Of a DNA stretch of 64,000 nt, positions 1 to 64,000 are shown piece by piece. Location: assembly GCA_031362565.1 (NCBI GenBank), contig JANLSU010000088.1:1-64000 (forward strand), read 5' to 3'. Below the pieces are notes generated by a model. It was not told where the DNA came from, ran no database searches, and was given only the letters and a program-made list of their open reading frames with translations. A program made the translations under genes and the position numbers. The stretch is from a bacterium (GTDB lineage: Bacteria > Krumholzibacteriota > Krumholzibacteriia > G020349025). The first letter of the stretch is position 1, and each line of letters starts with the position of its first letter.

Positions 1-92
1 GTGATGTCCTTCGGACCCACGATCGAGTTGTTGCAAGCTGCCGAGCCAACCACCATCGCGAACGCTAGAGTCGTGAATGCTTTCCGGAACAT
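1..92 (-). CDS. 5' end of a probable lipoprotein (runs off window start)
   Basis: Reverse strand reads GAGGAGG RBS then ATG at 92: MFRKAFTTLAFAMVVGSAACNNSIVGPKDI..., a basic N-region, hydrophobic core and lipobox-like SAA|C. Confidence 0.65.
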   Translation of the reverse strand, partial: MFRKAFTTLAFAMVVGSAACNNSIVGPKDI

Positions 93-596
93 TGTTCTCG
101 CCTCCTCGTGGGTCCGTCAGGTGGGAGATTTTCTCCGCGCCCCGCGCCGGATCCGTGTCTCTGGGGAGGTGTATTGCAGGCGCCAGGCCACACCGAAAAC
201 GACTGCCTTTGACCCTCCAATCGACTGAAAATAGGTACTTTAACTTTTCAACCCTGGGGCGTGGCGATCGCGACGGCGGCTTCGAACGCAAGTCTTGCGC
301 GCCGATCGACGGACCAAGCCCGCAGGACTTGCGCCGCGTTACGAGATTCTCTGTCGCTCGAACGAACAACCATCGAGGCATGGCAGCGACGACCTGAAAC
401 CCAAGGTCAAGAGCCGAGTATCATTAAAGAGCGAAATGATCTTCACCCGACGGATGTCCTCCGCATGCAGACATTGCGTTGTCACGCAGTTCTTGCGGCC
501 ACAGCGGTGTGTTTGCGCCGCTCGCGGTTCGCATGTCGATTGACTTAACCATTGCGGTGCTCGCGCATTGCGCCGCAGTTGCGCAGCGCGAATCAA

Positions 597-613
597 TTGG
601 CGCTACTTGTGCT
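597..613 (+). promoter_or_regulatory. possible sigma54 (-24/-12) promoter for the 788 gene
   Basis: TTGGCGCTACTTGTGCT: GG-N10-GC spacing with TGGC; imperfect -12 element. Confidence 0.35.
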
Positions 614-787
614 GTAGAAGATTCCGGCGCGCCGCATTCATCGAACTGCGGCACGCACTCTTCGGATGCGCCCGCCCATCCCGGTCGTTCATCCCGATCG
701 ACGCGTCCGGTACAGCGCCACGCACTTGGCGTGGCATCTTCTAACGCTTCGTCATGGAAGCGTCCTGGAAATGAAGGAGCCTTGATC

Positions 788-1396
788 ATGCGTTTTGTTT
801 CAGTTCGAATTGTGGGCGCCATCCTTCTCATCGTCTGTGCATCGAACGCCTTCGCTCAGGTCAACGGCGGCGGCTTCGATGGAATGCCCCCCGGCCCGTA
901 CCCGGGCGGCGCGCCGAACGGTGTCGTGTCGGGCGGCGGCAGTGTGAGCGTGCAACCCGCCGGCTCCGAAACCGGAGCGCCTGGCGTCCCGCACGGCGCG
1001 GGCAATGTCTTATTGATCGACACGATGACCGGCGGCACGGCCGTCGTGCAATTCACCTTCAGTTGCCCGATTCAGCCGCACGGCATCTGTGCTGTCCGCT
1101 ATGACTGGTCGGGCGCGGCCTATGGCATTGGTTCTGGCATGCGGGTCTACGTCGACGCCAACGGCCAATTCAACAACCCCGATGACATCTGGCAGCCGCC
1201 GGTCGGCCTGCCGCCGACCACGGTCTCCGGCAGCAACACCGAACACTCGGGCCCGTGCGACGCCGTGCTGCATACGCTGACATTCATCGTGCTGCCGTTC
1301 ACCAAGATCTACATCGACAACTTGGTGACCGTCTGCGACGTCGGGGTCGGCACCCAAGCGACGCCTTGGGGCGAGGTGAAGCGCCTCTATCACTGA
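788..1396 (+). CDS. secreted hypothetical protein with C-terminal 'TPWGEVKRLYH' motif
   Basis: GAAGGAG RBS before ATG 788; Sec signal peptide MRFVSVRIVGAILLIVCASNAFA|Q; beta-rich body ending IYIDNL; C-terminal W-G-x-V-K-x-L-Y tail. Confidence 0.75.
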   Translation: MRFVSVRIVGAILLIVCASNAFAQVNGGGFDGMPPGPYPGGAPNGVVSGGGSVSVQPAGSETGAPGVPHGAGNVLLIDTMTGGTAVVQFTFSCPIQPHGICAVRYDWSGAAYGIGSGMRVYVDANGQFNNPDDIWQPPVGLPPTTVSGSNTEHSGPCDAVLHTLTFIVLPFTKIYIDNLVTVCDVGVGTQATPWGEVKRLYH

Positions 1397-1514
1397 ATCG
1401 CGAGATGCGCGCCGTCGTGTCTCGCGGCTGCGCTTCGCCCGGGCGTGTCCGCTTCTCCACCCTTTGCCTGCGGTGGCGATGTGGCACGCCCGGGTGTGTT
1501 TCCGTCGAGCTCGC

Positions 1515-2429
1515 TCAAGTCGCCGTTGCGAATCCGGCGCCGTGGTGCGCGAACGCAAACTCGCCGGGGTGGAAGATCTCGGCCAGAATCTCCGCGGATT
1601 CCACCAAGCGCGGCCCCGGACGATTGAAGTACTGGTTGCCATCGGCGAGCCACACGCGGCCATCCCGCACCGCGCGCAAGGCCGGCCAGGCGGGGTGGGC
1701 CGCGAGGGTGGCGAATTCCGTCCGCGTGCGCGCCAGATCGAACCCGCACGGCAGAACGACGATCACATCCGGGTCGGACTGCACGAGATCGTCCCACGAA
1801 ATCCATGGCGCGTGCCGGCCCGGTTCGCCGAACACACTCGTGCCGCCGGCGATCGTCACGAGCTCGGGTGTCCAGTTGCCGGACGCCATGAGGGGCTCGA
1901 TCCATTCGATGCATGCGACGCGCGGCCGCTCGCGAAGCCGCGCGGCGCGTTCCGCCAAGGCCTGCAGCCGCCCGCGCAATTCCGCGACGAGCCGGTCGCC
2001 ACGCTCCGGAACCTCGAGCGCCCGAGCGACGCTACGGATGTCGTCCCAGACGCCAGCGAGATCCTCCGCCCGCAGGGACACGACGCGCGGCGGCACATCG
2101 AGCCACGTCTCGAGAGCGCCCGCGACATCGCGTTCGCTCACCGCGCAAACTTCACACTGGGTCTGCGTCACGATGACCTCGGGGCGCAACGCCCGGAGTT
2201 TGTCCGCGTCGACGCGATACACCGACAGCGCCTCCGAAACCAGGCTGCGCACTCGCGCATCGATCGCGCCACTCGCCAGGCGAATGTCGAACTTGGGTTC
2301 GGTACAAGACGGGAGATTGCGGACCGATGCCGGATAGTCGCACTCGTGCGACCGGCCGACGAGTGCCGGCTCGCACCCCAGCGCGCAAACAATCTCCGTG
2401 CTGCTCGCGATGAGTGAAACGACTCGCAG
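1515..2429 (-). CDS. cobalamin/iron-siderophore ABC transporter substrate-binding protein (BtuF/TroA-like)
   Basis: Frame extends upstream of the listed ORF to RVVSLIASSTEIVCALG...VGRSHECDYP; also PRVACIEWIEPLMASGNW and DGNQYFNRPGPRLVES motifs; GGAGG RBS 5 nt before CTG at 2429. Confidence 0.85.
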   Translation of the reverse strand: MRVVSLIASSTEIVCALGCEPALVGRSHECDYPASVRNLPSCTEPKFDIRLASGAIDARVRSLVSEALSVYRVDADKLRALRPEVIVTQTQCEVCAVSERDVAGALETWLDVPPRVVSLRAEDLAGVWDDIRSVARALEVPERGDRLVAELRGRLQALAERAARLRERPRVACIEWIEPLMASGNWTPELVTIAGGTSVFGEPGRHAPWISWDDLVQSDPDVIVVLPCGFDLARTRTEFATLAAHPAWPALRAVRDGRVWLADGNQYFNRPGPRLVESAEILAEIFHPGEFAFAHHGAGFATAT

Positions 2430-2456
2430 TGACGCCTCCCGGGAAAATGCCGGTCG

Positions 2457-4301
2457 TTACTCGCGCCCTACGGGATAGAGCCGCGCTTCCGAATCGTAGA
2501 ACGGTGTCTGCTGGTAGAACCACTGCAGGCGCTCCCGCGGACTGGCGGCGAATGCCGGGTCCTTCTGCAGTTTGCTCTGGAATGCGGCCCGCAGTTCGGC
2601 GCTTGCCGCGAGCATGCGTTCCGCCATCGGCTCCATGATGTAGGCCTCGACATACTCGGTGGGCTGCAACACCTCGTCGAAGAAGCCCCACTGGAAGAAG
2701 GAGTCCGGGGACTCCGGCTCCAGAAGCAACATCGCGAGATCGCCAAGCGGCTGATCGACCGGCACCCGCACACTGCCGGCAACGAACGTGCGCCGCCGGC
2801 GTTCGATCGCAACGTGCGGTGTGACGTGTACATGTCCTTCGAATGGCACCGTGTCCAACTTCGCGCTCGTGATCCGATACAGTTCGCAATCGACGTCGTG
2901 GGCGGTGGCTTGGCGTTCGACACGGATGCCGTGCAGCTCCAAACGATCGGCGACCTCGCCCCACGCCGGCGGAATCCAATACGCTGCCGGGCGGCGCGCT
3001 TTGGCGGCCGGTTGGTCCTGATCGGCGACCGGGAGGTGCTGCAACTCGGGCGTCCCGAGCCATTCGACGCGCAGCCCGCCGGAAATCGGCGACGGCGTCA
3101 GGCGCGATGCGATGCCGCGATAGTCCATGAAACGCTTGCCGGGCTCCGCCGGCCACTTCCAGTCGAGCACGAGTTCCGGGGTCCGGCGGGCGCGATCCGC
3201 CGCAACGGCGCGGCGCAGCAAAGTGACTGCCTTGCACGCCGTGCGCAATGTGGTCTCGAGAAGCACATAGGTTCCCAGCACGCGCTGGTCGTACGGCTTG
3301 AGTGAGTGGTTCTCGACGAGCATCGCTGGCAAGTGCCGCGCATCGCCGTAGGCGTTCGAAAAACGCGGCTGCGCCGTCGCGTTCACCAGCCCCTTGGTAC
3401 GGTCGTTGTCATCCAAAAACCAATCGAATGGCCCCGGCGTATGACCCGCGGCAGCCAGGGCGGCGCGCAGCGCCGGCGAGAGAGTGCTTTCCAGCCACGC
3501 GCTGCCGGCCGGCGACCAGCCGGCGGCACCGTTGTATCCCCACGTGATGTCGTATTGCGCGTCGCCGCCATCGGTCACATGCAAGTCGACATACAGGTCC
3601 GGATCCCAGCGCACGATCGTCTGCACCATGGCGCGCGTCTCGGGCGCGTCGAGCTTCATGTAGTCACGGTTCAGGTTGAGATTGCGCGACGTTGTCCGCC
3701 AGCCGCCCTCGGCCGGTCCACGCTGATTGATGCGCGTGAACGCCGAGAACCGTTCGTGACCGTCGACGTTGAAGATCGGCACGAAGAGCAAGTTCACTTG
3801 ATCGAGCAATGGTGCAAGCCGGTGTCCGGGGGTGAGATCGCGCAGCAGCATCATGCCGGCATCCTTGCCGTCGATTTCTCCGGCATGAATCCCGGCCTGC
3901 GCCAGCACGGTGGCGCGGCCGCTCTTCTGCAGCGCTTCCGGAGTGAAGCCCACGCGGCTCGCGATCACCATCCAGAGGTCGCGCCCCTCGGGGCTGCGGC
4001 CAATGGACACCATTTCGAGTTCCGGCGCCGCGTCGCAGAGCCGGTGCAACCACGCAACGGTTTCGTCATAGCGCGGCGTCGTGACAAAGCCGCTCTTCTC
4101 GCACGGCGTGATCCACGGATCGCCGGCCACGGCAACGAGGGCGCGGCTCGCCCCATTCCACGGCCGGGCTTCGGGGAGCGCAGCCGTGCCGGCCGCCGAA
4201 GTTGCGGCGCTCGCCCGGCTACCGCCCGCGACAGGCAGTGCCAGAACCAACGTAGTGCCGATGCACGAAGCCCAGGTCCGGACGGTCATCCAAGACAACA
4301 T
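2457..4301 (-). CDS. M14 family zinc carboxypeptidase, secreted
   Basis: HxxE zinc motif GIHAGEIDGK, NLNRD, DLHVTDG; N-terminal signal-like segment; start 4301 has GGAG upstream (4289 is an alternative). Confidence 0.88.
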   Translation of the reverse strand: MLSWMTVRTWASCIGTTLVLALPVAGGSRASAATSAAGTAALPEARPWNGASRALVAVAGDPWITPCEKSGFVTTPRYDETVAWLHRLCDAAPELEMVSIGRSPEGRDLWMVIASRVGFTPEALQKSGRATVLAQAGIHAGEIDGKDAGMMLLRDLTPGHRLAPLLDQVNLLFVPIFNVDGHERFSAFTRINQRGPAEGGWRTTSRNLNLNRDYMKLDAPETRAMVQTIVRWDPDLYVDLHVTDGGDAQYDITWGYNGAAGWSPAGSAWLESTLSPALRAALAAAGHTPGPFDWFLDDNDRTKGLVNATAQPRFSNAYGDARHLPAMLVENHSLKPYDQRVLGTYVLLETTLRTACKAVTLLRRAVAADRARRTPELVLDWKWPAEPGKRFMDYRGIASRLTPSPISGGLRVEWLGTPELQHLPVADQDQPAAKARRPAAYWIPPAWGEVADRLELHGIRVERQATAHDVDCELYRITSAKLDTVPFEGHVHVTPHVAIERRRRTFVAGSVRVPVDQPLGDLAMLLLEPESPDSFFQWGFFDEVLQPTEYVEAYIMEPMAERMLAASAELRAAFQSKLQKDPAFAASPRERLQWFYQQTPFYDSEARLYPVGRE

Positions 4302-4397
4302 CGCGATTTCTCCCGCATTGCGCCGACGACGAGGTAGACCGGGACAGTGTACACATCGGCCCCACGTTCGCGCTGCGGCGTTTCTGCGGAGACTGGC

Positions 4398-5279
4398 ATG
4401 ATGCTCGCGTGCTCTTCCAACGTTATGGCCCTGCCCGAGATGACGGCGCTGAAGATTCGCGGCCTCCGTCCGCTCAGCACTTCCGCGGTGCGACTGATGG
4501 ATTTGCTGCGCAACGAACGAGCGACGATTGCCGACCTCTTGCTGTTGGTTGCCGACGATGTGGCGCTGTCGACCAACCTGCTGCATATCGCCAACACCGC
4601 GTACTACCGTGGTTCGGATCCCGTGACCTCGTTGCACCGGGCGTGCGTGCGCCTGGGGCGCCAAGGCGTGTACAAAGCCGCCGTTGGGATGTCTTTGCGC
4701 GGCGTCTTGCCGCCGATTCTTCCCGGCTATCAAGTCAGTTCGGAAGCCTTCATGCAGCACAGCGTCGCGGTCGCGGTCTTGGCGGAGCACTTGGCGCGCG
4801 AGACGCCCGGCGCCGACCCCGACGAGGTCTTCACGGCGGGCTTGCTGCACGACGTAGGCAAGCTCGTCGTCGGCCAGTTTTTAGCCGAGAAGCAAGAAGA
4901 GATGTCAGGCCGGATGGCGACCGGGACCGAATCGATCCAGGAAATCGAAGTGGCGGTCCTGGCGCTCGACCACTGCGAGATCGGCGATGAGATTGCCGCC
5001 CGCTGGCGTCTGCCAGACGCGACGCGGGCGGCGGTGCGCTGGCACCACGCACCGGAAAACGCCCCGTCGCCGCGCGAACGGCACGTGGCCACCCTGGTTC
5101 ACCATGCAGATGCAGTAGCCCATCTGATGGGGTACGGAACGGGAATCGGCGAACTCCTGCACCGGCACACCGCGGCGACACCACCGGCGATCTCCGAGGA
5201 ACAGGCGGAACTCCTTATGGGCCGGTCGCTCGATGCGATCGTCGAGTTTGCCGGCGCGATCAATGCCGCCCGGCTCTGA
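4398..5279 (+). CDS. HDOD domain protein
   Basis: ANTAYY, RLG, HSVAVA, FTAGLLHDVGKL, DHCEIG...W.LP...VRWHH motifs. Confidence 0.88.
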   Translation: MMLACSSNVMALPEMTALKIRGLRPLSTSAVRLMDLLRNERATIADLLLLVADDVALSTNLLHIANTAYYRGSDPVTSLHRACVRLGRQGVYKAAVGMSLRGVLPPILPGYQVSSEAFMQHSVAVAVLAEHLARETPGADPDEVFTAGLLHDVGKLVVGQFLAEKQEEMSGRMATGTESIQEIEVAVLALDHCEIGDEIAARWRLPDATRAAVRWHHAPENAPSPRERHVATLVHHADAVAHLMGYGTGIGELLHRHTAATPPAISEEQAELLMGRSLDAIVEFAGAINAARL

Positions 5280-5334
5280 CATCATCAAGATGAAGTACGT
5301 CGCACGATCTTGCGGTGTCTGGGAGGACGGCTGA

Positions 5335-5350
5335 TGGCACCTGTCTTGCT
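5335..5350 (+). promoter_or_regulatory. sigma54 (RpoN) promoter upstream of cheD
   Basis: TGGCAC-CTGTC-TTGCT, exact match to TGGCAC-N5-TTGCW consensus, ~60 nt before the cheD start. Confidence 0.75.
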
Positions 5351-5411
5351 GATGCCGCTCGCAACTCTCTGTCGCGATTCAAAGAGACTCACAGCCAAGG
5401 GCGGAGGCAGC

Positions 5412-5945
5412 GTGGATACGGTCACCAAGCCAGCCGAGGCCGGCACTCCAGCCGCACCGCGGCCGGAATACTCGATCACCGTCTCGATGGCCGACCTGCA
5501 GGTCTGCAACGATGACGTGGCGGTGCTTGCCGCATACGCCCTCGGATCGTGTATCGGCGTCGCGGTTTGGGATCCGACGAACCACGTCGGTGGAATGATG
5601 CACGTCATGCTGCCGTCCTCCCAAACGGGCGGCTCCAGTGGCTGGGCTCGCCCGGCGATGTTCGCCGATACCGCCGTTCCGCTGCTCGTGGGACGTCTCG
5701 TGCAACTCGGCTGCACGCCCGAAAATCTCGTGGCCAAGATCGCGGGCGGCGGGCAATTGCTCGCCGAATCCAAGCAGCTCGCAATCGGCAGCCGCAATGT
5801 GACCGCTGTACGCGCCGCATTCGCCACCCTGCAGATCGCGGTCAGCGGTGAGGACGTCGGCGGCACCAAGTCGCGCAGCCTCAAGATGCACCTTGGCACC
5901 GGCCGCGTCGTCGTGTCATCGGCGGGCGAGGAGACGAACCTATGA
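5412..5945 (+). CDS. cheD: chemoreceptor glutamine deamidase CheD
   Basis: LGSCIGVAVWD...GGMMHVMLP, FADTA, AKIAGG, IGSRN, EDVGG motifs; GGAGG RBS before GTG 5412. Confidence 0.9.
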   Translation: MDTVTKPAEAGTPAAPRPEYSITVSMADLQVCNDDVAVLAAYALGSCIGVAVWDPTNHVGGMMHVMLPSSQTGGSSGWARPAMFADTAVPLLVGRLVQLGCTPENLVAKIAGGGQLLAESKQLAIGSRNVTAVRAAFATLQIAVSGEDVGGTKSRSLKMHLGTGRVVVSSAGEETNL

Positions 5946-6802
5946 TCTCGGCCAAGGACCTCGTTTCCCGCATTCGCACCCTCCCGCCGCTCTCGGGTGC
6001 GGTCGTCCGCCTGTTGGAAATGACCAAGAACGAAGCGACGACCACCGAGCAACTTGAGCGCGTCGTGAACACCGATCCATCGCTCACCGCGAATCTGCTG
6101 CGCGTCGCCAATTCGGCCTACTACCGCGGCGCCTATCCGGTGTCGGCGGCACGGCCGGCGATCGTCCGCCTGGGGACGCGCGGCGTTTACGAAATCGCCG
6201 TCGGCCTGTCGCTTCGCAACACGCTGCCGCCGCAGATTCCCGGCTACGCGACCGATGCGGCGAGTTTCATCCGTCACGGCGTCGCCGTCGGCGTGCTCTC
6301 GGCGCGCCTGGCGCGCGACGTCCAGGGCATCGACCCGGACGAAGCGTTCACGATGGGATTGCTGCACGACATCGGCAAGCTCGTCGTGGGAACCTTCTTG
6401 GCGACCGAAGCAGCGCGTGCCGGCGACTGTCTGCTCGACCAGAATCTGTCGTTCGAGGACATGGAGCGCGAGGTGCTCGGCACCGACCACTGCGAGGTGG
6501 GATTCGAAGTCGCGCGCCAATGGCACCTGCCCGAGGCCGTCGCCATCGCGGCACGTTGGCACCACACCCCGACGGCAGCGCCCGACGCCGCGGCGCAGCG
6601 CATCGCGTCGGTCGTGCACGTCGCAGATGCGCTGGCGCATCTGCTCGGCCACGGCGAGGACGCAGGGGAATTGCGGCGCCGGCTCGATACCACGGTGCCC
6701 GATCAACTCGGGTTGCGCGAAGAACAGCTCGAAAGCCTGGCCGGAAGCTCGCTCCTCGCCATCCAAGAGCTTTCGGACGCCCTCCAAACAACGGTGGCCT
6801 GA
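5942..6802 (+). CDS. HDOD domain protein
   Basis: LPPLS, DPSLTANLLRVANSAYY, GLLHDIGKL, RWHH; ATGA overlap with cheD. Confidence 0.9.
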   Translation: MISAKDLVSRIRTLPPLSGAVVRLLEMTKNEATTTEQLERVVNTDPSLTANLLRVANSAYYRGAYPVSAARPAIVRLGTRGVYEIAVGLSLRNTLPPQIPGYATDAASFIRHGVAVGVLSARLARDVQGIDPDEAFTMGLLHDIGKLVVGTFLATEAARAGDCLLDQNLSFEDMEREVLGTDHCEVGFEVARQWHLPEAVAIAARWHHTPTAAPDAAAQRIASVVHVADALAHLLGHGEDAGELRRRLDTTVPDQLGLREEQLESLAGSSLLAIQELSDALQTTVA

Positions 6803-6971
6803 AAACCGGCGCCCGCGTCCCTCCCAGCCGTCGCCCACCAGCCCCGCTCACGCCTCGAAGCCCCGGCTCGCGCCTCGAGACGGCGCCCTGGGGCTGACTT
6901 GCGCTCCAGGTGCACGGATCGATAGACTGCCTCCGAAGCCGTCCCTCTTTCCCCTTTGGAGTGGTGCACAC

Positions 6972-8894
6972 ATGACACCGCAGACCCTGTGCCGCGCTTT
7001 GCTGCGCGCCGCAACCACCGCGGTTTTGTTCACAGGCACGCCGGCCCTCGCCGCCGCGCCCAAGCAGGTTCCGCAGTACACCATCGAGGATTTCCTCGCG
7101 ACGACCAACATGAACGGCGCCAATTTTTCCCCGGACGGCACGAAGATTCTGGTCAACAGCGACGCCACGGGCGTGTTCAACGCCTACGCGGTCCGCGTCG
7201 CGGGCGGAGAGCCCAAGCAACTCACCACTTCGACGACCAATGCCATCACGGCGCGCGCCTACTTCCCCAACGATGAGCGCTTTCTGTACGCCAGCGATCA
7301 AGGCGGCAACGAGCTGACTCATCTCTTCGTGCAGGCAATCGATGGCACGTCGCAGGACATCACGCCCGGAACCGAGCTGAAGGCCGACTTCGTGGGCTGG
7401 GCGCACGACAAGAAGAGCTTCTTCATCACGACCAACGAGCGCGACAAACGCTATTTCGACTTGTACGAAGTCGAGCCGGAGCACTTCGGGCGTACGTTGG
7501 TGCTGCAGAACGACGAGGGCTACGATGTCGCGGCGATTTCGCGCGACAAACGCTGGCTGGCACTCGGCAAGATCGTCACCGACCACGATACCAACGTGTA
7601 CCTGTACGATCGCGACACCAAGGCCGCCAAGCTCATTACCGAGCATACCGGCGAGGAAAGCTGGCAGGCGCAGGACTTCGCGCCGGACGGCAAGAGCCTC
7701 TATTTGACGACCGACCATGAGAGCGAGTTCGCTCACCTGGTGAAATACGACGTCGCGTCGAACGCCATCGAGGACGTGGAGAAGCCGGCTTGGGATGTCC
7801 AAAATGCCTATTTTTCGCACAGCGGCCGCTACCTCGTCGTGGGTGTCAACGCTGACGCGCGCACCGACTTGCACGTCTACGATGCCACGACCAAGCGCCC
7901 GGTGCGCCTTCCGAAGCTGCCGGCCGGCGACATCACGGCGTTGCGCATTTCGGATGACGACAAGAAGATGGCGTTCTACCTGAACGGCAGCCGCTCGCCC
8001 AGCAACCTGTATGTGTGCGATCTGGGCGGCGGCGACGCCAAGCAGCTGACGCAGAACCTGAGCCCGAAGATCGATCCCGAAGCACTGGTCGAAGCCAAGG
8101 TCGTGCGCTTCAAATCGTTCGACGGGGTCGAGATTCCGGGCATCTTGTACACGCCACAGCAAGCCCAAGGCGGCAGCAAGCTGGCGGCCCTGGTGAGCGT
8201 GCACGGCGGCCCCGGCGGCCAGTCGCGGGTCGGCTACAGTGCACTGACTCAGTATCTGGTGAATCATGGGTACGTGGTGTACGCCATCAACAACCGGGGC
8301 AGTTCCGGATACGGCAAGACGTTCTTCAAGCTGGACGATCGCAAGCACGGCGAGTCGGATCTCGACGACTGCGTCGCGAGCAAGAAGATGCTGATCGATA
8401 CCGGCGCCGTCGATCCGAATCGCATCGGGATTATGGGCGGCAGCTACGGTGGATACATGGTGTTGGCGGCGCTTGCCTACCGGCCGCAGGAATTCGCCAT
8501 CGGCGTCGACCTGTTCGGGGTCGCGAATTGGCTGCGCACTCTGGAGAGCATCCCAAGTTGGTGGGAATCGGAGCGCAAGGCTTTGTATGCGGAGATCGGC
8601 GATCCGACGACCGATAGCGAGTACCTGAAGCGCATCTCACCGCTCTTCCACGCCAAGGACATTCAGAAGCCGCTGCTCGTCCTGCAGGGCGCCAACGACC
8701 CCCGCGTGCTGCAGGTGGAATCGGACGAGATCGTGGCCGCCGTCAAGGCCAACGGCGTGGCGGTGCAATACATCGTCTTCCCCGACGAGGGCCACGGCTT
8801 CCGCAACAAGAAGAACCAGCAGCAGGGGTACAAGGCCGTTCTCGACTTTTGCGATACCTACCTGGGTGCGATCGCCAACGTCGACCGGCGCTGA
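6972..8894 (+). CDS. S9 family serine peptidase (prolyl oligopeptidase/acylaminoacyl peptidase-like), secreted
   Basis: Signal peptide, beta-propeller repeats, VHGGPG, GGSYGG nucleophile, GANDPRV (Asp), DEGHGF (His). Confidence 0.92.
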
Positions 8895-8920
8895 GAGCGT
8901 CTTCCACGATCGGAGCCTGA

Positions 8921-9292
8921 ATGCGCGCCGTGAACAAGGCGAAGCTGGCCGGACTAGGCGTCGTGCTGCTCCTGGCAGCGTGGTTCGGTAACCCGAACTG
9001 CGACTGGGACAAGTACGACGTGCGCGTCACCGACAAGCAGGTCAAGAAGATGGGTGACACCGACACCTATCTCGTGTTTACGGTCGACGCCAAAGGCGAG
9101 CCGCACGTGTTCAAGGACGTCGACACGAAGCTGTTCGCCAAGTTCAACTCGTCCGATCTGTACGCCAAGATGGAGACGGGACGCTGGTACCGCGTCAAGA
9201 CCGTGGGCTGGCGCTGGGGCATGAAGTCCTGGTACGAGAACATTCTCCGCGCCGACCCCATCCCGCCGCCGGCGAACGCGCCCGCCAACTGA
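8921..9292 (+). CDS. membrane-anchored DUF1523-like protein
   Basis: N-terminal TM segment; KFNSSDLY and GWRWGMKSWYENIL motifs resemble DUF1523-type proteins. Confidence 0.55.
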   Translation: MRAVNKAKLAGLGVVLLLAAWFGNPNCDWDKYDVRVTDKQVKKMGDTDTYLVFTVDAKGEPHVFKDVDTKLFAKFNSSDLYAKMETGRWYRVKTVGWRWGMKSWYENILRADPIPPPANAPAN

Positions 9293-9354
9293 CCGGGCTG
9301 CGACGGCCGTGGCCGGACTTTGCTCCGGCCGCGGCCGACACGGCGTTACAATCG

Positions 9355-9383
9355 TTGCCATTGCCGCATCCTTGACCTATAAT
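9355..9383 (+). promoter_or_regulatory. sigma70-type promoter for paralog P1
   Basis: TTGCCA (9355-9360), 17-nt spacer, TATAAT (9378-9383), in GC-rich DNA, ~85 nt upstream of ATG 9468. Confidence 0.7.
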
Positions 9384-9467
9384 CTCGCGTACATCCCCCT
9401 CCCAGTTGCACCCAGTGGGCGCTTGGCCCCGGTGTTTGTCTCTGAACCTTGCTTGGGAGGCTTGGTT

Positions 9468-12400
9468 ATGCGTCGCTCCACGCACTACCGCCTTTGGGTT
9501 TGCCACCGGCCCGCGATTCTCGCCGCCGGTGTCGCAGTCGCAGCCGCGTTCCATGCGAGTTCCCCGGCGTGGGCCGTCGCGCCGGTGGTTCGCCACGAGA
9601 TTACCAGCACAACATCCGCAATCGATGCCGCTGGAATGACCGGTGATCGGGGTCCGAGCAAGGCGCTCGACGACACGACTTGGATCGCCGATTGGTCCTT
9701 CGACGGGCCGGGCGGCACTTGCGTCAGCGCCGGTTGGACCGCGTACGACGCGTACGTCCAGAACGACGGATCCAACTTCTGGGTGATCGACAATCGCTTC
9801 AGCGGCACCTGCGGCAGCAGCAAGGCATCGGTGCTCAGCAAGCACGACCTCTGCTGGCCGCATGACGGGTACGGCAACGACTGGGACTACTCCATCGTGC
9901 TCAAGTACCAAGCTCCAGCCACCCTCTCCTTCGATATCCTGTACGACACCGAGCCGGGCTATGACTTCGTCACGGTCGAGACCGATTCACTGGGGCTGTC
10001 GGAAGCGCGCCTCGACCTCTGCGCCCATCCGACCGCCAAGGCCGCCGACCTGCGAAAGGAATTGCTCTCGCTCGACGGACTGAGCGGTGGATGTGTGCAC
10101 ATCGGACCCGTGACGCTCACCAACTTCGGACCTGGCACGCACGAGGCGTACATCCGGTTCGCGTCGGACACCGGTTATTCGGACCAAGACGACGGATATC
10201 CGACTTCCCTCCACGCCGCCGCGGCGATCGATAACATCGTCATGACCGGCCCTCTATCGTATTCGGAGGGCTTCGAGGCGGCGCTGAATCCCAACGTGCA
10301 GTTGCTCAATACGGGCAACGCGCAACATTTCTGTGCGGCGCCGTGGTGGCGGCTCTTTCCGCACGTGACCGACAACGACAAATGCACCGAAAACCTGACG
10401 TGTGCTTGGCTCGACTCGGATCCGCTCCGGATCGCGTTCGACCCGTCGATGACATTCGGGCCGGCGCAGGCCGTCATCCACAACTGGCTCGACGACGTGC
10501 TCGTGAGTCCATGGGTGAGCCTCGCGTCGACACCAGGGGCGGCAGGCACGGTGCTCTCCTTCCGGCGCTTCGGCGGCAACCTCGTTTCCCGCGGTGACAT
10601 CGTCCAGGGTTGGCGTGTGCGGACCCGGCTTCGCCGCGCCAACACCGACACCCCGGCGCCGGGAGATTCGATCGACTGTACGACGGCCTGGGGACACGCG
10701 CACCAGTTCAGCTCCCTGGACAGCTTCCAATGGCTGACCTTCGTCAACGACATGACGCCTTTTTTCGCGCCGTCGGGCCGCGAGATCCAAGTGAGTTTCC
10801 GGAATACCGATTTCCAATTGCTGGTCGGTTTGCCGGCGCCTTCGACCCTCAATCCGGGACCCGGTCCTTACATCGATCGCGTGCGGATCGGGCGGCGCGT
10901 GCTCACGGGTCCGGTCTTCAACGAGGGCATCGACGCCCGCACCCAGGCGCAGGATGCGTTTCCGACGGTGCGGAACTCGATGGCACCTGGCGAGCATTTC
11001 TCGCCCGACGGTTCCAACCGGTTCGGGACCTGTGCCTTCTCGGCCGGCCAAGACGTGGGGATCAATGGGTGCTGCTCGAGTCTCGTCACCGGCGACTCGA
11101 TCACGCTCGATCAAGTCGTCGACGCACGGAATGCGGGTGGCGTTGCGTCGGTGCGCTTCTATGGCGCGATCACCAGCGGCCCGCACTATGGCAAGGCGCC
11201 GGTTCCGTACACGGTAGGCGCCAATGGGTTCTTCCAAGTGAACGCCGATAGTGCGCGCGGCCTGGCCGGTACGGTGATCGCCAACCGCTGGTTCGTGGAC
11301 GTGGACGACACCTACTTTCGAGGCAGCGATGTGCTCGAGTACTTCTGGGCGGCGACCGACAACAGCGGCGGCTTCGCGTCCGATCCGCTGGGCTTGACGG
11401 CATTGCCCGCCTCGGTGGCAGCCGCCGAGACGGTGACCGGGGGATTGCTCGAGGTCAATTTCTTGCCGTCGATCAATTGGAGCGCCTCCTACCTGGCACG
11501 AATCGCCGCCGATGCGCACGGGGATCTCGACCCGACGCCGGCAGAACTGGCTCAATCGACGCAGAAGAATTGCATCTTGTACGTCCAGAAGGCGAACAGC
11601 CGGCGTCGTAGTGGCATCATCAACCGTACGTCGTTCATGTACACGCTGCATTTTCAACAGCTCTTCGACGTCTATGACGTGCAGGGGTACGGCAACACGA
11701 ACAATGCGCTCGGCAGCCGCGCCAACGTCGGGCAATGCAGCGGGTATGCGCTCATCATTCAAGATGACGGGCGGTCGACACTGACACCCAATGTGCCGGA
11801 GGGTCTCAACACCGACAGCGAGAAGATCAACCAGGCGCAGTGGTACCGCGACTACTTGGCGCAGGGCGTGAGCGGACTCGTTGGCTCTGCGACGCTGTGG
11901 ATCATGGGCGAGAACACGGCATTCGAGAAAGCGTCGAATCCGTTGTTCGCGGTCGACATGGGACTGGCGGGGGTCGTCACAGATCAAGCCCTCAGCGTCA
12001 ATCCCGACGTGCAGGGCAGTGCTTCGTTCACGTGGGCAAACGGTGGGGTGACGAATTTCGTCGGCGACAAATTCAGCCTCAATGGCGGCTGCCCGGCAGT
12101 TCGTGCCTACGACGGTGCAACGGCCGCCGGAACCGCCGTCGTGACCCACAATTATCGCTCGGGCCCGACGACGGGCACCGGCGCCATCGTCATGAACAAG
12201 AACTCGGTGCTCAAGTGGAATACGGTGTGGATGGGATTCGGTTGGGCGGACATCCGGGACGCCTTCAACAGTCCCCCCGGACAGCCGGCGGGGGCGCTGA
12301 TGACCAAGGTTCTCAGCCAGTCGCTGCCATTCCAATGCATTGTTCAAATGCATACGGACAGCGGCGAAGACCCCGAGACCGCCGTGCCACGGGTGACGGC

Positions 12401-12671
12401 ACTGCATCAGAACGTCCCGAACCCATTCAACCCGGCGACCCGGATCACCTTCGACCTGGCGCAGGCGGGGCCTGTGAAGCTGCAGGTATTCGATGTCGCC
12501 GGGCATTTGGTGCGGACACTCGTCGACGGCACGCTCGCGGCCGGGCGCGGCCATCAAGCTGCGTGGAACGGCCTCGACGAGTCCGGCCATCGGGCGTCGA
12601 GCGGCGTGTACTTCTACCGGCTCACGGCCGGTGAATTCACCGCGACGCGTAAGCTGGCGTTGCTCAAATAG
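9468..12671 (+). CDS. large secreted protein with C-terminal FlgD-Ig/T9SS-like domain, family paralog P1 (inverted, most divergent copy)
   Basis: GGGAGG RBS; signal peptide; DTTWIADWSFD, YDTEPGYDF jelly-roll-like motif; C-terminal NVPNPFNP...SGVYFYRL...RKLALLK; collinear with P2-P9. Confidence 0.85.
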   Translation: MRRSTHYRLWVCHRPAILAAGVAVAAAFHASSPAWAVAPVVRHEITSTTSAIDAAGMTGDRGPSKALDDTTWIADWSFDGPGGTCVSAGWTAYDAYVQNDGSNFWVIDNRFSGTCGSSKASVLSKHDLCWPHDGYGNDWDYSIVLKYQAPATLSFDILYDTEPGYDFVTVETDSLGLSEARLDLCAHPTAKAADLRKELLSLDGLSGGCVHIGPVTLTNFGPGTHEAYIRFASDTGYSDQDDGYPTSLHAAAAIDNIVMTGPLSYSEGFEAALNPNVQLLNTGNAQHFCAAPWWRLFPHVTDNDKCTENLTCAWLDSDPLRIAFDPSMTFGPAQAVIHNWLDDVLVSPWVSLASTPGAAGTVLSFRRFGGNLVSRGDIVQGWRVRTRLRRANTDTPAPGDSIDCTTAWGHAHQFSSLDSFQWLTFVNDMTPFFAPSGREIQVSFRNTDFQLLVGLPAPSTLNPGPGPYIDRVRIGRRVLTGPVFNEGIDARTQAQDAFPTVRNSMAPGEHFSPDGSNRFGTCAFSAGQDVGINGCCSSLVTGDSITLDQVVDARNAGGVASVRFYGAITSGPHYGKAPVPYTVGANGFFQVNADSARGLAGTVIANRWFVDVDDTYFRGSDVLEYFWAATDNSGGFASDPLGLTALPASVAAAETVTGGLLEVNFLPSINWSASYLARIAADAHGDLDPTPAELAQSTQKNCILYVQKANSRRRSGIINRTSFMYTLHFQQLFDVYDVQGYGNTNNALGSRANVGQCSGYALIIQDDGRSTLTPNVPEGLNTDSEKINQAQWYRDYLAQGVSGLVGSATLWIMGENTAFEKASNPLFAVDMGLAGVVTDQALSVNPDVQGSASFTWANGGVTNFVGDKFSLNGGCPAVRAYDGATAAGTAVVTHNYRSGPTTGTGAIVMNKNSVLKWNTVWMGFGWADIRDAFNSPPGQPAGALMTKVLSQSLPFQCIVQMHTDSGEDPETAVPRVTALHQNVPNPFNPATRITFDLAQAGPVKLQVFDVAGHLVRTLVDGTLAAGRGHQAAWNGLDESGHRASSGVYFYRLTAGEFTATRKLALLK

Positions 12672-12792
12672 ATGCAGTGGGACGGCGCCGGTCGAGTCCC
12701 AGGCGCCGCCTGCTCCAAGCTCAGCTTGACGCTGGCCGGTGCGCGGAGGACACTCCGCGCATCGGCGCTTTTTGAGCTTGGAGTGGACTGGC

Positions 12793-13497
12793 GTGTATCC
12801 CGAGAACGACACCCGGGTGCTGGCAACGTTGACGGCACGCCTGTTGGCGCAGCTCGCCGACACGGGCGCCGCCTTCGTCCTCATGTTCGTGCTGGTCTTC
12901 ACCGTCGTGTTCTCGGCCAGCATCGTCGCATCGCCCGGCCAAGTGTTCCTCGCTTTCGCCGTGACAATGGCGTGCGTCGCTTGCATGGCGTACGTGCTGC
13001 TCTCCGACGGTTTGCCGGGCGGCCGAAGCCTGGGTAAGAAGCTGCTTGGAATCGAAGTCATCCACGCGACGACCGGGCGCCCGTGCACGTACGGTCAGTC
13101 GCTCGTTCGCAACTTGGTGTTGTCGTTTTTGGGCCCCATCGACTGCCTGTTCATCTTCGGTGGGCGGCAGCAGCGCCTTGGTGATCGCGCCGCGCAAACC
13201 ATCGTGGTGTTGACGCAGGTGCGAGAAGCGTTGACGGGCTTCGCGCCCCAGAGCGCGGCGCTCGGCGCCGCCTGGAGTGCGCCGTCGCGGCCGCTGGAAC
13301 CACCGGTGTACACCGGCAGTGTCGCGGCGCCGCTGTCGAGACCCGCCGGCTTCAGTGCGCCACCGCACGGAACCCGCGCGCCGGTGCCGGCCCCTCCCGG
13401 GGGCGGCCGGCAGGCTGACGAAACCACGAATCCACTTGCCGCCAGCCCCACGAAGGAGCCGGCGGCGGGCAAGCGCGACGACTGGATCCCCTTCTGA
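12793..13497 (+). CDS. RDD family membrane protein with Pro/Ala-rich tail ending DDWIPF
   Basis: RLLAQLAD, two TM helices, GRSLGKKLLGIEV, RN, QRLGDRAAQTIVV; start uncertain (GTG 12793 has GGAG upstream). Confidence 0.82.
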   Translation: MYPENDTRVLATLTARLLAQLADTGAAFVLMFVLVFTVVFSASIVASPGQVFLAFAVTMACVACMAYVLLSDGLPGGRSLGKKLLGIEVIHATTGRPCTYGQSLVRNLVLSFLGPIDCLFIFGGRQQRLGDRAAQTIVVLTQVREALTGFAPQSAALGAAWSAPSRPLEPPVYTGSVAAPLSRPAGFSAPPHGTRAPVPAPPGGGRQADETTNPLAASPTKEPAAGKRDDWIPF

Positions 13498-13660
13498 TCG
13501 CGATGCGAGGAACGCCAATGGTTGCTGGAATGCCGGCGGGCCGAGTACCGGCGCGCCATTCGCGTCCGCATTTTGACGCTCGTTGGCCTCGTCTTGGCCG
13601 CGGTCGCGGCAGTCGCGTTGTTCACGCGCCGCGGTTGATGCAATGCGTCCGGTCTTACGC

Positions 13661-16600
13661 CTACTTGAGCAGCACCATCTTGCGGGACGCACTGAACGCC
13701 GGCGCATCGAGCCGGTAGAAATAGATGCCGCTCGCGACCCGGGCGCCGGAGTCGTCGAGGCCATCCCATGAAACCTTGTAACGCCCGGCGGGGCGCGCTT
13801 CGTTGACAAGAGCGCGCACCTGGCGGCCGCCGACGTCGAAGACGCGGAGCGCGACAGCGCCACGGGCTGCGAGATCGAACCGGATCTCGGTCACCGGGTT
13901 GAATGGATTCGGTACGTTGGGATGCAGCGCAGTCACGGCCGGCAGCGCGCCGGTCGTTGGGTCGCCGCCGACACCCGTCGTGGGCGATTGCTGGCAGGCC
14001 GGCGGCACCACGCCATTCAAGATCTTGGTTGCGAGATCGAGTTCCGGCGTCCCCGGCGCTCCCGAGTCGCGGATGTCGAACCAGCCGAAGCCCATCCACA
14101 CGGTGTTCCAGTGCAGCGCCGTGTTCTTGTTCATGACAATCGCGCCAGGACCGGTCGCCGTACTCGACCGATACTTGTGTGTCACTACCGCCGTTCCCGA
14201 GGCACTTGCACCGTCATAGAACCGTGCGGACGGACAACCACCTTGCAGGGTAAAAACGTCGCCGGTGAAGTTCGTCACCCCGCCACTGGCCCAAGTGAAA
14301 GATGCGCTGCCCACGACCTCAGGGTTCACTGCCACCGCCTGGTCATTCACGATGCTCGTCAGGCCCATGTTGTTCGTGAACAGTGGGTTCGATTGTTTCT
14401 GGTAGACCGTATTCTCGCCCAAGAGCCACACCGTCGCAGTCCCCGCGAGTCCGCCAACGCCCTGCGCCAAGTAGTCGCGGTACCACCCCGCCTGGTCGAT
14501 CTTGTTGTCGTTCCAGATGAGACCATCCGGCACGTTCGGAACCAGACTGGACCGGCCGTCGTCCTGAATGATCAGTGCGTAACCGGCGCATTGCGCCACG
14601 TTCGCCCGGCCACCGAGTTGGTTGTTCGTGTTGCCGTAGCCTTGCACGTCGTACACGTCGTAGTGGCCCGCGTAGCCCAGCCGGTCCAGCGTATACATGA
14701 ACGCCGTGCGCTGGGTCGCCCCCGTGCGCCGCGCCGAATTCGATTTCTGGAAGTAGAGAAGGCAATTCGCCTGGCTCGAGTTCGCGACTTCGGCGGGCGT
14801 TGGATCGAGGTCGCCGTGCGCATCGGCTGCAATCCGTGCCCGGTAGACCGGATCCCAGTTGATGACCGGCAAGTAAGCCACTTCGCGCAGGCCATCGGTT
14901 GCGACCTCCGCTGCCCCGACCGAGGCCGGCAGTGCCACCAAACCGGTTGGGCTCGAGGTAAAACCGCCCGCGATATCAGTCGCGGCCCAGAAGTAGTCGA
15001 GCTGGTCACCACCTCGGAAGTATGTGTCGTCCAAATCCACGCACCAGCGGTTCGCAACCACCGCACCCAAGGAATTCCGGGCGCTGTCCGCCGCGACGGC
15101 AAAGAACCCGTTTCCGCCCACCGTGTATGGCGCGGGGGCCTTGCCCGCATGCGGGCCAGCGACAATCGCGCCATAGAACTGCACGGAAGCCACGCCACCG
15201 GCACCGCGCGCGTCGACGACGCTGTTCAAGTAGATCGAGTCGCCGGTGATCAATCGTGAGGTGGTATTTCCAATCCCCAGGTCGGCGGCATCGGAAAAGG
15301 CGCACGTGCCGAAGCGGTTGGAACCATCCGGCGAGAAGTGCTGACCTGGCGTGATCGAGTTTTGAACGGTTGAAAATGCATCCTGCGCCTGGGTACGTGC
15401 GTCGCTCCCGACATCGATTGCCGGGCCCGTGAGGATGCGCCGGCCGATCCGAACGCGGTCGTTGTACGGCCCCGGCCCGGGGTTGAAAGAGCCGGGTCCC
15501 AGAGATCCAACCAAGTACTGGAAATCCACATTCCGGAAGCTGACTTGGAGCTCCTTCGCTGTCGGGGTGAAATTCGCGGTCATGTCGAACGCCAACGTCA
15601 CCCACGTGAAGGACCCCAGGGAATTGAACTGGTTTGCGTGACCCCACGTGCTGATACCGTCGATCGAGTCGCCCGGCGCGGGGGTGTCCGAATTGTCGAC
15701 CTTTGCCTTCGTACGCACCCGCCAGCCTTGGGTGATGTCGCCCTGCCCGAAAGGGTTGCCGCCAAAACGCCGGAACGTGAGGATCGCGCCGGTCGCACCG
15801 TGGACCGACCCGAGACTCACCCATGGACTGACGAAAATGTCGTCGAGCCAGTTGTGGACGACTGCACGGCCAGGAGCAAAGGCCATATCTGGAAGGAACG
15901 CCGGCCGGAGCGGATCTGTCCCCAGCCACGCACACGTCGCGTCCTCGGTACATTTGTCGTTGTCGGTGATATGGGAGAACAGGCGCACCCAGGGCGCGGC
16001 ACAGAAGTGCTGTGTGTTGCCTGTATTGAGCAACTGCGCGTTAAGATTGAGCGCCCCCTCGAAGTTCTCTGAATACGCGAGCGGACCCGTCACGACGATG
16101 TTGTCGATCACCAGGGCGGCGTGGAGTGCAGTCGGGTAACCGCCATCCTCGTCCGAGTCTGCGGTGTTCGACGCGAACCGGATGTACACTTCGTGCGTCC
16201 CGGGTCCGAAGTTGGTGAGGGCCACGGGTCCGATGTGCTGACATCCACCGCTCGTTCCGGTGAGTTCGAGCAGTGTCGTTCGCATTCTTGCCGTAGACGA
16301 GATCGGGCTCGAAGGCGGATCGAGGCACAGATCGAGGCGTGTCTCGGACAGCCCCAGTGAGTCGGTTTCGACGGTGACGAAGTCGGCGCCCGCCTCGCTG
16401 TCATAGAGCGCGTCAAACGCGAGCGTGGCTGGAGCTTGATACTTCAGCACGATTGAATAGTCCCAGTAGTTGCCGTAGCCGTCACGCGCCCAACAAAGGT
16501 CGTGCTTGCTGAGCACCGCCGCCTTGCTGATGCCGCAGGTCCCGGCGAAGCGGTTGTCGACCGTCCAGTAGTTGGATCCGTCGTTCAGAATGTGGTTGTC

Positions 16601-16879
16601 GTACTTGACCCAGCCCGCGTCGGTGCAACCCCCGCCCGGAGCGTCGAACGTCCAGTCCGCGATCCAGACGGTGTCTCCCAGCGCCTTGTCCGCCGTCGAC
16701 GGAGCCTGCGGACTGCCTATCACATCCACTTCGCCAATCTCGGGCGAGTATTCGGCATGCTCGGCGGGAAGCGCGGCGAGAGCAACGCGGGCCGGCGCCA
16801 GGAGACACGCGAGCAGTGCGCCAGCACTCGACCCGCGCCACGCTAGGGTTCTGGCTCTGTGACTTGTCGGAGTGTGCAC
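13661..16879 (-). CDS. secreted FlgD-Ig C-terminal domain protein, paralog P2
   Basis: 1072-aa ORF; GAAGGAG RBS; signal peptide; DTVWIADWTFD; ends NPFNP...RKMVLLK. Confidence 0.9.
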   Translation of the reverse strand: MHTPTSHRARTLAWRGSSAGALLACLLAPARVALAALPAEHAEYSPEIGEVDVIGSPQAPSTADKALGDTVWIADWTFDAPGGGCTDAGWVKYDNHILNDGSNYWTVDNRFAGTCGISKAAVLSKHDLCWARDGYGNYWDYSIVLKYQAPATLAFDALYDSEAGADFVTVETDSLGLSETRLDLCLDPPSSPISSTARMRTTLLELTGTSGGCQHIGPVALTNFGPGTHEVYIRFASNTADSDEDGGYPTALHAALVIDNIVVTGPLAYSENFEGALNLNAQLLNTGNTQHFCAAPWVRLFSHITDNDKCTEDATCAWLGTDPLRPAFLPDMAFAPGRAVVHNWLDDIFVSPWVSLGSVHGATGAILTFRRFGGNPFGQGDITQGWRVRTKAKVDNSDTPAPGDSIDGISTWGHANQFNSLGSFTWVTLAFDMTANFTPTAKELQVSFRNVDFQYLVGSLGPGSFNPGPGPYNDRVRIGRRILTGPAIDVGSDARTQAQDAFSTVQNSITPGQHFSPDGSNRFGTCAFSDAADLGIGNTTSRLITGDSIYLNSVVDARGAGGVASVQFYGAIVAGPHAGKAPAPYTVGGNGFFAVAADSARNSLGAVVANRWCVDLDDTYFRGGDQLDYFWAATDIAGGFTSSPTGLVALPASVGAAEVATDGLREVAYLPVINWDPVYRARIAADAHGDLDPTPAEVANSSQANCLLYFQKSNSARRTGATQRTAFMYTLDRLGYAGHYDVYDVQGYGNTNNQLGGRANVAQCAGYALIIQDDGRSSLVPNVPDGLIWNDNKIDQAGWYRDYLAQGVGGLAGTATVWLLGENTVYQKQSNPLFTNNMGLTSIVNDQAVAVNPEVVGSASFTWASGGVTNFTGDVFTLQGGCPSARFYDGASASGTAVVTHKYRSSTATGPGAIVMNKNTALHWNTVWMGFGWFDIRDSGAPGTPELDLATKILNGVVPPACQQSPTTGVGGDPTTGALPAVTALHPNVPNPFNPVTEIRFDLAARGAVALRVFDVGGRQVRALVNEARPAGRYKVSWDGLDDSGARVASGIYFYRLDAPAFSASRKMVLLK

Positions 16880-16943
16880 GGAGACATCTCCTTCGCCGTG
16901 GTCGCCTCGCCGGGTCTGGCCCCCGCCCGGCGCGCGCTGACGA

Positions 16944-19900
16944 CTACTTCAGCAGCACCATCTTGCGAGACGCGCTGAACGCCGGCGCATCGAGCCGGTA
17001 GAAATAGATGCCGCTTGCGACCCGGGCGCCGGAGTCGTCGAGGCCGTTCCACGAGATCTTGTAACGCCCGGCGGGGCGCGTTTCGTTGACGAGGACGCGC
17101 ACCTGGCGGCCACCGACGTCGAAGACGCAGAGCGCGACTGCGCCCCGGGCTGCGAGATCGAACCGAATCTCGGTCACCGGATTGAATGGATTCGGGACGT
17201 TAGGATGCAGTGCGGTCACGGCCGGCAGTGCGGCAAGCGTTGGATCGCCGCCCACACCGGTCGTCGGTGATTGCTGGCACGCGACCGGCACCACGCCGTT
17301 CAGAATTTTGGTCGCGAGACCGAGCTCCGGCGTGCCCGGCGCCCCCGTGTCGCGGATGTCGAACCACCCGAAGCCCATCCACACCGTGTTCCAGTGCAGG
17401 GCCGTGTTCTTATTCATGACGACCGCGCCGGGGCCGGTCGTCGTACTTGACTGGTATTTATGGGTCACCACGGCCGTCCCCGAAGCGCTGGCACCGTCGT
17501 AGACCCGCACGGACGGGCAACCACCCTGCAGTGTGAACGTGTCGCCGGCGAAATTCGTCACGCCGCCACCGGCCCAGTTGAATGACGCGTTGCCAACGAC
17601 ATCTGGGTTCACCGCCACCGCCTGGTCCGTCACGATGCTGGTCAGGCCCATATCGGTCGCAAAGAACGGGGTTCGTCGCCTTCTGGAACGCCGTGTTTTC
17701 GCCCAAAATCCACACCGTGGAGGTGCCCGCGACTCCACCACCGCCCTGCGCCAAGTAATCGCGATACCACTGCGCCTGGTTGATCTTGTTGTCGTCCCAG
17801 ACGATGCCATCCGGAACGTTTGGAACTAGACTCGAACGGCCGTCGTCTTGAATGATCAGGGCGTAACCGGCACATTGCGCCGGCGTTGCGCGGCCGCCAA
17901 GTTGGTTGTTGGTGTTGCCGTAGCCCTGCACGTCGTACACATCATAGTGACCCGCGTAGCCCAGACGGTCCAGCGTGTACATGAACGACGTCCGTTGTGG
18001 GAGCCCCGTGCGGCGGCCTGAGTTCGATTTTTGGTAGTAAAGGATGCAATTCGTCTGGCTCGAATTCGCGATCTCACCGGGAGTAGGATCGAGGTCGCCG
18101 TGTGAATCGGCCGCAATCCGCGCCAGGTAGCCCGAATCCCATTGAATCGTCGGCAAATACGTCACTTCGCGCAGGCAATCGGCGATGCGCGCCGCAGCGA
18201 CCGATGCAGGCAGTCCGGACAGGCCTGCCGGGCTCGAGGCGAATCCACCCGCGTTGTCGGTCGCGGCCCAGAAATAGTCGAGCTCGTCGCCACCGCGGAA
18301 GTACGTATCGTCCACGTCCACGAACCAGCGATTCGCCACGACATTACCGAGATTGTTGCGAGCGCTGTCCGCCGAGATTGCAAAGAACCCATTGCCGCCG
18401 ACCGTATACGGTGCAGGCGCATTGCCCAGGTGCGGACCAGCGACGATCGCGCCGTAGAACTTGACGCTCGCAACTCCACCGGCGCCACGACCGTCGAGCA
18501 CGTTCTGCAACAAGATCGAGTCGCTGGTGATCAGGCGCGACGTCGTATTGCTCGTACCGAGGTCGCTCCCTCCCGAAAAGGCGCAGGCACCAAAGCGGTT
18601 GGCGCCGTCGGGCGAGAAGTGCTGACCCGGCGTGATCGTATTCTGCGCCGTCGCAAACGCATCCTGCCCCTGGGTACGCGTGTCGATCCCAACGTCGATG
18701 ACAGGACCGCTGAGGATGCGGCGTCCGATCCGGATGCGGTCGTTGTACGGGCCGGGGCCCGGGTTCAGTATCAACGGCGGAAGTACGCCCGAAATCAGTT
18801 GTAAGTCAATATTCCCTAAGCTGACTTGAATCTCGCGCGCGGCTGGGTTGAAGTTCGCGGTCATGTCGAACAATGCTGTCGTCCATGAGAAGCTTCCGAG
18901 CGAGTTGTATTGGTTGGCGTGTCCCCACGTCCCAACACAGTCAATCGAGTCGCCAGGCGCCGACGTATCCGTGTTGTCGACTTTGGTCCTCGTGCGCACT
19001 CGCCAGCCCTGAACGATATCACCATTGGCCAGGGGATTCCCGCCGAGACGCCGGAACGAAAAGATCGTACCACTGGCGCCCGGGGTCGACGCCAAGCTCA
19101 CCCACGGGCTCACCACAATCTCGTCGAGCCAGTTGTGAATAACCGCCCGCCCAGGACCAAATGCCATATCCGGAAAAAACGCGGGGCGAAGGGGGTCGGA
19201 ATCCAACCATGCGCACGTGATGTTCTCGCTGCACTTGTCGTTGTCCGTGATGTGCGAAAGCAGCCGCCACCACGGCGCAGCGCAGAAGGATTGGGCGTTG
19301 CTGGTGTTGAGCAACTGCACATTGGCGCTCAGCGCGCCCTCGAAGTTCTCGGAATACGATAGCGGGCCGGTCATCACAATATTGTCGACGACCAGCGCGG
19401 CGTTGTTCGCGGTTGGCCAGTTGCCATCTTCATCCGAGTAACCGGTGTCGGACAGGAATCGAATGTAGACTTCGTGCGTCCCCGGGCCGAAGTTGGTGAG
19501 CGCCGCAGGTCCGATGTGAATGCATCCGCCGCTAGCCCCGCTGAGATACAACAGTGTCGCCCGAAATTCCGGCGGACCGTCGAAGCGCGGGTCACCAGTA
19601 CCGCACAAACGGAAGCGGGCCTCGGACAGGCCCAGCGAGTCGGTTTCGAGGGTGATGTAGTCGTAACCTGCCTCACTGTCGTAGAGCGTGTCGAACGCAA
19701 GCGTGGCCGGTGCCTGGTACTTGAGGACAATCGAATAGTCCCAGTTGTTGCCGTAGCCGTCTCGCGCCCAACAGAGGTCGTGCTTGCTCAATACCGCAGC
19801 CTTGCCGAATCCGCACGTCGCCGCGAACCGGTTGTCGACGGACCAATAGGTAGACCCATCATTCTTGACGTAGTTGTCGTGCTTGACCCAACCGGCGTCG

Positions 19901-20148
19901 GTGCAGCCCCCACCCGGGGCGTCGAACGTCCAGTCGGCGATCCAAACCGTGTCCCCCAGCACCTTGGCAGCGGTGAGCGGCGCCTCGGGATCCCCGATCG
20001 CATCCACTTCGCCGACTTCCGGCGTGTGTTCCAGCGGTTCGGCAGGGTGCACGGCAAGAGCGTCCCTGGCAGTCGCGAGGAGACACCAAGCGACAGCCAC
20101 GTGGAGCAAGGCGGCGATTCGGTCCCGGCCGCACATCCGTCCGCGCAT
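16944..20148 (-). pseudogene. paralog P3, frameshifted (+1 nt at 17668-17671)
   Basis: N-terminal ORF (17458..20196) and C-terminal ORF (16944..17810) join if one base is removed from the G4 run (AAC CCC GTT C vs AAC CCG TTC); span 3205 = 3n+1; could be a sequencing error. Confidence 0.8.
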
Positions 20149-20214
20149 GCGAAGGCCCCTTTCACAACGAACCGCGTAGCCCGGCGCCGCTGGCACGACG
20201 CGCCGAATCCACGA

Positions 20215-23200
20215 CTATTTGAGTAGCACCATCTTACGTGAGGCGCTGAACGCCGGCGTGTCGAGCCGGTAGAAATAGATGCCGCTTGCGACACGGGCAC
20301 CCGCGTCGTCGAGACCGTTCCAAGAAGCTCTGTAACGCCCGGCGGGGCGCGTTTCGTTCACGAGAGCGCGCACTTGGCGGCCGACGACGTCGAAGACGCG
20401 GAGCGCCACCGGGCCCCGAATCGCAAGGTCGAAACGAATCTCGGTCACTGGATTGAACGGGTTCGGCACGTTGGGATGCAGCGCCGTCACGGCTGGCAGC
20501 CCGTCGGTCGTTGGGTCTCCACCCACACCAGTCGTCGGAGACCGCTGGCAGCCGACCGGCACCGCGCCGTTCAGGATTTTCGTCGCGAGAGCGAGCTCCG
20601 GAGTGCCCGGCGCTCCCGTGTCGCGGATGTCGAACCAACCGAAGCCCATCCACACCGTGTTCCAATGCAGCGCCGTGTTCTTATTCATCACGATCGCACC
20701 GGTCCCGGACGTCGTGCTCGAACGGTAGTTGTGGGTCACGACGGCAGTCCCCGAAGCGATGGCTCCGTCGTAGAGCCGCACGGACGGACAGCCGCCCTGC
20801 AGCGTAAACGTGTCACCTACAAAGCTTGTCACGCCGCCACCGGCCCAGGTGAACGATGCGCTGCCCACCACATTCGGGTTCACCGTCACCAATTGGTCAT
20901 TCACGATGCTCGAAAGACCCATATCGACCGTGAAGAGCGGATTCGATGCTTTCTGGAACGCCGTATTCTCACCCAAGATCCAGAGCGTTGCCGTACCAGC
21001 GAGGCCGCTCACGCCCTGAGTCAGATAGTCGCGGTACCACTGCGCCTGGTTGATCTTGTTATCGTTCGAGACGACACCGTCCGGAACGTTCGGAACCAAG
21101 CTCGAACGGCCGTCGTCTTGAATGATCAGTGCGTAGGCGGCGCATTGGGCCACATTGGCGCGCCCACCCAGTTGGTTGTTTGTATTGCCGTAGCCTTGCA
21201 CGTCGTACACGTCATAGTGGCCCGCATAACCCAGCCGGTCCAGCGTATACATGAATGCGGTGCGCTGAGTCGGACCCGTGCGCCGCGCCGAATTCGACTT
21301 CTGGTAGTAGAGAATGCAATTTGCTTGGGTCGAATTCGCAAGCTCGCCGAACGATGGATCGAGGTCGCCGTGCGTATCGGCCGCGATCCGCGCTACGTAC
21401 GCGGGATCCCAGTTGATTGCCGGCAAGAAGTTGACTTCACGTAGGCCATCGCTCGCGATCTCTGCGGCAGCGACGGAGACCGGCAGTGCGGTCAGGCCAT
21501 TGGGGCTCGAGGCGAACCCACCGGCATTGTCGGTCGCGGCCCAGAAGTAATCGAGTTGGTCGCCACCGCGAAAGTACGTGTCGTCCAGGTCCACAAACCA
21601 ACAGTTCGCAACCACGGTTCCGAGATTGTTTCGCGCACTGTCCGCCGCGACGGCGAAGAACCCGTTCCCGCCGACCGTGAATGGTGCGGGTGACTTCCCT
21701 GCGTGCGGGCCCGCGACGATCGCGCCGTAGAAGACCACCGTCGCCACGCCACCGGCGCCGCGCGCGTCGACAACACCGTTCAAGTAGATCGAGTCCCCCG
21801 TAATCAGGCGTGACGTGGTGTTGCCCAGGTCGGCGGCGGCGGAAAACGCACACGTGCCGAAGCGGTTGGCCCCGTCCGGCGAGAAATGCTGGCCCGGCAC
21901 GATCGAATTCTGCGCCGTTGAAAACGCGTCCTGAGCCTGCGTGCGCGTATCGCTTCCAACGTCGATTGCGGGACCCGTAAGAACACGGCGGCCGATGCGA
22001 ATGCGGTCAACGTAGGGACCAGGGCCCGTGTTGAGCGGGGACGGTGCATGGCCTTGAACAAAAAGCGACGGAACGTTCCAATCGACCGTCCGGAAGCTGA
22101 GTTGGATTTCCCGCGCGGCCGGCGTGAAGTTCGTTGTCATGTTGAAGAGACTCGTCAACCACTGGAAGCTCCCCAGCGAGTTGAACTGGTTGGCATGGCC
22201 CCACAGGCCGATGCAGTCGACAGAGTCGCCGGCGGCGGGTGTGTCCGTGTTGTCTCTCTTCGTCTTCGCACGAACTCGCCAGCCCTGAACGATAGCACCG
22301 GTACCGAATGGGTTTGCCGCGAGACGGCGGAACGACAGGATCGTGGCCGTCGCACCCGGAGTCGCTGCCAGGCTCACCCACGGGCTGACGATAATGTCGT
22401 CGAGCCAGTTGTGAATGACGGCCTGTCCGGGACCAAAGGCCATGTCGAGGAAGAACGCGGTGCGCAAAGGGTCCGTGCCCAACCAAGCGCAAGTGATGTC
22501 TTCGGTGCACTTGTCGTTGTCCGTAATGTGGGAAAACAGTCGAACCCACGGCGCGGCGCAAAATGGCGCGGCGCTCGCCGTATTCGCCAAGGTCACGTTC
22601 GCATTGAGGCTGCCTTCGAAGTTCTCCGAGTACGCAGTGCCCCCTGTGACAATGATGTTGTCGACGATCAGACCGGCGTTGTGCACCGTTGGCCAATTGC
22701 CGTCTTCATCCGAGAAGCCGGTATCGGCAGTAAAGCGAATGTAGACTTCGTGAGTTCCTGCCCCGAAGTTGGTCAGCACAAGCGGCCCGATGTGTGAACC
22801 CGGATCGTAACCGCTCAAGCCAGTCAAGATTTCCGTGCGCCAGGCCGCCGGATTGGCATAATAGGGTTGGAGGCACAGGTTCACAAGCGATTCAGAAAGG
22901 CCCAACGAGTCTGTCTCGACCGTGACATAGTCATAGCCTGCCTCGCTGTCACTCACCTTGTCGAATGACAGCGTTGCGCCGACGCCCGAGTACTTCAGGA
23001 TGATCGAGTAGTCCCAATTGTTCCCGTAACCGTCGCGCGCCCAGCACAGGTTGTGGCGTGACAAGATCGCCGCGTTCCCGACAATGCCACCGGTACCGCT
23101 CAGACGGTTGTCGACCGACCAGCAGTTGGATCCGTCGCTCACAATGCGGTTGTCGTATTTGACCCAGCCGGCGTCAGTGCAACCGCCACCCGGTGCGTCG

Positions 23201-23433
23201 AAGGTCCAGTCGGCGATCCAAACCGTATCCCCCAGCACCTTGCTGGCGGTGGGAGGCCCACCGGGATTCCCTACCGCGTCGACTTCGCTGGCTTCTGGTG
23301 TGTGCTCGAGCGGTTCGGTGGGGAGCACGGCGATCGCGACGCGCGCCGACGCCAGTAGGCTTACGAACAACGCGGCGATGACCGGGTGTCGCCAGCCTGC
23401 GACCTCGGCGCTGCGATATGGCGGTCGATTCAT
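20215..23433 (-). CDS. secreted FlgD-Ig C-terminal domain protein, paralog P4
   Basis: Intact ORF; GGGAGG RBS before ATG 23433; same scaffold. Confidence 0.9.
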   Translation of the reverse strand: MNRPPYRSAEVAGWRHPVIAALFVSLLASARVAIAVLPTEPLEHTPEASEVDAVGNPGGPPTASKVLGDTVWIADWTFDAPGGGCTDAGWVKYDNRIVSDGSNCWSVDNRLSGTGGIVGNAAILSRHNLCWARDGYGNNWDYSIILKYSGVGATLSFDKVSDSEAGYDYVTVETDSLGLSESLVNLCLQPYYANPAAWRTEILTGLSGYDPGSHIGPLVLTNFGAGTHEVYIRFTADTGFSDEDGNWPTVHNAGLIVDNIIVTGGTAYSENFEGSLNANVTLANTASAAPFCAAPWVRLFSHITDNDKCTEDITCAWLGTDPLRTAFFLDMAFGPGQAVIHNWLDDIIVSPWVSLAATPGATATILSFRRLAANPFGTGAIVQGWRVRAKTKRDNTDTPAAGDSVDCIGLWGHANQFNSLGSFQWLTSLFNMTTNFTPAAREIQLSFRTVDWNVPSLFVQGHAPSPLNTGPGPYVDRIRIGRRVLTGPAIDVGSDTRTQAQDAFSTAQNSIVPGQHFSPDGANRFGTCAFSAAADLGNTTSRLITGDSIYLNGVVDARGAGGVATVVFYGAIVAGPHAGKSPAPFTVGGNGFFAVAADSARNNLGTVVANCWFVDLDDTYFRGGDQLDYFWAATDNAGGFASSPNGLTALPVSVAAAEIASDGLREVNFLPAINWDPAYVARIAADTHGDLDPSFGELANSTQANCILYYQKSNSARRTGPTQRTAFMYTLDRLGYAGHYDVYDVQGYGNTNNQLGGRANVAQCAAYALIIQDDGRSSLVPNVPDGVVSNDNKINQAQWYRDYLTQGVSGLAGTATLWILGENTAFQKASNPLFTVDMGLSSIVNDQLVTVNPNVVGSASFTWAGGGVTSFVGDTFTLQGGCPSVRLYDGAIASGTAVVTHNYRSSTTSGTGAIVMNKNTALHWNTVWMGFGWFDIRDTGAPGTPELALATKILNGAVPVGCQRSPTTGVGGDPTTDGLPAVTALHPNVPNPFNPVTEIRFDLAIRGPVALRVFDVVGRQVRALVNETRPAGRYRASWNGLDDAGARVASGIYFYRLDTPAFSASRKMVLLK

Positions 23434-23490
23434 GTCGCCTCCCATGCAACAATCTCATTTGCTATCGCCGATGCGACGGCTCGTCGCCGA

Positions 23491-26400
23491 CTACTTGAGC
23501 AGCACCATCTTACGCGAGGGGCTGAAACTCGGCGTCTCGAGCCTGTAGAAATAGATGCCGCTTGCGACCCGGGCACCGGCTTCGTCAAGACCGTTCCAAG
23601 AGACTCTGTACCACCCGGCCGGGCGCGTTTCGTTGACGAGAGTGCGCACTTGGCGGCCACCGATGTCGAAGACGCGGAGCGTCACGGGGCCCCGGGACGA
23701 AAGATCGAAGCGGATCTCCGTCAGCGGATTGAAGGGATTCGGCACGTTGGGATGCAGTGCCGTCACGGCCGGCAGCCCGTCGAGCGTTGGGTCACCGCCC
23801 ACACCCGTCGTCGGCGATTGCTGGCACGCCACGGGCACCACGCCGTTCAGGATCTTGGTCGCGAGATCAAGCTCCGGAGTACCAGGCGCTCCCGTATCGC
23901 AAATGTCGAACCAACCGAAACCCATCCAAACCGTGTTCCAGTGCAGCGCCGTGTTGTTGTTCATGACGATCGCACCGGGGCCGGTCGCCGTACTCGATTG
24001 GTATTTATGGGTCACGACGGCCGTCCCCGAAGCGCTGGCGCCGTCGTAGACCCGCACGGACGGGCAACCACCCTGCAGTGTGAACGTGTCGCCGGCGAAA
24101 TTCGTCACGCCGCCACCGGCCCAGGTGAACGATGCGTTGCCCACAACGTCGGGGTTCACCGCCACTGATTGATCGTTCACGATCGTGGACAAACCCATAT
24201 CGGTTGTAAAGAGCGGGTTGGTTGCTTTCTGAGATGCCGTGTTCTCGCCCAAGATCCACAGCGTCGCGGTACCAGCGAGCCCACTGCCGCCCTGCGCCAA
24301 ATAGTCCCGGTACCACTGCGCCTGGTTGATCTTGTTGTCGTTCGTGACGAGCCCGTCCGGCACATTCGGTACCAGACTGGATCGGCCGTCGTCTTGAAGA
24401 ATAAGTGCGTAGCCGGCACATTGAGTTACGTTGGCGCGACCACCGAGTTGGTTGTTCGTGTTGCCGTAGCCCTGCACGTCGTACACGTCGTAGTGACCGG
24501 CATAGCCCAACCGGTCCAGCGTGTACATGAACGAGGTGCGCTGAGTCGCGCCCGTGCGGCGCGCCGAATTCGATTTCTGGTAGTACAGAATGCAATTCGC
24601 CTGGCCCGAATTGGCGATCTCACTGGGAGTCGGGTCGAGGTCACCGTGCGCATCGGCCGCGATCCGCGCCACGTACGCAGGATCCCAATTGATCGCCGGC
24701 AAGAAGGAGACCTCGCGCAGGCCGTCGGTTGCGATCTCCGCGGCGGCGACCGAGGCCGGCAGTGCCGTCAAGCCAGCTGGACTGGAGGCGAATCCACCCG
24801 CATCGTCCGTTGCGGCCCAGAAGTAGTCGAGCTGATCGCCCCCTCGGAAGTAGGTGTCGTCCAAATCCACAAACCAGCGGTTCGCGACCACGTTGCCGAG
24901 ACTATGTCGCGCACTGTCCGCCGCGACGGCAAAGAACCCGTTTCCACCCACCGTGTACGGCGCGGGTGCCTTCCCCAGGTGCGAGCCCCCGACGATCGCG
25001 CCATAGAACCGCACGGAGGTGACGCCACCGGCCCCGCGCGCGTCGACGACACCATTCAAGTAGATCGAGTCGCCAGTGATCAGGCGCGACGTGTTGCTTC
25101 CAATGCCCAGGTCGGCGGCCTCGGAAAAGGCGCACGTACCGAAGCGGTTGTTGCCGTCCGGAGAGAAGTGCTGACCCGGCGCGATCGAGTTCTGTAGGGT
25201 CGAAAATGCATCCTGGGCCTGCGTACGCATGTCGGTCCCGACGTCGATCGCTGGTCCGGTGAGAATCCGGCGGCCGATCCGAACACGGTCCAAGTACGGG
25301 CCTGGGCCCGGGTTCAGGGTCGCAGGCGGCGGTCCGCCTGAAAGGGGCCGGTAGTCCACCGTCCGGAAACTAACCTGGATCTCTCGCGCAGCCGGCGTGA
25401 AGTTCGTTGTCATGTTGAACGGAGCCGTCATCCAGGTGAATGCACCCAGAGAGTTGAAAGGGCCCGAATGTCCCCACACACTGACGCAGTCGATCGAATC
25501 GCCCAGCGCGTAGGTATCTGTATTATCGACCTTTGTCTTCGCACGCACCCGCCAGCCTTGAACGATGCTACCGAGGCCGAAGGGATTTCCGGGGAAACGG
25601 CGGAATGTCAGAATCGTGGCGGTCGCGTTCGGCGTTTCGGACAAGCTCACCCACGGGCTTACCAAAATATCGTCGAGCCAGTTGTGAATGACCGCCTGCC
25701 CCGGGCCAAACGCCATGTCCGGGAAGAACGCAATACGCGCCGGGTCCGTACCCAGCCACGCACACGTAATGTCTTCGCCGCACCTGTCGTTGTCCGTGAT
25801 ATGTGAAAATAGTCTCAGCCATGGTGCGGCGCAAAAGGGCACGGCGTTGCCCGTGTTCCGCAATTGTACATTCGGGTTCAACACTCCATCGAAATTTTCC
25901 GCGTACGACAATGGACCGGTGATTGCGATGTTGTCGATGACGAGCCCCGCGTGGATCGCGGTCTGCCAATTTCCATCTTCATCCGAGTAACCGCTGTCGG
26001 ATTCGAACCGGATATAGACCTGGTGTGTTCCGGGCCCGTAGTTGGTGAGCGCGATGGGCCCCATGTGCCTGCATCCACTGCTGCTTCCGGTGACTTCGAG
26101 CAACACCCCCCGAAATTGTCCGGCAAAGTCGAGGTCGTCGTAGTTCCTCTCCGGGTGGTTGCAGGGATCGGCTCGCGACTCGGAAAGGCCTAAAGAATCG
26201 GTTTCGACCGTGACGAAATCATAGCCCGGTTCGCTGTCGTACAACGTGTCGAACGTAAGAGTCGCCGGCACCTGGTACTTGAGCACAGCCGCGTAGTTCC
26301 AGTTGTTGCCATAACCGTCGCGCCCCCAGCAGAGATCGTGCTTACTGAGCACGGCCGCCTTGCCGGACCCGCACATCGGATCGAATCGGTTGTCCACGGA

Positions 26401-26715
26401 CCAGTAGTTCGATCCGCTGTCCCGAACGTAATTGTCGTACTTGACCCAGCCGGCATCGGTGCACGCTCCACCCGGGGCGTCGAACGTCCAATCCGCGATC
26501 CACACCGTATCTCCAAGCGCCTTGCCTGCGAGTGGAGACATTCCGGGATTCCCGATCGCATCCACTTCGGTGACATCGGGCGTGTACTCTAGAGGTGCCG
26601 TGGAGTTCACGGCAAGAGCAACGTGGGCCGGCGAGAGCAGGCACACAAGCATTATCGAATTAGCGACCCGTCCCCAGCATGGGACCGCCGTGCTTCGGCG
26701 CCATTGTGGGCGCAT
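23491..26715 (-). CDS. secreted FlgD-Ig C-terminal domain protein, paralog P5
   Basis: Intact 1074-aa ORF; GGAGG RBS; same scaffold. Confidence 0.9.
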   Translation of the reverse strand: MRPQWRRSTAVPCWGRVANSIMLVCLLSPAHVALAVNSTAPLEYTPDVTEVDAIGNPGMSPLAGKALGDTVWIADWTFDAPGGACTDAGWVKYDNYVRDSGSNYWSVDNRFDPMCGSGKAAVLSKHDLCWGRDGYGNNWNYAAVLKYQVPATLTFDTLYDSEPGYDFVTVETDSLGLSESRADPCNHPERNYDDLDFAGQFRGVLLEVTGSSSGCRHMGPIALTNYGPGTHQVYIRFESDSGYSDEDGNWQTAIHAGLVIDNIAITGPLSYAENFDGVLNPNVQLRNTGNAVPFCAAPWLRLFSHITDNDRCGEDITCAWLGTDPARIAFFPDMAFGPGQAVIHNWLDDILVSPWVSLSETPNATATILTFRRFPGNPFGLGSIVQGWRVRAKTKVDNTDTYALGDSIDCVSVWGHSGPFNSLGAFTWMTAPFNMTTNFTPAAREIQVSFRTVDYRPLSGGPPPATLNPGPGPYLDRVRIGRRILTGPAIDVGTDMRTQAQDAFSTLQNSIAPGQHFSPDGNNRFGTCAFSEAADLGIGSNTSRLITGDSIYLNGVVDARGAGGVTSVRFYGAIVGGSHLGKAPAPYTVGGNGFFAVAADSARHSLGNVVANRWFVDLDDTYFRGGDQLDYFWAATDDAGGFASSPAGLTALPASVAAAEIATDGLREVSFLPAINWDPAYVARIAADAHGDLDPTPSEIANSGQANCILYYQKSNSARRTGATQRTSFMYTLDRLGYAGHYDVYDVQGYGNTNNQLGGRANVTQCAGYALILQDDGRSSLVPNVPDGLVTNDNKINQAQWYRDYLAQGGSGLAGTATLWILGENTASQKATNPLFTTDMGLSTIVNDQSVAVNPDVVGNASFTWAGGGVTNFAGDTFTLQGGCPSVRVYDGASASGTAVVTHKYQSSTATGPGAIVMNNNTALHWNTVWMGFGWFDICDTGAPGTPELDLATKILNGVVPVACQQSPTTGVGGDPTLDGLPAVTALHPNVPNPFNPLTEIRFDLSSRGPVTLRVFDIGGRQVRTLVNETRPAGWYRVSWNGLDEAGARVASGIYFYRLETPSFSPSRKMVLLK

Positions 26716-26772
26716 GGAGCCTCCACCAACAGTTTTTCGCCGCCGCTCATGCGCCAGCGTCTCAATCCGCGT

Positions 26773-29700
26773 CTACTTCAGCAGCACCATCTTCCGCGCG
26801 GCGCTGAACACCGGCGTCTCGAGCCGATAGAAATAGATGCCGCTCGCGACCCGAGCGCCAGCGTCGTCGAGACCGTTCCAAGAAACCCTGTACCGCCCGG
26901 CAGGGCGAGTTTCATTGACGAGAGCGCGCACTTGGCGGCCACCGACGTCGAAGACGCGGAGCGTCACCGGGCCCCGGGCCGCAAGATCGAAGCGGATCTC
27001 TGTCACCGGATTGAATGGATTCGGCACGTTGGGATGCAGGGTGGTCACGGCCGGTAGCCCCGCGGCGGATGGGTCCTCACCCACGCCCGTCAAGGGCGAT
27101 TGCTGACAGGCCGCAGGCAACACTCCGTTCAGGATCTTCGCCGCCAGGTCCAGTTCTGGCGTGCCCGGTGCGCCTGTGTCGCGAATGTCGAACCAGCCGA
27201 AGCCCATCCACACCGTGTTCCAGTGCAGCGCCGTGTTCTTGTTCAGGATGATTGCGCCCAAACCAGTCGTCGCGCTCGAACGATATCTGTGGGTCACCAC
27301 TGCGGTCCCCGAAGCGCTGGCGCCGTCGTAGGCCCGGAACGCCGGGCAACCGCCTTGCAGCGTGAACGTGTCGCCGGTGAAGTTCGTCACGCCGCCACCG
27401 GCCCAGGTGAACGACCCTGTGCCGATGACATCCGGGTTCACGGCCACCGCTTGGTCCGTCACAATGCCAGTCAAACCCATATCGGTCGTAAACAACGGGT
27501 TCGTTGCTTTCTGAAACGCCGTGTTCTCACCCAAGATCCACGCCGTCGCCGTGCCCGCAAGGCCGCTCCCGCCCTGCGCCAGGTAGTCGCGATACCACTG
27601 CGCCTGATTGATCTTGTTGTCATCCCAGACGATTCCGTCGGGAACGTTCGGAACGAGGATCGAACGGCCGTCGTCCTGAATGATCAATGCGTAACCGGCG
27701 CATTGCGCTGGCGTGGCCCGGCTACCGAGTTGGTTGTTCGTGTTGCCGTAGCCTTGCACGTCGAACACGTCGTAGTGCCCCGCATAACCGAGCCGGTCCA
27801 ATGTGTACATGAAGGCGGTGCGTTGCGTCGGGCCCGTGCGTCGCGCCGAGTTCGACTTCTGGTAGTAAAGAAGGCAATTCGTCTGGCTCGAACCGGCAAT
27901 CTCACTGGGAGTCGGGTCGAGGTCACCGTGCGCATCGGCTGCAATCCGCGCCAGATAGGCCGGATCCCATTGAATCGTCGGCAGGAACGTGGCTTCGCGC
28001 AGGCCATCTGTTGCAATCTCGGCCGCCCCTACCGATGCAGGCAGTGCCGCCATGCCGGCCGGGCTCGAGGTGAAGCCGCCCGCGTTGTCGGTCGTGGCCC
28101 AGAAGTAGTCGAGCACGTCGCCGCCACGGAAATAGGTATCGTCCAAGTCTACGAACCAGCGGTTCGCGATGACGTTGCCAATGGAGTTCCGGGCGCTGTC
28201 GGCCGATACACCGAAAAACCCGTTACCGCTGACCGCGTACGGCGCCGGCGCCTTCCCGACGTGTGGCCCGGCGATGATCGCACCATAGAACTTGACGGAC
28301 GCGATACCGCCGGCGCCGCGCCGGTCGATGACGCTCTGCAAGTAGATCGAGTCGCCAGTAATCAAATGTGACGTGCCATTCCCAGTCCCCAGGTCGGTGC
28401 CCTCGGAAAAGGCGCAGGTGCCGAATCGATTGGCACCGTCCGGCGAGAAGTGCTGACCGGGAACGATCGAGTTTTGCACGGTCGCAAACGCGTCTTCGGC
28501 CTGCGTACGCGTATCAATCCCGACGTCGATGACAGGACCGGTGAGGATGCGGCGCCCGATGCGAATGCGGTCATTGTATGGACCCGGCCCAGGGTCCAAG
28601 AGACCCAAGGGCGGCAGAGCGAATGCGATGTACTGGAAGTCCGCATTCCGGAAGCTGACCTGGAGTTCCCTCGCCGCCGGCGGGAAGTTCGTCGTCATGT
28701 CGAACAGATTCGTGTTCCACGAAAAGGAACCTAACGAGTTGAACTGGTTGCTGTGGCCCCACGTGCTGATGCAATCGATCGAGTCGCCCGGGGCAGGAGT
28801 GTCGGTGTTGTCGCGCTTCACCTTCGCGCGCACTCGCCAACCCTGTACGAGGTCAGCAGCGCCGAAGTTGTTCCCGGCGAAGCGGCGAAACGATAGAATC
28901 GTACCGCTCGCGCCAGGGGTGGACGCCAAGCTCACCCAAGGACTGACGAACATGTCGTCGAGCCAGTTGTGAATGACGGCTCCACCCGGACCGAACGCCA
29001 TGTCCGAGTAGAATGCGGGCCGCAGCGGATCAGACCCCAACCACGCGCAAGTCACGTCCTCGTTGCACTTGTCATTGTCTGTAATATGTGAGAACAGACG
29101 CACCCAGGGCGCGGCACAGAAGGGCTGGGCGTTGCCGGTATTGAGCAACTGCACATTGGGATTGAGGGCTCCCTCGAAGTTCTCCGAGCATGCGAGCGGG
29201 CCTGTCAGCACCACGTTGTCGACGGCCAGGCCGGCGTGAGTCGTCGACGGCCAGTTGCCGTCCTCATCGGAGAAGCCGGTATCTGAACAGAACCGAATAT
29301 ACACCTCGTGTGTTCCCGGTCCGAAGTTGTTGAGCGGCACTGGCCCGACATGTTGACATCCACCGCTCGGCCCACTGAGCTCGAGCAAGACGCGCCGCAA
29401 TTTCGCGGCAAACTCATTGGCGACGGGGCTGCCAGGTGGATCGCTGCAGAGATTGCGGCGCGCTTCGGATAGCCCGAGCGAATCGGTTTCGATCGTAATA
29501 AAATCGTAGCCCGCTTCGCTGTCGTACAGCACGTCGAACGACAGTGTGGCCGGAGCTTGGTACTGAAGCACGATCGAGTAGTCCCAGTTGTTCCCGTAGC
29601 CGTCTCGCGTCCAGCAAAGATCGTGCTTGGTGAGGATCGCTGCTTTACCCGAACCACAGGTCGCCGCGAATCGATTGTCGACCACCCAGTAGTTGGATCC

Positions 29701-30000
29701 ATCGTTCATCACGTGGTTGTCGTATTTGACCCAGCCGGCGTCGGTGCACGCCCCACCGGCGGTATCGAACGTCCAGTCCGCGATCCAAACGGTATCGCCG
29801 AGCGCTTTACTCGCGGTCGGAGGTGCAGCCAGATTCCCGATCGCGTCCACTTCGCCGATCTCTGGCGAGTGCTCCGCGTGTTCAGCGGGAAGTGCGGCGA
29901 GAGCGACGCGGGCCGGCAGGAGGAGGCACGTAAGCAGCCCGATCGCGCGCCGTCCCAACGAAGCCCCGATTTTGTCGCGGCGGTTTGTCTGGGTGAGCAT
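26773..30000 (-). CDS. secreted FlgD-Ig C-terminal domain protein, paralog P6
   Basis: Intact ORF; GAAGGAGG RBS before ATG 30000; same scaffold. Confidence 0.9.
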   Translation of the reverse strand: MLTQTNRRDKIGASLGRRAIGLLTCLLLPARVALAALPAEHAEHSPEIGEVDAIGNLAAPPTASKALGDTVWIADWTFDTAGGACTDAGWVKYDNHVMNDGSNYWVVDNRFAATCGSGKAAILTKHDLCWTRDGYGNNWDYSIVLQYQAPATLSFDVLYDSEAGYDFITIETDSLGLSEARRNLCSDPPGSPVANEFAAKLRRVLLELSGPSGGCQHVGPVPLNNFGPGTHEVYIRFCSDTGFSDEDGNWPSTTHAGLAVDNVVLTGPLACSENFEGALNPNVQLLNTGNAQPFCAAPWVRLFSHITDNDKCNEDVTCAWLGSDPLRPAFYSDMAFGPGGAVIHNWLDDMFVSPWVSLASTPGASGTILSFRRFAGNNFGAADLVQGWRVRAKVKRDNTDTPAPGDSIDCISTWGHSNQFNSLGSFSWNTNLFDMTTNFPPAARELQVSFRNADFQYIAFALPPLGLLDPGPGPYNDRIRIGRRILTGPVIDVGIDTRTQAEDAFATVQNSIVPGQHFSPDGANRFGTCAFSEGTDLGTGNGTSHLITGDSIYLQSVIDRRGAGGIASVKFYGAIIAGPHVGKAPAPYAVSGNGFFGVSADSARNSIGNVIANRWFVDLDDTYFRGGDVLDYFWATTDNAGGFTSSPAGMAALPASVGAAEIATDGLREATFLPTIQWDPAYLARIAADAHGDLDPTPSEIAGSSQTNCLLYYQKSNSARRTGPTQRTAFMYTLDRLGYAGHYDVFDVQGYGNTNNQLGSRATPAQCAGYALIIQDDGRSILVPNVPDGIVWDDNKINQAQWYRDYLAQGGSGLAGTATAWILGENTAFQKATNPLFTTDMGLTGIVTDQAVAVNPDVIGTGSFTWAGGGVTNFTGDTFTLQGGCPAFRAYDGASASGTAVVTHRYRSSATTGLGAIILNKNTALHWNTVWMGFGWFDIRDTGAPGTPELDLAAKILNGVLPAACQQSPLTGVGEDPSAAGLPAVTTLHPNVPNPFNPVTEIRFDLAARGPVTLRVFDVGGRQVRALVNETRPAGRYRVSWNGLDDAGARVASGIYFYRLETPVFSAARKMVLLK

Positions 30001-30061
30001 CGAGAACCCTCCTTCATGATCCAACGTCGCTGGCGCGGCTCACATCGTCGTGAGCTCGCAA

Positions 30062-33000
30062 TTACTTGAGCAGCACCATCTTCCGCGAGGCGCTGAACAC
30101 CGGCGTCTCGAGCCGGTAGAATATAGATCCCGCTCGCGACACGGGCACCCGCGTCGTCGAGCCCGTTCCAAGACACCCTGTAGCGCCCGGCCGGGCGCGT
30201 TTCATCGACGAGGGCGCGCACCTGACGCCCACCGACGTCGAAGACGCGGAGCGCCACTGCGCCCCGGGCCGCAAGATCAAAGCGGATCTCGGTCACCGGA
30301 TTGAATGGATTCGGCACGTTGAGATGCAGCGCCGTCACGGCCGGCAGCCCGCCGGTCGTGGGGTCGCCACCCACACCCGTCGTGGGCGATTGCTGACATG
30401 CCACCGGCACGACACCGTTCAGGATCTTGGTCGCAAGAGCGAGCTCCGGAGTGCCCGGCGCTCCAGTGTCGCGAATGTCGAACCAGCCGAAGCCCATCCA
30501 CACCGTGTTCCAGTGCAGGGCCGTGTTCTTATTCATCACAATCGCACCAGGACCGGTCGTCGTGCTCGAACGGTAGTTGTGGGTTGCGACGGCAGCCCCC
30601 GAAGCGCTGGCACCGTCGTAGACCCGCACGGACGGGCAACCGCCCTGAAGCGTGAACGTGTCGCCGCCAAAACTCGTCACACCGCCACCGGCCCATGTGA
30701 ATGATGCGTTGCCCACGACATTGGGGTTCACCGCCACCAATTGGTCATTCACGATGCCTGCAAGCCCCATATCGACCGTGAAGAGCGGATTCGATGCTTT
30801 CAGGAATGCCGTATTCTCGCCCAAGATCCACAGCGTTGCCGTGCCGGCGAGGCCGCTCACACCCTGTGCCAGGTAGTCGCGGTACCATTGCGCCTGGTTG
30901 ATTTTCTCATTATCAAGGTTGACACCGTCCGGCACGTTGGGTCCCAGTGCCGACCGCCCGTCGTCCTGAATGACGAGGCCGTAGGCACTGCACTGCCCCA
31001 CGTTGGCGCGTCCGCCCAGTTGGTTGTTCGTATTGCCGTAGCCCTGCACGTCGTACACGTCGTAGTGCCCCGCATAGCCCAGCCGGTCGAGCGTGTACAT
31101 GAATGCCGTGCGCTGCGTTGGACCGGTACGCCGGGCGGAGTTCGACTTCTGGTAGTACAGAATGCAATTCGATTGGCTCGAACTCGTAAGTTCCTTGGGA
31201 GTCGGATCGAGGTCGCCGTGGGCATCGGCCGCGATCCGCGCCAAGTAGCTTGGATCCCAGTTGATGGTTGGCAGAAACGTGACCTCGCGGAGGCCCTCGG
31301 TCGCGATCTCGGCTGCGGCAACCGATGCCGGCAGCGCGGTCATGCCCGCTGGGCTCGACGCGAACCCACCCGCGTTGTCGGTCGCCGCCCAGAAGTATTC
31401 GAGCTGGTCGCCACCACGGAAGTAGGTGTCGTCCAGGTCTACGAACCAGCGGTTCGCCACCACGACACCCAAGGAATTCCGGGCGCTGTCCGCCGGCACC
31501 GCGAAGAACCCGTTCCCGCCGACGGTGTAGGGTGCAGGTGCCTTGCCGGTATGCGGACCCGCGACGATCGCACCATAGAACTTCACGGTCGCCACGCCGC
31601 CGGCGCCTCGTGCATCGACCACGCTGTTCAAGTAGATCGAGTCGCCGGTCACCAAGCGCGGTGAGACGCCCTGATTCGCGAGGTCGGCGGCCTCGGAGAA
31701 CGCACATGTCCCAAAGCGGTTGGCCGCGTCGGGCGAAAAATGCTGACCCGGCGCGCTCGCATTCTGGACGGTCGAAAACGCATCCTGCGCCTGCGTGCGG
31801 GTGTCGATCCCGACATCGATCGCAGGTCCCGTGAGAATGCGGCGGCCGATCCGAATGCGGTCGTTGTACGGACCGGGACCGGTGTTCAGCGTCGCTGGCG
31901 GAAGAGCACCGGAAAACGTCGGGCGTTGAAAATCAAGATTCCTGAAACTGACTTGGATTTCTTGTGCGGCCGGGGTGAAGTTCGTTGTCATGTTGAACAG
32001 GGCTGTCAGCCATGTGAAGTTGCCCAGCGAGTTGAACTGGTTGGCATGACCCCACGTTCCGACGCAGTCGACGGAGTCGCCCGGCGCTGGCGTGTCTGTA
32101 TTGTCGACCTTGGTCTTGGCACGAACTCGCCAGCCCTGAACAATCGCACCGCTGCCAAAGTTGTTGCCTGCGAAACGCCGGAACGAAAGAATCGTCGCCG
32201 CAGCGCCTGGGGTCGACGCCAAGGTCACCCATGGGCTGACCAACATGTCGTCGAGCCAGTTGTGAATGACGGCCTGCCCCGGACCAAACGCCATGTCTGG
32301 GAAAAACGCGTGGCGCAGCGGGTCGGTCCCCAACCAGGCGCACGTGTTATTTTCGCTGCACTTGTCGTTGTCCGTGATGTGTGGAAGCAGCCGCCACCAC
32401 GGCGCGGCGCAAAGCGGCACGGCACTGGCCGTGTTCGCCAACGTCACGTTTGAACTCAGCACGCCCTCGAAGTCTTCCGAATACGGCGTTCCACCCGTCA
32501 CAACAATGTTGTCGACCACCAGACCGGCGCTGTGCACGGTCAGCCAGTTGCCGTCCTCATCCGAGTAACCCGTATCGGCAGTAAATCGAATGTAGGCTTC
32601 GTGAATCCCGGTACCGAAGTTCGGCAGCACGATTGGACCGATGTGTGAACCCGGATCTAGACCGCTCACACCGACCAGGATTTCCGTACGCAGTGCGGCC
32701 GGTGTGGCTGTCGGGTGGGCGCAGATATTGGTCAGCACTTCCGAAAGCCCCAGCGAATCCGCTTCGACCGAAACGTAGTCGTAGCCCGCTTCGCTGTCGC
32801 TCACCTTGTCGAACGAAAGAGTCGCGCCGGCACCGGAGTACTTCAGGATGATCGAGTAATCCCAATTGTTTCCGTACCCGTCGTGCGGCCAGCAGAGGTT
32901 GTGGCGTGACAAGATCGCCGCGTGCCAACTGATACCGCCCACGCCACTCAACCGGTTGTCGATCGACCAGTAGTTTGATCCGTCGTTCAGAATGTAGTTG

Positions 33001-33281
33001 TCGGACTTGACCCACCCAGCGTCAGTGCACGCCCCGCCGGCGGTATCGAACGTCCAGTCCGCGATCCAAACGGTATCGCCGAGCACCTTGGCGGCGGTGG
33101 GAGGCGCCTCGGGATCGCCAATCGCATCCACTTCGCTGACCTCGGGCGTTTGTTCGAGTGGTTCTGCGGAGCGCACCGCGAGAGCGGCGCGGGCCAGCAA
33201 GGGCAGGCTCGCAAACAGGATTGCGGCAGCGAACTGCGACCATGTTGCGACGGCGGCGCCGCGGCACTTCGGTGGACTCAA
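30062..33281 (-). pseudogene. paralog P7, +1 frameshift in the last codons of the C-terminal domain (~30122)
   Basis: Reads ATC TAT A TTC TAC instead of ATC TAT TTC TAC; conserved FYRLETPVFSASRKMVLLK lies in another frame ending at 30062; span 3220 = 3n+1; probable TTG start 33281 after AGGAGG. Confidence 0.78.
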
Positions 33282-33339
33282 GAGGCCTCCTACAACGAAC
33301 GTCATCGCCGCGCCTGATGCGCCAGGGCCAGACCTGCGT

Positions 33340-36300
33340 CTATTTCAGCAGGACCATCTTCCGCGAGGCGCTAAACACCGGTGTTTCGAGCCGGTAGAAA
33401 TAGATGCCGCTCGCGACCCGGGCGCCGGCGTCATCAAGGCCGTTCCACGACACTCTGTAGCGCCCAGCCGGGCGCGTTTCGTTGACGAGTGAACGCACTT
33501 GCCGTCCACCGACGTCGTAGACGCGAAGCGCCACTGCGCCCCGAACTGCGAGATCGAACCGGATCTCGGTCACCGGATTGAACGGATTCGGGACGTTGGG
33601 ATGCAGGGCCGTCACGGCCGGCAACCCTTCGGTTGCTGGGTCGCCACCCACACCCGTCGTCGGCGATTGCTGGCACGCGACGGGCACGACACCGTTCAGG
33701 ATCATCGTCGCGAGATCGATTTCCGGCGTACCCGGCGCTCCCGTGTCGCGAATGTCGAACCAGCCGAAGCCCATCCACACCGTGTTCCAGTGCAGCGTCG
33801 TGTTCTTGTTCATGATGATGGCGCCGGGACCCGTCGTCGTACTCGAGCGATAGTTGTGGGTTACGACCGCGGTCCCCGAAGCACTCGCCCCATCGTAGGC
33901 GCGCACGGCCGGACAGCCGCCTTGCAGTGTGAAGGTATCACCCGTGAAGTTCGTCACGCCGCCACCGGCCCACGTGAAGGATGCGTTGCCGACGACATCC
34001 GGATTCACCGCCACCGCTTGGTCCGTGACGATGCCCGACAAGCCCATGTCGACCGTGAAGAGCGGGTTCGTTGCCTTCTGGAACGCCGTGTTCTCGCCCA
34101 GAATCCACGCTGTCGCGGTGCCTGCGCCTCCAGCCCCGCCCTGCGCCAAGTAGTCGCGGTACCACTTCGCCTGATTGATCTTGTTGTCGTCCCAGACGAT
34201 GCCATCCGGAACATTCGGAACCAAGGTCGACCGGCCGTCGTCCTGAATGACCAGGGCGTAACCGTTGCACTGCGTCGCGTTCGCACGGCTGCCGAGCTGA
34301 TTGTTGGTGTTGCCGTAGCCCTGCACGTCGAACACATCGTAGTGATCGGCGTAGCCCAACCGGTCCAGCGTGTGCATGAACGATGTGCGCTGCGGAAGCC
34401 CCGTCCGCCGGGCGGAGTTCGATTTTTGGTAGTACAGAATACAATTCGTCTGGCTCGAGTTGGCAATCTCACCCGGGGTCGGATCGAGGTCACCGTACGG
34501 ATCGGCGGCAATCCGCGCCACGTAGGCCGGATCCCATTGAATCTTCGGCAAGAACGTCGCTTCGCGCAGACCCGCGGTGGCAAGTTCCGCTGCGGCGACG
34601 GACGCGGGCAGCGCCGACATTCCGGCCGGGCTCGAGGTGAACCCACCCGCATTGTCGGTCGCGACCCAAAAGTAGTCGAGCTGGTCGCCGCCGCGGAAAT
34701 ACGTGTCGTCCATGTCTACGAACCAGCGATTTGAGACGACGTTGCCAAGGGAATTCCGAGCGCTATCCGCCGAAACGGCGAAGAATCCGTTGCCGCCGAC
34801 GGTGTACGGTGCCGGTGCCTTGCCCGCGTGCGGCCCTGCGACGATCGCACCGTAGAACTTGACCGACGCGACTCCGCCCGCGCCACGCGCGTCGACGACA
34901 TTCTGCAAGTAAATCGAATCGCCGGTGACCAGGCGTGATGTGGTGTTCCCGATTCCCAGGTCGGTCCCCTCGGAGAAGGCACAGGTGCCAAATCGATTCG
35001 CTCCGTCCGGCCAGAAGTGTTGTCCGGGCATCGAGTTCTGTACGGTTGGAAATGCATCCTGGGCCTGGGTCCGCGTATCGATCCCGACATCGATGGACGG
35101 ACCCGTGAACACCAAGCGGCCGATGCGAACCCGGTCGAGGTAAGGACCTGGGCCCGGATTCAGGGTCGCCGGCGGAAGGGCGTTCTGAAGTGTCGGAAGC
35201 TGAAAATCGGCGGTCCGGAAGCTGAGCTGAAGTTCACTCGCCGTCGACGGGAAATTCACCGTCATGTTGAACAGATTCGTCGTCCACGAGAAGCTGCCCA
35301 GCGAATTGAACTGATTGGCATGTCCCCACGTTCCAACGCAATCGACCGAGTCACCCGGAGCCACTGTGTCGGTATTGTCGCGGCGCGTCTTCGCCCGCAC
35401 TCGCCAGCCTTGAACGATGTCGCCATTGGCGAAATTATTGCCCGCGAACCGGCGGAACGATAGGACCGTCTGTGTCGCACTCGGAGTTGCCGCCAAGCTC
35501 ACCCACGGGCCGACGAGAATATCGTCCAGCCAGTTGTGAATGACGGCCCCGCCGGGACCAAACGCCATGCTCGGGAAAAACGCCGGGCGCAGCGGATCGG
35601 TTCCCAGCCACGCACAGGTGTTGTCTTCGAGGCACTTGTCGTTGTCGGTGATGTGCGAGAAGAGCCGGACCCACGGGGCGCTGCAGAAGGGCTGGTTGCC
35701 GGCGGTATTCACCAGAGCCACGTTCGCATTCAGTACGCCCTCGAAGTTCTCCGCGTAGGAGAGTCCGCCGGTCACGACGATGTTGTCGGCGACCAGGCCG
35801 GCGTGGTTCACCGTCGAATAGTTTCCGTCTTCGTCCGAGACCCCAGTGTCCGACACGAAGCGAATGTAGACTTCGTGCGTTCCAGCACCAAAGTTCGTCA
35901 GGGCGAGGGGGCCGAGGTGTGAACCTGCGTCCACACCGCTCATGCCGGCCAAGAGGACCTTGCGCAGCTTCGCCGGAGTCGCCAGAGGGTTGGCGCAGAT
36001 GTTCGCCCGGGCTTCCGAAAGGCCCAACGAATCCGTCTCGATCGAAACAAAGTCGTAGCCCGGTTCGCTGTCGCTCAACTTGTCGAACGACAGCGTCGCC
36101 GCGGCACCGGAGTACTTCAGGATGATCGAGTAGTCCCAGTTGTTCCCGTAGCCATCCCGCGCCCAGCACACGTTGTGCCGCGTCAGGATCGCGGCATTCC
36201 CGCCAATGCCACCGACACCGCTCAACCGGTTGTCGACCACCCAGTAGTTGGAGCCGTCGAAGAGCATGCGGTTGTCGTACTTGACCCACCCGGCGTCGGT

Positions 36301-36531
36301 ACACGCTCCACCGGCCGTGTCGAAGCTCCAGTCGGCGATCCAAACCGTATCGGCTAGCACCTTGCCGGCGGTGGGAGCTGCGGCGGGATTCCCGATCGCG
36401 TCCAAGTCCCCCACCTCGGGGGCGTACTCGATCGGCTCGGCGGGGTGTGCCGCGAGCGCGGCCCGTGTCGGCGCCAGAAGGCATCCGATCAATGCAATCG
36501 CGAGAAAACGCCAGCACATTGGTGGGCGCAT
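33340..36531 (-). CDS. secreted FlgD-Ig C-terminal domain protein, paralog P8
   Basis: GGAGGAGG RBS before ATG 36531 (MRPPMCWRF...); same scaffold. Confidence 0.9.
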   Translation of the reverse strand: MRPPMCWRFLAIALIGCLLAPTRAALAAHPAEPIEYAPEVGDLDAIGNPAAAPTAGKVLADTVWIADWSFDTAGGACTDAGWVKYDNRMLFDGSNYWVVDNRLSGVGGIGGNAAILTRHNVCWARDGYGNNWDYSIILKYSGAAATLSFDKLSDSEPGYDFVSIETDSLGLSEARANICANPLATPAKLRKVLLAGMSGVDAGSHLGPLALTNFGAGTHEVYIRFVSDTGVSDEDGNYSTVNHAGLVADNIVVTGGLSYAENFEGVLNANVALVNTAGNQPFCSAPWVRLFSHITDNDKCLEDNTCAWLGTDPLRPAFFPSMAFGPGGAVIHNWLDDILVGPWVSLAATPSATQTVLSFRRFAGNNFANGDIVQGWRVRAKTRRDNTDTVAPGDSVDCVGTWGHANQFNSLGSFSWTTNLFNMTVNFPSTASELQLSFRTADFQLPTLQNALPPATLNPGPGPYLDRVRIGRLVFTGPSIDVGIDTRTQAQDAFPTVQNSMPGQHFWPDGANRFGTCAFSEGTDLGIGNTTSRLVTGDSIYLQNVVDARGAGGVASVKFYGAIVAGPHAGKAPAPYTVGGNGFFAVSADSARNSLGNVVSNRWFVDMDDTYFRGGDQLDYFWVATDNAGGFTSSPAGMSALPASVAAAELATAGLREATFLPKIQWDPAYVARIAADPYGDLDPTPGEIANSSQTNCILYYQKSNSARRTGLPQRTSFMHTLDRLGYADHYDVFDVQGYGNTNNQLGSRANATQCNGYALVIQDDGRSTLVPNVPDGIVWDDNKINQAKWYRDYLAQGGAGGAGTATAWILGENTAFQKATNPLFTVDMGLSGIVTDQAVAVNPDVVGNASFTWAGGGVTNFTGDTFTLQGGCPAVRAYDGASASGTAVVTHNYRSSTTTGPGAIIMNKNTTLHWNTVWMGFGWFDIRDTGAPGTPEIDLATMILNGVVPVACQQSPTTGVGGDPATEGLPAVTALHPNVPNPFNPVTEIRFDLAVRGAVALRVYDVGGRQVRSLVNETRPAGRYRVSWNGLDDAGARVASGIYFYRLETPVFSASRKMVLLK

Positions 36532-36601
36532 GTGGAAGCCTCCTCCATAACGAACAATCGTGTGACCGGCGCGGCGAATTCCGCCCCCGCGGATCAAGCG
36601 A

Positions 36602-39600
36602 CTATTTGAGCAGCACCATCTTGCGCGAGGCGCTGAACACCGGCGTCTCGAGCCGGTAGAAATAGATGCCACTCGCGACCCGGGCGCCGGCGTCATCAAG
36701 GCCGTTCCAAGACACTCTGTAGCGCCCAGCCGGGCGCGTTTCGTTGACGAGTGAACGCACTTGGCGCCCACCGACATCGAAGACACGGAGCGACACTGCG
36801 CCCCGCGCTGAAAGATCGAACCGGATCTCCGTCACCGGATTGAACGGATTCGGCACGTTGGGGTGCAGTGCGGTCACGGCCGGCAGCCCCTCGGTTGCTG
36901 GGTCGCCGCCCACACCTGTTGTCGGCGATTGCTGGCAGCCCACCGGCACCACACCGTTCAGAATCTTGGTCGCGAGGTCGAGTTCCGGCGTCCCGGGCGC
37001 GCCCGTATCGCGGATGTCGAACCAGCCGAAGCCCATCCATACGGTGTTCCAGTGCAGTGGCGTGTTCTTGTTCATGACAATCGCGCCGGGACCTGTGTTC
37101 GCACCCGATCGATAGTTGTGCGTCACAACCGCGGTTCCGGAAGCACTGGCGCCGTCGTAGGCCCGCACCAACGGACAGCCGCCTTGCAGGGAGAAGGTGT
37201 CGCCCGTGAAGTTCGTCACTCCGCCGCCGGCCCAGGTGAACGACGCGTTGCCGACGACATCCGGGCTCACCGCCACCAATTGGTCGTTCACGACACTCGA
37301 CAGCGCAAAGTCGGTCGCAAAAAGCGGGTTCGAGGCCTTCTCGAGCGCGGTATTCTCGCCGAGGATCCACAGCGTCGCGGTGCCGGCAAAACCTGCCGCG
37401 CCCTGCGCCAAGTAGTCGCGGTACCACTGCGCCTGATTGATCTTCGAAGTGTCAAAATCGTTTCCGTTCGGAATGTTCGGACTCAGGTTCGAACGGCCGT
37501 CGTCCTGAATGACGAGTGCATAGCCGCTGCATTGCCCCACGTTGGCGCGGCCACCGAGTTGGTTGTTCGTGTTACCGTAACCTTGGACATCGTATACGTC
37601 GTAGTGGCCGGCGTAACCCAGCCGGTCCAGCGTGTACATGAACGACGTGCGCTGCGGGAGGCCCGTGCGCCGGGCAGAATTCGATTTTTGGTAGTACAGA
37701 ATGCAATACGTCTGGCTCGAATTGGCAAGCTCGCTGGGGGTCGGATCGAGGTCGCCGTGCGCGTCGGCCGCAATCCGCGCCACATAGGCAGGATCCCAAC
37801 TGATGGCCGGCAAGAACGTCACCTCGCGCAGACCTTCCGTGGCGATCTCGGCCGCGGCGACCGATGCCGGTAAGGCCGTCAGTCCCGCCGGGCTCGAGGT
37901 CAATCCACCCGCGTTGTCGGTCGCAGTCCAGAAGTAGTCGAGCTGGTCACCGCCGCGGAAATACGTATCGTCCATGTCTACGAACCAGCGGTTCGCCACG
38001 ACGAATCCGTTGTTGTTCCGGGCGCTGTCCGGCGAGACTGCGAAGAACCCATTGCCGCCGACGGTATATGGTGCCGGTGCCTTACCGGTGTGTGGTCCTG
38101 CGACGATCGCACCATAGAACCTGACGGAGGTAATACCGCCCGCGCCACGCGCATCGATGACGCTGTTCAGATAGATCGAATCGCCCGTGATCAGACGAGT
38201 TGAAATTGCGTGATTCCCCAGATCTAAGGCGTTCGAAAAGGCACAGGTGCCAAAGCGGTTGACGCCGTCGGGCGAAAAGTGTTGGCCCGGTGTGATTGTA
38301 TTCTGTAGGGTTGGAAACGCGTCCTGCGCCTGGGTACGCGTATCGATCCCAACGTCAATGGATGGACCCGAGAGAGTCTTGCGCCCGATCCGAATGCGAT
38401 CGTTGTACGGACCTGGCCCGGGGTTCAGCGTCGCCGGCGGCGGGCTACCAGCGGTGTATTGGAAATCCGTGGTCCGGAAGCTAACCTGGATTTCACCGGC
38501 CGTCGGAGGAAAATTCACCGTCATGTCGAATAGATTCGTGTTCCACGAGAACGGGCCCAGCGAATTGAACTGGTTGGCGTGTCCCCACGTTCCGACGCAG
38601 TCGATCGAATCCCCGGGTGCGGCCGTGTCGGTGTTGTCGCGGCGCGACTTCGCGCGGACCCGCCAGCCTTGCACGATGTCACCGTTGGCAAAATTGTTCC
38701 CCGGAAACCGCCGGAACGACAGGATCGTACCGGTCGCGCTCGGGGTCGACGCCAAACTGACCCACGGACTGACGAAGTTGTCGTCGAGCCAATTGTGAAT
38801 GACGGCCTGGCCGGGACCAAACGCCATGTCTGGGAAAAACGCCGGGCGTAACGGGTCGGTTCCCAGCCACGCACACGTGGGGTCTTCGGTGCACCTCTCG
38901 TTGTCGGTGATGTGCGAGAACAGCCGGGCCCAGGGCGCGCTGCAGAAGGGCTGGTTGCCCGCAGTATTCGCCAAGGTCACGTTCGGATTGATCACGCCCT
39001 CGAAATCTTCCGAGTACGCCAACCCGCCGGTCACGACAATGTTGTCGACAACCAGACCTGCTTGGGTGGCGGTCGGTTGGTTGCCGTCTTCGTCCGAGGA
39101 CTGCGAGTCCGATGTGAAGCGGATGTAGACCTCGTGCGTCCCGGGGCCGAAGTTCGTCAGGAGGAGCGGGCCGATCAGTGAACCCGGATTTACACCGCTA
39201 ATGCCGGCCAGGATCACTTTGCGCAGCTTTGCAGGAGTCGCTTTGGGGTCGGCGCAGATGTTGGCCCGGGCTTCCGAGAGTCCCAACGAATCCGTCTCGA
39301 CCGTGGTGACGTCGTTGCCATCTTGGCCGTCGCTCAGCATGTCGAACCGGAGCGTCGCCGCGGCGCCCGAGTACTTCAGGACAACCGAGTAGTCCCAATT
39401 GTTCCCGTACCCGTCGCGCGCCCAGCACAGGTTGTGACGGGACAAGATCGCCGCTTTGCCCGAGGCGCCAATGCCGTTGAACCGGTTGTCGATCACCCAG
39501 TAATTGGAGCCGTCGTTCAAGATGCGGCCGTCATACTTGACCCACCCGGCGTCGGTGCAACCGCCGCCCACCGTGTCGAACGTCCAGTCGGCGATCCATG

Positions 39601-39811
39601 CCGTATCGCCTAGCACCTTGCTCGCCGCGGGAGCCGCGGCGGGATTTCCGATTGCGTCCACCTCACCCACCTCGGGCGCGTACTCGATCGGCTCGGCAGG
39701 ATGCGCGGCGAACGCGACGTCCACCGGGATCAGAAGACAGACGAGCAACGCAATTGCGAGCAAACGGATCCAAGCCGCGACTCGGTCGCGGCCGCACATC
39801 GGTGGGCGCAT
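36602..39811 (-). CDS. secreted FlgD-Ig C-terminal domain protein, paralog P9 (first gene of the array)
   Basis: AGGAGG RBS before ATG 39811 (MRPPMCGRDR...); same scaffold. Confidence 0.9.
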   Translation of the reverse strand: MRPPMCGRDRVAAWIRLLAIALLVCLLIPVDVAFAAHPAEPIEYAPEVGEVDAIGNPAAAPAASKVLGDTAWIADWTFDTVGGGCTDAGWVKYDGRILNDGSNYWVIDNRFNGIGASGKAAILSRHNLCWARDGYGNNWDYSVVLKYSGAAATLRFDMLSDGQDGNDVTTVETDSLGLSEARANICADPKATPAKLRKVILAGISGVNPGSLIGPLLLTNFGPGTHEVYIRFTSDSQSSDEDGNQPTATQAGLVVDNIVVTGGLAYSEDFEGVINPNVTLANTAGNQPFCSAPWARLFSHITDNERCTEDPTCAWLGTDPLRPAFFPDMAFGPGQAVIHNWLDDNFVSPWVSLASTPSATGTILSFRRFPGNNFANGDIVQGWRVRAKSRRDNTDTAAPGDSIDCVGTWGHANQFNSLGPFSWNTNLFDMTVNFPPTAGEIQVSFRTTDFQYTAGSPPPATLNPGPGPYNDRIRIGRKTLSGPSIDVGIDTRTQAQDAFPTLQNTITPGQHFSPDGVNRFGTCAFSNALDLGNHAISTRLITGDSIYLNSVIDARGAGGITSVRFYGAIVAGPHTGKAPAPYTVGGNGFFAVSPDSARNNNGFVVANRWFVDMDDTYFRGGDQLDYFWTATDNAGGLTSSPAGLTALPASVAAAEIATEGLREVTFLPAISWDPAYVARIAADAHGDLDPTPSELANSSQTYCILYYQKSNSARRTGLPQRTSFMYTLDRLGYAGHYDVYDVQGYGNTNNQLGGRANVGQCSGYALVIQDDGRSNLSPNIPNGNDFDTSKINQAQWYRDYLAQGAAGFAGTATLWILGENTALEKASNPLFATDFALSSVVNDQLVAVSPDVVGNASFTWAGGGVTNFTGDTFSLQGGCPLVRAYDGASASGTAVVTHNYRSGANTGPGAIVMNKNTPLHWNTVWMGFGWFDIRDTGAPGTPELDLATKILNGVVPVGCQQSPTTGVGGDPATEGLPAVTALHPNVPNPFNPVTEIRFDLSARGAVSLRVFDVGGRQVRSLVNETRPAGRYRVSWNGLDDAGARVASGIYFYRLETPVFSASRKMVLLK

Positions 39812-39894
39812 GGGGATGCCTCCTGAGCAACGAACGCACGGCGCCAGCCGCTGGCCGACGGTGACCCGCGACCCATGTTCGGAGGGGGATCCAC

Positions 39895-39972
39895 AGCCTA
39901 GCACCCCGTCGGGACCAGAACCAGCACCATCTAGAGGCTCTCCGTACTCACCCGCAGATCCTGTGGTAGACT
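39895..39972. promoter_or_regulatory. divergent extended -10 promoter candidates (array and asnB operon)
   Basis: Minus strand TGCTAGGCT (39895-39903) and plus strand TGGTAGACT (39964-39972); similar TGCTAGAAT at 53793 and TGCTAGACT at 57271 precede other genes. Confidence 0.4.
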
Positions 39973-40109
39973 CTGTCAAATGGACGCCGGCACGTTCGAG
40001 CACCCGCGAGCCCAGCCGGTCGAGAGCCCGCCCGTTGCGCACATCCGCCCAGTTTCAGCGGCCACGGCCCCCAAAGGGGCGGCGAGGCCTGGGGAGCGAA
40101 CACGACCGC

Positions 40110-41990
40110 ATGTGCGGAATTTGCGGCATCTACAACTATGGAACGGGTGCCCCGGCGAGCCGCGCGGTCCTGGAGTCGATGGCGGCGAGCATTCGGCACC
40201 GGGGCCCCGACGACGACGGTTTCCACGTCGATGGCGCGCTCGGCTTCGGCTTCCGGCGCCTATCCATCATCGACCTCACGACCGGCCACCAGCCGATCAC
40301 CAACGAAGACTCGACGTGCTGGATCATCCTGAACGGCGAGATCTACAACTACCGGGCGTTGCGCGCTGAGCTGCTGTCGGCAGGCCACACATTCCGCACC
40401 CAGAGCGACACCGAGACCATCGTGCACGGCTTCGAGCAGTGGGGCGCCGACGTCACGAACCGCTTGAACGGCATCTTCGGCTTCGCCCTCTGGGATGCAC
40501 CGCGCCGTGAGCTGCTCCTGGCGCGCGACCAACTCGGTGTCAAACCCGTCTATTACTACGATGACGGCAAGCGGCTCCTCTTCGCATCCGAGATCAAGGC
40601 GATCTTGCAGGACGAAACGGTGCCGCGCGAGATCGACCTCGAGGCGTTGGCGATCTTCTTGGCGTATGGCTACGTCCCGTCGCCGCGCACCCTTTTCAAA
40701 GGTATCCGCAAGATTCCGCCGGGATGGCGTTTGCACGTCAACGAGCGCGGCGCGCGGCTCGAACGCTATTGGACGGCGATTCCGGTCATTCGCCATGATC
40801 TTTCCGAACGCGAGGCTATCGACGAGTACGCACGCCTCATGCAACAAGCCGTCGAACGCCAGATGGTGAGTGACGTGCCCGTGGGGGCGCTGCTCTCCGG
40901 CGGCGTCGACTCCGGAGTCGTGACCGCCATCATGACCCAACTCTCGAATGCGCCAGTGCGCACCTTCTCGGTGGGATTCGAAGAAGAGGGCGATTGGAAC
41001 GAACTCGTCGAGGCGGAGGACACGGCCCGGCGGTTCAAGACCGAACACTACCCGTTGCGTATCAGCGCCCGTGACTATTTGGACTTCTTCGCCGAATCGT
41101 TCTGGTACCTGGATGAACCGGTGTTGTCGCAGAGCACCTTCGCCTTCTATTACCTGTCGAAGATGGCGCGCCAACACGTGAAAGTGGTGCTCACGGGCCA
41201 GGGCGCCGACGAACCGCTCGCCGGTTACGACCGCTACCGGGGCGAAAAATTGGCATCGAGCCTGGGCTGGCTCGCCGGCTCCCCCTTGTCCCGCGGCTTG
41301 GTGGGAGCGCTGCCCCGCGCCGAAAAGCTGAAGCGCGCCGCCCGCTCGCTTTCAGAGCGCGACCCGGTGACGCGATTCGCGGAAATCCACGCCCTATTTG
41401 CCGACACCGACCGGCGCGCGCTCTTGCGTCCTGAAACGGCCCTCGCACTCGACGGCTTCGACACTCGCGACCCCATTCGGGCGCTGCAGAAAGAAGTCGC
41501 GCACCTGGATCCCTTGGCGCAACTCCTCTACACCGACACGCGGATGTCGCTGCCCGACGACCTCTTGATGTACGGCGACAAGATGTCGATGGCCAATTCG
41601 CTCGAGGCCCGGGTACCGCTCCTGGATCCCGATCTCGTCATGTTCATCGAGTCGCTGCCCGTATCGATGAAACTGCGCGGCATGACCGGCAAATATGTAC
41701 ACAAGCGCGCCTGCGAACGCTGGCTGCCGCTCTCGACCATCCGGCGGCGCAAGAAGGGCTTCGCGACGCCGGTCGACGAATGGTTTCAGAAGTCCCTCGA
41801 TGGCTACGTACGTGACACCGTATTGGCGCCGGGCTCGGCGTGCACCGAGTACTTCCAGCCGCAGGCCATCGAGCAGATGCTCGAAGAGCATAAGTCGCGG
41901 CGGCGCGACCACCGGCGGCGCATTTTTGCGCTCCTCAGTTTCGAATTGTGGCATCGTCGGTTCCTGCGGTCTCCGGTCGCGGTTGCTTGA
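40110..41990 (+). CDS. asnB: asparagine synthase (glutamine-hydrolysing)-type amidotransferase
   Basis: MCGICG N-terminus, HRGPDD, RRLSIIDL, NGEIYNY, LLSGGVDS, GADE, SLEARVP, KKGF. Confidence 0.93.
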   Translation: MCGICGIYNYGTGAPASRAVLESMAASIRHRGPDDDGFHVDGALGFGFRRLSIIDLTTGHQPITNEDSTCWIILNGEIYNYRALRAELLSAGHTFRTQSDTETIVHGFEQWGADVTNRLNGIFGFALWDAPRRELLLARDQLGVKPVYYYDDGKRLLFASEIKAILQDETVPREIDLEALAIFLAYGYVPSPRTLFKGIRKIPPGWRLHVNERGARLERYWTAIPVIRHDLSEREAIDEYARLMQQAVERQMVSDVPVGALLSGGVDSGVVTAIMTQLSNAPVRTFSVGFEEEGDWNELVEAEDTARRFKTEHYPLRISARDYLDFFAESFWYLDEPVLSQSTFAFYYLSKMARQHVKVVLTGQGADEPLAGYDRYRGEKLASSLGWLAGSPLSRGLVGALPRAEKLKRAARSLSERDPVTRFAEIHALFADTDRRALLRPETALALDGFDTRDPIRALQKEVAHLDPLAQLLYTDTRMSLPDDLLMYGDKMSMANSLEARVPLLDPDLVMFIESLPVSMKLRGMTGKYVHKRACERWLPLSTIRRRKKGFATPVDEWFQKSLDGYVRDTVLAPGSACTEYFQPQAIEQMLEEHKSRRRDHRRRIFALLSFELWHRRFLRSPVAVA

Positions 41991-41999
41991 GGAGGGTTC

Positions 42000-43304
42000 G
42001 TGAACGTCAGCTTGTTCGGGCTGGGCTACGTGGGATGCGTGTCGGCGGCGTGCTTCGCGCGCGGCGGCCATCGTGTCCTGGGCGTCGACGTGAACCCCAC
42101 CAAAGTGGACCTGCTGAACGCGGGGCAAAGCCCGATCGTCGAGAAGGACGTCGGGGCCTTCATGCTGGACGCCGTGAACGCCGGCAAGCTCCGCGCCACG
42201 ACCGACCCGCGCCAGGCGGTGCTCGAGTCCGATGTCTCGCTCTTGTGCGTCGGCACACCCAGCAAAGCGAATGGCGCCCTCGACCTGTCGCACATCTGGG
42301 GTGTGGCGGCACAAATTGGCGTCGCGCTGCGCGACAAGCCAACGCCGCACGTCATCGTCATCCGCAGCACGGTCATGCCGGGAACCGCCGACCGGGTGCG
42401 TGAGATCGTCCAGCAGGAGTCGGGCAAGACGACGGGCTTCGCGGTCGTCGTGAATCCCGAGTTCCTACGCGAGGGCACCGCGGTCGCCGATTTCCTGCAT
42501 CCGCCGTATACGATTTTGGGCGGCGAGGATGCGGCAGCACTCGATCTCGTCGCGGCGTTGTACTCCGACCTGGAGGCACCGCTGCACCGCGTGCCGACTC
42601 GCGTCGCCGAAATGGTGAAGTACGCCAACAACGCCTTCCACGCCACCAAGGTGGCATTTGCCAACGAAGTCGGTAATCTCTGCAAAGAGATGGGCATCGA
42701 CAGCCATCGCGTCATGGATCTTTTTTGCCAGGACACGAAGCTCAATCTGTCGCCGTACTATCTGAAGCCGGGATTTGCGTTCGGCGGTTCCTGCTTGCCG
42801 AAGGACGTGCGCGCCTTGACGAGCCGGGCCCGCGAACTCGACGTGCCGACGCCGCTCCTCGACAGTTTGCTGCCGTCCAACGGGCTGCAAGTGAAGCGCG
42901 TCGTGGACCAGCTTCTGCGCTGGAAGGCACGCCGCCTCGGCTTCCTCGGCCTGTCGTTCAAGGGCGGTACGGACGATCTGCGCGAGAGCCCGATCGTGGA
43001 AGTCGTCGAGACGCTGCTCGGCAAAGGCTACGAGGTCAAGATCTACGATTCGAACGTCTCGCTCGCGAAACTCTTCGGCGCCAACCGGGAGTACATCGAG
43101 AAGGAAATCCCGCACCTCGACCGGCTCATGTGCGCGAGCGTCGCCGAAGTCATGGCGCATTCCGAGGTTATCGTGATCGGTAACCGCAGCGACGAGTTCC
43201 GCCAGGCGCTCGAACTCGTGCGGCCCGACCAAAAGGTGCTGGACTTGGTGCGCATCGCACCCGAACGGCCTGCGACCGGGGACTATCATGGAATCTGCTG
43301 GTAG
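42000..43304 (+). CDS. UDP-glucose/GDP-mannose 6-dehydrogenase (AlgD-like)
   Basis: GLGYVG, CVGTPS, NPEFLREG, PGFAFGGSCLPKD, GLSFK.GTDDLRESP, C-terminal GICW. Confidence 0.92.
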   Translation: MNVSLFGLGYVGCVSAACFARGGHRVLGVDVNPTKVDLLNAGQSPIVEKDVGAFMLDAVNAGKLRATTDPRQAVLESDVSLLCVGTPSKANGALDLSHIWGVAAQIGVALRDKPTPHVIVIRSTVMPGTADRVREIVQQESGKTTGFAVVVNPEFLREGTAVADFLHPPYTILGGEDAAALDLVAALYSDLEAPLHRVPTRVAEMVKYANNAFHATKVAFANEVGNLCKEMGIDSHRVMDLFCQDTKLNLSPYYLKPGFAFGGSCLPKDVRALTSRARELDVPTPLLDSLLPSNGLQVKRVVDQLLRWKARRLGFLGLSFKGGTDDLRESPIVEVVETLLGKGYEVKIYDSNVSLAKLFGANREYIEKEIPHLDRLMCASVAEVMAHSEVIVIGNRSDEFRQALELVRPDQKVLDLVRIAPERPATGDYHGICW

Positions 43305-44571
43305 CGCTGCCGTGGGCCTCTCCGGCGCGGTCGCGGCGGTAGGCAGCGACAGCCGCGGCGGCGTGCTGCTCATCGTCGAAAACCATTCGGTGCCGGCCGA
43401 CCGCCGTGTTTGGGGCGAGGCGCAGTCGTTGCGGCGCGCCGGATATCGCGTCTCGGTGATTTGCCCACGTGGTACGTTCCAAGACAAAGAGCCCTTCGAA
43501 GCCCGCGACGGCGTCGCCATCCATCGTTTCGCGATGCCGTTCGACGGCAATACCAAGTTGCACTACGTGTTCGAGTACGCGTGGGCCCTCCTGGCCTGCT
43601 TTGGATTGTCGCTGCAAGTCTGGCGCACGCGTGGCTTCGATGTCTTGCACGTCGGCAATCCCCCGGACTTTTTTTTCCCGCTGGCCTGGTTCTACAAGCT
43701 TTTCGGCAAGAAATTCATCTTCGATCAGCATGACCTGTGTCCCGAGACGTATCTGGCCAAGTTTCCCGATGCCGGGAAGCGTTTCTGGTACCGTCTTTTG
43801 TCCTGGACCGAGCAACGCTCCTACCGCGCCGCCGACGCCGTCGTCGTGACCAACCAATCCTACCGGGACGTGGCGCGGAGCCGCGGCCGGGTGCCGGAGG
43901 AACGCATCTTCATCGTCCGCAACAGTCCGAACCTGGAAGTCTTCCGCCCTCTGCAACCGGATCTCGAACTCAAGGAAGGCTTCCGCTATCTGGTGACCTT
44001 CGTCGGGATCATGGCCGCGCAGGATGGCGTCGACTACTTGTTGCGCGCCGCCCATCATGTGATCTACGTCATGGGCCGGCGCGACATCCTCTTCGTGCTC
44101 ATGGGCACGGGCCCGGCGTGGGACGACTTGCAGAAGATGTGGGCCGACCTCGAACTGCAGCCCTATGTGCGCTTCACGGGGCGCATTCCCGACGGACCCA
44201 TGCTGCGCTACCTGGCGGCATCGGATGCCTGCGCGTCGCCCGATCCGCACAACCTCCTGAACGACGTCTCCACCATGCAGAAATTGATGGAGTTCATGGC
44301 GATGCGCAAACCGAGCGTGTCGTTCGACCTGAAGGAAGCGCGCTACTCGGCGCAGGACGCGGCGGTATACGTGCCCGACAACGACTGGCGCGCCTTTGGC
44401 GAAGCCCTGGTCGCATTGTTGGAGGACCCCAAACGCTGCGAACGCATGGGCGAGGCGGGACTGCAACGGATTCGCACCGAACTCTCCTGGACGCGATCCG
44501 AAGCCGAGCTGCGCGCCGCCTACGCCTACGTGCTCCATGACCGGCTCGCCACCGCTTCGGAACGCGGCTGA
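43288..44571 (+). CDS. glycosyltransferase family 4
   Basis: VENHSVPADRRVW.EA, HVGNPPD, FDQHDLCPE, QDGVD, STMQKLMEFMA motifs. Confidence 0.9.
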   Translation: MESAGSAAVGLSGAVAAVGSDSRGGVLLIVENHSVPADRRVWGEAQSLRRAGYRVSVICPRGTFQDKEPFEARDGVAIHRFAMPFDGNTKLHYVFEYAWALLACFGLSLQVWRTRGFDVLHVGNPPDFFFPLAWFYKLFGKKFIFDQHDLCPETYLAKFPDAGKRFWYRLLSWTEQRSYRAADAVVVTNQSYRDVARSRGRVPEERIFIVRNSPNLEVFRPLQPDLELKEGFRYLVTFVGIMAAQDGVDYLLRAAHHVIYVMGRRDILFVLMGTGPAWDDLQKMWADLELQPYVRFTGRIPDGPMLRYLAASDACASPDPHNLLNDVSTMQKLMEFMAMRKPSVSFDLKEARYSAQDAAVYVPDNDWRAFGEALVALLEDPKRCERMGEAGLQRIRTELSWTRSEAELRAAYAYVLHDRLATASERG

Positions 44572-44578
44572 GGCGGGC

Positions 44579-44989
44579 ATGAAACTCCTGCTCTTCTATA
44601 CGCACGATTACTGGTTGCGGCCGTTCGAAAAGTCGGTGCCCGAGGCGCCCGACCGCAGCGATGAAATGACGGCCCGCGACGCCGTCGTGGCGCTCGTGCA
44701 TGTCGAAGCGGCGGATCCGGCCGAGCATGCCAAACTCGTCACCAAGGCCATCAAACAGATCAAGTGGCTGGCCGGGAAGTTCGCGACCCGGCGCATCGTG
44801 CTGCATTCGTTCGCCCACCTCGCCACGACGCGCGCCACGCCTGCAGAAGCGGCAGCCTTGTTGGAGGACGCACGCGCCCGGCTGGTTGCCGCCGAGTTCG
44901 AAGTCCAGGTGACGCCGTTCGGTTACTTCAACGAGTTCCGCTTGCATGTCGCCGGCCCGTCACTCGCCAAAGTCTTCGTCGAATTGTGA
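44579..44989 (+). CDS. free-standing archaeal-type threonyl-tRNA synthetase editing domain protein
   Basis: MKLLLF..., VHVEAAD, IVLHSFAHL, TPFGYF...L.V.G..LAK motifs typical of tRNA-Thr_ED. Confidence 0.8.
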   Translation: MKLLLFYTHDYWLRPFEKSVPEAPDRSDEMTARDAVVALVHVEAADPAEHAKLVTKAIKQIKWLAGKFATRRIVLHSFAHLATTRATPAEAAALLEDARARLVAAEFEVQVTPFGYFNEFRLHVAGPSLAKVFVEL

Positions 44990-44995
44990 GGTCGG

Positions 44996-45619
44996 ATGGC
45001 GAACCGAACCCGCAAGCGCTGCGCATGGGCCAAACCCACCAACCCGCTCTACGTGGCCTACCACGACGACGAATGGGGCGTGCCGGCGCATGACGACCGG
45101 CATCTCTTCGAGATGCTCATCCTAGAGGGCGCGCAAGCCGGACTCGCCTGGGAAACGATCTTGAACAAGCGGCAGGCCTACCGGCGCGCGTTCGATCGCT
45201 TCGACGTCCGGCGGGTGGCGCGTTACGACGCTCGCAAGGTGGCGACACTGCTGGCGGACGCCGGGATCGTACGCAACCGTCTCAAGGTCGCGGCCGCGAT
45301 CACCAACGCCAAGGCCTTCCTGCTGGTGCAGAAGGAGTTTGGCAGCTTCGATGCCTACCTCTGGGGCTTCGTGCAAGGTGCTCCAAAGCAAAACAGCCGG
45401 CAGGCACTCCGCGACATTCCGCCGCGCACCGCCGAATCCGATGCGCTCTCCAAGGACCTCGCGCGGCGCGGCTTCAAATTCGTGGGGTCGACCATTTGCT
45501 ATGCCTACATGCAAGCCGTCGGGTTGGTGAACGACCACATCGAAGGCTGTTTCAGGTATCGTGAGGTGGCGCGGCTTTCCCGGCCGCGCCGGGCGGTGCA
45601 TGCAGCGGAGGACGAATGA
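44996..45619 (+). CDS. tag: DNA-3-methyladenine glycosylase I
   Basis: RCAW, YHDDEWGVP, LFEMLILEGAQAGLAW, GIVRNRLK, GFKFVGST, GLVNDH...C. Confidence 0.95.
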   Translation: MANRTRKRCAWAKPTNPLYVAYHDDEWGVPAHDDRHLFEMLILEGAQAGLAWETILNKRQAYRRAFDRFDVRRVARYDARKVATLLADAGIVRNRLKVAAAITNAKAFLLVQKEFGSFDAYLWGFVQGAPKQNSRQALRDIPPRTAESDALSKDLARRGFKFVGSTICYAYMQAVGLVNDHIEGCFRYREVARLSRPRRAVHAAEDE

Positions 45620-48327
45620 TCTCGGCGCTCCTTGGCCGGCTTGGTGTGCGGGCTTCGGAACGGCGGCTCGTCGCCCGGCTCGGGTTCGTGCACTTCGTCC
45701 TCATCGCGAGCTATACGCTGGCGCGCGCGGCGCGCGACGCCGTTTTCCTGGACGCTCTCACGGCCCGCCGTCTGCCCTATCTGTATGTCGGCGTGGCATT
45801 GTGGACGGCGCTCATCTCGTCGGTTTTTGGACGCCTTTCATCCCGGCAACAACTTCAGCGCTCGTTGTCGCAGTTGCTGGTCGTCTGCGGCGCGGCGCTC
45901 GTCGTCTTTGGTGTCGTGCTGCGCCGCTATTTCGGTCCGGTGCCGGCCGTGGGTTTTTACCTGTGGACCGGGGCCTATGGCCTCATTTTGATCTCGCTCT
46001 TCTGGGTCCTGGTGAACGAAGCGACCGATGCGCGCGAGGCAAAGCGGCTCTTCGGCATCGTTGGCGCGTGGGGAATCGTCGGCGGTATGGCGGGTGGCGG
46101 ACTCGCAACACTCTTGGGCGGGCTCGCAGGGCCGGAGTCGACGCTCTTTGTGGCCGGCGCCCTCTTAGTCGCTATCGCACCGCTGTCGCGCAACATCATC
46201 GACGCGGGTTCGTCGCGCGTCTTGGTGTTGCCGTCACTCGACGTGCCGCCGCCGGACTGGCGGCGCGATCGTTATGTGATGCTGCTGTCGGCGCTCTTCC
46301 TGGTTGGTGGCCTCACCGCGAGCTTCGTCGACTACCAATTCAAGGTGGTGGTCGAGCGCCTGAGCGCCGGCAACCTGAAGGAATTAACCAGGCTCCTCGG
46401 CTCCTATTACGCCGTGCTGAACGCGGTGGCGATCCTGTTGCAACTCGTGGCGTCGAGTTGGCTCTTGCGGCGTTTGGGCGCGAGCACGGTCGCGGGGCTC
46501 TTGCCGGCCGGAGTCGCAGTCGGCAGTTTGGCCGCGCTCTTCAAACCGGCGTTGCCCATGCTCCTGGCCGCGACGCGCATGTACGAGGCTGGGATGCGCG
46601 TGTCACTTGCCAAGACCGCGTGGGAGTTCTTGTTTTTTCCGCTCTCGCCGGCGTTGCGCCGCCGCGTCAAGACGTGGATCGACGCCGTCGTCGACCGCGG
46701 TGCCGAGGCGCTCGCGGGCCTCGCGATTCTGGCGCTCGGTGCGGCGCATCTCGACAACCCACGTTTTCTTGGGTCGATCACCGTCGTCTTGGCTCTCGTG
46801 TGGCTCTTTCTGAGTTTACGCCTCCGGAGCGCATATGTGAAGCAGCTGTCGCGCAGCCTCCGCACTCTTGTCCTCGAAGATCCGGAGCCGGAGTCGGCGC
46901 CGGAGGCACTGCTCATCGAGGAAGCGCTGCGGCTGCTCGACAGTCCGTTCGAAAAACGGGCCCTGTATGCCTTCGAACTCTTGGAGCGCATCGATCCCGC
47001 GGCGCTGGATCTCCGCTTGGGCGCGTTGCAGGAGCATCCATCGCCCACCATGCGCGCCCGGGCCCTCGGGCGGCTCGCGGACCCGGTGCACCCGGTGGCA
47101 TCGCCGTTGCTCGCGACACTTGCCCACGATGAAAGCGCCGAAGTCCAAACCGCAGCATTTCGTTTGTATGCCGCCCGCTTTGCGGATGCCGACGAGCAGA
47201 TGGAGCGTTTGGCCGCCAGCGATGACGAATCGGCGCGGGCGGCGGCCCTCACCTATCTGGTTTCGCGGCCTGGGTCGACGGATCGCGATGTGCTGGCGCG
47301 TGTCGACACGGTGCTGAAAACGGGTACGCAAGCCGAGCGGCAGGCGGTCGCGATGGGCCTTGGGCGGCGGCCGCGGCCTTCGGACACACACCAGCGGCTG
47401 GTGCAATTCCTGGCCGATCCGGCGCCCGAAGTGCGCCGCGAGGCCCTCGCCGCGTGCGCCGCGGCCGGGGTGCGAGAACTCGTGCCACTCATGCTGCCGC
47501 TCCTCGGCGCCACACCGACTCGCGACGCCGCGCGGGCGGCGATTGCGACTTTTGGCAACCGCATCGTCGGCACGCTGGGCGATGTGCTCGTCGACCTCGC
47601 TGCCCCGATCGGTTTGCGACGCGAGATCCCACCCGTCTTGGCCGCCATCGGAACCCAACCGGCCGCCAACGAGCTCTTGCGCGTTCCGGAGTCGCTGGAC
47701 CCGTTGTTTCGGCACCGCTTGCTGCAGGCCCAGAACCGCATCCGAGGCCACGACGCGAGCATCCTCTTTCCGCGTCAAGCCGTGCGCGCGGCGCTCGAAA
47801 GCGATGTCGAGATGCTGCTGCGTTTGCATATGCACTTGGACGCCTGGGATGATGTCGAGCCGTCGCGCGCCCGCTCGCTGCTGCATGCATCGCTCGCCGA
47901 ACGGCGCGATGCGGCTTTCACGCGCATTTTCCGTCGCCTTGGCCTGCTCTACCCTGCCAAGGAGATCCACGTTGCTTTCGGTGCGCTCACCGGCCAAGCG
48001 CGCCGGACCCGTGCTCAAGCACTCGAATACCTGGATGCCGTGCTGTTGCCCGAGGACCGGCGCCTTGTGGTACCGGTACTGGAGGAGCCGGAGCGCCGCG
48101 CGGTGCTGGCCCGCTCGTTGTATGGCATCGTGGCGTACACTCCGGAGTCGAGCTTGGCCGAACTCGTGCGAGCCCATGACGCCTGGCTGCAGGCCTGCGG
48201 GCTGTACGTGATCGGCGCGAAGCGCTTCAGCGCGCTCGCCGATCTGGCGCGCACGGCGCTCGGCCACGAGACAGCACTCGTGCAGGAAACCGCCCGCTGG
48301 TGCTTGGTGCGCTTGGAGACGCCGTGA
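45616..48327 (+). CDS. NTT/TLC (Npt1/Npt2-like) transporter fused to HEAT repeats
   Basis: ~12 TM MFS-like N-half with ARDAVFL, FW....E..D.REAKRLFG, VDYQFK, K.WID.VVDR; C-half HEAT-like repeats (DPAPEVRREA). Confidence 0.85.
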   Translation: MISALLGRLGVRASERRLVARLGFVHFVLIASYTLARAARDAVFLDALTARRLPYLYVGVALWTALISSVFGRLSSRQQLQRSLSQLLVVCGAALVVFGVVLRRYFGPVPAVGFYLWTGAYGLILISLFWVLVNEATDAREAKRLFGIVGAWGIVGGMAGGGLATLLGGLAGPESTLFVAGALLVAIAPLSRNIIDAGSSRVLVLPSLDVPPPDWRRDRYVMLLSALFLVGGLTASFVDYQFKVVVERLSAGNLKELTRLLGSYYAVLNAVAILLQLVASSWLLRRLGASTVAGLLPAGVAVGSLAALFKPALPMLLAATRMYEAGMRVSLAKTAWEFLFFPLSPALRRRVKTWIDAVVDRGAEALAGLAILALGAAHLDNPRFLGSITVVLALVWLFLSLRLRSAYVKQLSRSLRTLVLEDPEPESAPEALLIEEALRLLDSPFEKRALYAFELLERIDPAALDLRLGALQEHPSPTMRARALGRLADPVHPVASPLLATLAHDESAEVQTAAFRLYAARFADADEQMERLAASDDESARAAALTYLVSRPGSTDRDVLARVDTVLKTGTQAERQAVAMGLGRRPRPSDTHQRLVQFLADPAPEVRREALAACAAAGVRELVPLMLPLLGATPTRDAARAAIATFGNRIVGTLGDVLVDLAAPIGLRREIPPVLAAIGTQPAANELLRVPESLDPLFRHRLLQAQNRIRGHDASILFPRQAVRAALESDVEMLLRLHMHLDAWDDVEPSRARSLLHASLAERRDAAFTRIFRRLGLLYPAKEIHVAFGALTGQARRTRAQALEYLDAVLLPEDRRLVVPVLEEPERRAVLARSLYGIVAYTPESSLAELVRAHDAWLQACGLYVIGAKRFSALADLARTALGHETALVQETARWCLVRLETP

Positions 48328-48812
48328 AGGAAACGCTCACCACGATCGAAAAGGCGCTCTTCCTGAAGGAGCTCGAGTTCTTCGGACACGTGCCCATCGA
48401 ACAAGCGGCGGCGGTGGCGGCGACCGCTCAAGAAGTTCATTTCGATCCCGGTACCGTCATCTACCAGCAAACCGATCCAGCCGAGTTCATCTTCCTGGTG
48501 CTCGAGGGCCGGGTTGTCGCCGAGCAAGATGGCATCATTTCGACGGTTTTCGGACCCGGGAACGGTTTCGGCGACTTGAGTCTCAATGCGGGTGCGACAT
48601 ACGCCCACACGGCCCGCGTCGTCGACCACACGCATGCGTTGCGTTTTTCGATCGCTGAATTCGTGGACACGATGCTCGAGCATCCCGAAATTGCCGTTGG
48701 CGTCGTGCGCGCCCTCGCCATCCGATTGCGTGAGGCCGGCCAGCAGCTGACGGATTTGAACCGCCAGCTCCAGGATGGCTCGTACGCCTTCCGCCTGCCG
48801 GACAAGCTGTGA
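48324..48812 (+). CDS. cyclic nucleotide-binding domain protein
   Basis: LTTIEKALFLK..EFF, F.PG.VIY.Q.D....FLVLEG.V, G.GFGDLS; GTGA overlap with the upstream gene. Confidence 0.85.
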   Translation: MKETLTTIEKALFLKELEFFGHVPIEQAAAVAATAQEVHFDPGTVIYQQTDPAEFIFLVLEGRVVAEQDGIISTVFGPGNGFGDLSLNAGATYAHTARVVDHTHALRFSIAEFVDTMLEHPEIAVGVVRALAIRLREAGQQLTDLNRQLQDGSYAFRLPDKL

Positions 48813-50503
48813 GCCGAGGCATGGGTGCGGCAACTCTGCTGCGCGAACTCGAAGCCGCGCGCGACCAGTACGGTGGAAATGCGGCGGCCGGCAAGAGTGC
48901 GCTTCTGGACTCCGTCCCGCGGCTGCGAATGCAGTCTGCACGGCAGGTCGAGCGTTTGCATGAAGCCCTCTGTTTTCTGCGCGCCTATCCGGACGACGCC
49001 GCGGTCCTGGGGCGTGTCGAGCGCTTGCTCGCGGCTTTCCACGTCCGGCCGGACGCCAGGCGTTTCCGCGCCGCGCTCGCGGACACGGGGATTGCCGGCA
49101 CCGATACGCGCTACCAGTTTTTTTGGTTCACGGCGCAATGGCTCGCCGAGCGCTGGCCGGACAGGCTTCGCATCGAGTGGCCGGCATTCCGGAACCACGC
49201 CCAACTCGCACCACTTCTGCCTTTGCTCGTGCCGTACGCGGAAGCGGCGGCACTCGACGACATCGAGCGGCCGGTGCGGCGCTGGATCGAGAGCTGGCGC
49301 GGGCCGGGTGAGACGGATGCGGCATTTCTCGTCCGGCGCTTCGCTGCACTCCGGGTCGACCCGTTCACCGCCGAGGTGTTGTACGAGACGCTCGATCCGC
49401 CGCTCGTCTTGAAGGGTGATGCGGCGCCGTCGCGCACCAATGCGTACGCTCCGGGCAGCAAGGTGGTGTTTCGCAGCCGGCCCTTCGAACGCCAACGGCC
49501 GGATTTGCGCCGTGCGCTGCGGGTGCCGCCACGCGGCATGCGCGACGTTCAGGAGAAGGAAGCGCTCCGGCTCATCGATCTCGCCCGCGAATCCATGGTG
49601 ACACGCAGCCGCGATCTTGATTCCTTCGAGCACGCGGACCCTGCCGACGTGCGCCTGGTCGATTGCGGCGAGGGCTTGCAGTTCGCGTGCATCGGGCTCG
49701 TGCCGGAGCGGCGTGCACTTCTCGATGGCATCTATGGGTACCTGACACTGCAGAACGGCGTACCGATCGGCTATGTGCTGACGAGTTCCCTCTTCGAGTC
49801 CTCGTTCGTGGCCTACAACGTCTTCGAGACATTCCGCCGTGCCGCGGCCGCGCACACGTACGCCCGCGTGTTGTCCATGATCCAAGCGCTCCTGGGCTCG
49901 ACGGCCTTCGTCATCGACCCGTATCAGCTGGGCCACGACAATGCCGAAGGCCAGAAAAGCGGCGCCTGGTGGTTCTACTATAAATTGGGATTTCGTCCGG
50001 CGGATGTGGCGGTGCAGGCACGCGTCCGAACCGAACTCGCGGCCTTGCGGCGCGACCCACGCCACCGTTCGAGTCGCGCGACGCTGCAAGCGCTCGCCGC
50101 GGCGCCGCTTTTTCTCTACGCCGGCCGGCCGCGCGCCGATGTGTTGGGCCGGGTCACGCTCGGCAACGTCAGCCTGCATGTGTCGCGCCTGCTTGCGGAA
50201 CGCGGCGGCGGTCATCGCGAAGCCGCGATCGATGCGTGTGTCGGCGAGGCGGCGCGCCTGCTGGGCGTACGCGCGCCGCGCGCCAACGAAAGCACGCGCC
50301 GCCTCGCCTGGCAACGCTGGGCCCCGCTCGTTCTCGTGCTTCCAGCGGTTTCACGTTGGGGTGCCGGGGATTGCGCCGCGCTCGTGGCGGTCATCGATGC
50401 CAAAGCGGGCCGGCGCGAATCCGACTTCGTGCGGCGCTTCGACAGTCACCGTCGCTTGCGTGCCGCAATCCTGGAACTCGCCCGCCGCTCACCGCCCGGT
50501 TGA
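48809..50503 (+). CDS. hypothetical protein with possible GNAT-like C-terminal region
   Basis: 564-aa ORF coupled by GTGA overlap (alternative ATG 48821); contains NGVPIGY, YNVFETFR, IDPYQLG.DN.EG.KSGAWWFYYKLGFRP. Confidence 0.7.
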   Translation: MSRGMGAATLLRELEAARDQYGGNAAAGKSALLDSVPRLRMQSARQVERLHEALCFLRAYPDDAAVLGRVERLLAAFHVRPDARRFRAALADTGIAGTDTRYQFFWFTAQWLAERWPDRLRIEWPAFRNHAQLAPLLPLLVPYAEAAALDDIERPVRRWIESWRGPGETDAAFLVRRFAALRVDPFTAEVLYETLDPPLVLKGDAAPSRTNAYAPGSKVVFRSRPFERQRPDLRRALRVPPRGMRDVQEKEALRLIDLARESMVTRSRDLDSFEHADPADVRLVDCGEGLQFACIGLVPERRALLDGIYGYLTLQNGVPIGYVLTSSLFESSFVAYNVFETFRRAAAAHTYARVLSMIQALLGSTAFVIDPYQLGHDNAEGQKSGAWWFYYKLGFRPADVAVQARVRTELAALRRDPRHRSSRATLQALAAAPLFLYAGRPRADVLGRVTLGNVSLHVSRLLAERGGGHREAAIDACVGEAARLLGVRAPRANESTRRLAWQRWAPLVLVLPAVSRWGAGDCAALVAVIDAKAGRRESDFVRRFDSHRRLRAAILELARRSPPG

Positions 50504-50524
50504 CACGGGCGGTGCGCGGCTCCG

Positions 50525-53394
50525 ATGCTCGTGCCCCTCGAGAGTGAGTGGAGGAGTTCCGCCATCGCTGCCACATCCGGAAGCGTCGCTTCGCGCGGCG
50601 GCCTTCCACTTCAGTCCAGCCTTCTTCTTGCTGGAATATTTTGTGCCTCGGGCGCATCGGCTCTGGTTTTCGAAGTCATCTGGTTTCAGCTTGCCGGTTT
50701 GGTCTTTGGAAGCAGTGTCTGGGCGACGAGCGTCGTGCTGGCCGGCTTCATGGCAGGTCTTGGACTCGGAAACTGCGCGGTGAATCGATACGGCGACCGC
50801 ATCATGCAGCCGCTACGCATTTATGCGATTCTGGAACTTATCGTTGCCGTCGGCGGCATTTCGCTTTCGCTGCTGCTGCAACAACTGCCATCAATCGCTG
50901 CGCACGTCCTCGGCGGCCTCGCGAACCACCTCGTGGCCTTGAACTTTGTCCGGTTTGCCAGCGCGTTTGTCCTCCTGCTCATTCCAACAACGGCAATGGG
51001 CATGACGCTCCCCGTGCTCGTCGCAACACTGGCGCGCCGCGGGCTGTCGTTCGGACGCGCGCTCGGTTGGCTCTATGGGTGGAATACGTTCGGTGCCGTC
51101 TTGGGTGTGCTCGCCGCCGAGTTGTTCTTCGTCGAGCGAGTTGGAATCATGGGCACCGCGTTCGTTGCTGGAGTACTGAACCTTGCCGCGGCGTCTTGCG
51201 CTGGCGTGCTTGTCGCTGGGGGGGGGGGGGGGGGGGGTAGAATTTCGAACCGGTTTGGCCATCCACTGCAGATTCGTCTCCCGCCCCCCGCGCATGGAGA
51301 ACGATCATTGCTGCCTCTCTTTCGGGGTGCGCACTGCTCGCTCTCGAGGTTCTCTGGTTCCGATTTCTTTCGCTCTTCGTGTCGAACAACTCGCTGGCGC
51401 TCGCACTCATGTTGGCGACGGTTCTGCTGGGAATCTCGATCGGTGGCTTGCTCGGTGGCTTGCTCAGCGGCAAACGGGCCTGGAGCCTGCCGTTGGTTGC
51501 GGTCGTTGCTGCTGCGACCGTCGCCATCACCTATCGGCTGTTTGCCGGCGCGTTGACCGACGCCACACCGTTTTCGTGGCAGACCGTTGTCGCTTACTCT
51601 GTACGGTTGATTCTGCCGACGGCGATTCTCTCTGGGATCTTGTTCACTCTGCAAGGCGACGTTCTGCGACGTCAGTACCCGAATGACGTCCGGGCCGCCG
51701 GCATTCTCACGCTCGCGAACACAACTGGCGCCACCTGCGGTTCGCTTCTCGCGGGGTTCGTGCTCCTGCCACAGCTCGGCCTCGAGAACGCCTTCGGCGT
51801 GGTCGTGATGCTCTATCTCGCGACTGCGGCTCTCCTTCTGGGCCGCCATCCACGCCGACGCCTCTGGGTGTCGATGGCTGCACTTGCAGTCGCGACCGCC
51901 GCACTTTTTCCTTTCGGAATCATGCAGCGCTTTTGCATCCCCGCATCGGTGAAGAGTTTCGCCGCCGATGGCGCCAGAGTCGTGGCGACGCGCGATACGC
52001 CAACCGAGAGCATTTCGTACATGCGGCGCGACTGGTTCGGTGAACCGGTCTACTATCGGCTCGTCACCAATGGCTTCTCGATGTCCGGCACCGGCGTGCC
52101 GGCGAAGCGTTACATGCGCCTGTACGCTTTCTGGCCAGCCGCGGTATGCCCACAACCGATCCGTAGCGCGCTCGTCATCAGCTATGGCGTTGGAGTCACG
52201 GTCAGTGCGGTGCGTGATCTGAAAACCGTGACCTCGATCGACGTCGTCGATATTTCGCGAGATATTGTCGAGATGAGCAAGTTGATCTATCCAGCCGCAA
52301 TACACCCTCTGAACGACTCTCGGGTGTCGTTGCACATCGAAGATGGCCGGCAATTCCTCCTCCTGACGGAGAAGCGTTTTGATCTCATCACGGGCGAGCC
52401 ACCACCACCCCGCCTTCCCGGTACCGTAAATCTGTATACGCGCGAGTATTTCCAACTCATGCACGACCGGTTGACGGAAAATGGCGTCGCCACGTACTGG
52501 TTGCCGATTGCGGATCTTCTCGAGGCGGATGCGAAGACCATCATCCGGGCGTTTGGAGAAGCGTTTTCGAACTATTCCGTTTGGGCCGGCACGCCGACCG
52601 ATTGGATGCTCGTCGGATTTCGCGGCGCCCCTCGCCCCAACTCAGCGGCTGCATTTCGCAGTCTCTGGTCGGACTCGACGATTGGACCGCAGCTGCGCGA
52701 AATGGGTTTCGAATCGCCGGCGCAAATCGGCGCGACGTTTCTCGGCGACGCGGCCTATTGGAACCGTCAGACGGAGAACGTTGCACCGCTCACTGACAAC
52801 TATCCCAAGCGCCTTCACCCGTTGTATTCGGATCCCGGTCAGGAGCGGATGTTCTTCTTCGCGAACGCGGTGAGCCCGCCCCAAACGCGCATTCTTTTTC
52901 GGAACAGCCCGTTCATCAAGACACTACTTCCAGCGGAAATGATCGAGCCGATGGACGCTGCCTTCCAGTGGCAGTCGGCGGTCAATGTTGCGCTCGAATT
53001 GGCGCCGCATCCGGTCGCGAACATCATGACACTGCACCGCGTGCTGACTCAAACGGAGTACTCGACACTGCCCCTGTGGCTGCTCGGCGCCAATGAAGCA
53101 GTGCGGCGCATTGCATCGACCGCGACCACCGTGGACAGCACTGGTTCGATCGAGTATGTCCAGGCGCTGGTGGCGCTTTCGGAGCGCCGGTACGACGCAG
53201 CGGCTTCGCTCTTTGCGCTGGCCCGCGAACACGGTTGGACAGCACTCACTGGCCGTTACCTCGAGGTGTATGCGTTGTGCTTGGCCGGGCGTACGGGCGA
53301 CGCAGCACGTCTCGCCCAGGACTTGCGCAGCAACGCCCCCGGCACCTCGTACCACGAGTTCTGGCGATTTGTCGACGACGTGTTCCATCTCTGA
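50525..53394 (+). pseudogene. fused multi-TM membrane / spermidine synthase-like methyltransferase protein, interrupted at a G20 tract
   Basis: N-part SGASALVFEVIWF, YGWNTFGAVLG; C-part (different frame) LEVLWFRFL, ANTTGA, ALVISYGVGVT, DVVDIS, EDGRQFL, FDLIT.EPPPP, NLYTREYF; frames switch at G run 51218-51237. Confidence 0.75.
51218..51237 (+). repeat. G20 homopolymer
   Basis: Twenty consecutive G followed by TAG. Confidence 0.95.
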
Positions 53395-53412
53395 CGCGCG
53401 CCGCAACGCCCG

Positions 53413-53667
53413 TCAGGCGGCGCGATCCGAATTGGCAAGTGCGTGCAGCGTCTCGGGGGCGATATCCGCGCCGTTCGGCCAGGCGACGGTGCCGCCTTCC
53501 AGCATGAACGCCGCGAAATAGCCCGGATCGTGCCATGGCTCGAAAACGGGTCCCGCTGCAAGCCACTGGCTGAAGTCGACCGTGCCCTGAGTGCCGTCGT
53601 TGAACACCAGGTAAATCCGGTATCCACCCCGGTGCTCGGCACGGACAACGGCAGGTAGCAGTGCCAT
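53413..53667 (-). CDS. DUF2442 family protein (putative antitoxin-like)
   Basis: YRIYLVFNDG..G.VD, GPVFEP..D..YF, TVAWPNGADIAPETL; GAGGAAGG upstream. Confidence 0.85.
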   Translation of the reverse strand: MALLPAVVRAEHRGGYRIYLVFNDGTQGTVDFSQWLAAGPVFEPWHDPGYFAAFMLEGGTVAWPNGADIAPETLHALANSDRAA

Positions 53668-53858
53668 ACAGATCCTTCCTCGATTTGCTGCAAAAGGTTC
53701 TGCGAATCGATGCTACAGCGCGTTCATTCAGCCACGCAAGCTGACACGTCCTGAGGGCCTTTGAGGACTTCCGCCCCTCGAGCGCCGGCCGGTGCTAGAA
53801 TAGAGGGCGCCTGATGGCTCTCGATCCGATGCCTCCGCCGGATTTCCCATGGGGACCC

Positions 53859-56800
53859 ATGATCTTCGCCGTGCCTGACACCGCTTTGGGGTCCGTATTG
53901 CGCCGTAGGGCGCGCACCGCCGTGTTCGGCGCGGCATGGCTTCTGGCGCTTGCCCCGCCAGCCGTCGCGCCGGCCGCCGGCCCCACTCTCGCACCCACCA
54001 CCGACAGCATCGCGGCCGAGAATGCCCTTCCGGGTAATCCGGCGAGCGAATGGGACGTCGTGGGGAACGGCGATCCCGCTCTGCAGGGATTCGCGACCGA
54101 CATCAGCGTCAATCATGGCGCGACGATCCAGTTCAAGGTGAGCACTACGGCGACGGACTATCGCATCGACATCTATCGCATGGGGTACTACGGCGGGATG
54201 GGGGCACGGCGCGTAGCCACGGTGCAGCCGTCGGTGCCACTGCCGCAATCGCAGCCGACGTGCGTGATCGACAATCCCACCCGTTGCGCCGACTGCGGCA
54301 ATTGGGCGGTGTCGGCATCGTGGAACGTCCCCGCCAACGCCGTTTCCGGCATCTACATCGCCAAGCTCGTGCGCGAGGATCCGGAGGACGGGCGTTCGAG
54401 CCACATCATCTTCGTGGTGCGTGACGACGAGAGCCACTCCCAGTTGTTCTTCCAAACGTCGGATGCGACGTGGGCGGCTTACAATGTGTATCCAAACTTC
54501 AGCCTCTACACGGTGCCGCGTGCGTACAAGGCGTCGTACAACCGGCCGCTCGTGAATCGTACTCAGAAACCGTGGGACACGGTGTTCAACGCCGAATACC
54601 CCATGGTGCGTTGGCTCGAACGCAACGGCTACGACGTGAGTTACACCACCGACCTGGACAGTGACCGGCGCGGCGCGGAGATTCTCGAGCATCAGGTGTT
54701 TCTCTCCGTCGGGCACGACGAGTATTGGTCGCAGGGCCAGCGGGCAGCGGTCGAGGCAGCGCGCGCCGCCGGCGTTCATCTCGCATTCTTCAGCGGCAAC
54801 GAGACGTACTGGAAGACGCGTTGGGAACCGAGCCTCGACGGCCAAGCGACCCCGTATCGCACTCTCGTTTGCTACAAGGAGACCCAGGCCGGCGCCAAGA
54901 TCGATCCGCTGCCGGACGTGTGGACGGGCCAGTGGCGTGACTGCAGTTTCTCGCCACCGGCCGACGGCTGCCGTCCGGAAAATGCGCTCTCGGGCCAGAT
55001 GAGTTGGACCACCACGTTGTGCAACGGATCGGTGTGCGGCATTCAAGTACCGGCGACGTTCGCGCCGATGCGCCTGTGGCGCAATACCGGCATCGCGACT
55101 CTTCCGACCGGCGCAGTCGCGGCACTGCCGCCCGCGACGCTCGGCTTCGAATGGGACTACGAACAGTTCGCGGCGTCGGCGCCCCCAGGGCTCGTATGGC
55201 TGTCGAGCACCACGGCGAGCGGTTTGACCCATCACGTCTCGCTCTACCGGCACCCGAGCGGGGCACTCGTCTTCGGCGCCGGCACCATTCAATGGTCGTG
55301 GGGACTCGACGATCACCACACGCTGGGGCGCTGGCCACCGTTCGCAGGTTCGGCGCCCGATGTTCGAATGCAACAAGCCACCGTCAACGTGCTGGGTGAA
55401 ATGGGCGTCACGGCGGCGTCGTTGCAGAACGACCTCGTCGCCGCATTCCCGTCGGGTGACACGACACCGCCCGTTTCGACGCTTCTCGCTCCGGCCGCCG
55501 GTGATTCCTTGTTGAGCGGTCCGGTGGCGATTCAAGGTTCGGCGATGGACGCCGCCGGCGCAGTGGGTGCGGTCGAAGTCTCGGTCGATGGCGGCCTCAC
55601 CTGGAGGCGCGCGCAAGGCCTCGAGAACTGGAGCTACCTCTGGGATGCGCCGCCGCATGCGGGCAACGTGACGCTGCGGTGCCGCGCCACGGACGACTTG
55701 GGCAACTTGGAAACCCCGGGCGCGGGCATCACGCTCAACGTCGGCGGACCACCCGTCGAACTCATGAGCGTTGGCGCCGCCGAAACGATCGTCCAAAACG
55801 GCGTCGACACCGCCCACTTCACGATACTGACCAAGAGCAACGGCGGCGCGGCGACGGGGCTCGCGATCCATGTTGTCGTCCTTAGCAACCACGGCGACTC
55901 GTTCGATCTCGGCACCGAGAACTTCACGCTTGCGGCCAAAGCGTCACACTCGAGCCCCTTCAGTTGGCCCGTGCCACCGGTTGCCTACCCGTGGGAGCTA
56001 TCGGTACGCGCCGATCTCGCCCGCGATGGCCAGCCGATTGCTTCGCTGACCCAGAAGGCGGCTTGCACCGGCATGGTGATGTCGCACCCCGACTTGCAAA
56101 CCGCGCTCGGGCAACTGCAGCCGCCCACCGGCTGCCTCACGCCGCCGACCCCGTGCGATGCAACGATCCTCGGCGCCGTGCCGCATTTCGGCACCTTGGC
56201 CCAGTTCGTGCCGGCGGTCAGCGGACTCTGTGCGGGGGCGGCGTCATTCAATGCCGCGCACTTGCTGCCCGCCGGAACGGCGACGCTCGCCGCCCTGACG
56301 CGAATGATCGATCCACTGCTCGCTTCACTGCTGCAAACGAGCCCGGTGTCGGACGCCGTGCCGGTCACCGTCGTCAATGCAATGCAGTGCCAGATCGCAC
56401 GGGTCCAACAGGCGCTCACCGCCCTCCCCGCCGGCGCGCGAATCGATTCATTGGCGAGTGCGGTGCAGTCGACCTTTGCGGCCGCCGGACGCACGTACTC
56501 CAACGAACTTTTCGTACGCGGGCCGGCCAATCTGAAGATCGGGCGTGAGGGACATTGGACATCGACGACGACGCTCGACCTGCGCGATGCGTATGTGTTC
56601 GACGCCGGCGGTGCGCTGCAGTGGGGCCACGCCGGTCCCGAACCGCGGCGTCTGGGCGCGTCGAGCCCCAACCCGCATGCGAGCGCCGAGATCGAACTGC
56701 GGGCCACCGGCCCCGGAACCATCGACTTCGGCTTCCTGCATCGAGGCGCAAATGGTGTGGTGCAGTGGATTCGCTTTGCGCCGATTCCGGTGACCGCCAC

Positions 56801-57227
56801 CACGGTCTTCCGGGAAGTCGTCTCCGATGACCTCCTGTATCCGTGGGGATTCGCGCTCTTCGAGGATTTTCAGAGCGACGGCATCATGGATGAGATTCTG
56901 TATCCGGGGGGCCTCAGGCCAAGTGACGTGGCCGGCGGCCCGTCGATCCCCCGCTTCCGGCTCTTGCCGGCACGGCCGAATCCGTTCAATCCCTCGACGC
57001 TCGTAAGCTACGAGTTGCCGGCATCGGGACCGGTCGCGGTGCGGATTCAGGATGTTCGCGGTCGCGTGCTCCGCACTCTCGAGGAGGGCGTCGTTGCAGC
57101 CGGTCCGCATCAAGTCGAGTGGAACGGCCGCCGCGACGATGGCCGAGCGGTCGCGAGCGGCATGTACTTCGTCCACATCGTCAGCCCCTGGGGCAACGCC
57201 ACACAAAAGCTCACCCTGCTGAAATAG
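53859..57227 (+). CDS. secreted multidomain protein: N,N-dimethylformamidase beta-subunit-like domain, Ig-like domain, unknown domain, C-terminal FlgD-Ig
   Basis: ENALPGNPASEWD, GFATDISVN, IYRMGYY.G.GAR, QTSDATW.AYN, SVGHDEYWS, FFSGNE.YWK, GTIQWSWGLD; VEVSVDGG.TW; PNPFNP...SGMYFV...KLTLLK; start uncertain (53814-53871). Confidence 0.82.
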   Translation: MIFAVPDTALGSVLRRRARTAVFGAAWLLALAPPAVAPAAGPTLAPTTDSIAAENALPGNPASEWDVVGNGDPALQGFATDISVNHGATIQFKVSTTATDYRIDIYRMGYYGGMGARRVATVQPSVPLPQSQPTCVIDNPTRCADCGNWAVSASWNVPANAVSGIYIAKLVREDPEDGRSSHIIFVVRDDESHSQLFFQTSDATWAAYNVYPNFSLYTVPRAYKASYNRPLVNRTQKPWDTVFNAEYPMVRWLERNGYDVSYTTDLDSDRRGAEILEHQVFLSVGHDEYWSQGQRAAVEAARAAGVHLAFFSGNETYWKTRWEPSLDGQATPYRTLVCYKETQAGAKIDPLPDVWTGQWRDCSFSPPADGCRPENALSGQMSWTTTLCNGSVCGIQVPATFAPMRLWRNTGIATLPTGAVAALPPATLGFEWDYEQFAASAPPGLVWLSSTTASGLTHHVSLYRHPSGALVFGAGTIQWSWGLDDHHTLGRWPPFAGSAPDVRMQQATVNVLGEMGVTAASLQNDLVAAFPSGDTTPPVSTLLAPAAGDSLLSGPVAIQGSAMDAAGAVGAVEVSVDGGLTWRRAQGLENWSYLWDAPPHAGNVTLRCRATDDLGNLETPGAGITLNVGGPPVELMSVGAAETIVQNGVDTAHFTILTKSNGGAATGLAIHVVVLSNHGDSFDLGTENFTLAAKASHSSPFSWPVPPVAYPWELSVRADLARDGQPIASLTQKAACTGMVMSHPDLQTALGQLQPPTGCLTPPTPCDATILGAVPHFGTLAQFVPAVSGLCAGAASFNAAHLLPAGTATLAALTRMIDPLLASLLQTSPVSDAVPVTVVNAMQCQIARVQQALTALPAGARIDSLASAVQSTFAAAGRTYSNELFVRGPANLKIGREGHWTSTTTLDLRDAYVFDAGGALQWGHAGPEPRRLGASSPNPHASAEIELRATGPGTIDFGFLHRGANGVVQWIRFAPIPVTATTVFREVVSDDLLYPWGFALFEDFQSDGIMDEILYPGGLRPSDVAGGPSIPRFRLLPARPNPFNPSTLVSYELPASGPVAVRIQDVRGRVLRTLEEGVVAAGPHQVEWNGRRDDGRAVASGMYFVHIVSPWGNATQKLTLLK

Positions 57228-57329
57228 CTCCAGCGACATCCGGACGCCTATCCGGACGCCGAGGGGCCCGTGCTAGACTCGTTCCATCGTACTGTGATCG
57301 AACATGGACTTATTCGCCGGAGGCTCGTC

Positions 57330-58022
57330 GTGTCCAACATCGAGGCTTTGCATCGCTTCCGTTCCGCTTTGGCCACCCTCCTGCTGCTCGTCGTAGTCCC
57401 GGGAGCCGCCAGCGCCGCGCCGTTCGCGTGGTCGGTGCCGTCGGGAGTCGAGACTTGGAGCACGGAGCACGTCCACACCGTGCTCTGGAGTGGCGGGCCC
57501 GCCTCTCCGATCAACATCTACCTGATTCAGCTTCCCATGAATGTGGTCGCGCAAACCGTAGCGCTGAACGACACGAACGACGGTGAAAGACAGTTCAGGT
57601 TGAGCGCGACGCTCGCCCCTGGGACCTATCAGTTGTACATCGAGGATACGGCACAGACGACGTGGACGTACGGGTTCCAGTTCCACATTCAGGTTTCGGA
57701 CCCGTGTATATCGCCGTGCACAAGCGGGGCGCTTGGATCTCCGGCCCTCGTCTGTGGGCAGACGCAGGCAGAGGCGGAGGCGCTGGCCATCGCGCTCGCC
57801 CAATCGCAGATTGCTTGCGGTATGGCGGGCGACATCGATCCCAACTCGATCCGGATCGAGACGACGCTACTAAATGTCGGGGGGTTCGCGTGTCCTTCCG
57901 GCTACGGCGGTGCGTACGCGGTGGAAGCCTCGGCAATCTGGTGCTGCTGCCCGCGTCCAGTGGACGTCCAACCGATGCCGTGGTCGCGCGTGAAGTCGCT
58001 GTATCGAGAGCTCGGTGACTGA
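57330..58022 (+). CDS. secreted hypothetical protein with Ig-like N-domain, Cys-rich C-domain and 'MPWSRVKSLYR' tail
   Basis: GGAGG RBS before GTG 57330; signal peptide ...GAASA|AP; P.GGETW-like Ig start; WCCCP; W-S-x-V-K-x-L-Y tail. Confidence 0.75.
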   Translation: MSNIEALHRFRSALATLLLLVVVPGAASAAPFAWSVPSGVETWSTEHVHTVLWSGGPASPINIYLIQLPMNVVAQTVALNDTNDGERQFRLSATLAPGTYQLYIEDTAQTTWTYGFQFHIQVSDPCISPCTSGALGSPALVCGQTQAEAEALAIALAQSQIACGMAGDIDPNSIRIETTLLNVGGFACPSGYGGAYAVEASAIWCCCPRPVDVQPMPWSRVKSLYRELGD

Positions 58023-58053
58023 GGCAGGGCCCCCGTTCGGCATGCGGCCATCT

Positions 58054-58749
58054 CTATTGTAGGATCGCGTCAACGATACATGCGGCGTGAACTTGCGTTG
58101 TGTCGATGAACGGAATGCCATGATGGTCTTCGAGACGGAGTAAGAGCGGCAATTCGGTGCCGCCGAGAATGACCGCATCGATCCCATCCCGGGCCGCCAT
58201 TCGGTCGACGAGAGCCAGCAGAAGTTCCTTCGTCGTCGCGAGGAAGCTGCCCTGCAGGAGCTCACGCAGGTAGATGTCATGGACGACGTCTTGTTCGGCA
58301 GGTGAAGGCGGCACGATCTCGAGGCCGGCGCGCGCGAAGACCTCGGGATAGAAGCGGCCCTGCATCGTGTATCGGGTTCCCAGTAGCGCCAGACGCCGAA
58401 AGCCGCGGTCGCGCGCCGCATCCCGGGTTGCTTCGACGATGCTGAGGAGCGGCAGCGGCGAGCGAGCGCGCAACTCGTCGAAAACGATATGCGGCGTGTT
58501 CGCCGCGATCACCGCGAAGTCGGCGCCGCCGCGCGCCAGCACCTCCACCGCCGCCAGTAAGTAGGCCGTCACCTCCGCGAGCCGGTTCGCCGCCATGAGA
58601 TCGAGCAGTGTTTGCACGTCGACGCTGTGGATGAGGAGCGACGGATTGTGGCCGTCGTTGCGCACGGTGCGATAGCGCTCGAGGATCGCCCGATAGTAGT
58701 CGATGGTCGATTCGGGGCCGACGCCGCCCACGATCCCGGCTGTCTTCAT
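58054..58749 (-). CDS. aspartate/glutamate racemase family protein
   Basis: MKTAGIVGGVGPESTIDYY, GADF..IAANTPH, LLGTRYTM, ILGGTELP, DTT..H. Confidence 0.88.
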   Translation of the reverse strand: MKTAGIVGGVGPESTIDYYRAILERYRTVRNDGHNPSLLIHSVDVQTLLDLMAANRLAEVTAYLLAAVEVLARGGADFAVIAANTPHIVFDELRARSPLPLLSIVEATRDAARDRGFRRLALLGTRYTMQGRFYPEVFARAGLEIVPPSPAEQDVVHDIYLRELLQGSFLATTKELLLALVDRMAARDGIDAVILGGTELPLLLRLEDHHGIPFIDTTQVHAACIVDAILQ

Positions 58750-58890
58750 CGCCAAGCCCCGATTCGGTCGACCGGGGCAGCCCGGGCTGCCCAGTACACA
58801 TGCCCCTCATTTTGCACCATCCAGCCACCCGGTGGCGTCCGTAGTGGTGCCTCAAAGGAGGCCTTGCCTCCATGTCCAAAGACGACCCTA

Positions 58891-59010
58891 AAGCCATCGT
58901 TCGACCTGATCAAGGTCCGCAATAGACGAATCACCGATCACTGGGTGGTGATCGACCAGATGCTGCTGCTGACGCAGCTCGGAGCAATGAATTCGAGCCC
59001 GACCCCCTGA
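58891..59010 (+). pseudogene. C-terminal remnant of an ester cyclase (SnoaL-like) gene
   Basis: FDLIKVRNRRITDHWVVIDQMLLLTQLGA resembles ester-cyclase C-termini (KI.EHW...D...L.QLG); no matching N-terminal part upstream. Confidence 0.5.
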
Positions 59011-59063
59011 GCACCGGGCTCGCGCCCGCTCGCGGAGCGGCCGTTCGGGGTCGACTCTGGCCG

Positions 59064-60182
59064 TCAGATGGCGAGTTCGGCGAGAAACCGGTCTGCGCTC
59101 ACGATGCGAATGCCTTCGGCCCCAATGCGGTCATAGCGTGGGCGAGCGAGGACCTGCAGGGCTTCGACCTGCGGGAACTTTCGCTTGAGATAGAGCAATG
59201 CGGGGCTGATCGCGGTTTCGGCGAGTTTGCATTCCACGAACCGAACCGGCTTGCCATCGAGCAGTTGTACGAAGTCCACCTCGCGTCCTTCGATGTCACG
59301 GAAGAACCGCAGTTCGGCATCGCGGCCTTCGGTGTCCTCCAGGTAGTGGCATTCCTTGAGAAGGTGGAACGCAACGACGTTTTCAAAGCGGAAGCCGTCA
59401 TCGGGTACCGTCGTCCAGTCAAAATGGTAGTGCTTGCGGCTTTTTTTGACCGCCTTGATGCGTGGCGGGCCGAACGGCAAAAGGCGAAACACGAAGAGGA
59501 GGCGTTCCAAGATCTCGACCCAGCGCTCAACGGTTCGATGGGCAACCTGCAGATCTTCGCGCAACGCGTTGATTGAGAGCGGGGCGCCCACGAGGGCTGG
59601 AAGGCGGAGCGAAAGCTGCTCCAGAGTCCCTAATTCCTCGACCCGCTCCAAATCAGCCACGTCTTCACGGATCAGCCTCGACCGATACTCTCGCGACCAA
59701 CGCCGTGCCTTCTGCGCACTACCCGAAAAGAGCGGTTCCGGGAACGGGCCCGAAGCCATGAGGTCCGCGAGCGAGCACCCCGCTTCTTTGAGAGAGAATG
59801 GATACAGCCTGATGTGATGATAGCGGCCCTGCAGTGAGTCACCGCCGCGGCGATACAAATCCAGGCGGGCGCTGCCGGTCACGAGAATGTGGAGTCGATC
59901 CCGGTGGGTGTCGTACACGCCCTTGAGCAGGTTTCTCCAGCGCGCGAACTTGTGAATTTCATCGAACACCAGCAATCCCTCCCGCGGAAACTCGCGGGCC
60001 AGGATGCGTGTTCGCGCCTCGTCATCGTCCCAATTCAAGTAACGGTTCGCGGATGACCGGTGACTACGCCCCAGGATGGCGCGCGCAAGAGTGGTTTTGC
60101 CGGACTGCCGGGGCCCGGACACGAGGACCATTTTCTCTTCCAGGTCCCGGCTGATTGCTGCATCGAGGCTTCGGGCGTGCAT
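59064..60182 (-). CDS. AAA+ ATPase (AAA_14 / DUF4143 type)
   Basis: Walker A GPRQSGKTT, Walker B VFDEIHK, VTGSA, GDSLQGRY, FEN.VA.HL, REVDF, VECK. Confidence 0.9.
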   Translation of the reverse strand: MHARSLDAAISRDLEEKMVLVSGPRQSGKTTLARAILGRSHRSSANRYLNWDDDEARTRILAREFPREGLLVFDEIHKFARWRNLLKGVYDTHRDRLHILVTGSARLDLYRRGGDSLQGRYHHIRLYPFSLKEAGCSLADLMASGPFPEPLFSGSAQKARRWSREYRSRLIREDVADLERVEELGTLEQLSLRLPALVGAPLSINALREDLQVAHRTVERWVEILERLLFVFRLLPFGPPRIKAVKKSRKHYHFDWTTVPDDGFRFENVVAFHLLKECHYLEDTEGRDAELRFFRDIEGREVDFVQLLDGKPVRFVECKLAETAISPALLYLKRKFPQVEALQVLARPRYDRIGAEGIRIVSADRFLAELAI

Positions 60183-60218
60183 GGCGTAGGATGACACGGA
60201 TGCGAAAATCATGGCAAG

Positions 60219-60242
60219 AAATTTCACCTGGGGGTGAAATTT
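60219..60242. promoter_or_regulatory. perfect 10-bp AT-rich inverted repeat (operator or terminator)
   Basis: AAATTTCACC-TGGG-GGTGAAATTT between the NTT gene stop and the ATPase start. Confidence 0.5.
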
Positions 60243-60268
60243 TCGGATTGGCCCGTCCCCTCCTCCGC

Positions 60269-61642
60269 TCAGCCCGGCGTGAGGCGGCGGTATTGGCGCA
60301 GGACGCCAACCGCCAGCAGGATCCACACGGCGACCAGCACGAGGTTCACGAGCGCAAATTGCTCGATGCTGAGCGCCATCGCCGTGCCGGCAAGGACCAC
60401 GAAGGCCGACGTGACGTCGCCGGTGCGGACGAAGAACGTGTCGATGGCGGCTTTGGCCTTGTACTTGACTTCGCGGCTCGTCGGCAGAAAGAGCGCCTGC
60501 TTGACCGTGTTCTGAATCGAATAGTCCGCTGAGTTCTCGAAAATCTTCACACCGCGGATGAGGCCGATCCCAGCCCCGAAAGCGAGCGTTGCGTAGCCGC
60601 CGAGTGCCACCAACGGCAGAATCATCAGGCCGACGCGAACTCCGCCGTACTTCAAGATTCGCGACACGACGAACAACTGCAACGCGGCCGTCAAGATGTT
60701 GATATACAGGAAGTAGTTCGAATAGAACCGGCCGATCCACTGTCCCTCTTTGAGCCCGCCCGCGGTTCCCGCCGCCACTGCTTGCGCCGCCGCCTCCGAG
60801 ACCTTCTTGCCGAGAATGAACTCGCCGGTCGAATTGACGACGTTGGCCAGCAGAACGAGGCACGCAATGAGAAGGAGATAACGATTTGCAAAGACCAGTT
60901 GGAATCCGCCGCCCGCGCCAACCGGTTTTTCAGCCTCACCCGCCGCAGCGGCGCGTTCCAGGCGCGCCCGCGCTTCCCGCCGGTGGATCACGTTCGTGAA
61001 GCCGATGCAGACTCCCAACAGTGCACCCGCAATGAGCAGCATCTGCGCCTCGCCGACGCCGATGATCTTGCCGGCAATCCATGCACCACCGACCGCACCG
61101 AAGGATGCCCCGAAACCAACGATCGGGAAGAGGCGCTTCCCCTGATCCGGCGTGTACACGTCGTTCGCGAAGGCCCAGAATTGGGCCACAACCATGTTGT
61201 TGAAAATGCCGACCCAAACGAAGAAGCCGATCGCGAGCCACACACTGACCGCCGTCTTGGAGAGCACCCAGAAAATAGCCAAGTTGGCGATGAAGAAGAG
61301 CGTCACGAAGGTGATGAGCTTTTGGCGCGGCACGGCGGAAGCGAGCCGCGCGTAGTACTTGATCACAAAAACGAGCAAGATCGCCATGAGCCCCGAGGCA
61401 TAGCTCTTGATCTGCGCCTTTCCAACTGTCCATCCGAAGATGTCGGCCGTGCCGCCCTGCAGAATGAACGACTCGCGCACCGGCTTGATCAGGTAGTAGG
61501 CCGTGAAGAGCAAGAAGACGTTGACCATGAGCAGTAATGCCGTGCCGGCTTCGCCGGGCCGCACGTCCGCGAAGAGCGCGAGGCACCATTCCACCGGGCC
61601 TTTGCGCTTCCTCGGTGCGTTCATTGCCATCGACGTCGCCAT
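60269..61642 (-). CDS. NTT/TLC family (Npt1/Npt2-like) nucleotide transporter, stand-alone
   Basis: DVRPGE, AYYLIKPVRE, QFWAFANDVYT..QGKRLFP, ENSADYSIQNT, KYKAKAAIDTFFVR.GD. Confidence 0.88.
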   Translation of the reverse strand: MATSMAMNAPRKRKGPVEWCLALFADVRPGEAGTALLLMVNVFLLFTAYYLIKPVRESFILQGGTADIFGWTVGKAQIKSYASGLMAILLVFVIKYYARLASAVPRQKLITFVTLFFIANLAIFWVLSKTAVSVWLAIGFFVWVGIFNNMVVAQFWAFANDVYTPDQGKRLFPIVGFGASFGAVGGAWIAGKIIGVGEAQMLLIAGALLGVCIGFTNVIHRREARARLERAAAAGEAEKPVGAGGGFQLVFANRYLLLIACLVLLANVVNSTGEFILGKKVSEAAAQAVAAGTAGGLKEGQWIGRFYSNYFLYINILTAALQLFVVSRILKYGGVRVGLMILPLVALGGYATLAFGAGIGLIRGVKIFENSADYSIQNTVKQALFLPTSREVKYKAKAAIDTFFVRTGDVTSAFVVLAGTAMALSIEQFALVNLVLVAVWILLAVGVLRQYRRLTPG

Positions 61643-61699
61643 GTCGCCTTCTCATCCCTTCGCGGCAAGATTGTTCGGAACCGTCACGCGGTTCGCGCC

Positions 61700-63010
61700 T
61701 CAGGCGCGCGGCAGCGTCTTTTCGACCGCAGTAAGTGCTTTGTCGAGCGCGCCCAGCGCGCGTTGCACGTCGTCCTTGTTGACGATGAGCGGCGGCGTGA
61801 GGCGCAGCACATTATTATAGTACCCACCGCGCCCGACGAGCACGCCATCGTCCTTCATGAGTTCCATGACGCGCACGACTTCCGCCGCGGCCGGTTCCTT
61901 GGTCTTGCGATCCTTGACGAGTTCCACACCCACCATGAGGCCTTTGCCGCGCGACTCGCCGATGAGCGGATGCTTTTCCTTGAGCCCCGCCAGGCCATCC
62001 TGCAACACCTTGCCCATGCGCTCGGAGTTGCCGATGAGATCGTGCTTGCGGATGTAGTCCATGTTGGCCATTGCCGCCGCCATGGTGATGGGGTTGCCGC
62101 CGAAGGTCGAAACATTCGGTCCCGAATAGGCATCGGCAATCTCGGCCTTGGCGATGAAAGCGCCAATAGCATAGCCGTTCGCCATGCCCTTCGCGAACAC
62201 CATCATGTCCGGCTGCACTCCCCAGTGCTCGATGCTGAACATGTGCGTGCCGCTTCGGCCCCAGCCGCCCTGCACCTCGTCGGCAATCGTGACCCCACCG
62301 TACTTCTTGACGATGTCGTAGACAATCGGAAAGAACTCGAGTGGCGGCGTGATGAATCCGCCGACGCCTTGAATCGGTTCGTGGATGAAGGCCGCGATGC
62401 GCCCCGCCGTCGAACTCTGGATGACGCCCTCGAGATCGCGCGCGCACTGCATTTCGCACGATGGATACGTGAGCTTGAACGGGCAGCGGTAGCAGTAGGC
62501 ATTGGCCGTGAAATGGACATTGCCCATGGTTGCGACCGGCACCCGCCACGTCGACTGGCCGGAGACGCCGATCGCGACATGCGAGCGCCCGTGGTACGAA
62601 TGCCGAAGCGCCACGACATCTTCGCGCTGGGTGAACATTTTGGCGGTCAAGAGCGCCGTGTCGATGGCCTCGGTGCCGCTGTTGCAAAAAAAGGACTTCT
62701 TCAGATCGCCGGGCGCCGTCCGCGCCAGTTCCTCCGCCAGCTCAAGCATCGGCTCGATGAGATACACGGTCGACACGTGCTGCAGCTTGTCGACTTGGGC
62801 ATGCACGGCGGCATTGATGTCAGGGTTCGAGTGGCCGGAGTTGACCGACAGGATCCCGGCGAAGAAATCGAGGTATTCGCGCCCGGTGCTGTCCTTCAGG
62901 AACTGCATCGAACCGCTGACCAGGTTCATCGGTTTCTCGTAGTAGTGCTTCACGCAGGGGAGGACATACTCCTGCTTCAGCTTGACGAGTTCCTCGGGGC
63001 TGCGTGGCAC
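61700..63010 (-). CDS. class III PLP-dependent aminotransferase (AGXT2 / beta-alanine aminotransferase-like)
   Basis: YLDFFAGI, GHS, NSGTEA, SYHGRS, EPIQGVGG, DEVQGGWGR, FAKGMANG, TFGGNP; AGGAGG RBS before GTG 63010. Confidence 0.9.
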   Translation of the reverse strand: MPRSPEELVKLKQEYVLPCVKHYYEKPMNLVSGSMQFLKDSTGREYLDFFAGILSVNSGHSNPDINAAVHAQVDKLQHVSTVYLIEPMLELAEELARTAPGDLKKSFFCNSGTEAIDTALLTAKMFTQREDVVALRHSYHGRSHVAIGVSGQSTWRVPVATMGNVHFTANAYCYRCPFKLTYPSCEMQCARDLEGVIQSSTAGRIAAFIHEPIQGVGGFITPPLEFFPIVYDIVKKYGGVTIADEVQGGWGRSGTHMFSIEHWGVQPDMMVFAKGMANGYAIGAFIAKAEIADAYSGPNVSTFGGNPITMAAAMANMDYIRKHDLIGNSERMGKVLQDGLAGLKEKHPLIGESRGKGLMVGVELVKDRKTKEPAAAEVVRVMELMKDDGVLVGRGGYYNNVLRLTPPLIVNKDDVQRALGALDKALTAVEKTLPRA

Positions 63011-63104
63011 GAGCGACCTCCTGCAAGAACGGGTAGGGATCCCAGGGCGGCGCCAAGCCGTCCGCATTCTACGGCTGCGAGTCCGACTCGGATGGCAACG
63101 CCCT

Positions 63105-63971
63105 CTACGGGAGCTGCCGCACTAAATCGTCGTACGTTTCCGGGCGCCGATCCCGGTAGAACTGCCAAGTCGAGCGCACTTTCCCGATCAAGTCGAGGTC
63201 GAGATCCGCGACCAGCAGCTCTTCCTTGTCCTCGCTCGCTTGCGCCACGAATTGGCCGCGCGGATCGCAGAAATAGCTCGAACCATAAAAGGCGCCGGTC
63301 GCCCAGGGCTTCTCGACGCCCACCCGGTTGATGGCCCCGACGAAATAGCCGTTCGCGACCGCATGCGCCGGCTGCTCCAGATGCCAGAGGTACTTGGAGA
63401 GCCCGGCGATCGTCGCCGACGGATTGAACAGGATCTCGGCGCCGTTCAGCCCCAGAAGGCGCGCCCCCTCCGGGAAATGCCGGTCGTAACAGATATAGAC
63501 GCCGATCCGGGCATACTTCGTCTTGAAGGTCGGGTAGCCGAGGTTGCCGGGCTTGAAATAGAACTTCTCCCAGAAGCCTTCCACCTGCGGGATATGGTTC
63601 TTGCGGTAGATGCCGAGGAGCGTGCCATCGGCGTCGACAACGGCGGCGGTGTTGTAGTACACGCCGGTCATCGCTTCCTCGTAGATCGGCACAACAAGCA
63701 CCATCTGGTATTTGCGCGCCAGCTTCTGCGCCCACTCGACCGTCGGTCCCGGGATCGGCTCGGCGGTGCCGTACCACTTGGGATCTTGCTCGGCGCAGAA
63801 GTAGGGTCCGAAAAAGACTTCCTGCAGACACAAGATTTGGACGCCCTTGGCCCCTGCCTGGTCGATGAACCGCTCGTGTTTGTCGATCGCCGCCTTCTTG
63901 ATGTCGGCCAGATCACCCTGGGTGACTTCGCAGGCCGTTTGCACCAAGCCGCAGCGCACGTTGCGCGCCAT
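63105..63971 (-). CDS. nitrilase-family amidohydrolase (beta-ureidopropionase / N-carbamoyl-amino acid hydrolase-like)
   Basis: Catalytic E (LQEVF), K (YRKNHIP), C (ICYDRHFPE); GPYFCAEQ and FWEKFYFKPGNLGYP motifs. Confidence 0.88.
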   Translation of the reverse strand: MARNVRCGLVQTACEVTQGDLADIKKAAIDKHERFIDQAGAKGVQILCLQEVFFGPYFCAEQDPKWYGTAEPIPGPTVEWAQKLARKYQMVLVVPIYEEAMTGVYYNTAAVVDADGTLLGIYRKNHIPQVEGFWEKFYFKPGNLGYPTFKTKYARIGVYICYDRHFPEGARLLGLNGAEILFNPSATIAGLSKYLWHLEQPAHAVANGYFVGAINRVGVEKPWATGAFYGSSYFCDPRGQFVAQASEDKEELLVADLDLDLIGKVRSTWQFYRDRRPETYDDLVRQLP

Positions 63972-64000
63972 GCTGCCCTCCGGGGCCGCGCCGGGCCGCG

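What the first reader, a model, noticed from the sequence alone, without database searches (positions are those of the whole stretch)
9990..39290. Conserved framework with discrete hypervariable loops (antibody/variable-adhesin-like pattern)
Seen: indels and strong divergence concentrate at a few sites flanked by near-invariant anchors. Loop 1, after SLGLSE...C, reads AHPTAKAADLR / LDPPSSPISSTARMR / GTGDPRFDGPPEFR / LQPYYANPAAWR / NHPERNYDDLDFAGQFR / SDPPGSPVANEFAAKLR / AHPTATPAALR / ANPLATPAKLR / ADPKATPAKLR in P1-P9. Loop 2, before GPGPY, reads LLVGLPAPSTL / YLVGSLGPGSF / LISGVLPPLIL / VPSLFVQGHAPSPL / PLSGGPPPATL / YIAFALPPLGLL / RPTFSGALPPATL / LPTLQNALPPATL / YTAGSPPPATL. Loop 3 precedes (L)xTGDSI, e.g. 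INGCCSS, IGNTTSR, NQGVSPR, NHAISTR. Loop 4 precedes KI(N/D)QA, e.g. LIWNDN, VVSNDN, VNLDNE, NDFDTS. Inference: these loops may form one diversified binding surface, for different ligands or for escape from phage or predators.
Basis: partly seen in the sequence, partly recalled or inferred. Interest (0 to 1): 0.8.

Follow-up and report, generated by a model that had tools for sequence, protein, structure and literature searches.

The report
Tandem family of secreted multi-domain proteins
Nine neighbouring copies of one large secreted protein of unknown function differ mainly in a few surface loops and in their first domain, as old gene duplicates do, with no sign of an antibody-like hypervariation system.

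Summary
The window carries nine paralogues (P1 on +, P2-P9 head-to-tail on -) of a ~1,070-aa protein. The antibody-like reading is only weakly supported.

- The copies are old: pairwise dS is 0.7-1.6.
- The loops evolve about three times faster than the framework but below neutrality: ML omega 0.35 against 0.12, and omega=1 is rejected at p=2e-11. Only the 6-codon loop 4 is near 1.
- The four loops sit in four different predicted domains.
- No DGR-like template and no loop variants in the Logan contigs were found.

The protein is an unannotated type IX secretion cargo: signal peptide, two MAM/CBM-like jelly rolls, an Ig-like domain, a glutamine-amidotransferase-like domain and a sorting domain. 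The family is so far named only from Krumholzibacteria-labelled MAGs.

New here: the genes are mosaics. Domain 1 exists in two old types shared with paralogues outside the P2-P9 array, while the 3' two-thirds are array-specific. Function is most likely polymer binding; this is inferred.

The parts
9468..12671 (+). P1, paralogue on the + strand. The likely start is the Met at 9468 inside ORF 9309-12671. Domain-1 type A.
   Evidence: ORF and translation. 64% identical to P4. Sister to metagenome protein P0013. Loops: L1 10023-10043, L2 10812-10850, L3 11061-11084, L4 11805-11822.
13661..16879 (-). P2, array copy, domain-1 type A.
   Evidence: Loops: L1 16292-16324, L2 15485-15523, L3 15251-15274, L4 14504-14521.
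16947..20196 (-). P3, array copy, domain-1 type A. It is interrupted by one extra base at about 17664-17667. The likely start is near 20148.
   Evidence: Two tblastn pieces in different frames. Reading of the break. Terminal-branch omega 0.20, like the intact copies. Loops: L1 19573-19602, L2 18766-18804, L3 18532-18555, L4 17788-17805.
20215..23445 (-). P4, array copy, domain-1 type B; the copy that was modelled. Domains in window coordinates: D1 22636-23229, D2 21979-22635, D3 21478-21978, D4 20530-21477, sorting domain 20218-20478.
   Evidence: AlphaFold2 model with pLDDT 87.7 and pTM 0.81. Fold matches. Loops: L1 22849-22872, L2 22033-22080, L3 21805-21822, L4 21058-21075.
23491..26715 (-). 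P5, array copy, domain-1 type A, with the longest loop 1.
   Evidence: Loops: L1 26122-26160, L2 25315-25353, L3 25081-25104, L4 24334-24351.
26773..30024 (-). P6, array copy, domain-1 type A.
   Evidence: Loops: L1 29407-29445, L2 28597-28638, L3 28363-28386, L4 27616-27633.
30065..33305 (-). P7, array copy, domain-1 type B. One extra base at about 30122-30125 shifts the last ~20 codons of the sorting domain.
   Evidence: Terminal-branch omega 0.18. Loops: L1 32700-32720, L2 31887-31931, L3 31653-31676, L4 30906-30923.
33340..36531 (-). P8, array copy, domain-1 type B. The likely start is the Met at 36531 inside ORF 33340-36786.
   Evidence: Loops: L1 35974-35994, L2 35161-35205, L3 34930-34953, L4 34183-34200.
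36602..39811 (-). P9, array copy, domain-1 type B. The likely start is the Met at 39811 inside ORF 36602-40042.
   Evidence: Loops: L1 39233-39253, L2 38426-38464, L3 38192-38215, L4 37445-37462.

Best explanation
This is a lineage-specific tandem expansion of an uncharacterised family of large type IX secretion (T9SS) cargo proteins.

Each gene encodes, in order:
- a signal peptide;
- two MAM/CBM-like jelly-roll domains (D1, D2);
- an Ig-like domain (D3);
- a domain with the class I glutamine-amidotransferase-like fold (D4);
- a C-terminal T9SS sorting domain.

The copies are old duplicates under purifying selection. The 'hypervariable loops' are the least constrained coil segments, one in each of the four domains. 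They evolve about three times faster than the framework but still below the neutral rate. Most of them also vary among other members of the family.

On top of this the genes are mosaics. D1 exists in two old types. Type A is carried by P1, P2, P3, P5 and P6; it has an extra cysteine pair and, in P2/P3/P5/P6, a longer loop 1. Type B is carried by P4, P7, P8 and P9 and is shared with the unlinked paralogue on contig C97. The 3' two-thirds of P2-P9 form one array-specific group, which indicates past recombination or gene conversion.

Inferred, not shown: the proteins are exported by the T9SS and bind, and perhaps process, extracellular polymers. The N-terminal jelly rolls would give target recognition, and the array would give a panel of specificities.
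For: Copies and family
- Nine copies lie in the window and four more full-length ones elsewhere in the genome.
- Only the C-terminal FlgD_ig / TIGR04183 sorting domain is recognised by Pfam and NCBIfam. The four body pieces gave 0 families at E<=10.
- T9SS parts are present in the genome: SprA, three PorU and PorV, all over cut-off.

Structure
- Model pLDDT 87.7, pTM 0.81.
- D4 matches GH42 domain B (Z 15.7), 2gk3 (15.1), 3rht (14.9) and the IFT52 GIFT domain (13.5).
- D1/D2 match MAM, CBM, ephrin-receptor, Kgp adhesin and InhA2 jelly rolls at Z 10.5-12.1.
- The D3 core matches the Ig-like domain of the P. gingivalis T9SS cargo PPAD at Z 8.7.

Age and selection
- Pairwise dS is 0.70-1.61 and dN/dS 0.11-0.24 in 36 of 36 pairs.
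- ML omega is 0.118 for the framework and 0.35 for the four loops, with a likelihood-ratio test against omega=1 at p=2e-11.
- Parsimony counting gives omega 0.54-0.67 for loops 1-3, each significantly below 1.
- Array entropy correlates with entropy in 87 family members from other genomes (rho 0.55) and with two other paralogue groups (rho 0.34 and 0.32).

Mosaic
- The D1 tree groups P2/P3/P5/P6 with P1 and P0013 (support 97-99). The AU test rejects a P2-P9 clade for D1 (p=0.001) and rejects the type-A clade for D3-D4 (p=5e-37).
- Nucleotide identity windows show the switch at about codon column 240-270.
- pS falls from about 0.62 at the 5' end to 0.41 at the 3' end.

No active diversifier
- The reverse transcriptases lie on other contigs and have no template-like match to the array.
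- Only 2 single-base differences were seen in 19.7 kb of contigs of the run that holds the locus.
Against: - An average omega below 1 does not exclude episodic or site-specific positive selection. dS is near saturation, the loops are hard to align, and there are only 11-12 sequences with DNA.
- Loop 4 is not distinguishable from neutral: ML omega 0.85, p=0.74. In P9 and P7 it shows dense bursts of change relative to their sisters.
- Each loop abuts a family-invariant motif. Domain 1 is kept in two distinct types. The same loops vary in other paralogue groups. All of this is also what specificity loops would show.
- Whether the loops meet on one face was not measurable here.
- The run data were contigs, which drop rare variants.
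- The AU groups were named after seeing the trees.
- The function rests on fold resemblance only.
Confidence: 0.6

Rival explanations
1. The loops, together with the other variable patches, form one diversified recognition surface. Diversifying selection among paralogues shapes it, for different ligands or for evasion of phage or predators that use the protein as a receptor.
For: - The variable segments are coil regions next to invariant motifs.
- Loops 1, 3 and 4 vary recurrently in independent paralogue groups.
- Loop 4 omega is about 0.85-0.99, with bursts in P9 and P7.
- Two D1 types are maintained inside an otherwise homogenised array.
- A cysteine pair links two variable D1 patches in type A copies only, which suggests that these patches are neighbours.
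Against: - Omega is significantly below 1 for loops 1-3 and for the pooled loops.
- No single site is significant.
- The four loops are in four domains.
- The copies are old and show no recent exchange; the longest identical tract is 82 nt.
- No diversifying element was found.
Confidence: 0.2
2. The family is an enzyme. The strongly conserved D3-D4 part would hold a new active site, formed by polar residues at the C-terminal ends of the D4 strands and the invariant Asp/Ser/His/Asp/Tyr cluster of D3. D1-D2 would be substrate-targeting modules. The variable loops would tune substrate range rather than adhesion.
For: - The lowest pN is in D3-D4.
- Family-invariant D551, S552, H581, D622, Y624, D629, D639, Q707, R762 and Y771.
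- The fold class of D4 hosts several hydrolase families, and D4-like domains occur in glycoside hydrolases.
- Peptidases are frequent but not constant neighbours.
Against: - There is no sequence match to any enzyme family.
- The turn after the fourth D4 strand reads G-E-N, where amidotransferase-fold hydrolases carry their Cys/Ser nucleophile. This is my reading plus recalled knowledge; no superposition was made.
- The best D4 matches are non-catalytic domains.
Confidence: 0.15
3. An active hypervariation or phase-variation system (a diversity-generating retroelement, or cassette switching from silent copies), or an assembly artefact of a repeated gene.
For: - There are many similar copies in a row.
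- Two copies are frameshifted and might be taken for silent cassettes.
Against: - All nine copies have their own signal peptide and sorting domain.
- The reverse transcriptases are on contigs C73, C75 and C76, with only chance 15-28 nt matches to the array.
- No Pfam family of a recombinase was found among the 28 long flanking ORFs scanned.
- The frameshifted copies have the same terminal omega as intact ones.
- Copies differ by 16-34% in protein sequence, so they are not collapsed repeats. 78 of the 110 pieces laid from run X1 were 99% or more alike.
Confidence: 0.03

Closest known systems
T9SS type A C-terminal-domain cargo proteins (e.g. P. gingivalis gingipains and PPAD, Flavobacterium adhesins and glycanases)
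   Same: - An N-terminal signal peptide (seen by eye).
- A C-terminal ~85-aa sorting domain that matches TIGR04183 and FlgD_ig.
- An Ig-like domain most like that of PPAD (Z 8.7).
- T9SS machinery present in the genome.
   Different: - The ~900-aa body matches no Pfam or NCBIfam family.
- The host is an uncultured FCB-group lineage (Krumholzibacteria by the names), not Bacteroidota.
- Secretion itself is not shown.
MAM / InhA-like MAM / Kgp-HagA 'cleaved adhesin' / CBM jelly-roll binding domains
   Same: - D1 and D2 have this fold: Z 10.5-12.1 to meprin, RPTP-mu and neuropilin MAM domains, InhA2, the Kgp K1 adhesin and several CBMs.
- The nearest ESM Atlas cluster carries InhA-like_MAM (score 0.91).
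   Different: There is no HMM match to these families even at E<=10. The ligand is unknown.
Non-catalytic class I glutamine-amidotransferase-like domains: GH42 domain B, ThuA-like proteins, GIFT domain of IFT52/GldG, OST48/Wbp1
   Same: The D4 fold: Z 15.7 (5xb7), 15.1 (2gk3), 14.9 (3rht), 13.5 (5fms).
   Different: - No sequence relation was detected.
- D4 has its own set of conserved polar residues.
- It is not attached to a TIM-barrel glycosidase.
Hypervariable surface-protein systems (DGR targets such as Mtd/TvpA; pilE/pilS or vlsE cassette conversion)
   Same: - Many related copies.
- Variation concentrated in exposed segments on a conserved scaffold.
- Traces of old exchange between copies.
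   Different: - There is no reverse transcriptase or template repeat at the locus.
- There are no silent partial cassettes.
- The copies have diverged to dS of about 1 under purifying selection.
- No variants were seen in the Logan contigs of the four runs, and contigs drop rare variants.

Membership tests
T9SS type A CTD cargo | C-terminal sorting domain that matches TIGR04183 / PF18962 (or the overlapping FlgD_ig model) | tested here: met
   - TIGR04183 (cut-off 23 bits): P1 29.0, P4 23.2, P2 20.7 (below cut-off).
- FlgD_ig (cut-off 27 bits): P1 34.1, P2 34.9, P9 34.3, P4 26.1 (just below).
- Source.
T9SS type A CTD cargo | Secretion machinery present in the same genome (SprA translocon, PorU sortase, PorV shuttle) | tested here: met
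   - SprA on C38: 448.9 bits summed.
- Three PorU at 483-539 bits.
- PorV at 58 bits, next to PorU on C85.
- Source.
T9SS type A CTD cargo | N-terminal Sec signal peptide, and actual export with removal of the sorting domain | not testable with these tools
   A hydrophobic stretch followed by an Ala-x-Ala-like site is visible in all nine N-termini. No signal-peptide predictor was run and no proteomic data were available.
DGR variable protein | Reverse transcriptase plus a template repeat nearly identical to the variable region | tested here: not met
   RVT_1 hits occur only on contigs C75, C73 and C76. blastn of their neighbourhoods (up to 6 kb each side, less where the contig ends) against the array gave only 15-28 nt matches with E of 0.008 or more.
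MAM / InhA-like MAM domain (Pfam) | Match to the family HMM | tested here: not met
   0 Pfam families at E<=10 for the D1 and D2 pieces. The resemblance is of fold only and of language-model features.
Class I glutamine amidotransferase-type hydrolases | Cys (or Ser) nucleophile at the turn after the fourth strand, with His and Glu partners | tested here: inconclusive
   - The fold is shared (Z up to 15.7).
- The turn after strand 819-826 reads G-E-N in P4 and in the family consensus, so no Cys or Ser is seen there.
- The position was assigned from the secondary-structure string, not from a superposition.

The most novel reading that the evidence does not exclude
The array is a 'conserved chassis with alternative heads' repertoire. 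Gene conversion keeps the D3-D4-sorting-domain chassis of P2-P9 alike. Selection keeps two old D1 cassette types, and the loop variants next to invariant motifs, distinct. The cell would then display a panel of recognition heads for different extracellular targets, or to blunt phage or predator recognition. Independent tandem expansions of the same family in other lineages would then be repeated solutions to the same pressure.
Probability: 0.2. Interest if true: 0.6.

Novelty: new member of a known kind. Interest (0 to 1): 0.35.

Why it matters
The family takes up about 42 kb of a 5.4 Mb genome (13 full-length copies) and has no annotation. It occurs in all 7 genomes of the same GTDB family that were searched, this one included. 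So it is probably important for how these uncultured sediment bacteria deal with their surroundings.

Its domain combination, jelly rolls plus an amidotransferase-like domain on a T9SS tail, matched no Pfam or NCBIfam family, and two paper searches on its lineages and type IX secretion found nothing.

The mosaic pattern gives a concrete, testable hint that domain 1 is the specificity module. As a case of antibody-like hypervariation it does not hold up.

Tried and rejected
- Pfam at E<=10 on four body pieces: 0 families.
- Profile search of PDB sequences with the 97-sequence alignment: only FlgD and PorU C-terminal matches.
- hhalign of the family profile against the window's DMFA2_C protein: only the sorting domain aligns.
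- Foldseek on the whole model gave low-TM multi-domain matches. VIA-align was more informative.
- D3 folded alone gave a weak model (pLDDT 68.3, first 63 residues under 50), so only its Ig-like core could be searched.
- Model coordinates are not in /data, so loop-to-loop distances were not computed.
- A partitioned codon model ran but printed no omega values. I replaced it with separate fits.
- Run search: only Logan contigs were available, no raw reads and no RNA.
  - The listed contig pieces do not visibly bridge the two frameshift sites, so the frameshifts are neither confirmed nor refuted.
  - Runs X2-X4 hold only small shares.
- Neighbourhoods of 8 other family loci share no constant partner gene.
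- Earlier findings: nothing near the locus or by sequence.
- Papers: 0 hits for Krumholzibacteri + 'type IX secretion' and for Eisenbacteria + T9SS. In PMC11495043 I read three passages, which were not relevant to this family.


Full report
**What is there**

The window (about 63% G+C) carries nine ORFs of 912-1,198 codons that are paralogues of one another. P1 (9309-12671) is on the + strand. P2-P9 (13661-40042) lie head to tail on the - strand, 35-70 nt apart. tblastn with P4 finds exactly these nine loci plus one unrelated protein that shares only the C-terminal domain.

P3 and P7 each fall into two frames. In both cases one extra base, near 17664-17667 and near 30122-30125, interrupts an otherwise intact gene. 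Their terminal-branch omega values (0.20 and 0.18) equal those of the intact copies (0.19-0.26). The breaks are therefore recent or are sequence errors.

**Check of the observation**

The alignment of the nine mature regions has 1,015 columns, of which 461 are invariant. Loops 1, 2 and 3 are the three most variable 9-column windows, at 1.70, 1.50 and 1.37 bit against a mean of 0.55.

Variable columns are more clustered than in 2,000 shuffles:
- highest window p=0.0005;
- the lag-1 autocorrelation of 0.125 is reached by 0 of 2,000 shuffles;
- 35 windows at or above 1.3 bit against a shuffle mean of 0.8.

The anchors are real, and several of their residues are invariant in a 97-sequence family alignment. 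The caveat is that variability is graded rather than confined to four discrete sites.

**What the protein is**

Pfam and NCBIfam recognise only the last ~85 residues, as FlgD_ig and as the T9SS type A sorting domain TIGR04183. The four body pieces give no Pfam hit even at E<=10. A profile search of PDB sequences finds only the tail.

The genome (5.4 Mb, 133 contigs) encodes SprA, three PorU and PorV over their cut-offs. Among the 150 matches listed for P4 in this genome, over a hundred are other ORFs that share only its tail. The proteins are therefore best read as T9SS cargo.

An AlphaFold2 model of P4 built on 97 sequences is confident (pLDDT 87.7, pTM 0.81). It shows these domains:

| Domain | P4 residues | Fold and best matches |
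|---|---|---|
| D1, D2 | about 73-270 and 271-489 | jelly rolls like MAM, CBM, ephrin-receptor, Kgp-adhesin and InhA2 domains (Z 10.5-12.1) |
| D3 | 490-656 | core is an Ig-like sandwich, nearest the Ig-like domain of the T9SS cargo PPAD (Z 8.7) |
| D4 | about 707-972 | class I glutamine-amidotransferase-like fold: GH42 domain B Z 15.7, 2gk3 15.1, 3rht 14.9, IFT52 GIFT domain 13.5 |

The ESM Atlas lead, an InhA-like_MAM cluster at 0.91, agrees for the N-terminal part.

**Distribution of the family**

- The word-seeded search found 155 relatives with E<=0.001 among 8,000 scored candidates. Where named, they are 'hypothetical protein' or 'FlgD immunoglobulin-like domain containing protein' of Krumholzibacteria MAGs.
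- The exhaustive search counted 146 representatives at E<=1e-30.
I did not resolve the taxonomy.
- This genome has 13 full-length copies.
- All 7 genomes of its GTDB family, this one included, have matches. The 6 others have 2-12 matching segments each, and none is above 53% identical to the P4 body.

**Where the loops lie**

In P4 numbering:

| Loop | Residues | Domain |
|---|---|---|
| 1 | 191-203 | D1 |
| 2 | 458-471 | D2 |
| 3 | 539-547 | N-terminal part of D3 |
| 4 | 791-797 | D4 |

All four fall in DSSP coil segments. Loops 2 and 4 fall in or beside local dips of pLDDT: 67 for residues 461-470 and 78 for residues 781-790, just before loop 4.

Four loops in four domains do not by default make one surface. 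The session gives no coordinates, so I could not measure whether the compact model brings them together.

One indirect hint concerns domain 1 only. A cysteine in the patch at columns 42-50 and a cysteine in the patch at columns 139-147 occur together in 5 of the 97 sequences, singly in 3, and in neither patch in 89. This suggests a disulfide, and so proximity of two variable D1 patches that flank loop 1.

**Selection**

The copies are old. Pairwise dS is 0.70-1.61 and gene-wide dN/dS is 0.11-0.24 in all 36 pairs.

| Method | Framework | Loops |
|---|---|---|
| Pairwise counting | 0.15 | 0.31-0.55; no 12-codon window has pN/pS above 0.79 |
| Parsimony counting on the tree of 11 own-genome copies | overall omega 0.26 | loops 1-3 at 0.54-0.67, each significantly below 1 (p=0.0008-0.009); loop 4 at 0.73-0.99, not significant |
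| ML codon models, tree scaled from the framework | 0.118 | four loops together 0.35 |

- In the parsimony analysis no single site is significantly positive (best uncorrected p=0.06).
- In the ML analysis, omega=1 is rejected for the pooled loops with LRT 45.0, p=2e-11.
- Per loop, ML omega is 0.43 for loop 1 (p=0.005), 0.36 for loop 2 (p=0.0002), 0.26 for loop 3 (p=6e-5) and 0.85 for loop 4 (p=0.74).
- The three extra patches give 0.38 (p=1e-7).

The limits are saturation, uncertain alignment in indel-rich loops, few sequences, and averaging over sites and branches. Loop 4 remains a candidate. P9 and P7 differ from their sisters at 5 of 6 and 4 of 6 residues there. P3, P6, P8 and the unlinked C97 copy keep the same I-[V/I]-W-D-D-N.

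**Are these the family's usual variable places?**

Entropy within the array correlates with entropy among 87 family members from other genomes (rho 0.55). Loops 1, 3 and 4 are above the family mean (2.06-2.24 against 1.52 bit); loop 2 is not (1.58).

I also looked at two other paralogue groups, of five proteins each. By their listed contig lengths, one probably lies on a single contig and the other on two contigs. Both are monophyletic in the tree. In them:
- loop 1 ranks in the top 2.3% and 6.5% of windows;
- loop 3 in the top 5.4% and 4.0%;
- loop 4 in the top 13.7% and 4.1%;
- loop 2 only in the top 13.4% and 49%.

Recurrent variability at the same places is expected both for relaxed surface loops and for specificity loops, so it does not separate the two readings.

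**History of the array**

In the whole-gene tree P2-P9 are one clade (support 98). A metagenome protein (P0007) and the C97 paralogue are the next relatives, and P1 pairs with another metagenome protein (P0013). So the eight-gene array is a lineage-specific expansion. Similar expansions occurred elsewhere in the family.

The domains disagree, however.
- For D1, P2, P3, P5 and P6 group with P1 and P0013 (support 97-99), and a P2-P9 clade is rejected (AU p=0.001).
- For D3-D4 the array is one clade (support 99), and the D1 grouping is rejected (AU p=5e-37). The groups were named after seeing the trees.
- At the nucleotide level, in codon columns about 31-270, type A copies are as close to P1 (0.68-0.79) as to each other, and type B copies are as close to C97 (0.72-0.83). 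Beyond column about 270 all eight are equally alike, and from about column 600 they are 0.78-0.86 identical to each other against 0.56-0.77 to P1 or C97.
- pS falls from about 0.62 to 0.41 along the gene.

The simplest reading is past gene conversion or recombination that homogenised the 3' two-thirds, or swapped D1, while two old D1 types persisted. Exchange is not recent. The longest identical tract between any two copies is 82 nt, and only 4 of 45 pairs reach the permutation floor of p=0.0033.

**No active diversifier, no artefact**

- RVT_1 hits lie on three other contigs, and their surroundings have only chance matches to the array.
- The flanking genes scanned are peptidases (M14, S9), an HDOD protein, an RDD protein between P1 and P2, asparagine synthase and sugar-nucleotide enzymes. 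None matched a recombinase family.
- One public freshwater-sediment run holds 96% of the sampled words of P4. Its contigs, laid on 19.7 kb of the array, show 2 single-base differences and no indel. Three other runs hold small exact pieces.
- These are contigs, which drop rare variants, and the best run may be the source sample.
- Neighbourhoods of eight other family loci share no constant partner gene.

**How it most likely works**

- Shown: gene structure, the sorting domain, the presence of the T9SS, the predicted folds, purifying selection and the mosaic history.
- Inferred: the proteins are exported through the T9SS and either stay on the surface or are released. The N-terminal jelly rolls bind an extracellular polymer. 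The strongly conserved D3-D4 part, with its invariant Asp/Ser/His/Asp/Tyr cluster and the polar residues at the ends of the D4 strands, carries a conserved function, which could be binding or catalysis. The paralogues differ in specificity mainly through D1.

I put about 0.6 on this ordinary 'old paralogue family with relaxed or specificity-tuning loops' reading. I give 0.2 to adaptive diversification of one surface, 0.15 to a new enzyme with variable targeting modules, and very little to active hypervariation or artefact.

**Comparison and novelty**

It works like a T9SS cargo with binding modules, and it passes the membership tests I could run for that class. It fails the HMM test for MAM-type families and the test for DGR targets.

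The body is an unannotated family. Two paper searches, on Krumholzibacteria with 'type IX secretion' and on Eisenbacteria with T9SS, found nothing. I rate it a new member of a known kind, of moderate interest. The mosaic 'two D1 types on a homogenised chassis' pattern is the part most worth following up.

Noticed in passing
window 17664-17667 and 30122-30125: Each of P3 and P7 has one extra base that breaks the frame. In P7 only the last ~20 codons of the sorting domain are affected. Both copies have terminal-branch omega like the intact ones, so these are recent lesions or sequence errors.
   Followed up: partly
window 53814-57227 (+): A 1,137-aa protein with a DMFA2_C (N,N-dimethylformamidase-like) domain, a Big_7 domain and the same kind of T9SS sorting tail. 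It shares only the tail with the family.
   Followed up: partly
genome G000, many contigs: Over a hundred further ORFs in this 5.4 Mb genome match only the ~90-residue sorting tail of P4. The predicted T9SS secretome is therefore very large. There are also three PorU genes.
   Followed up: partly
window 2457-4850 (-) and 6255-8894 (+): An M14 carboxypeptidase and an S9 prolyl-oligopeptidase-type protein lie just upstream of P1. Other family loci sit near M16 and S46 peptidases or a POT peptide transporter, but no neighbour is constant.
   Followed up: partly
window 12739-13497 (+): An RDD-family membrane protein gene sits between the divergently placed P1 and the P2-P9 array.
   Followed up: no
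P1, P2, P3, P5, P6 (alignment columns 45 and about 147): A pair of cysteines (T-C-G and G-G-C) is present together in the type A domain-1 copies and absent together in type B. In the 97-sequence family alignment it occurs together in 5 sequences and singly in 3. A lineage-specific disulfide is likely.
   Followed up: partly
window 45616-48327 (+) and 60269-61642 (-): Two ORFs have weak to moderate matches to TLC ATP/ADP transporters, one of them fused to HEAT repeats.
   Followed up: no
G003:C54:85473-88154: In a related genome one family copy appears degraded: three adjacent pieces, one with 1 TGA and 2 TAA inside.
   Followed up: no
L024:6860-10999 (G000:C43): The C43 paralogue lies in an open frame of 1,379 codons, about 300 longer at the N-terminus than the others. 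This may be an upstream extension of the ORF rather than real protein.
   Followed up: no
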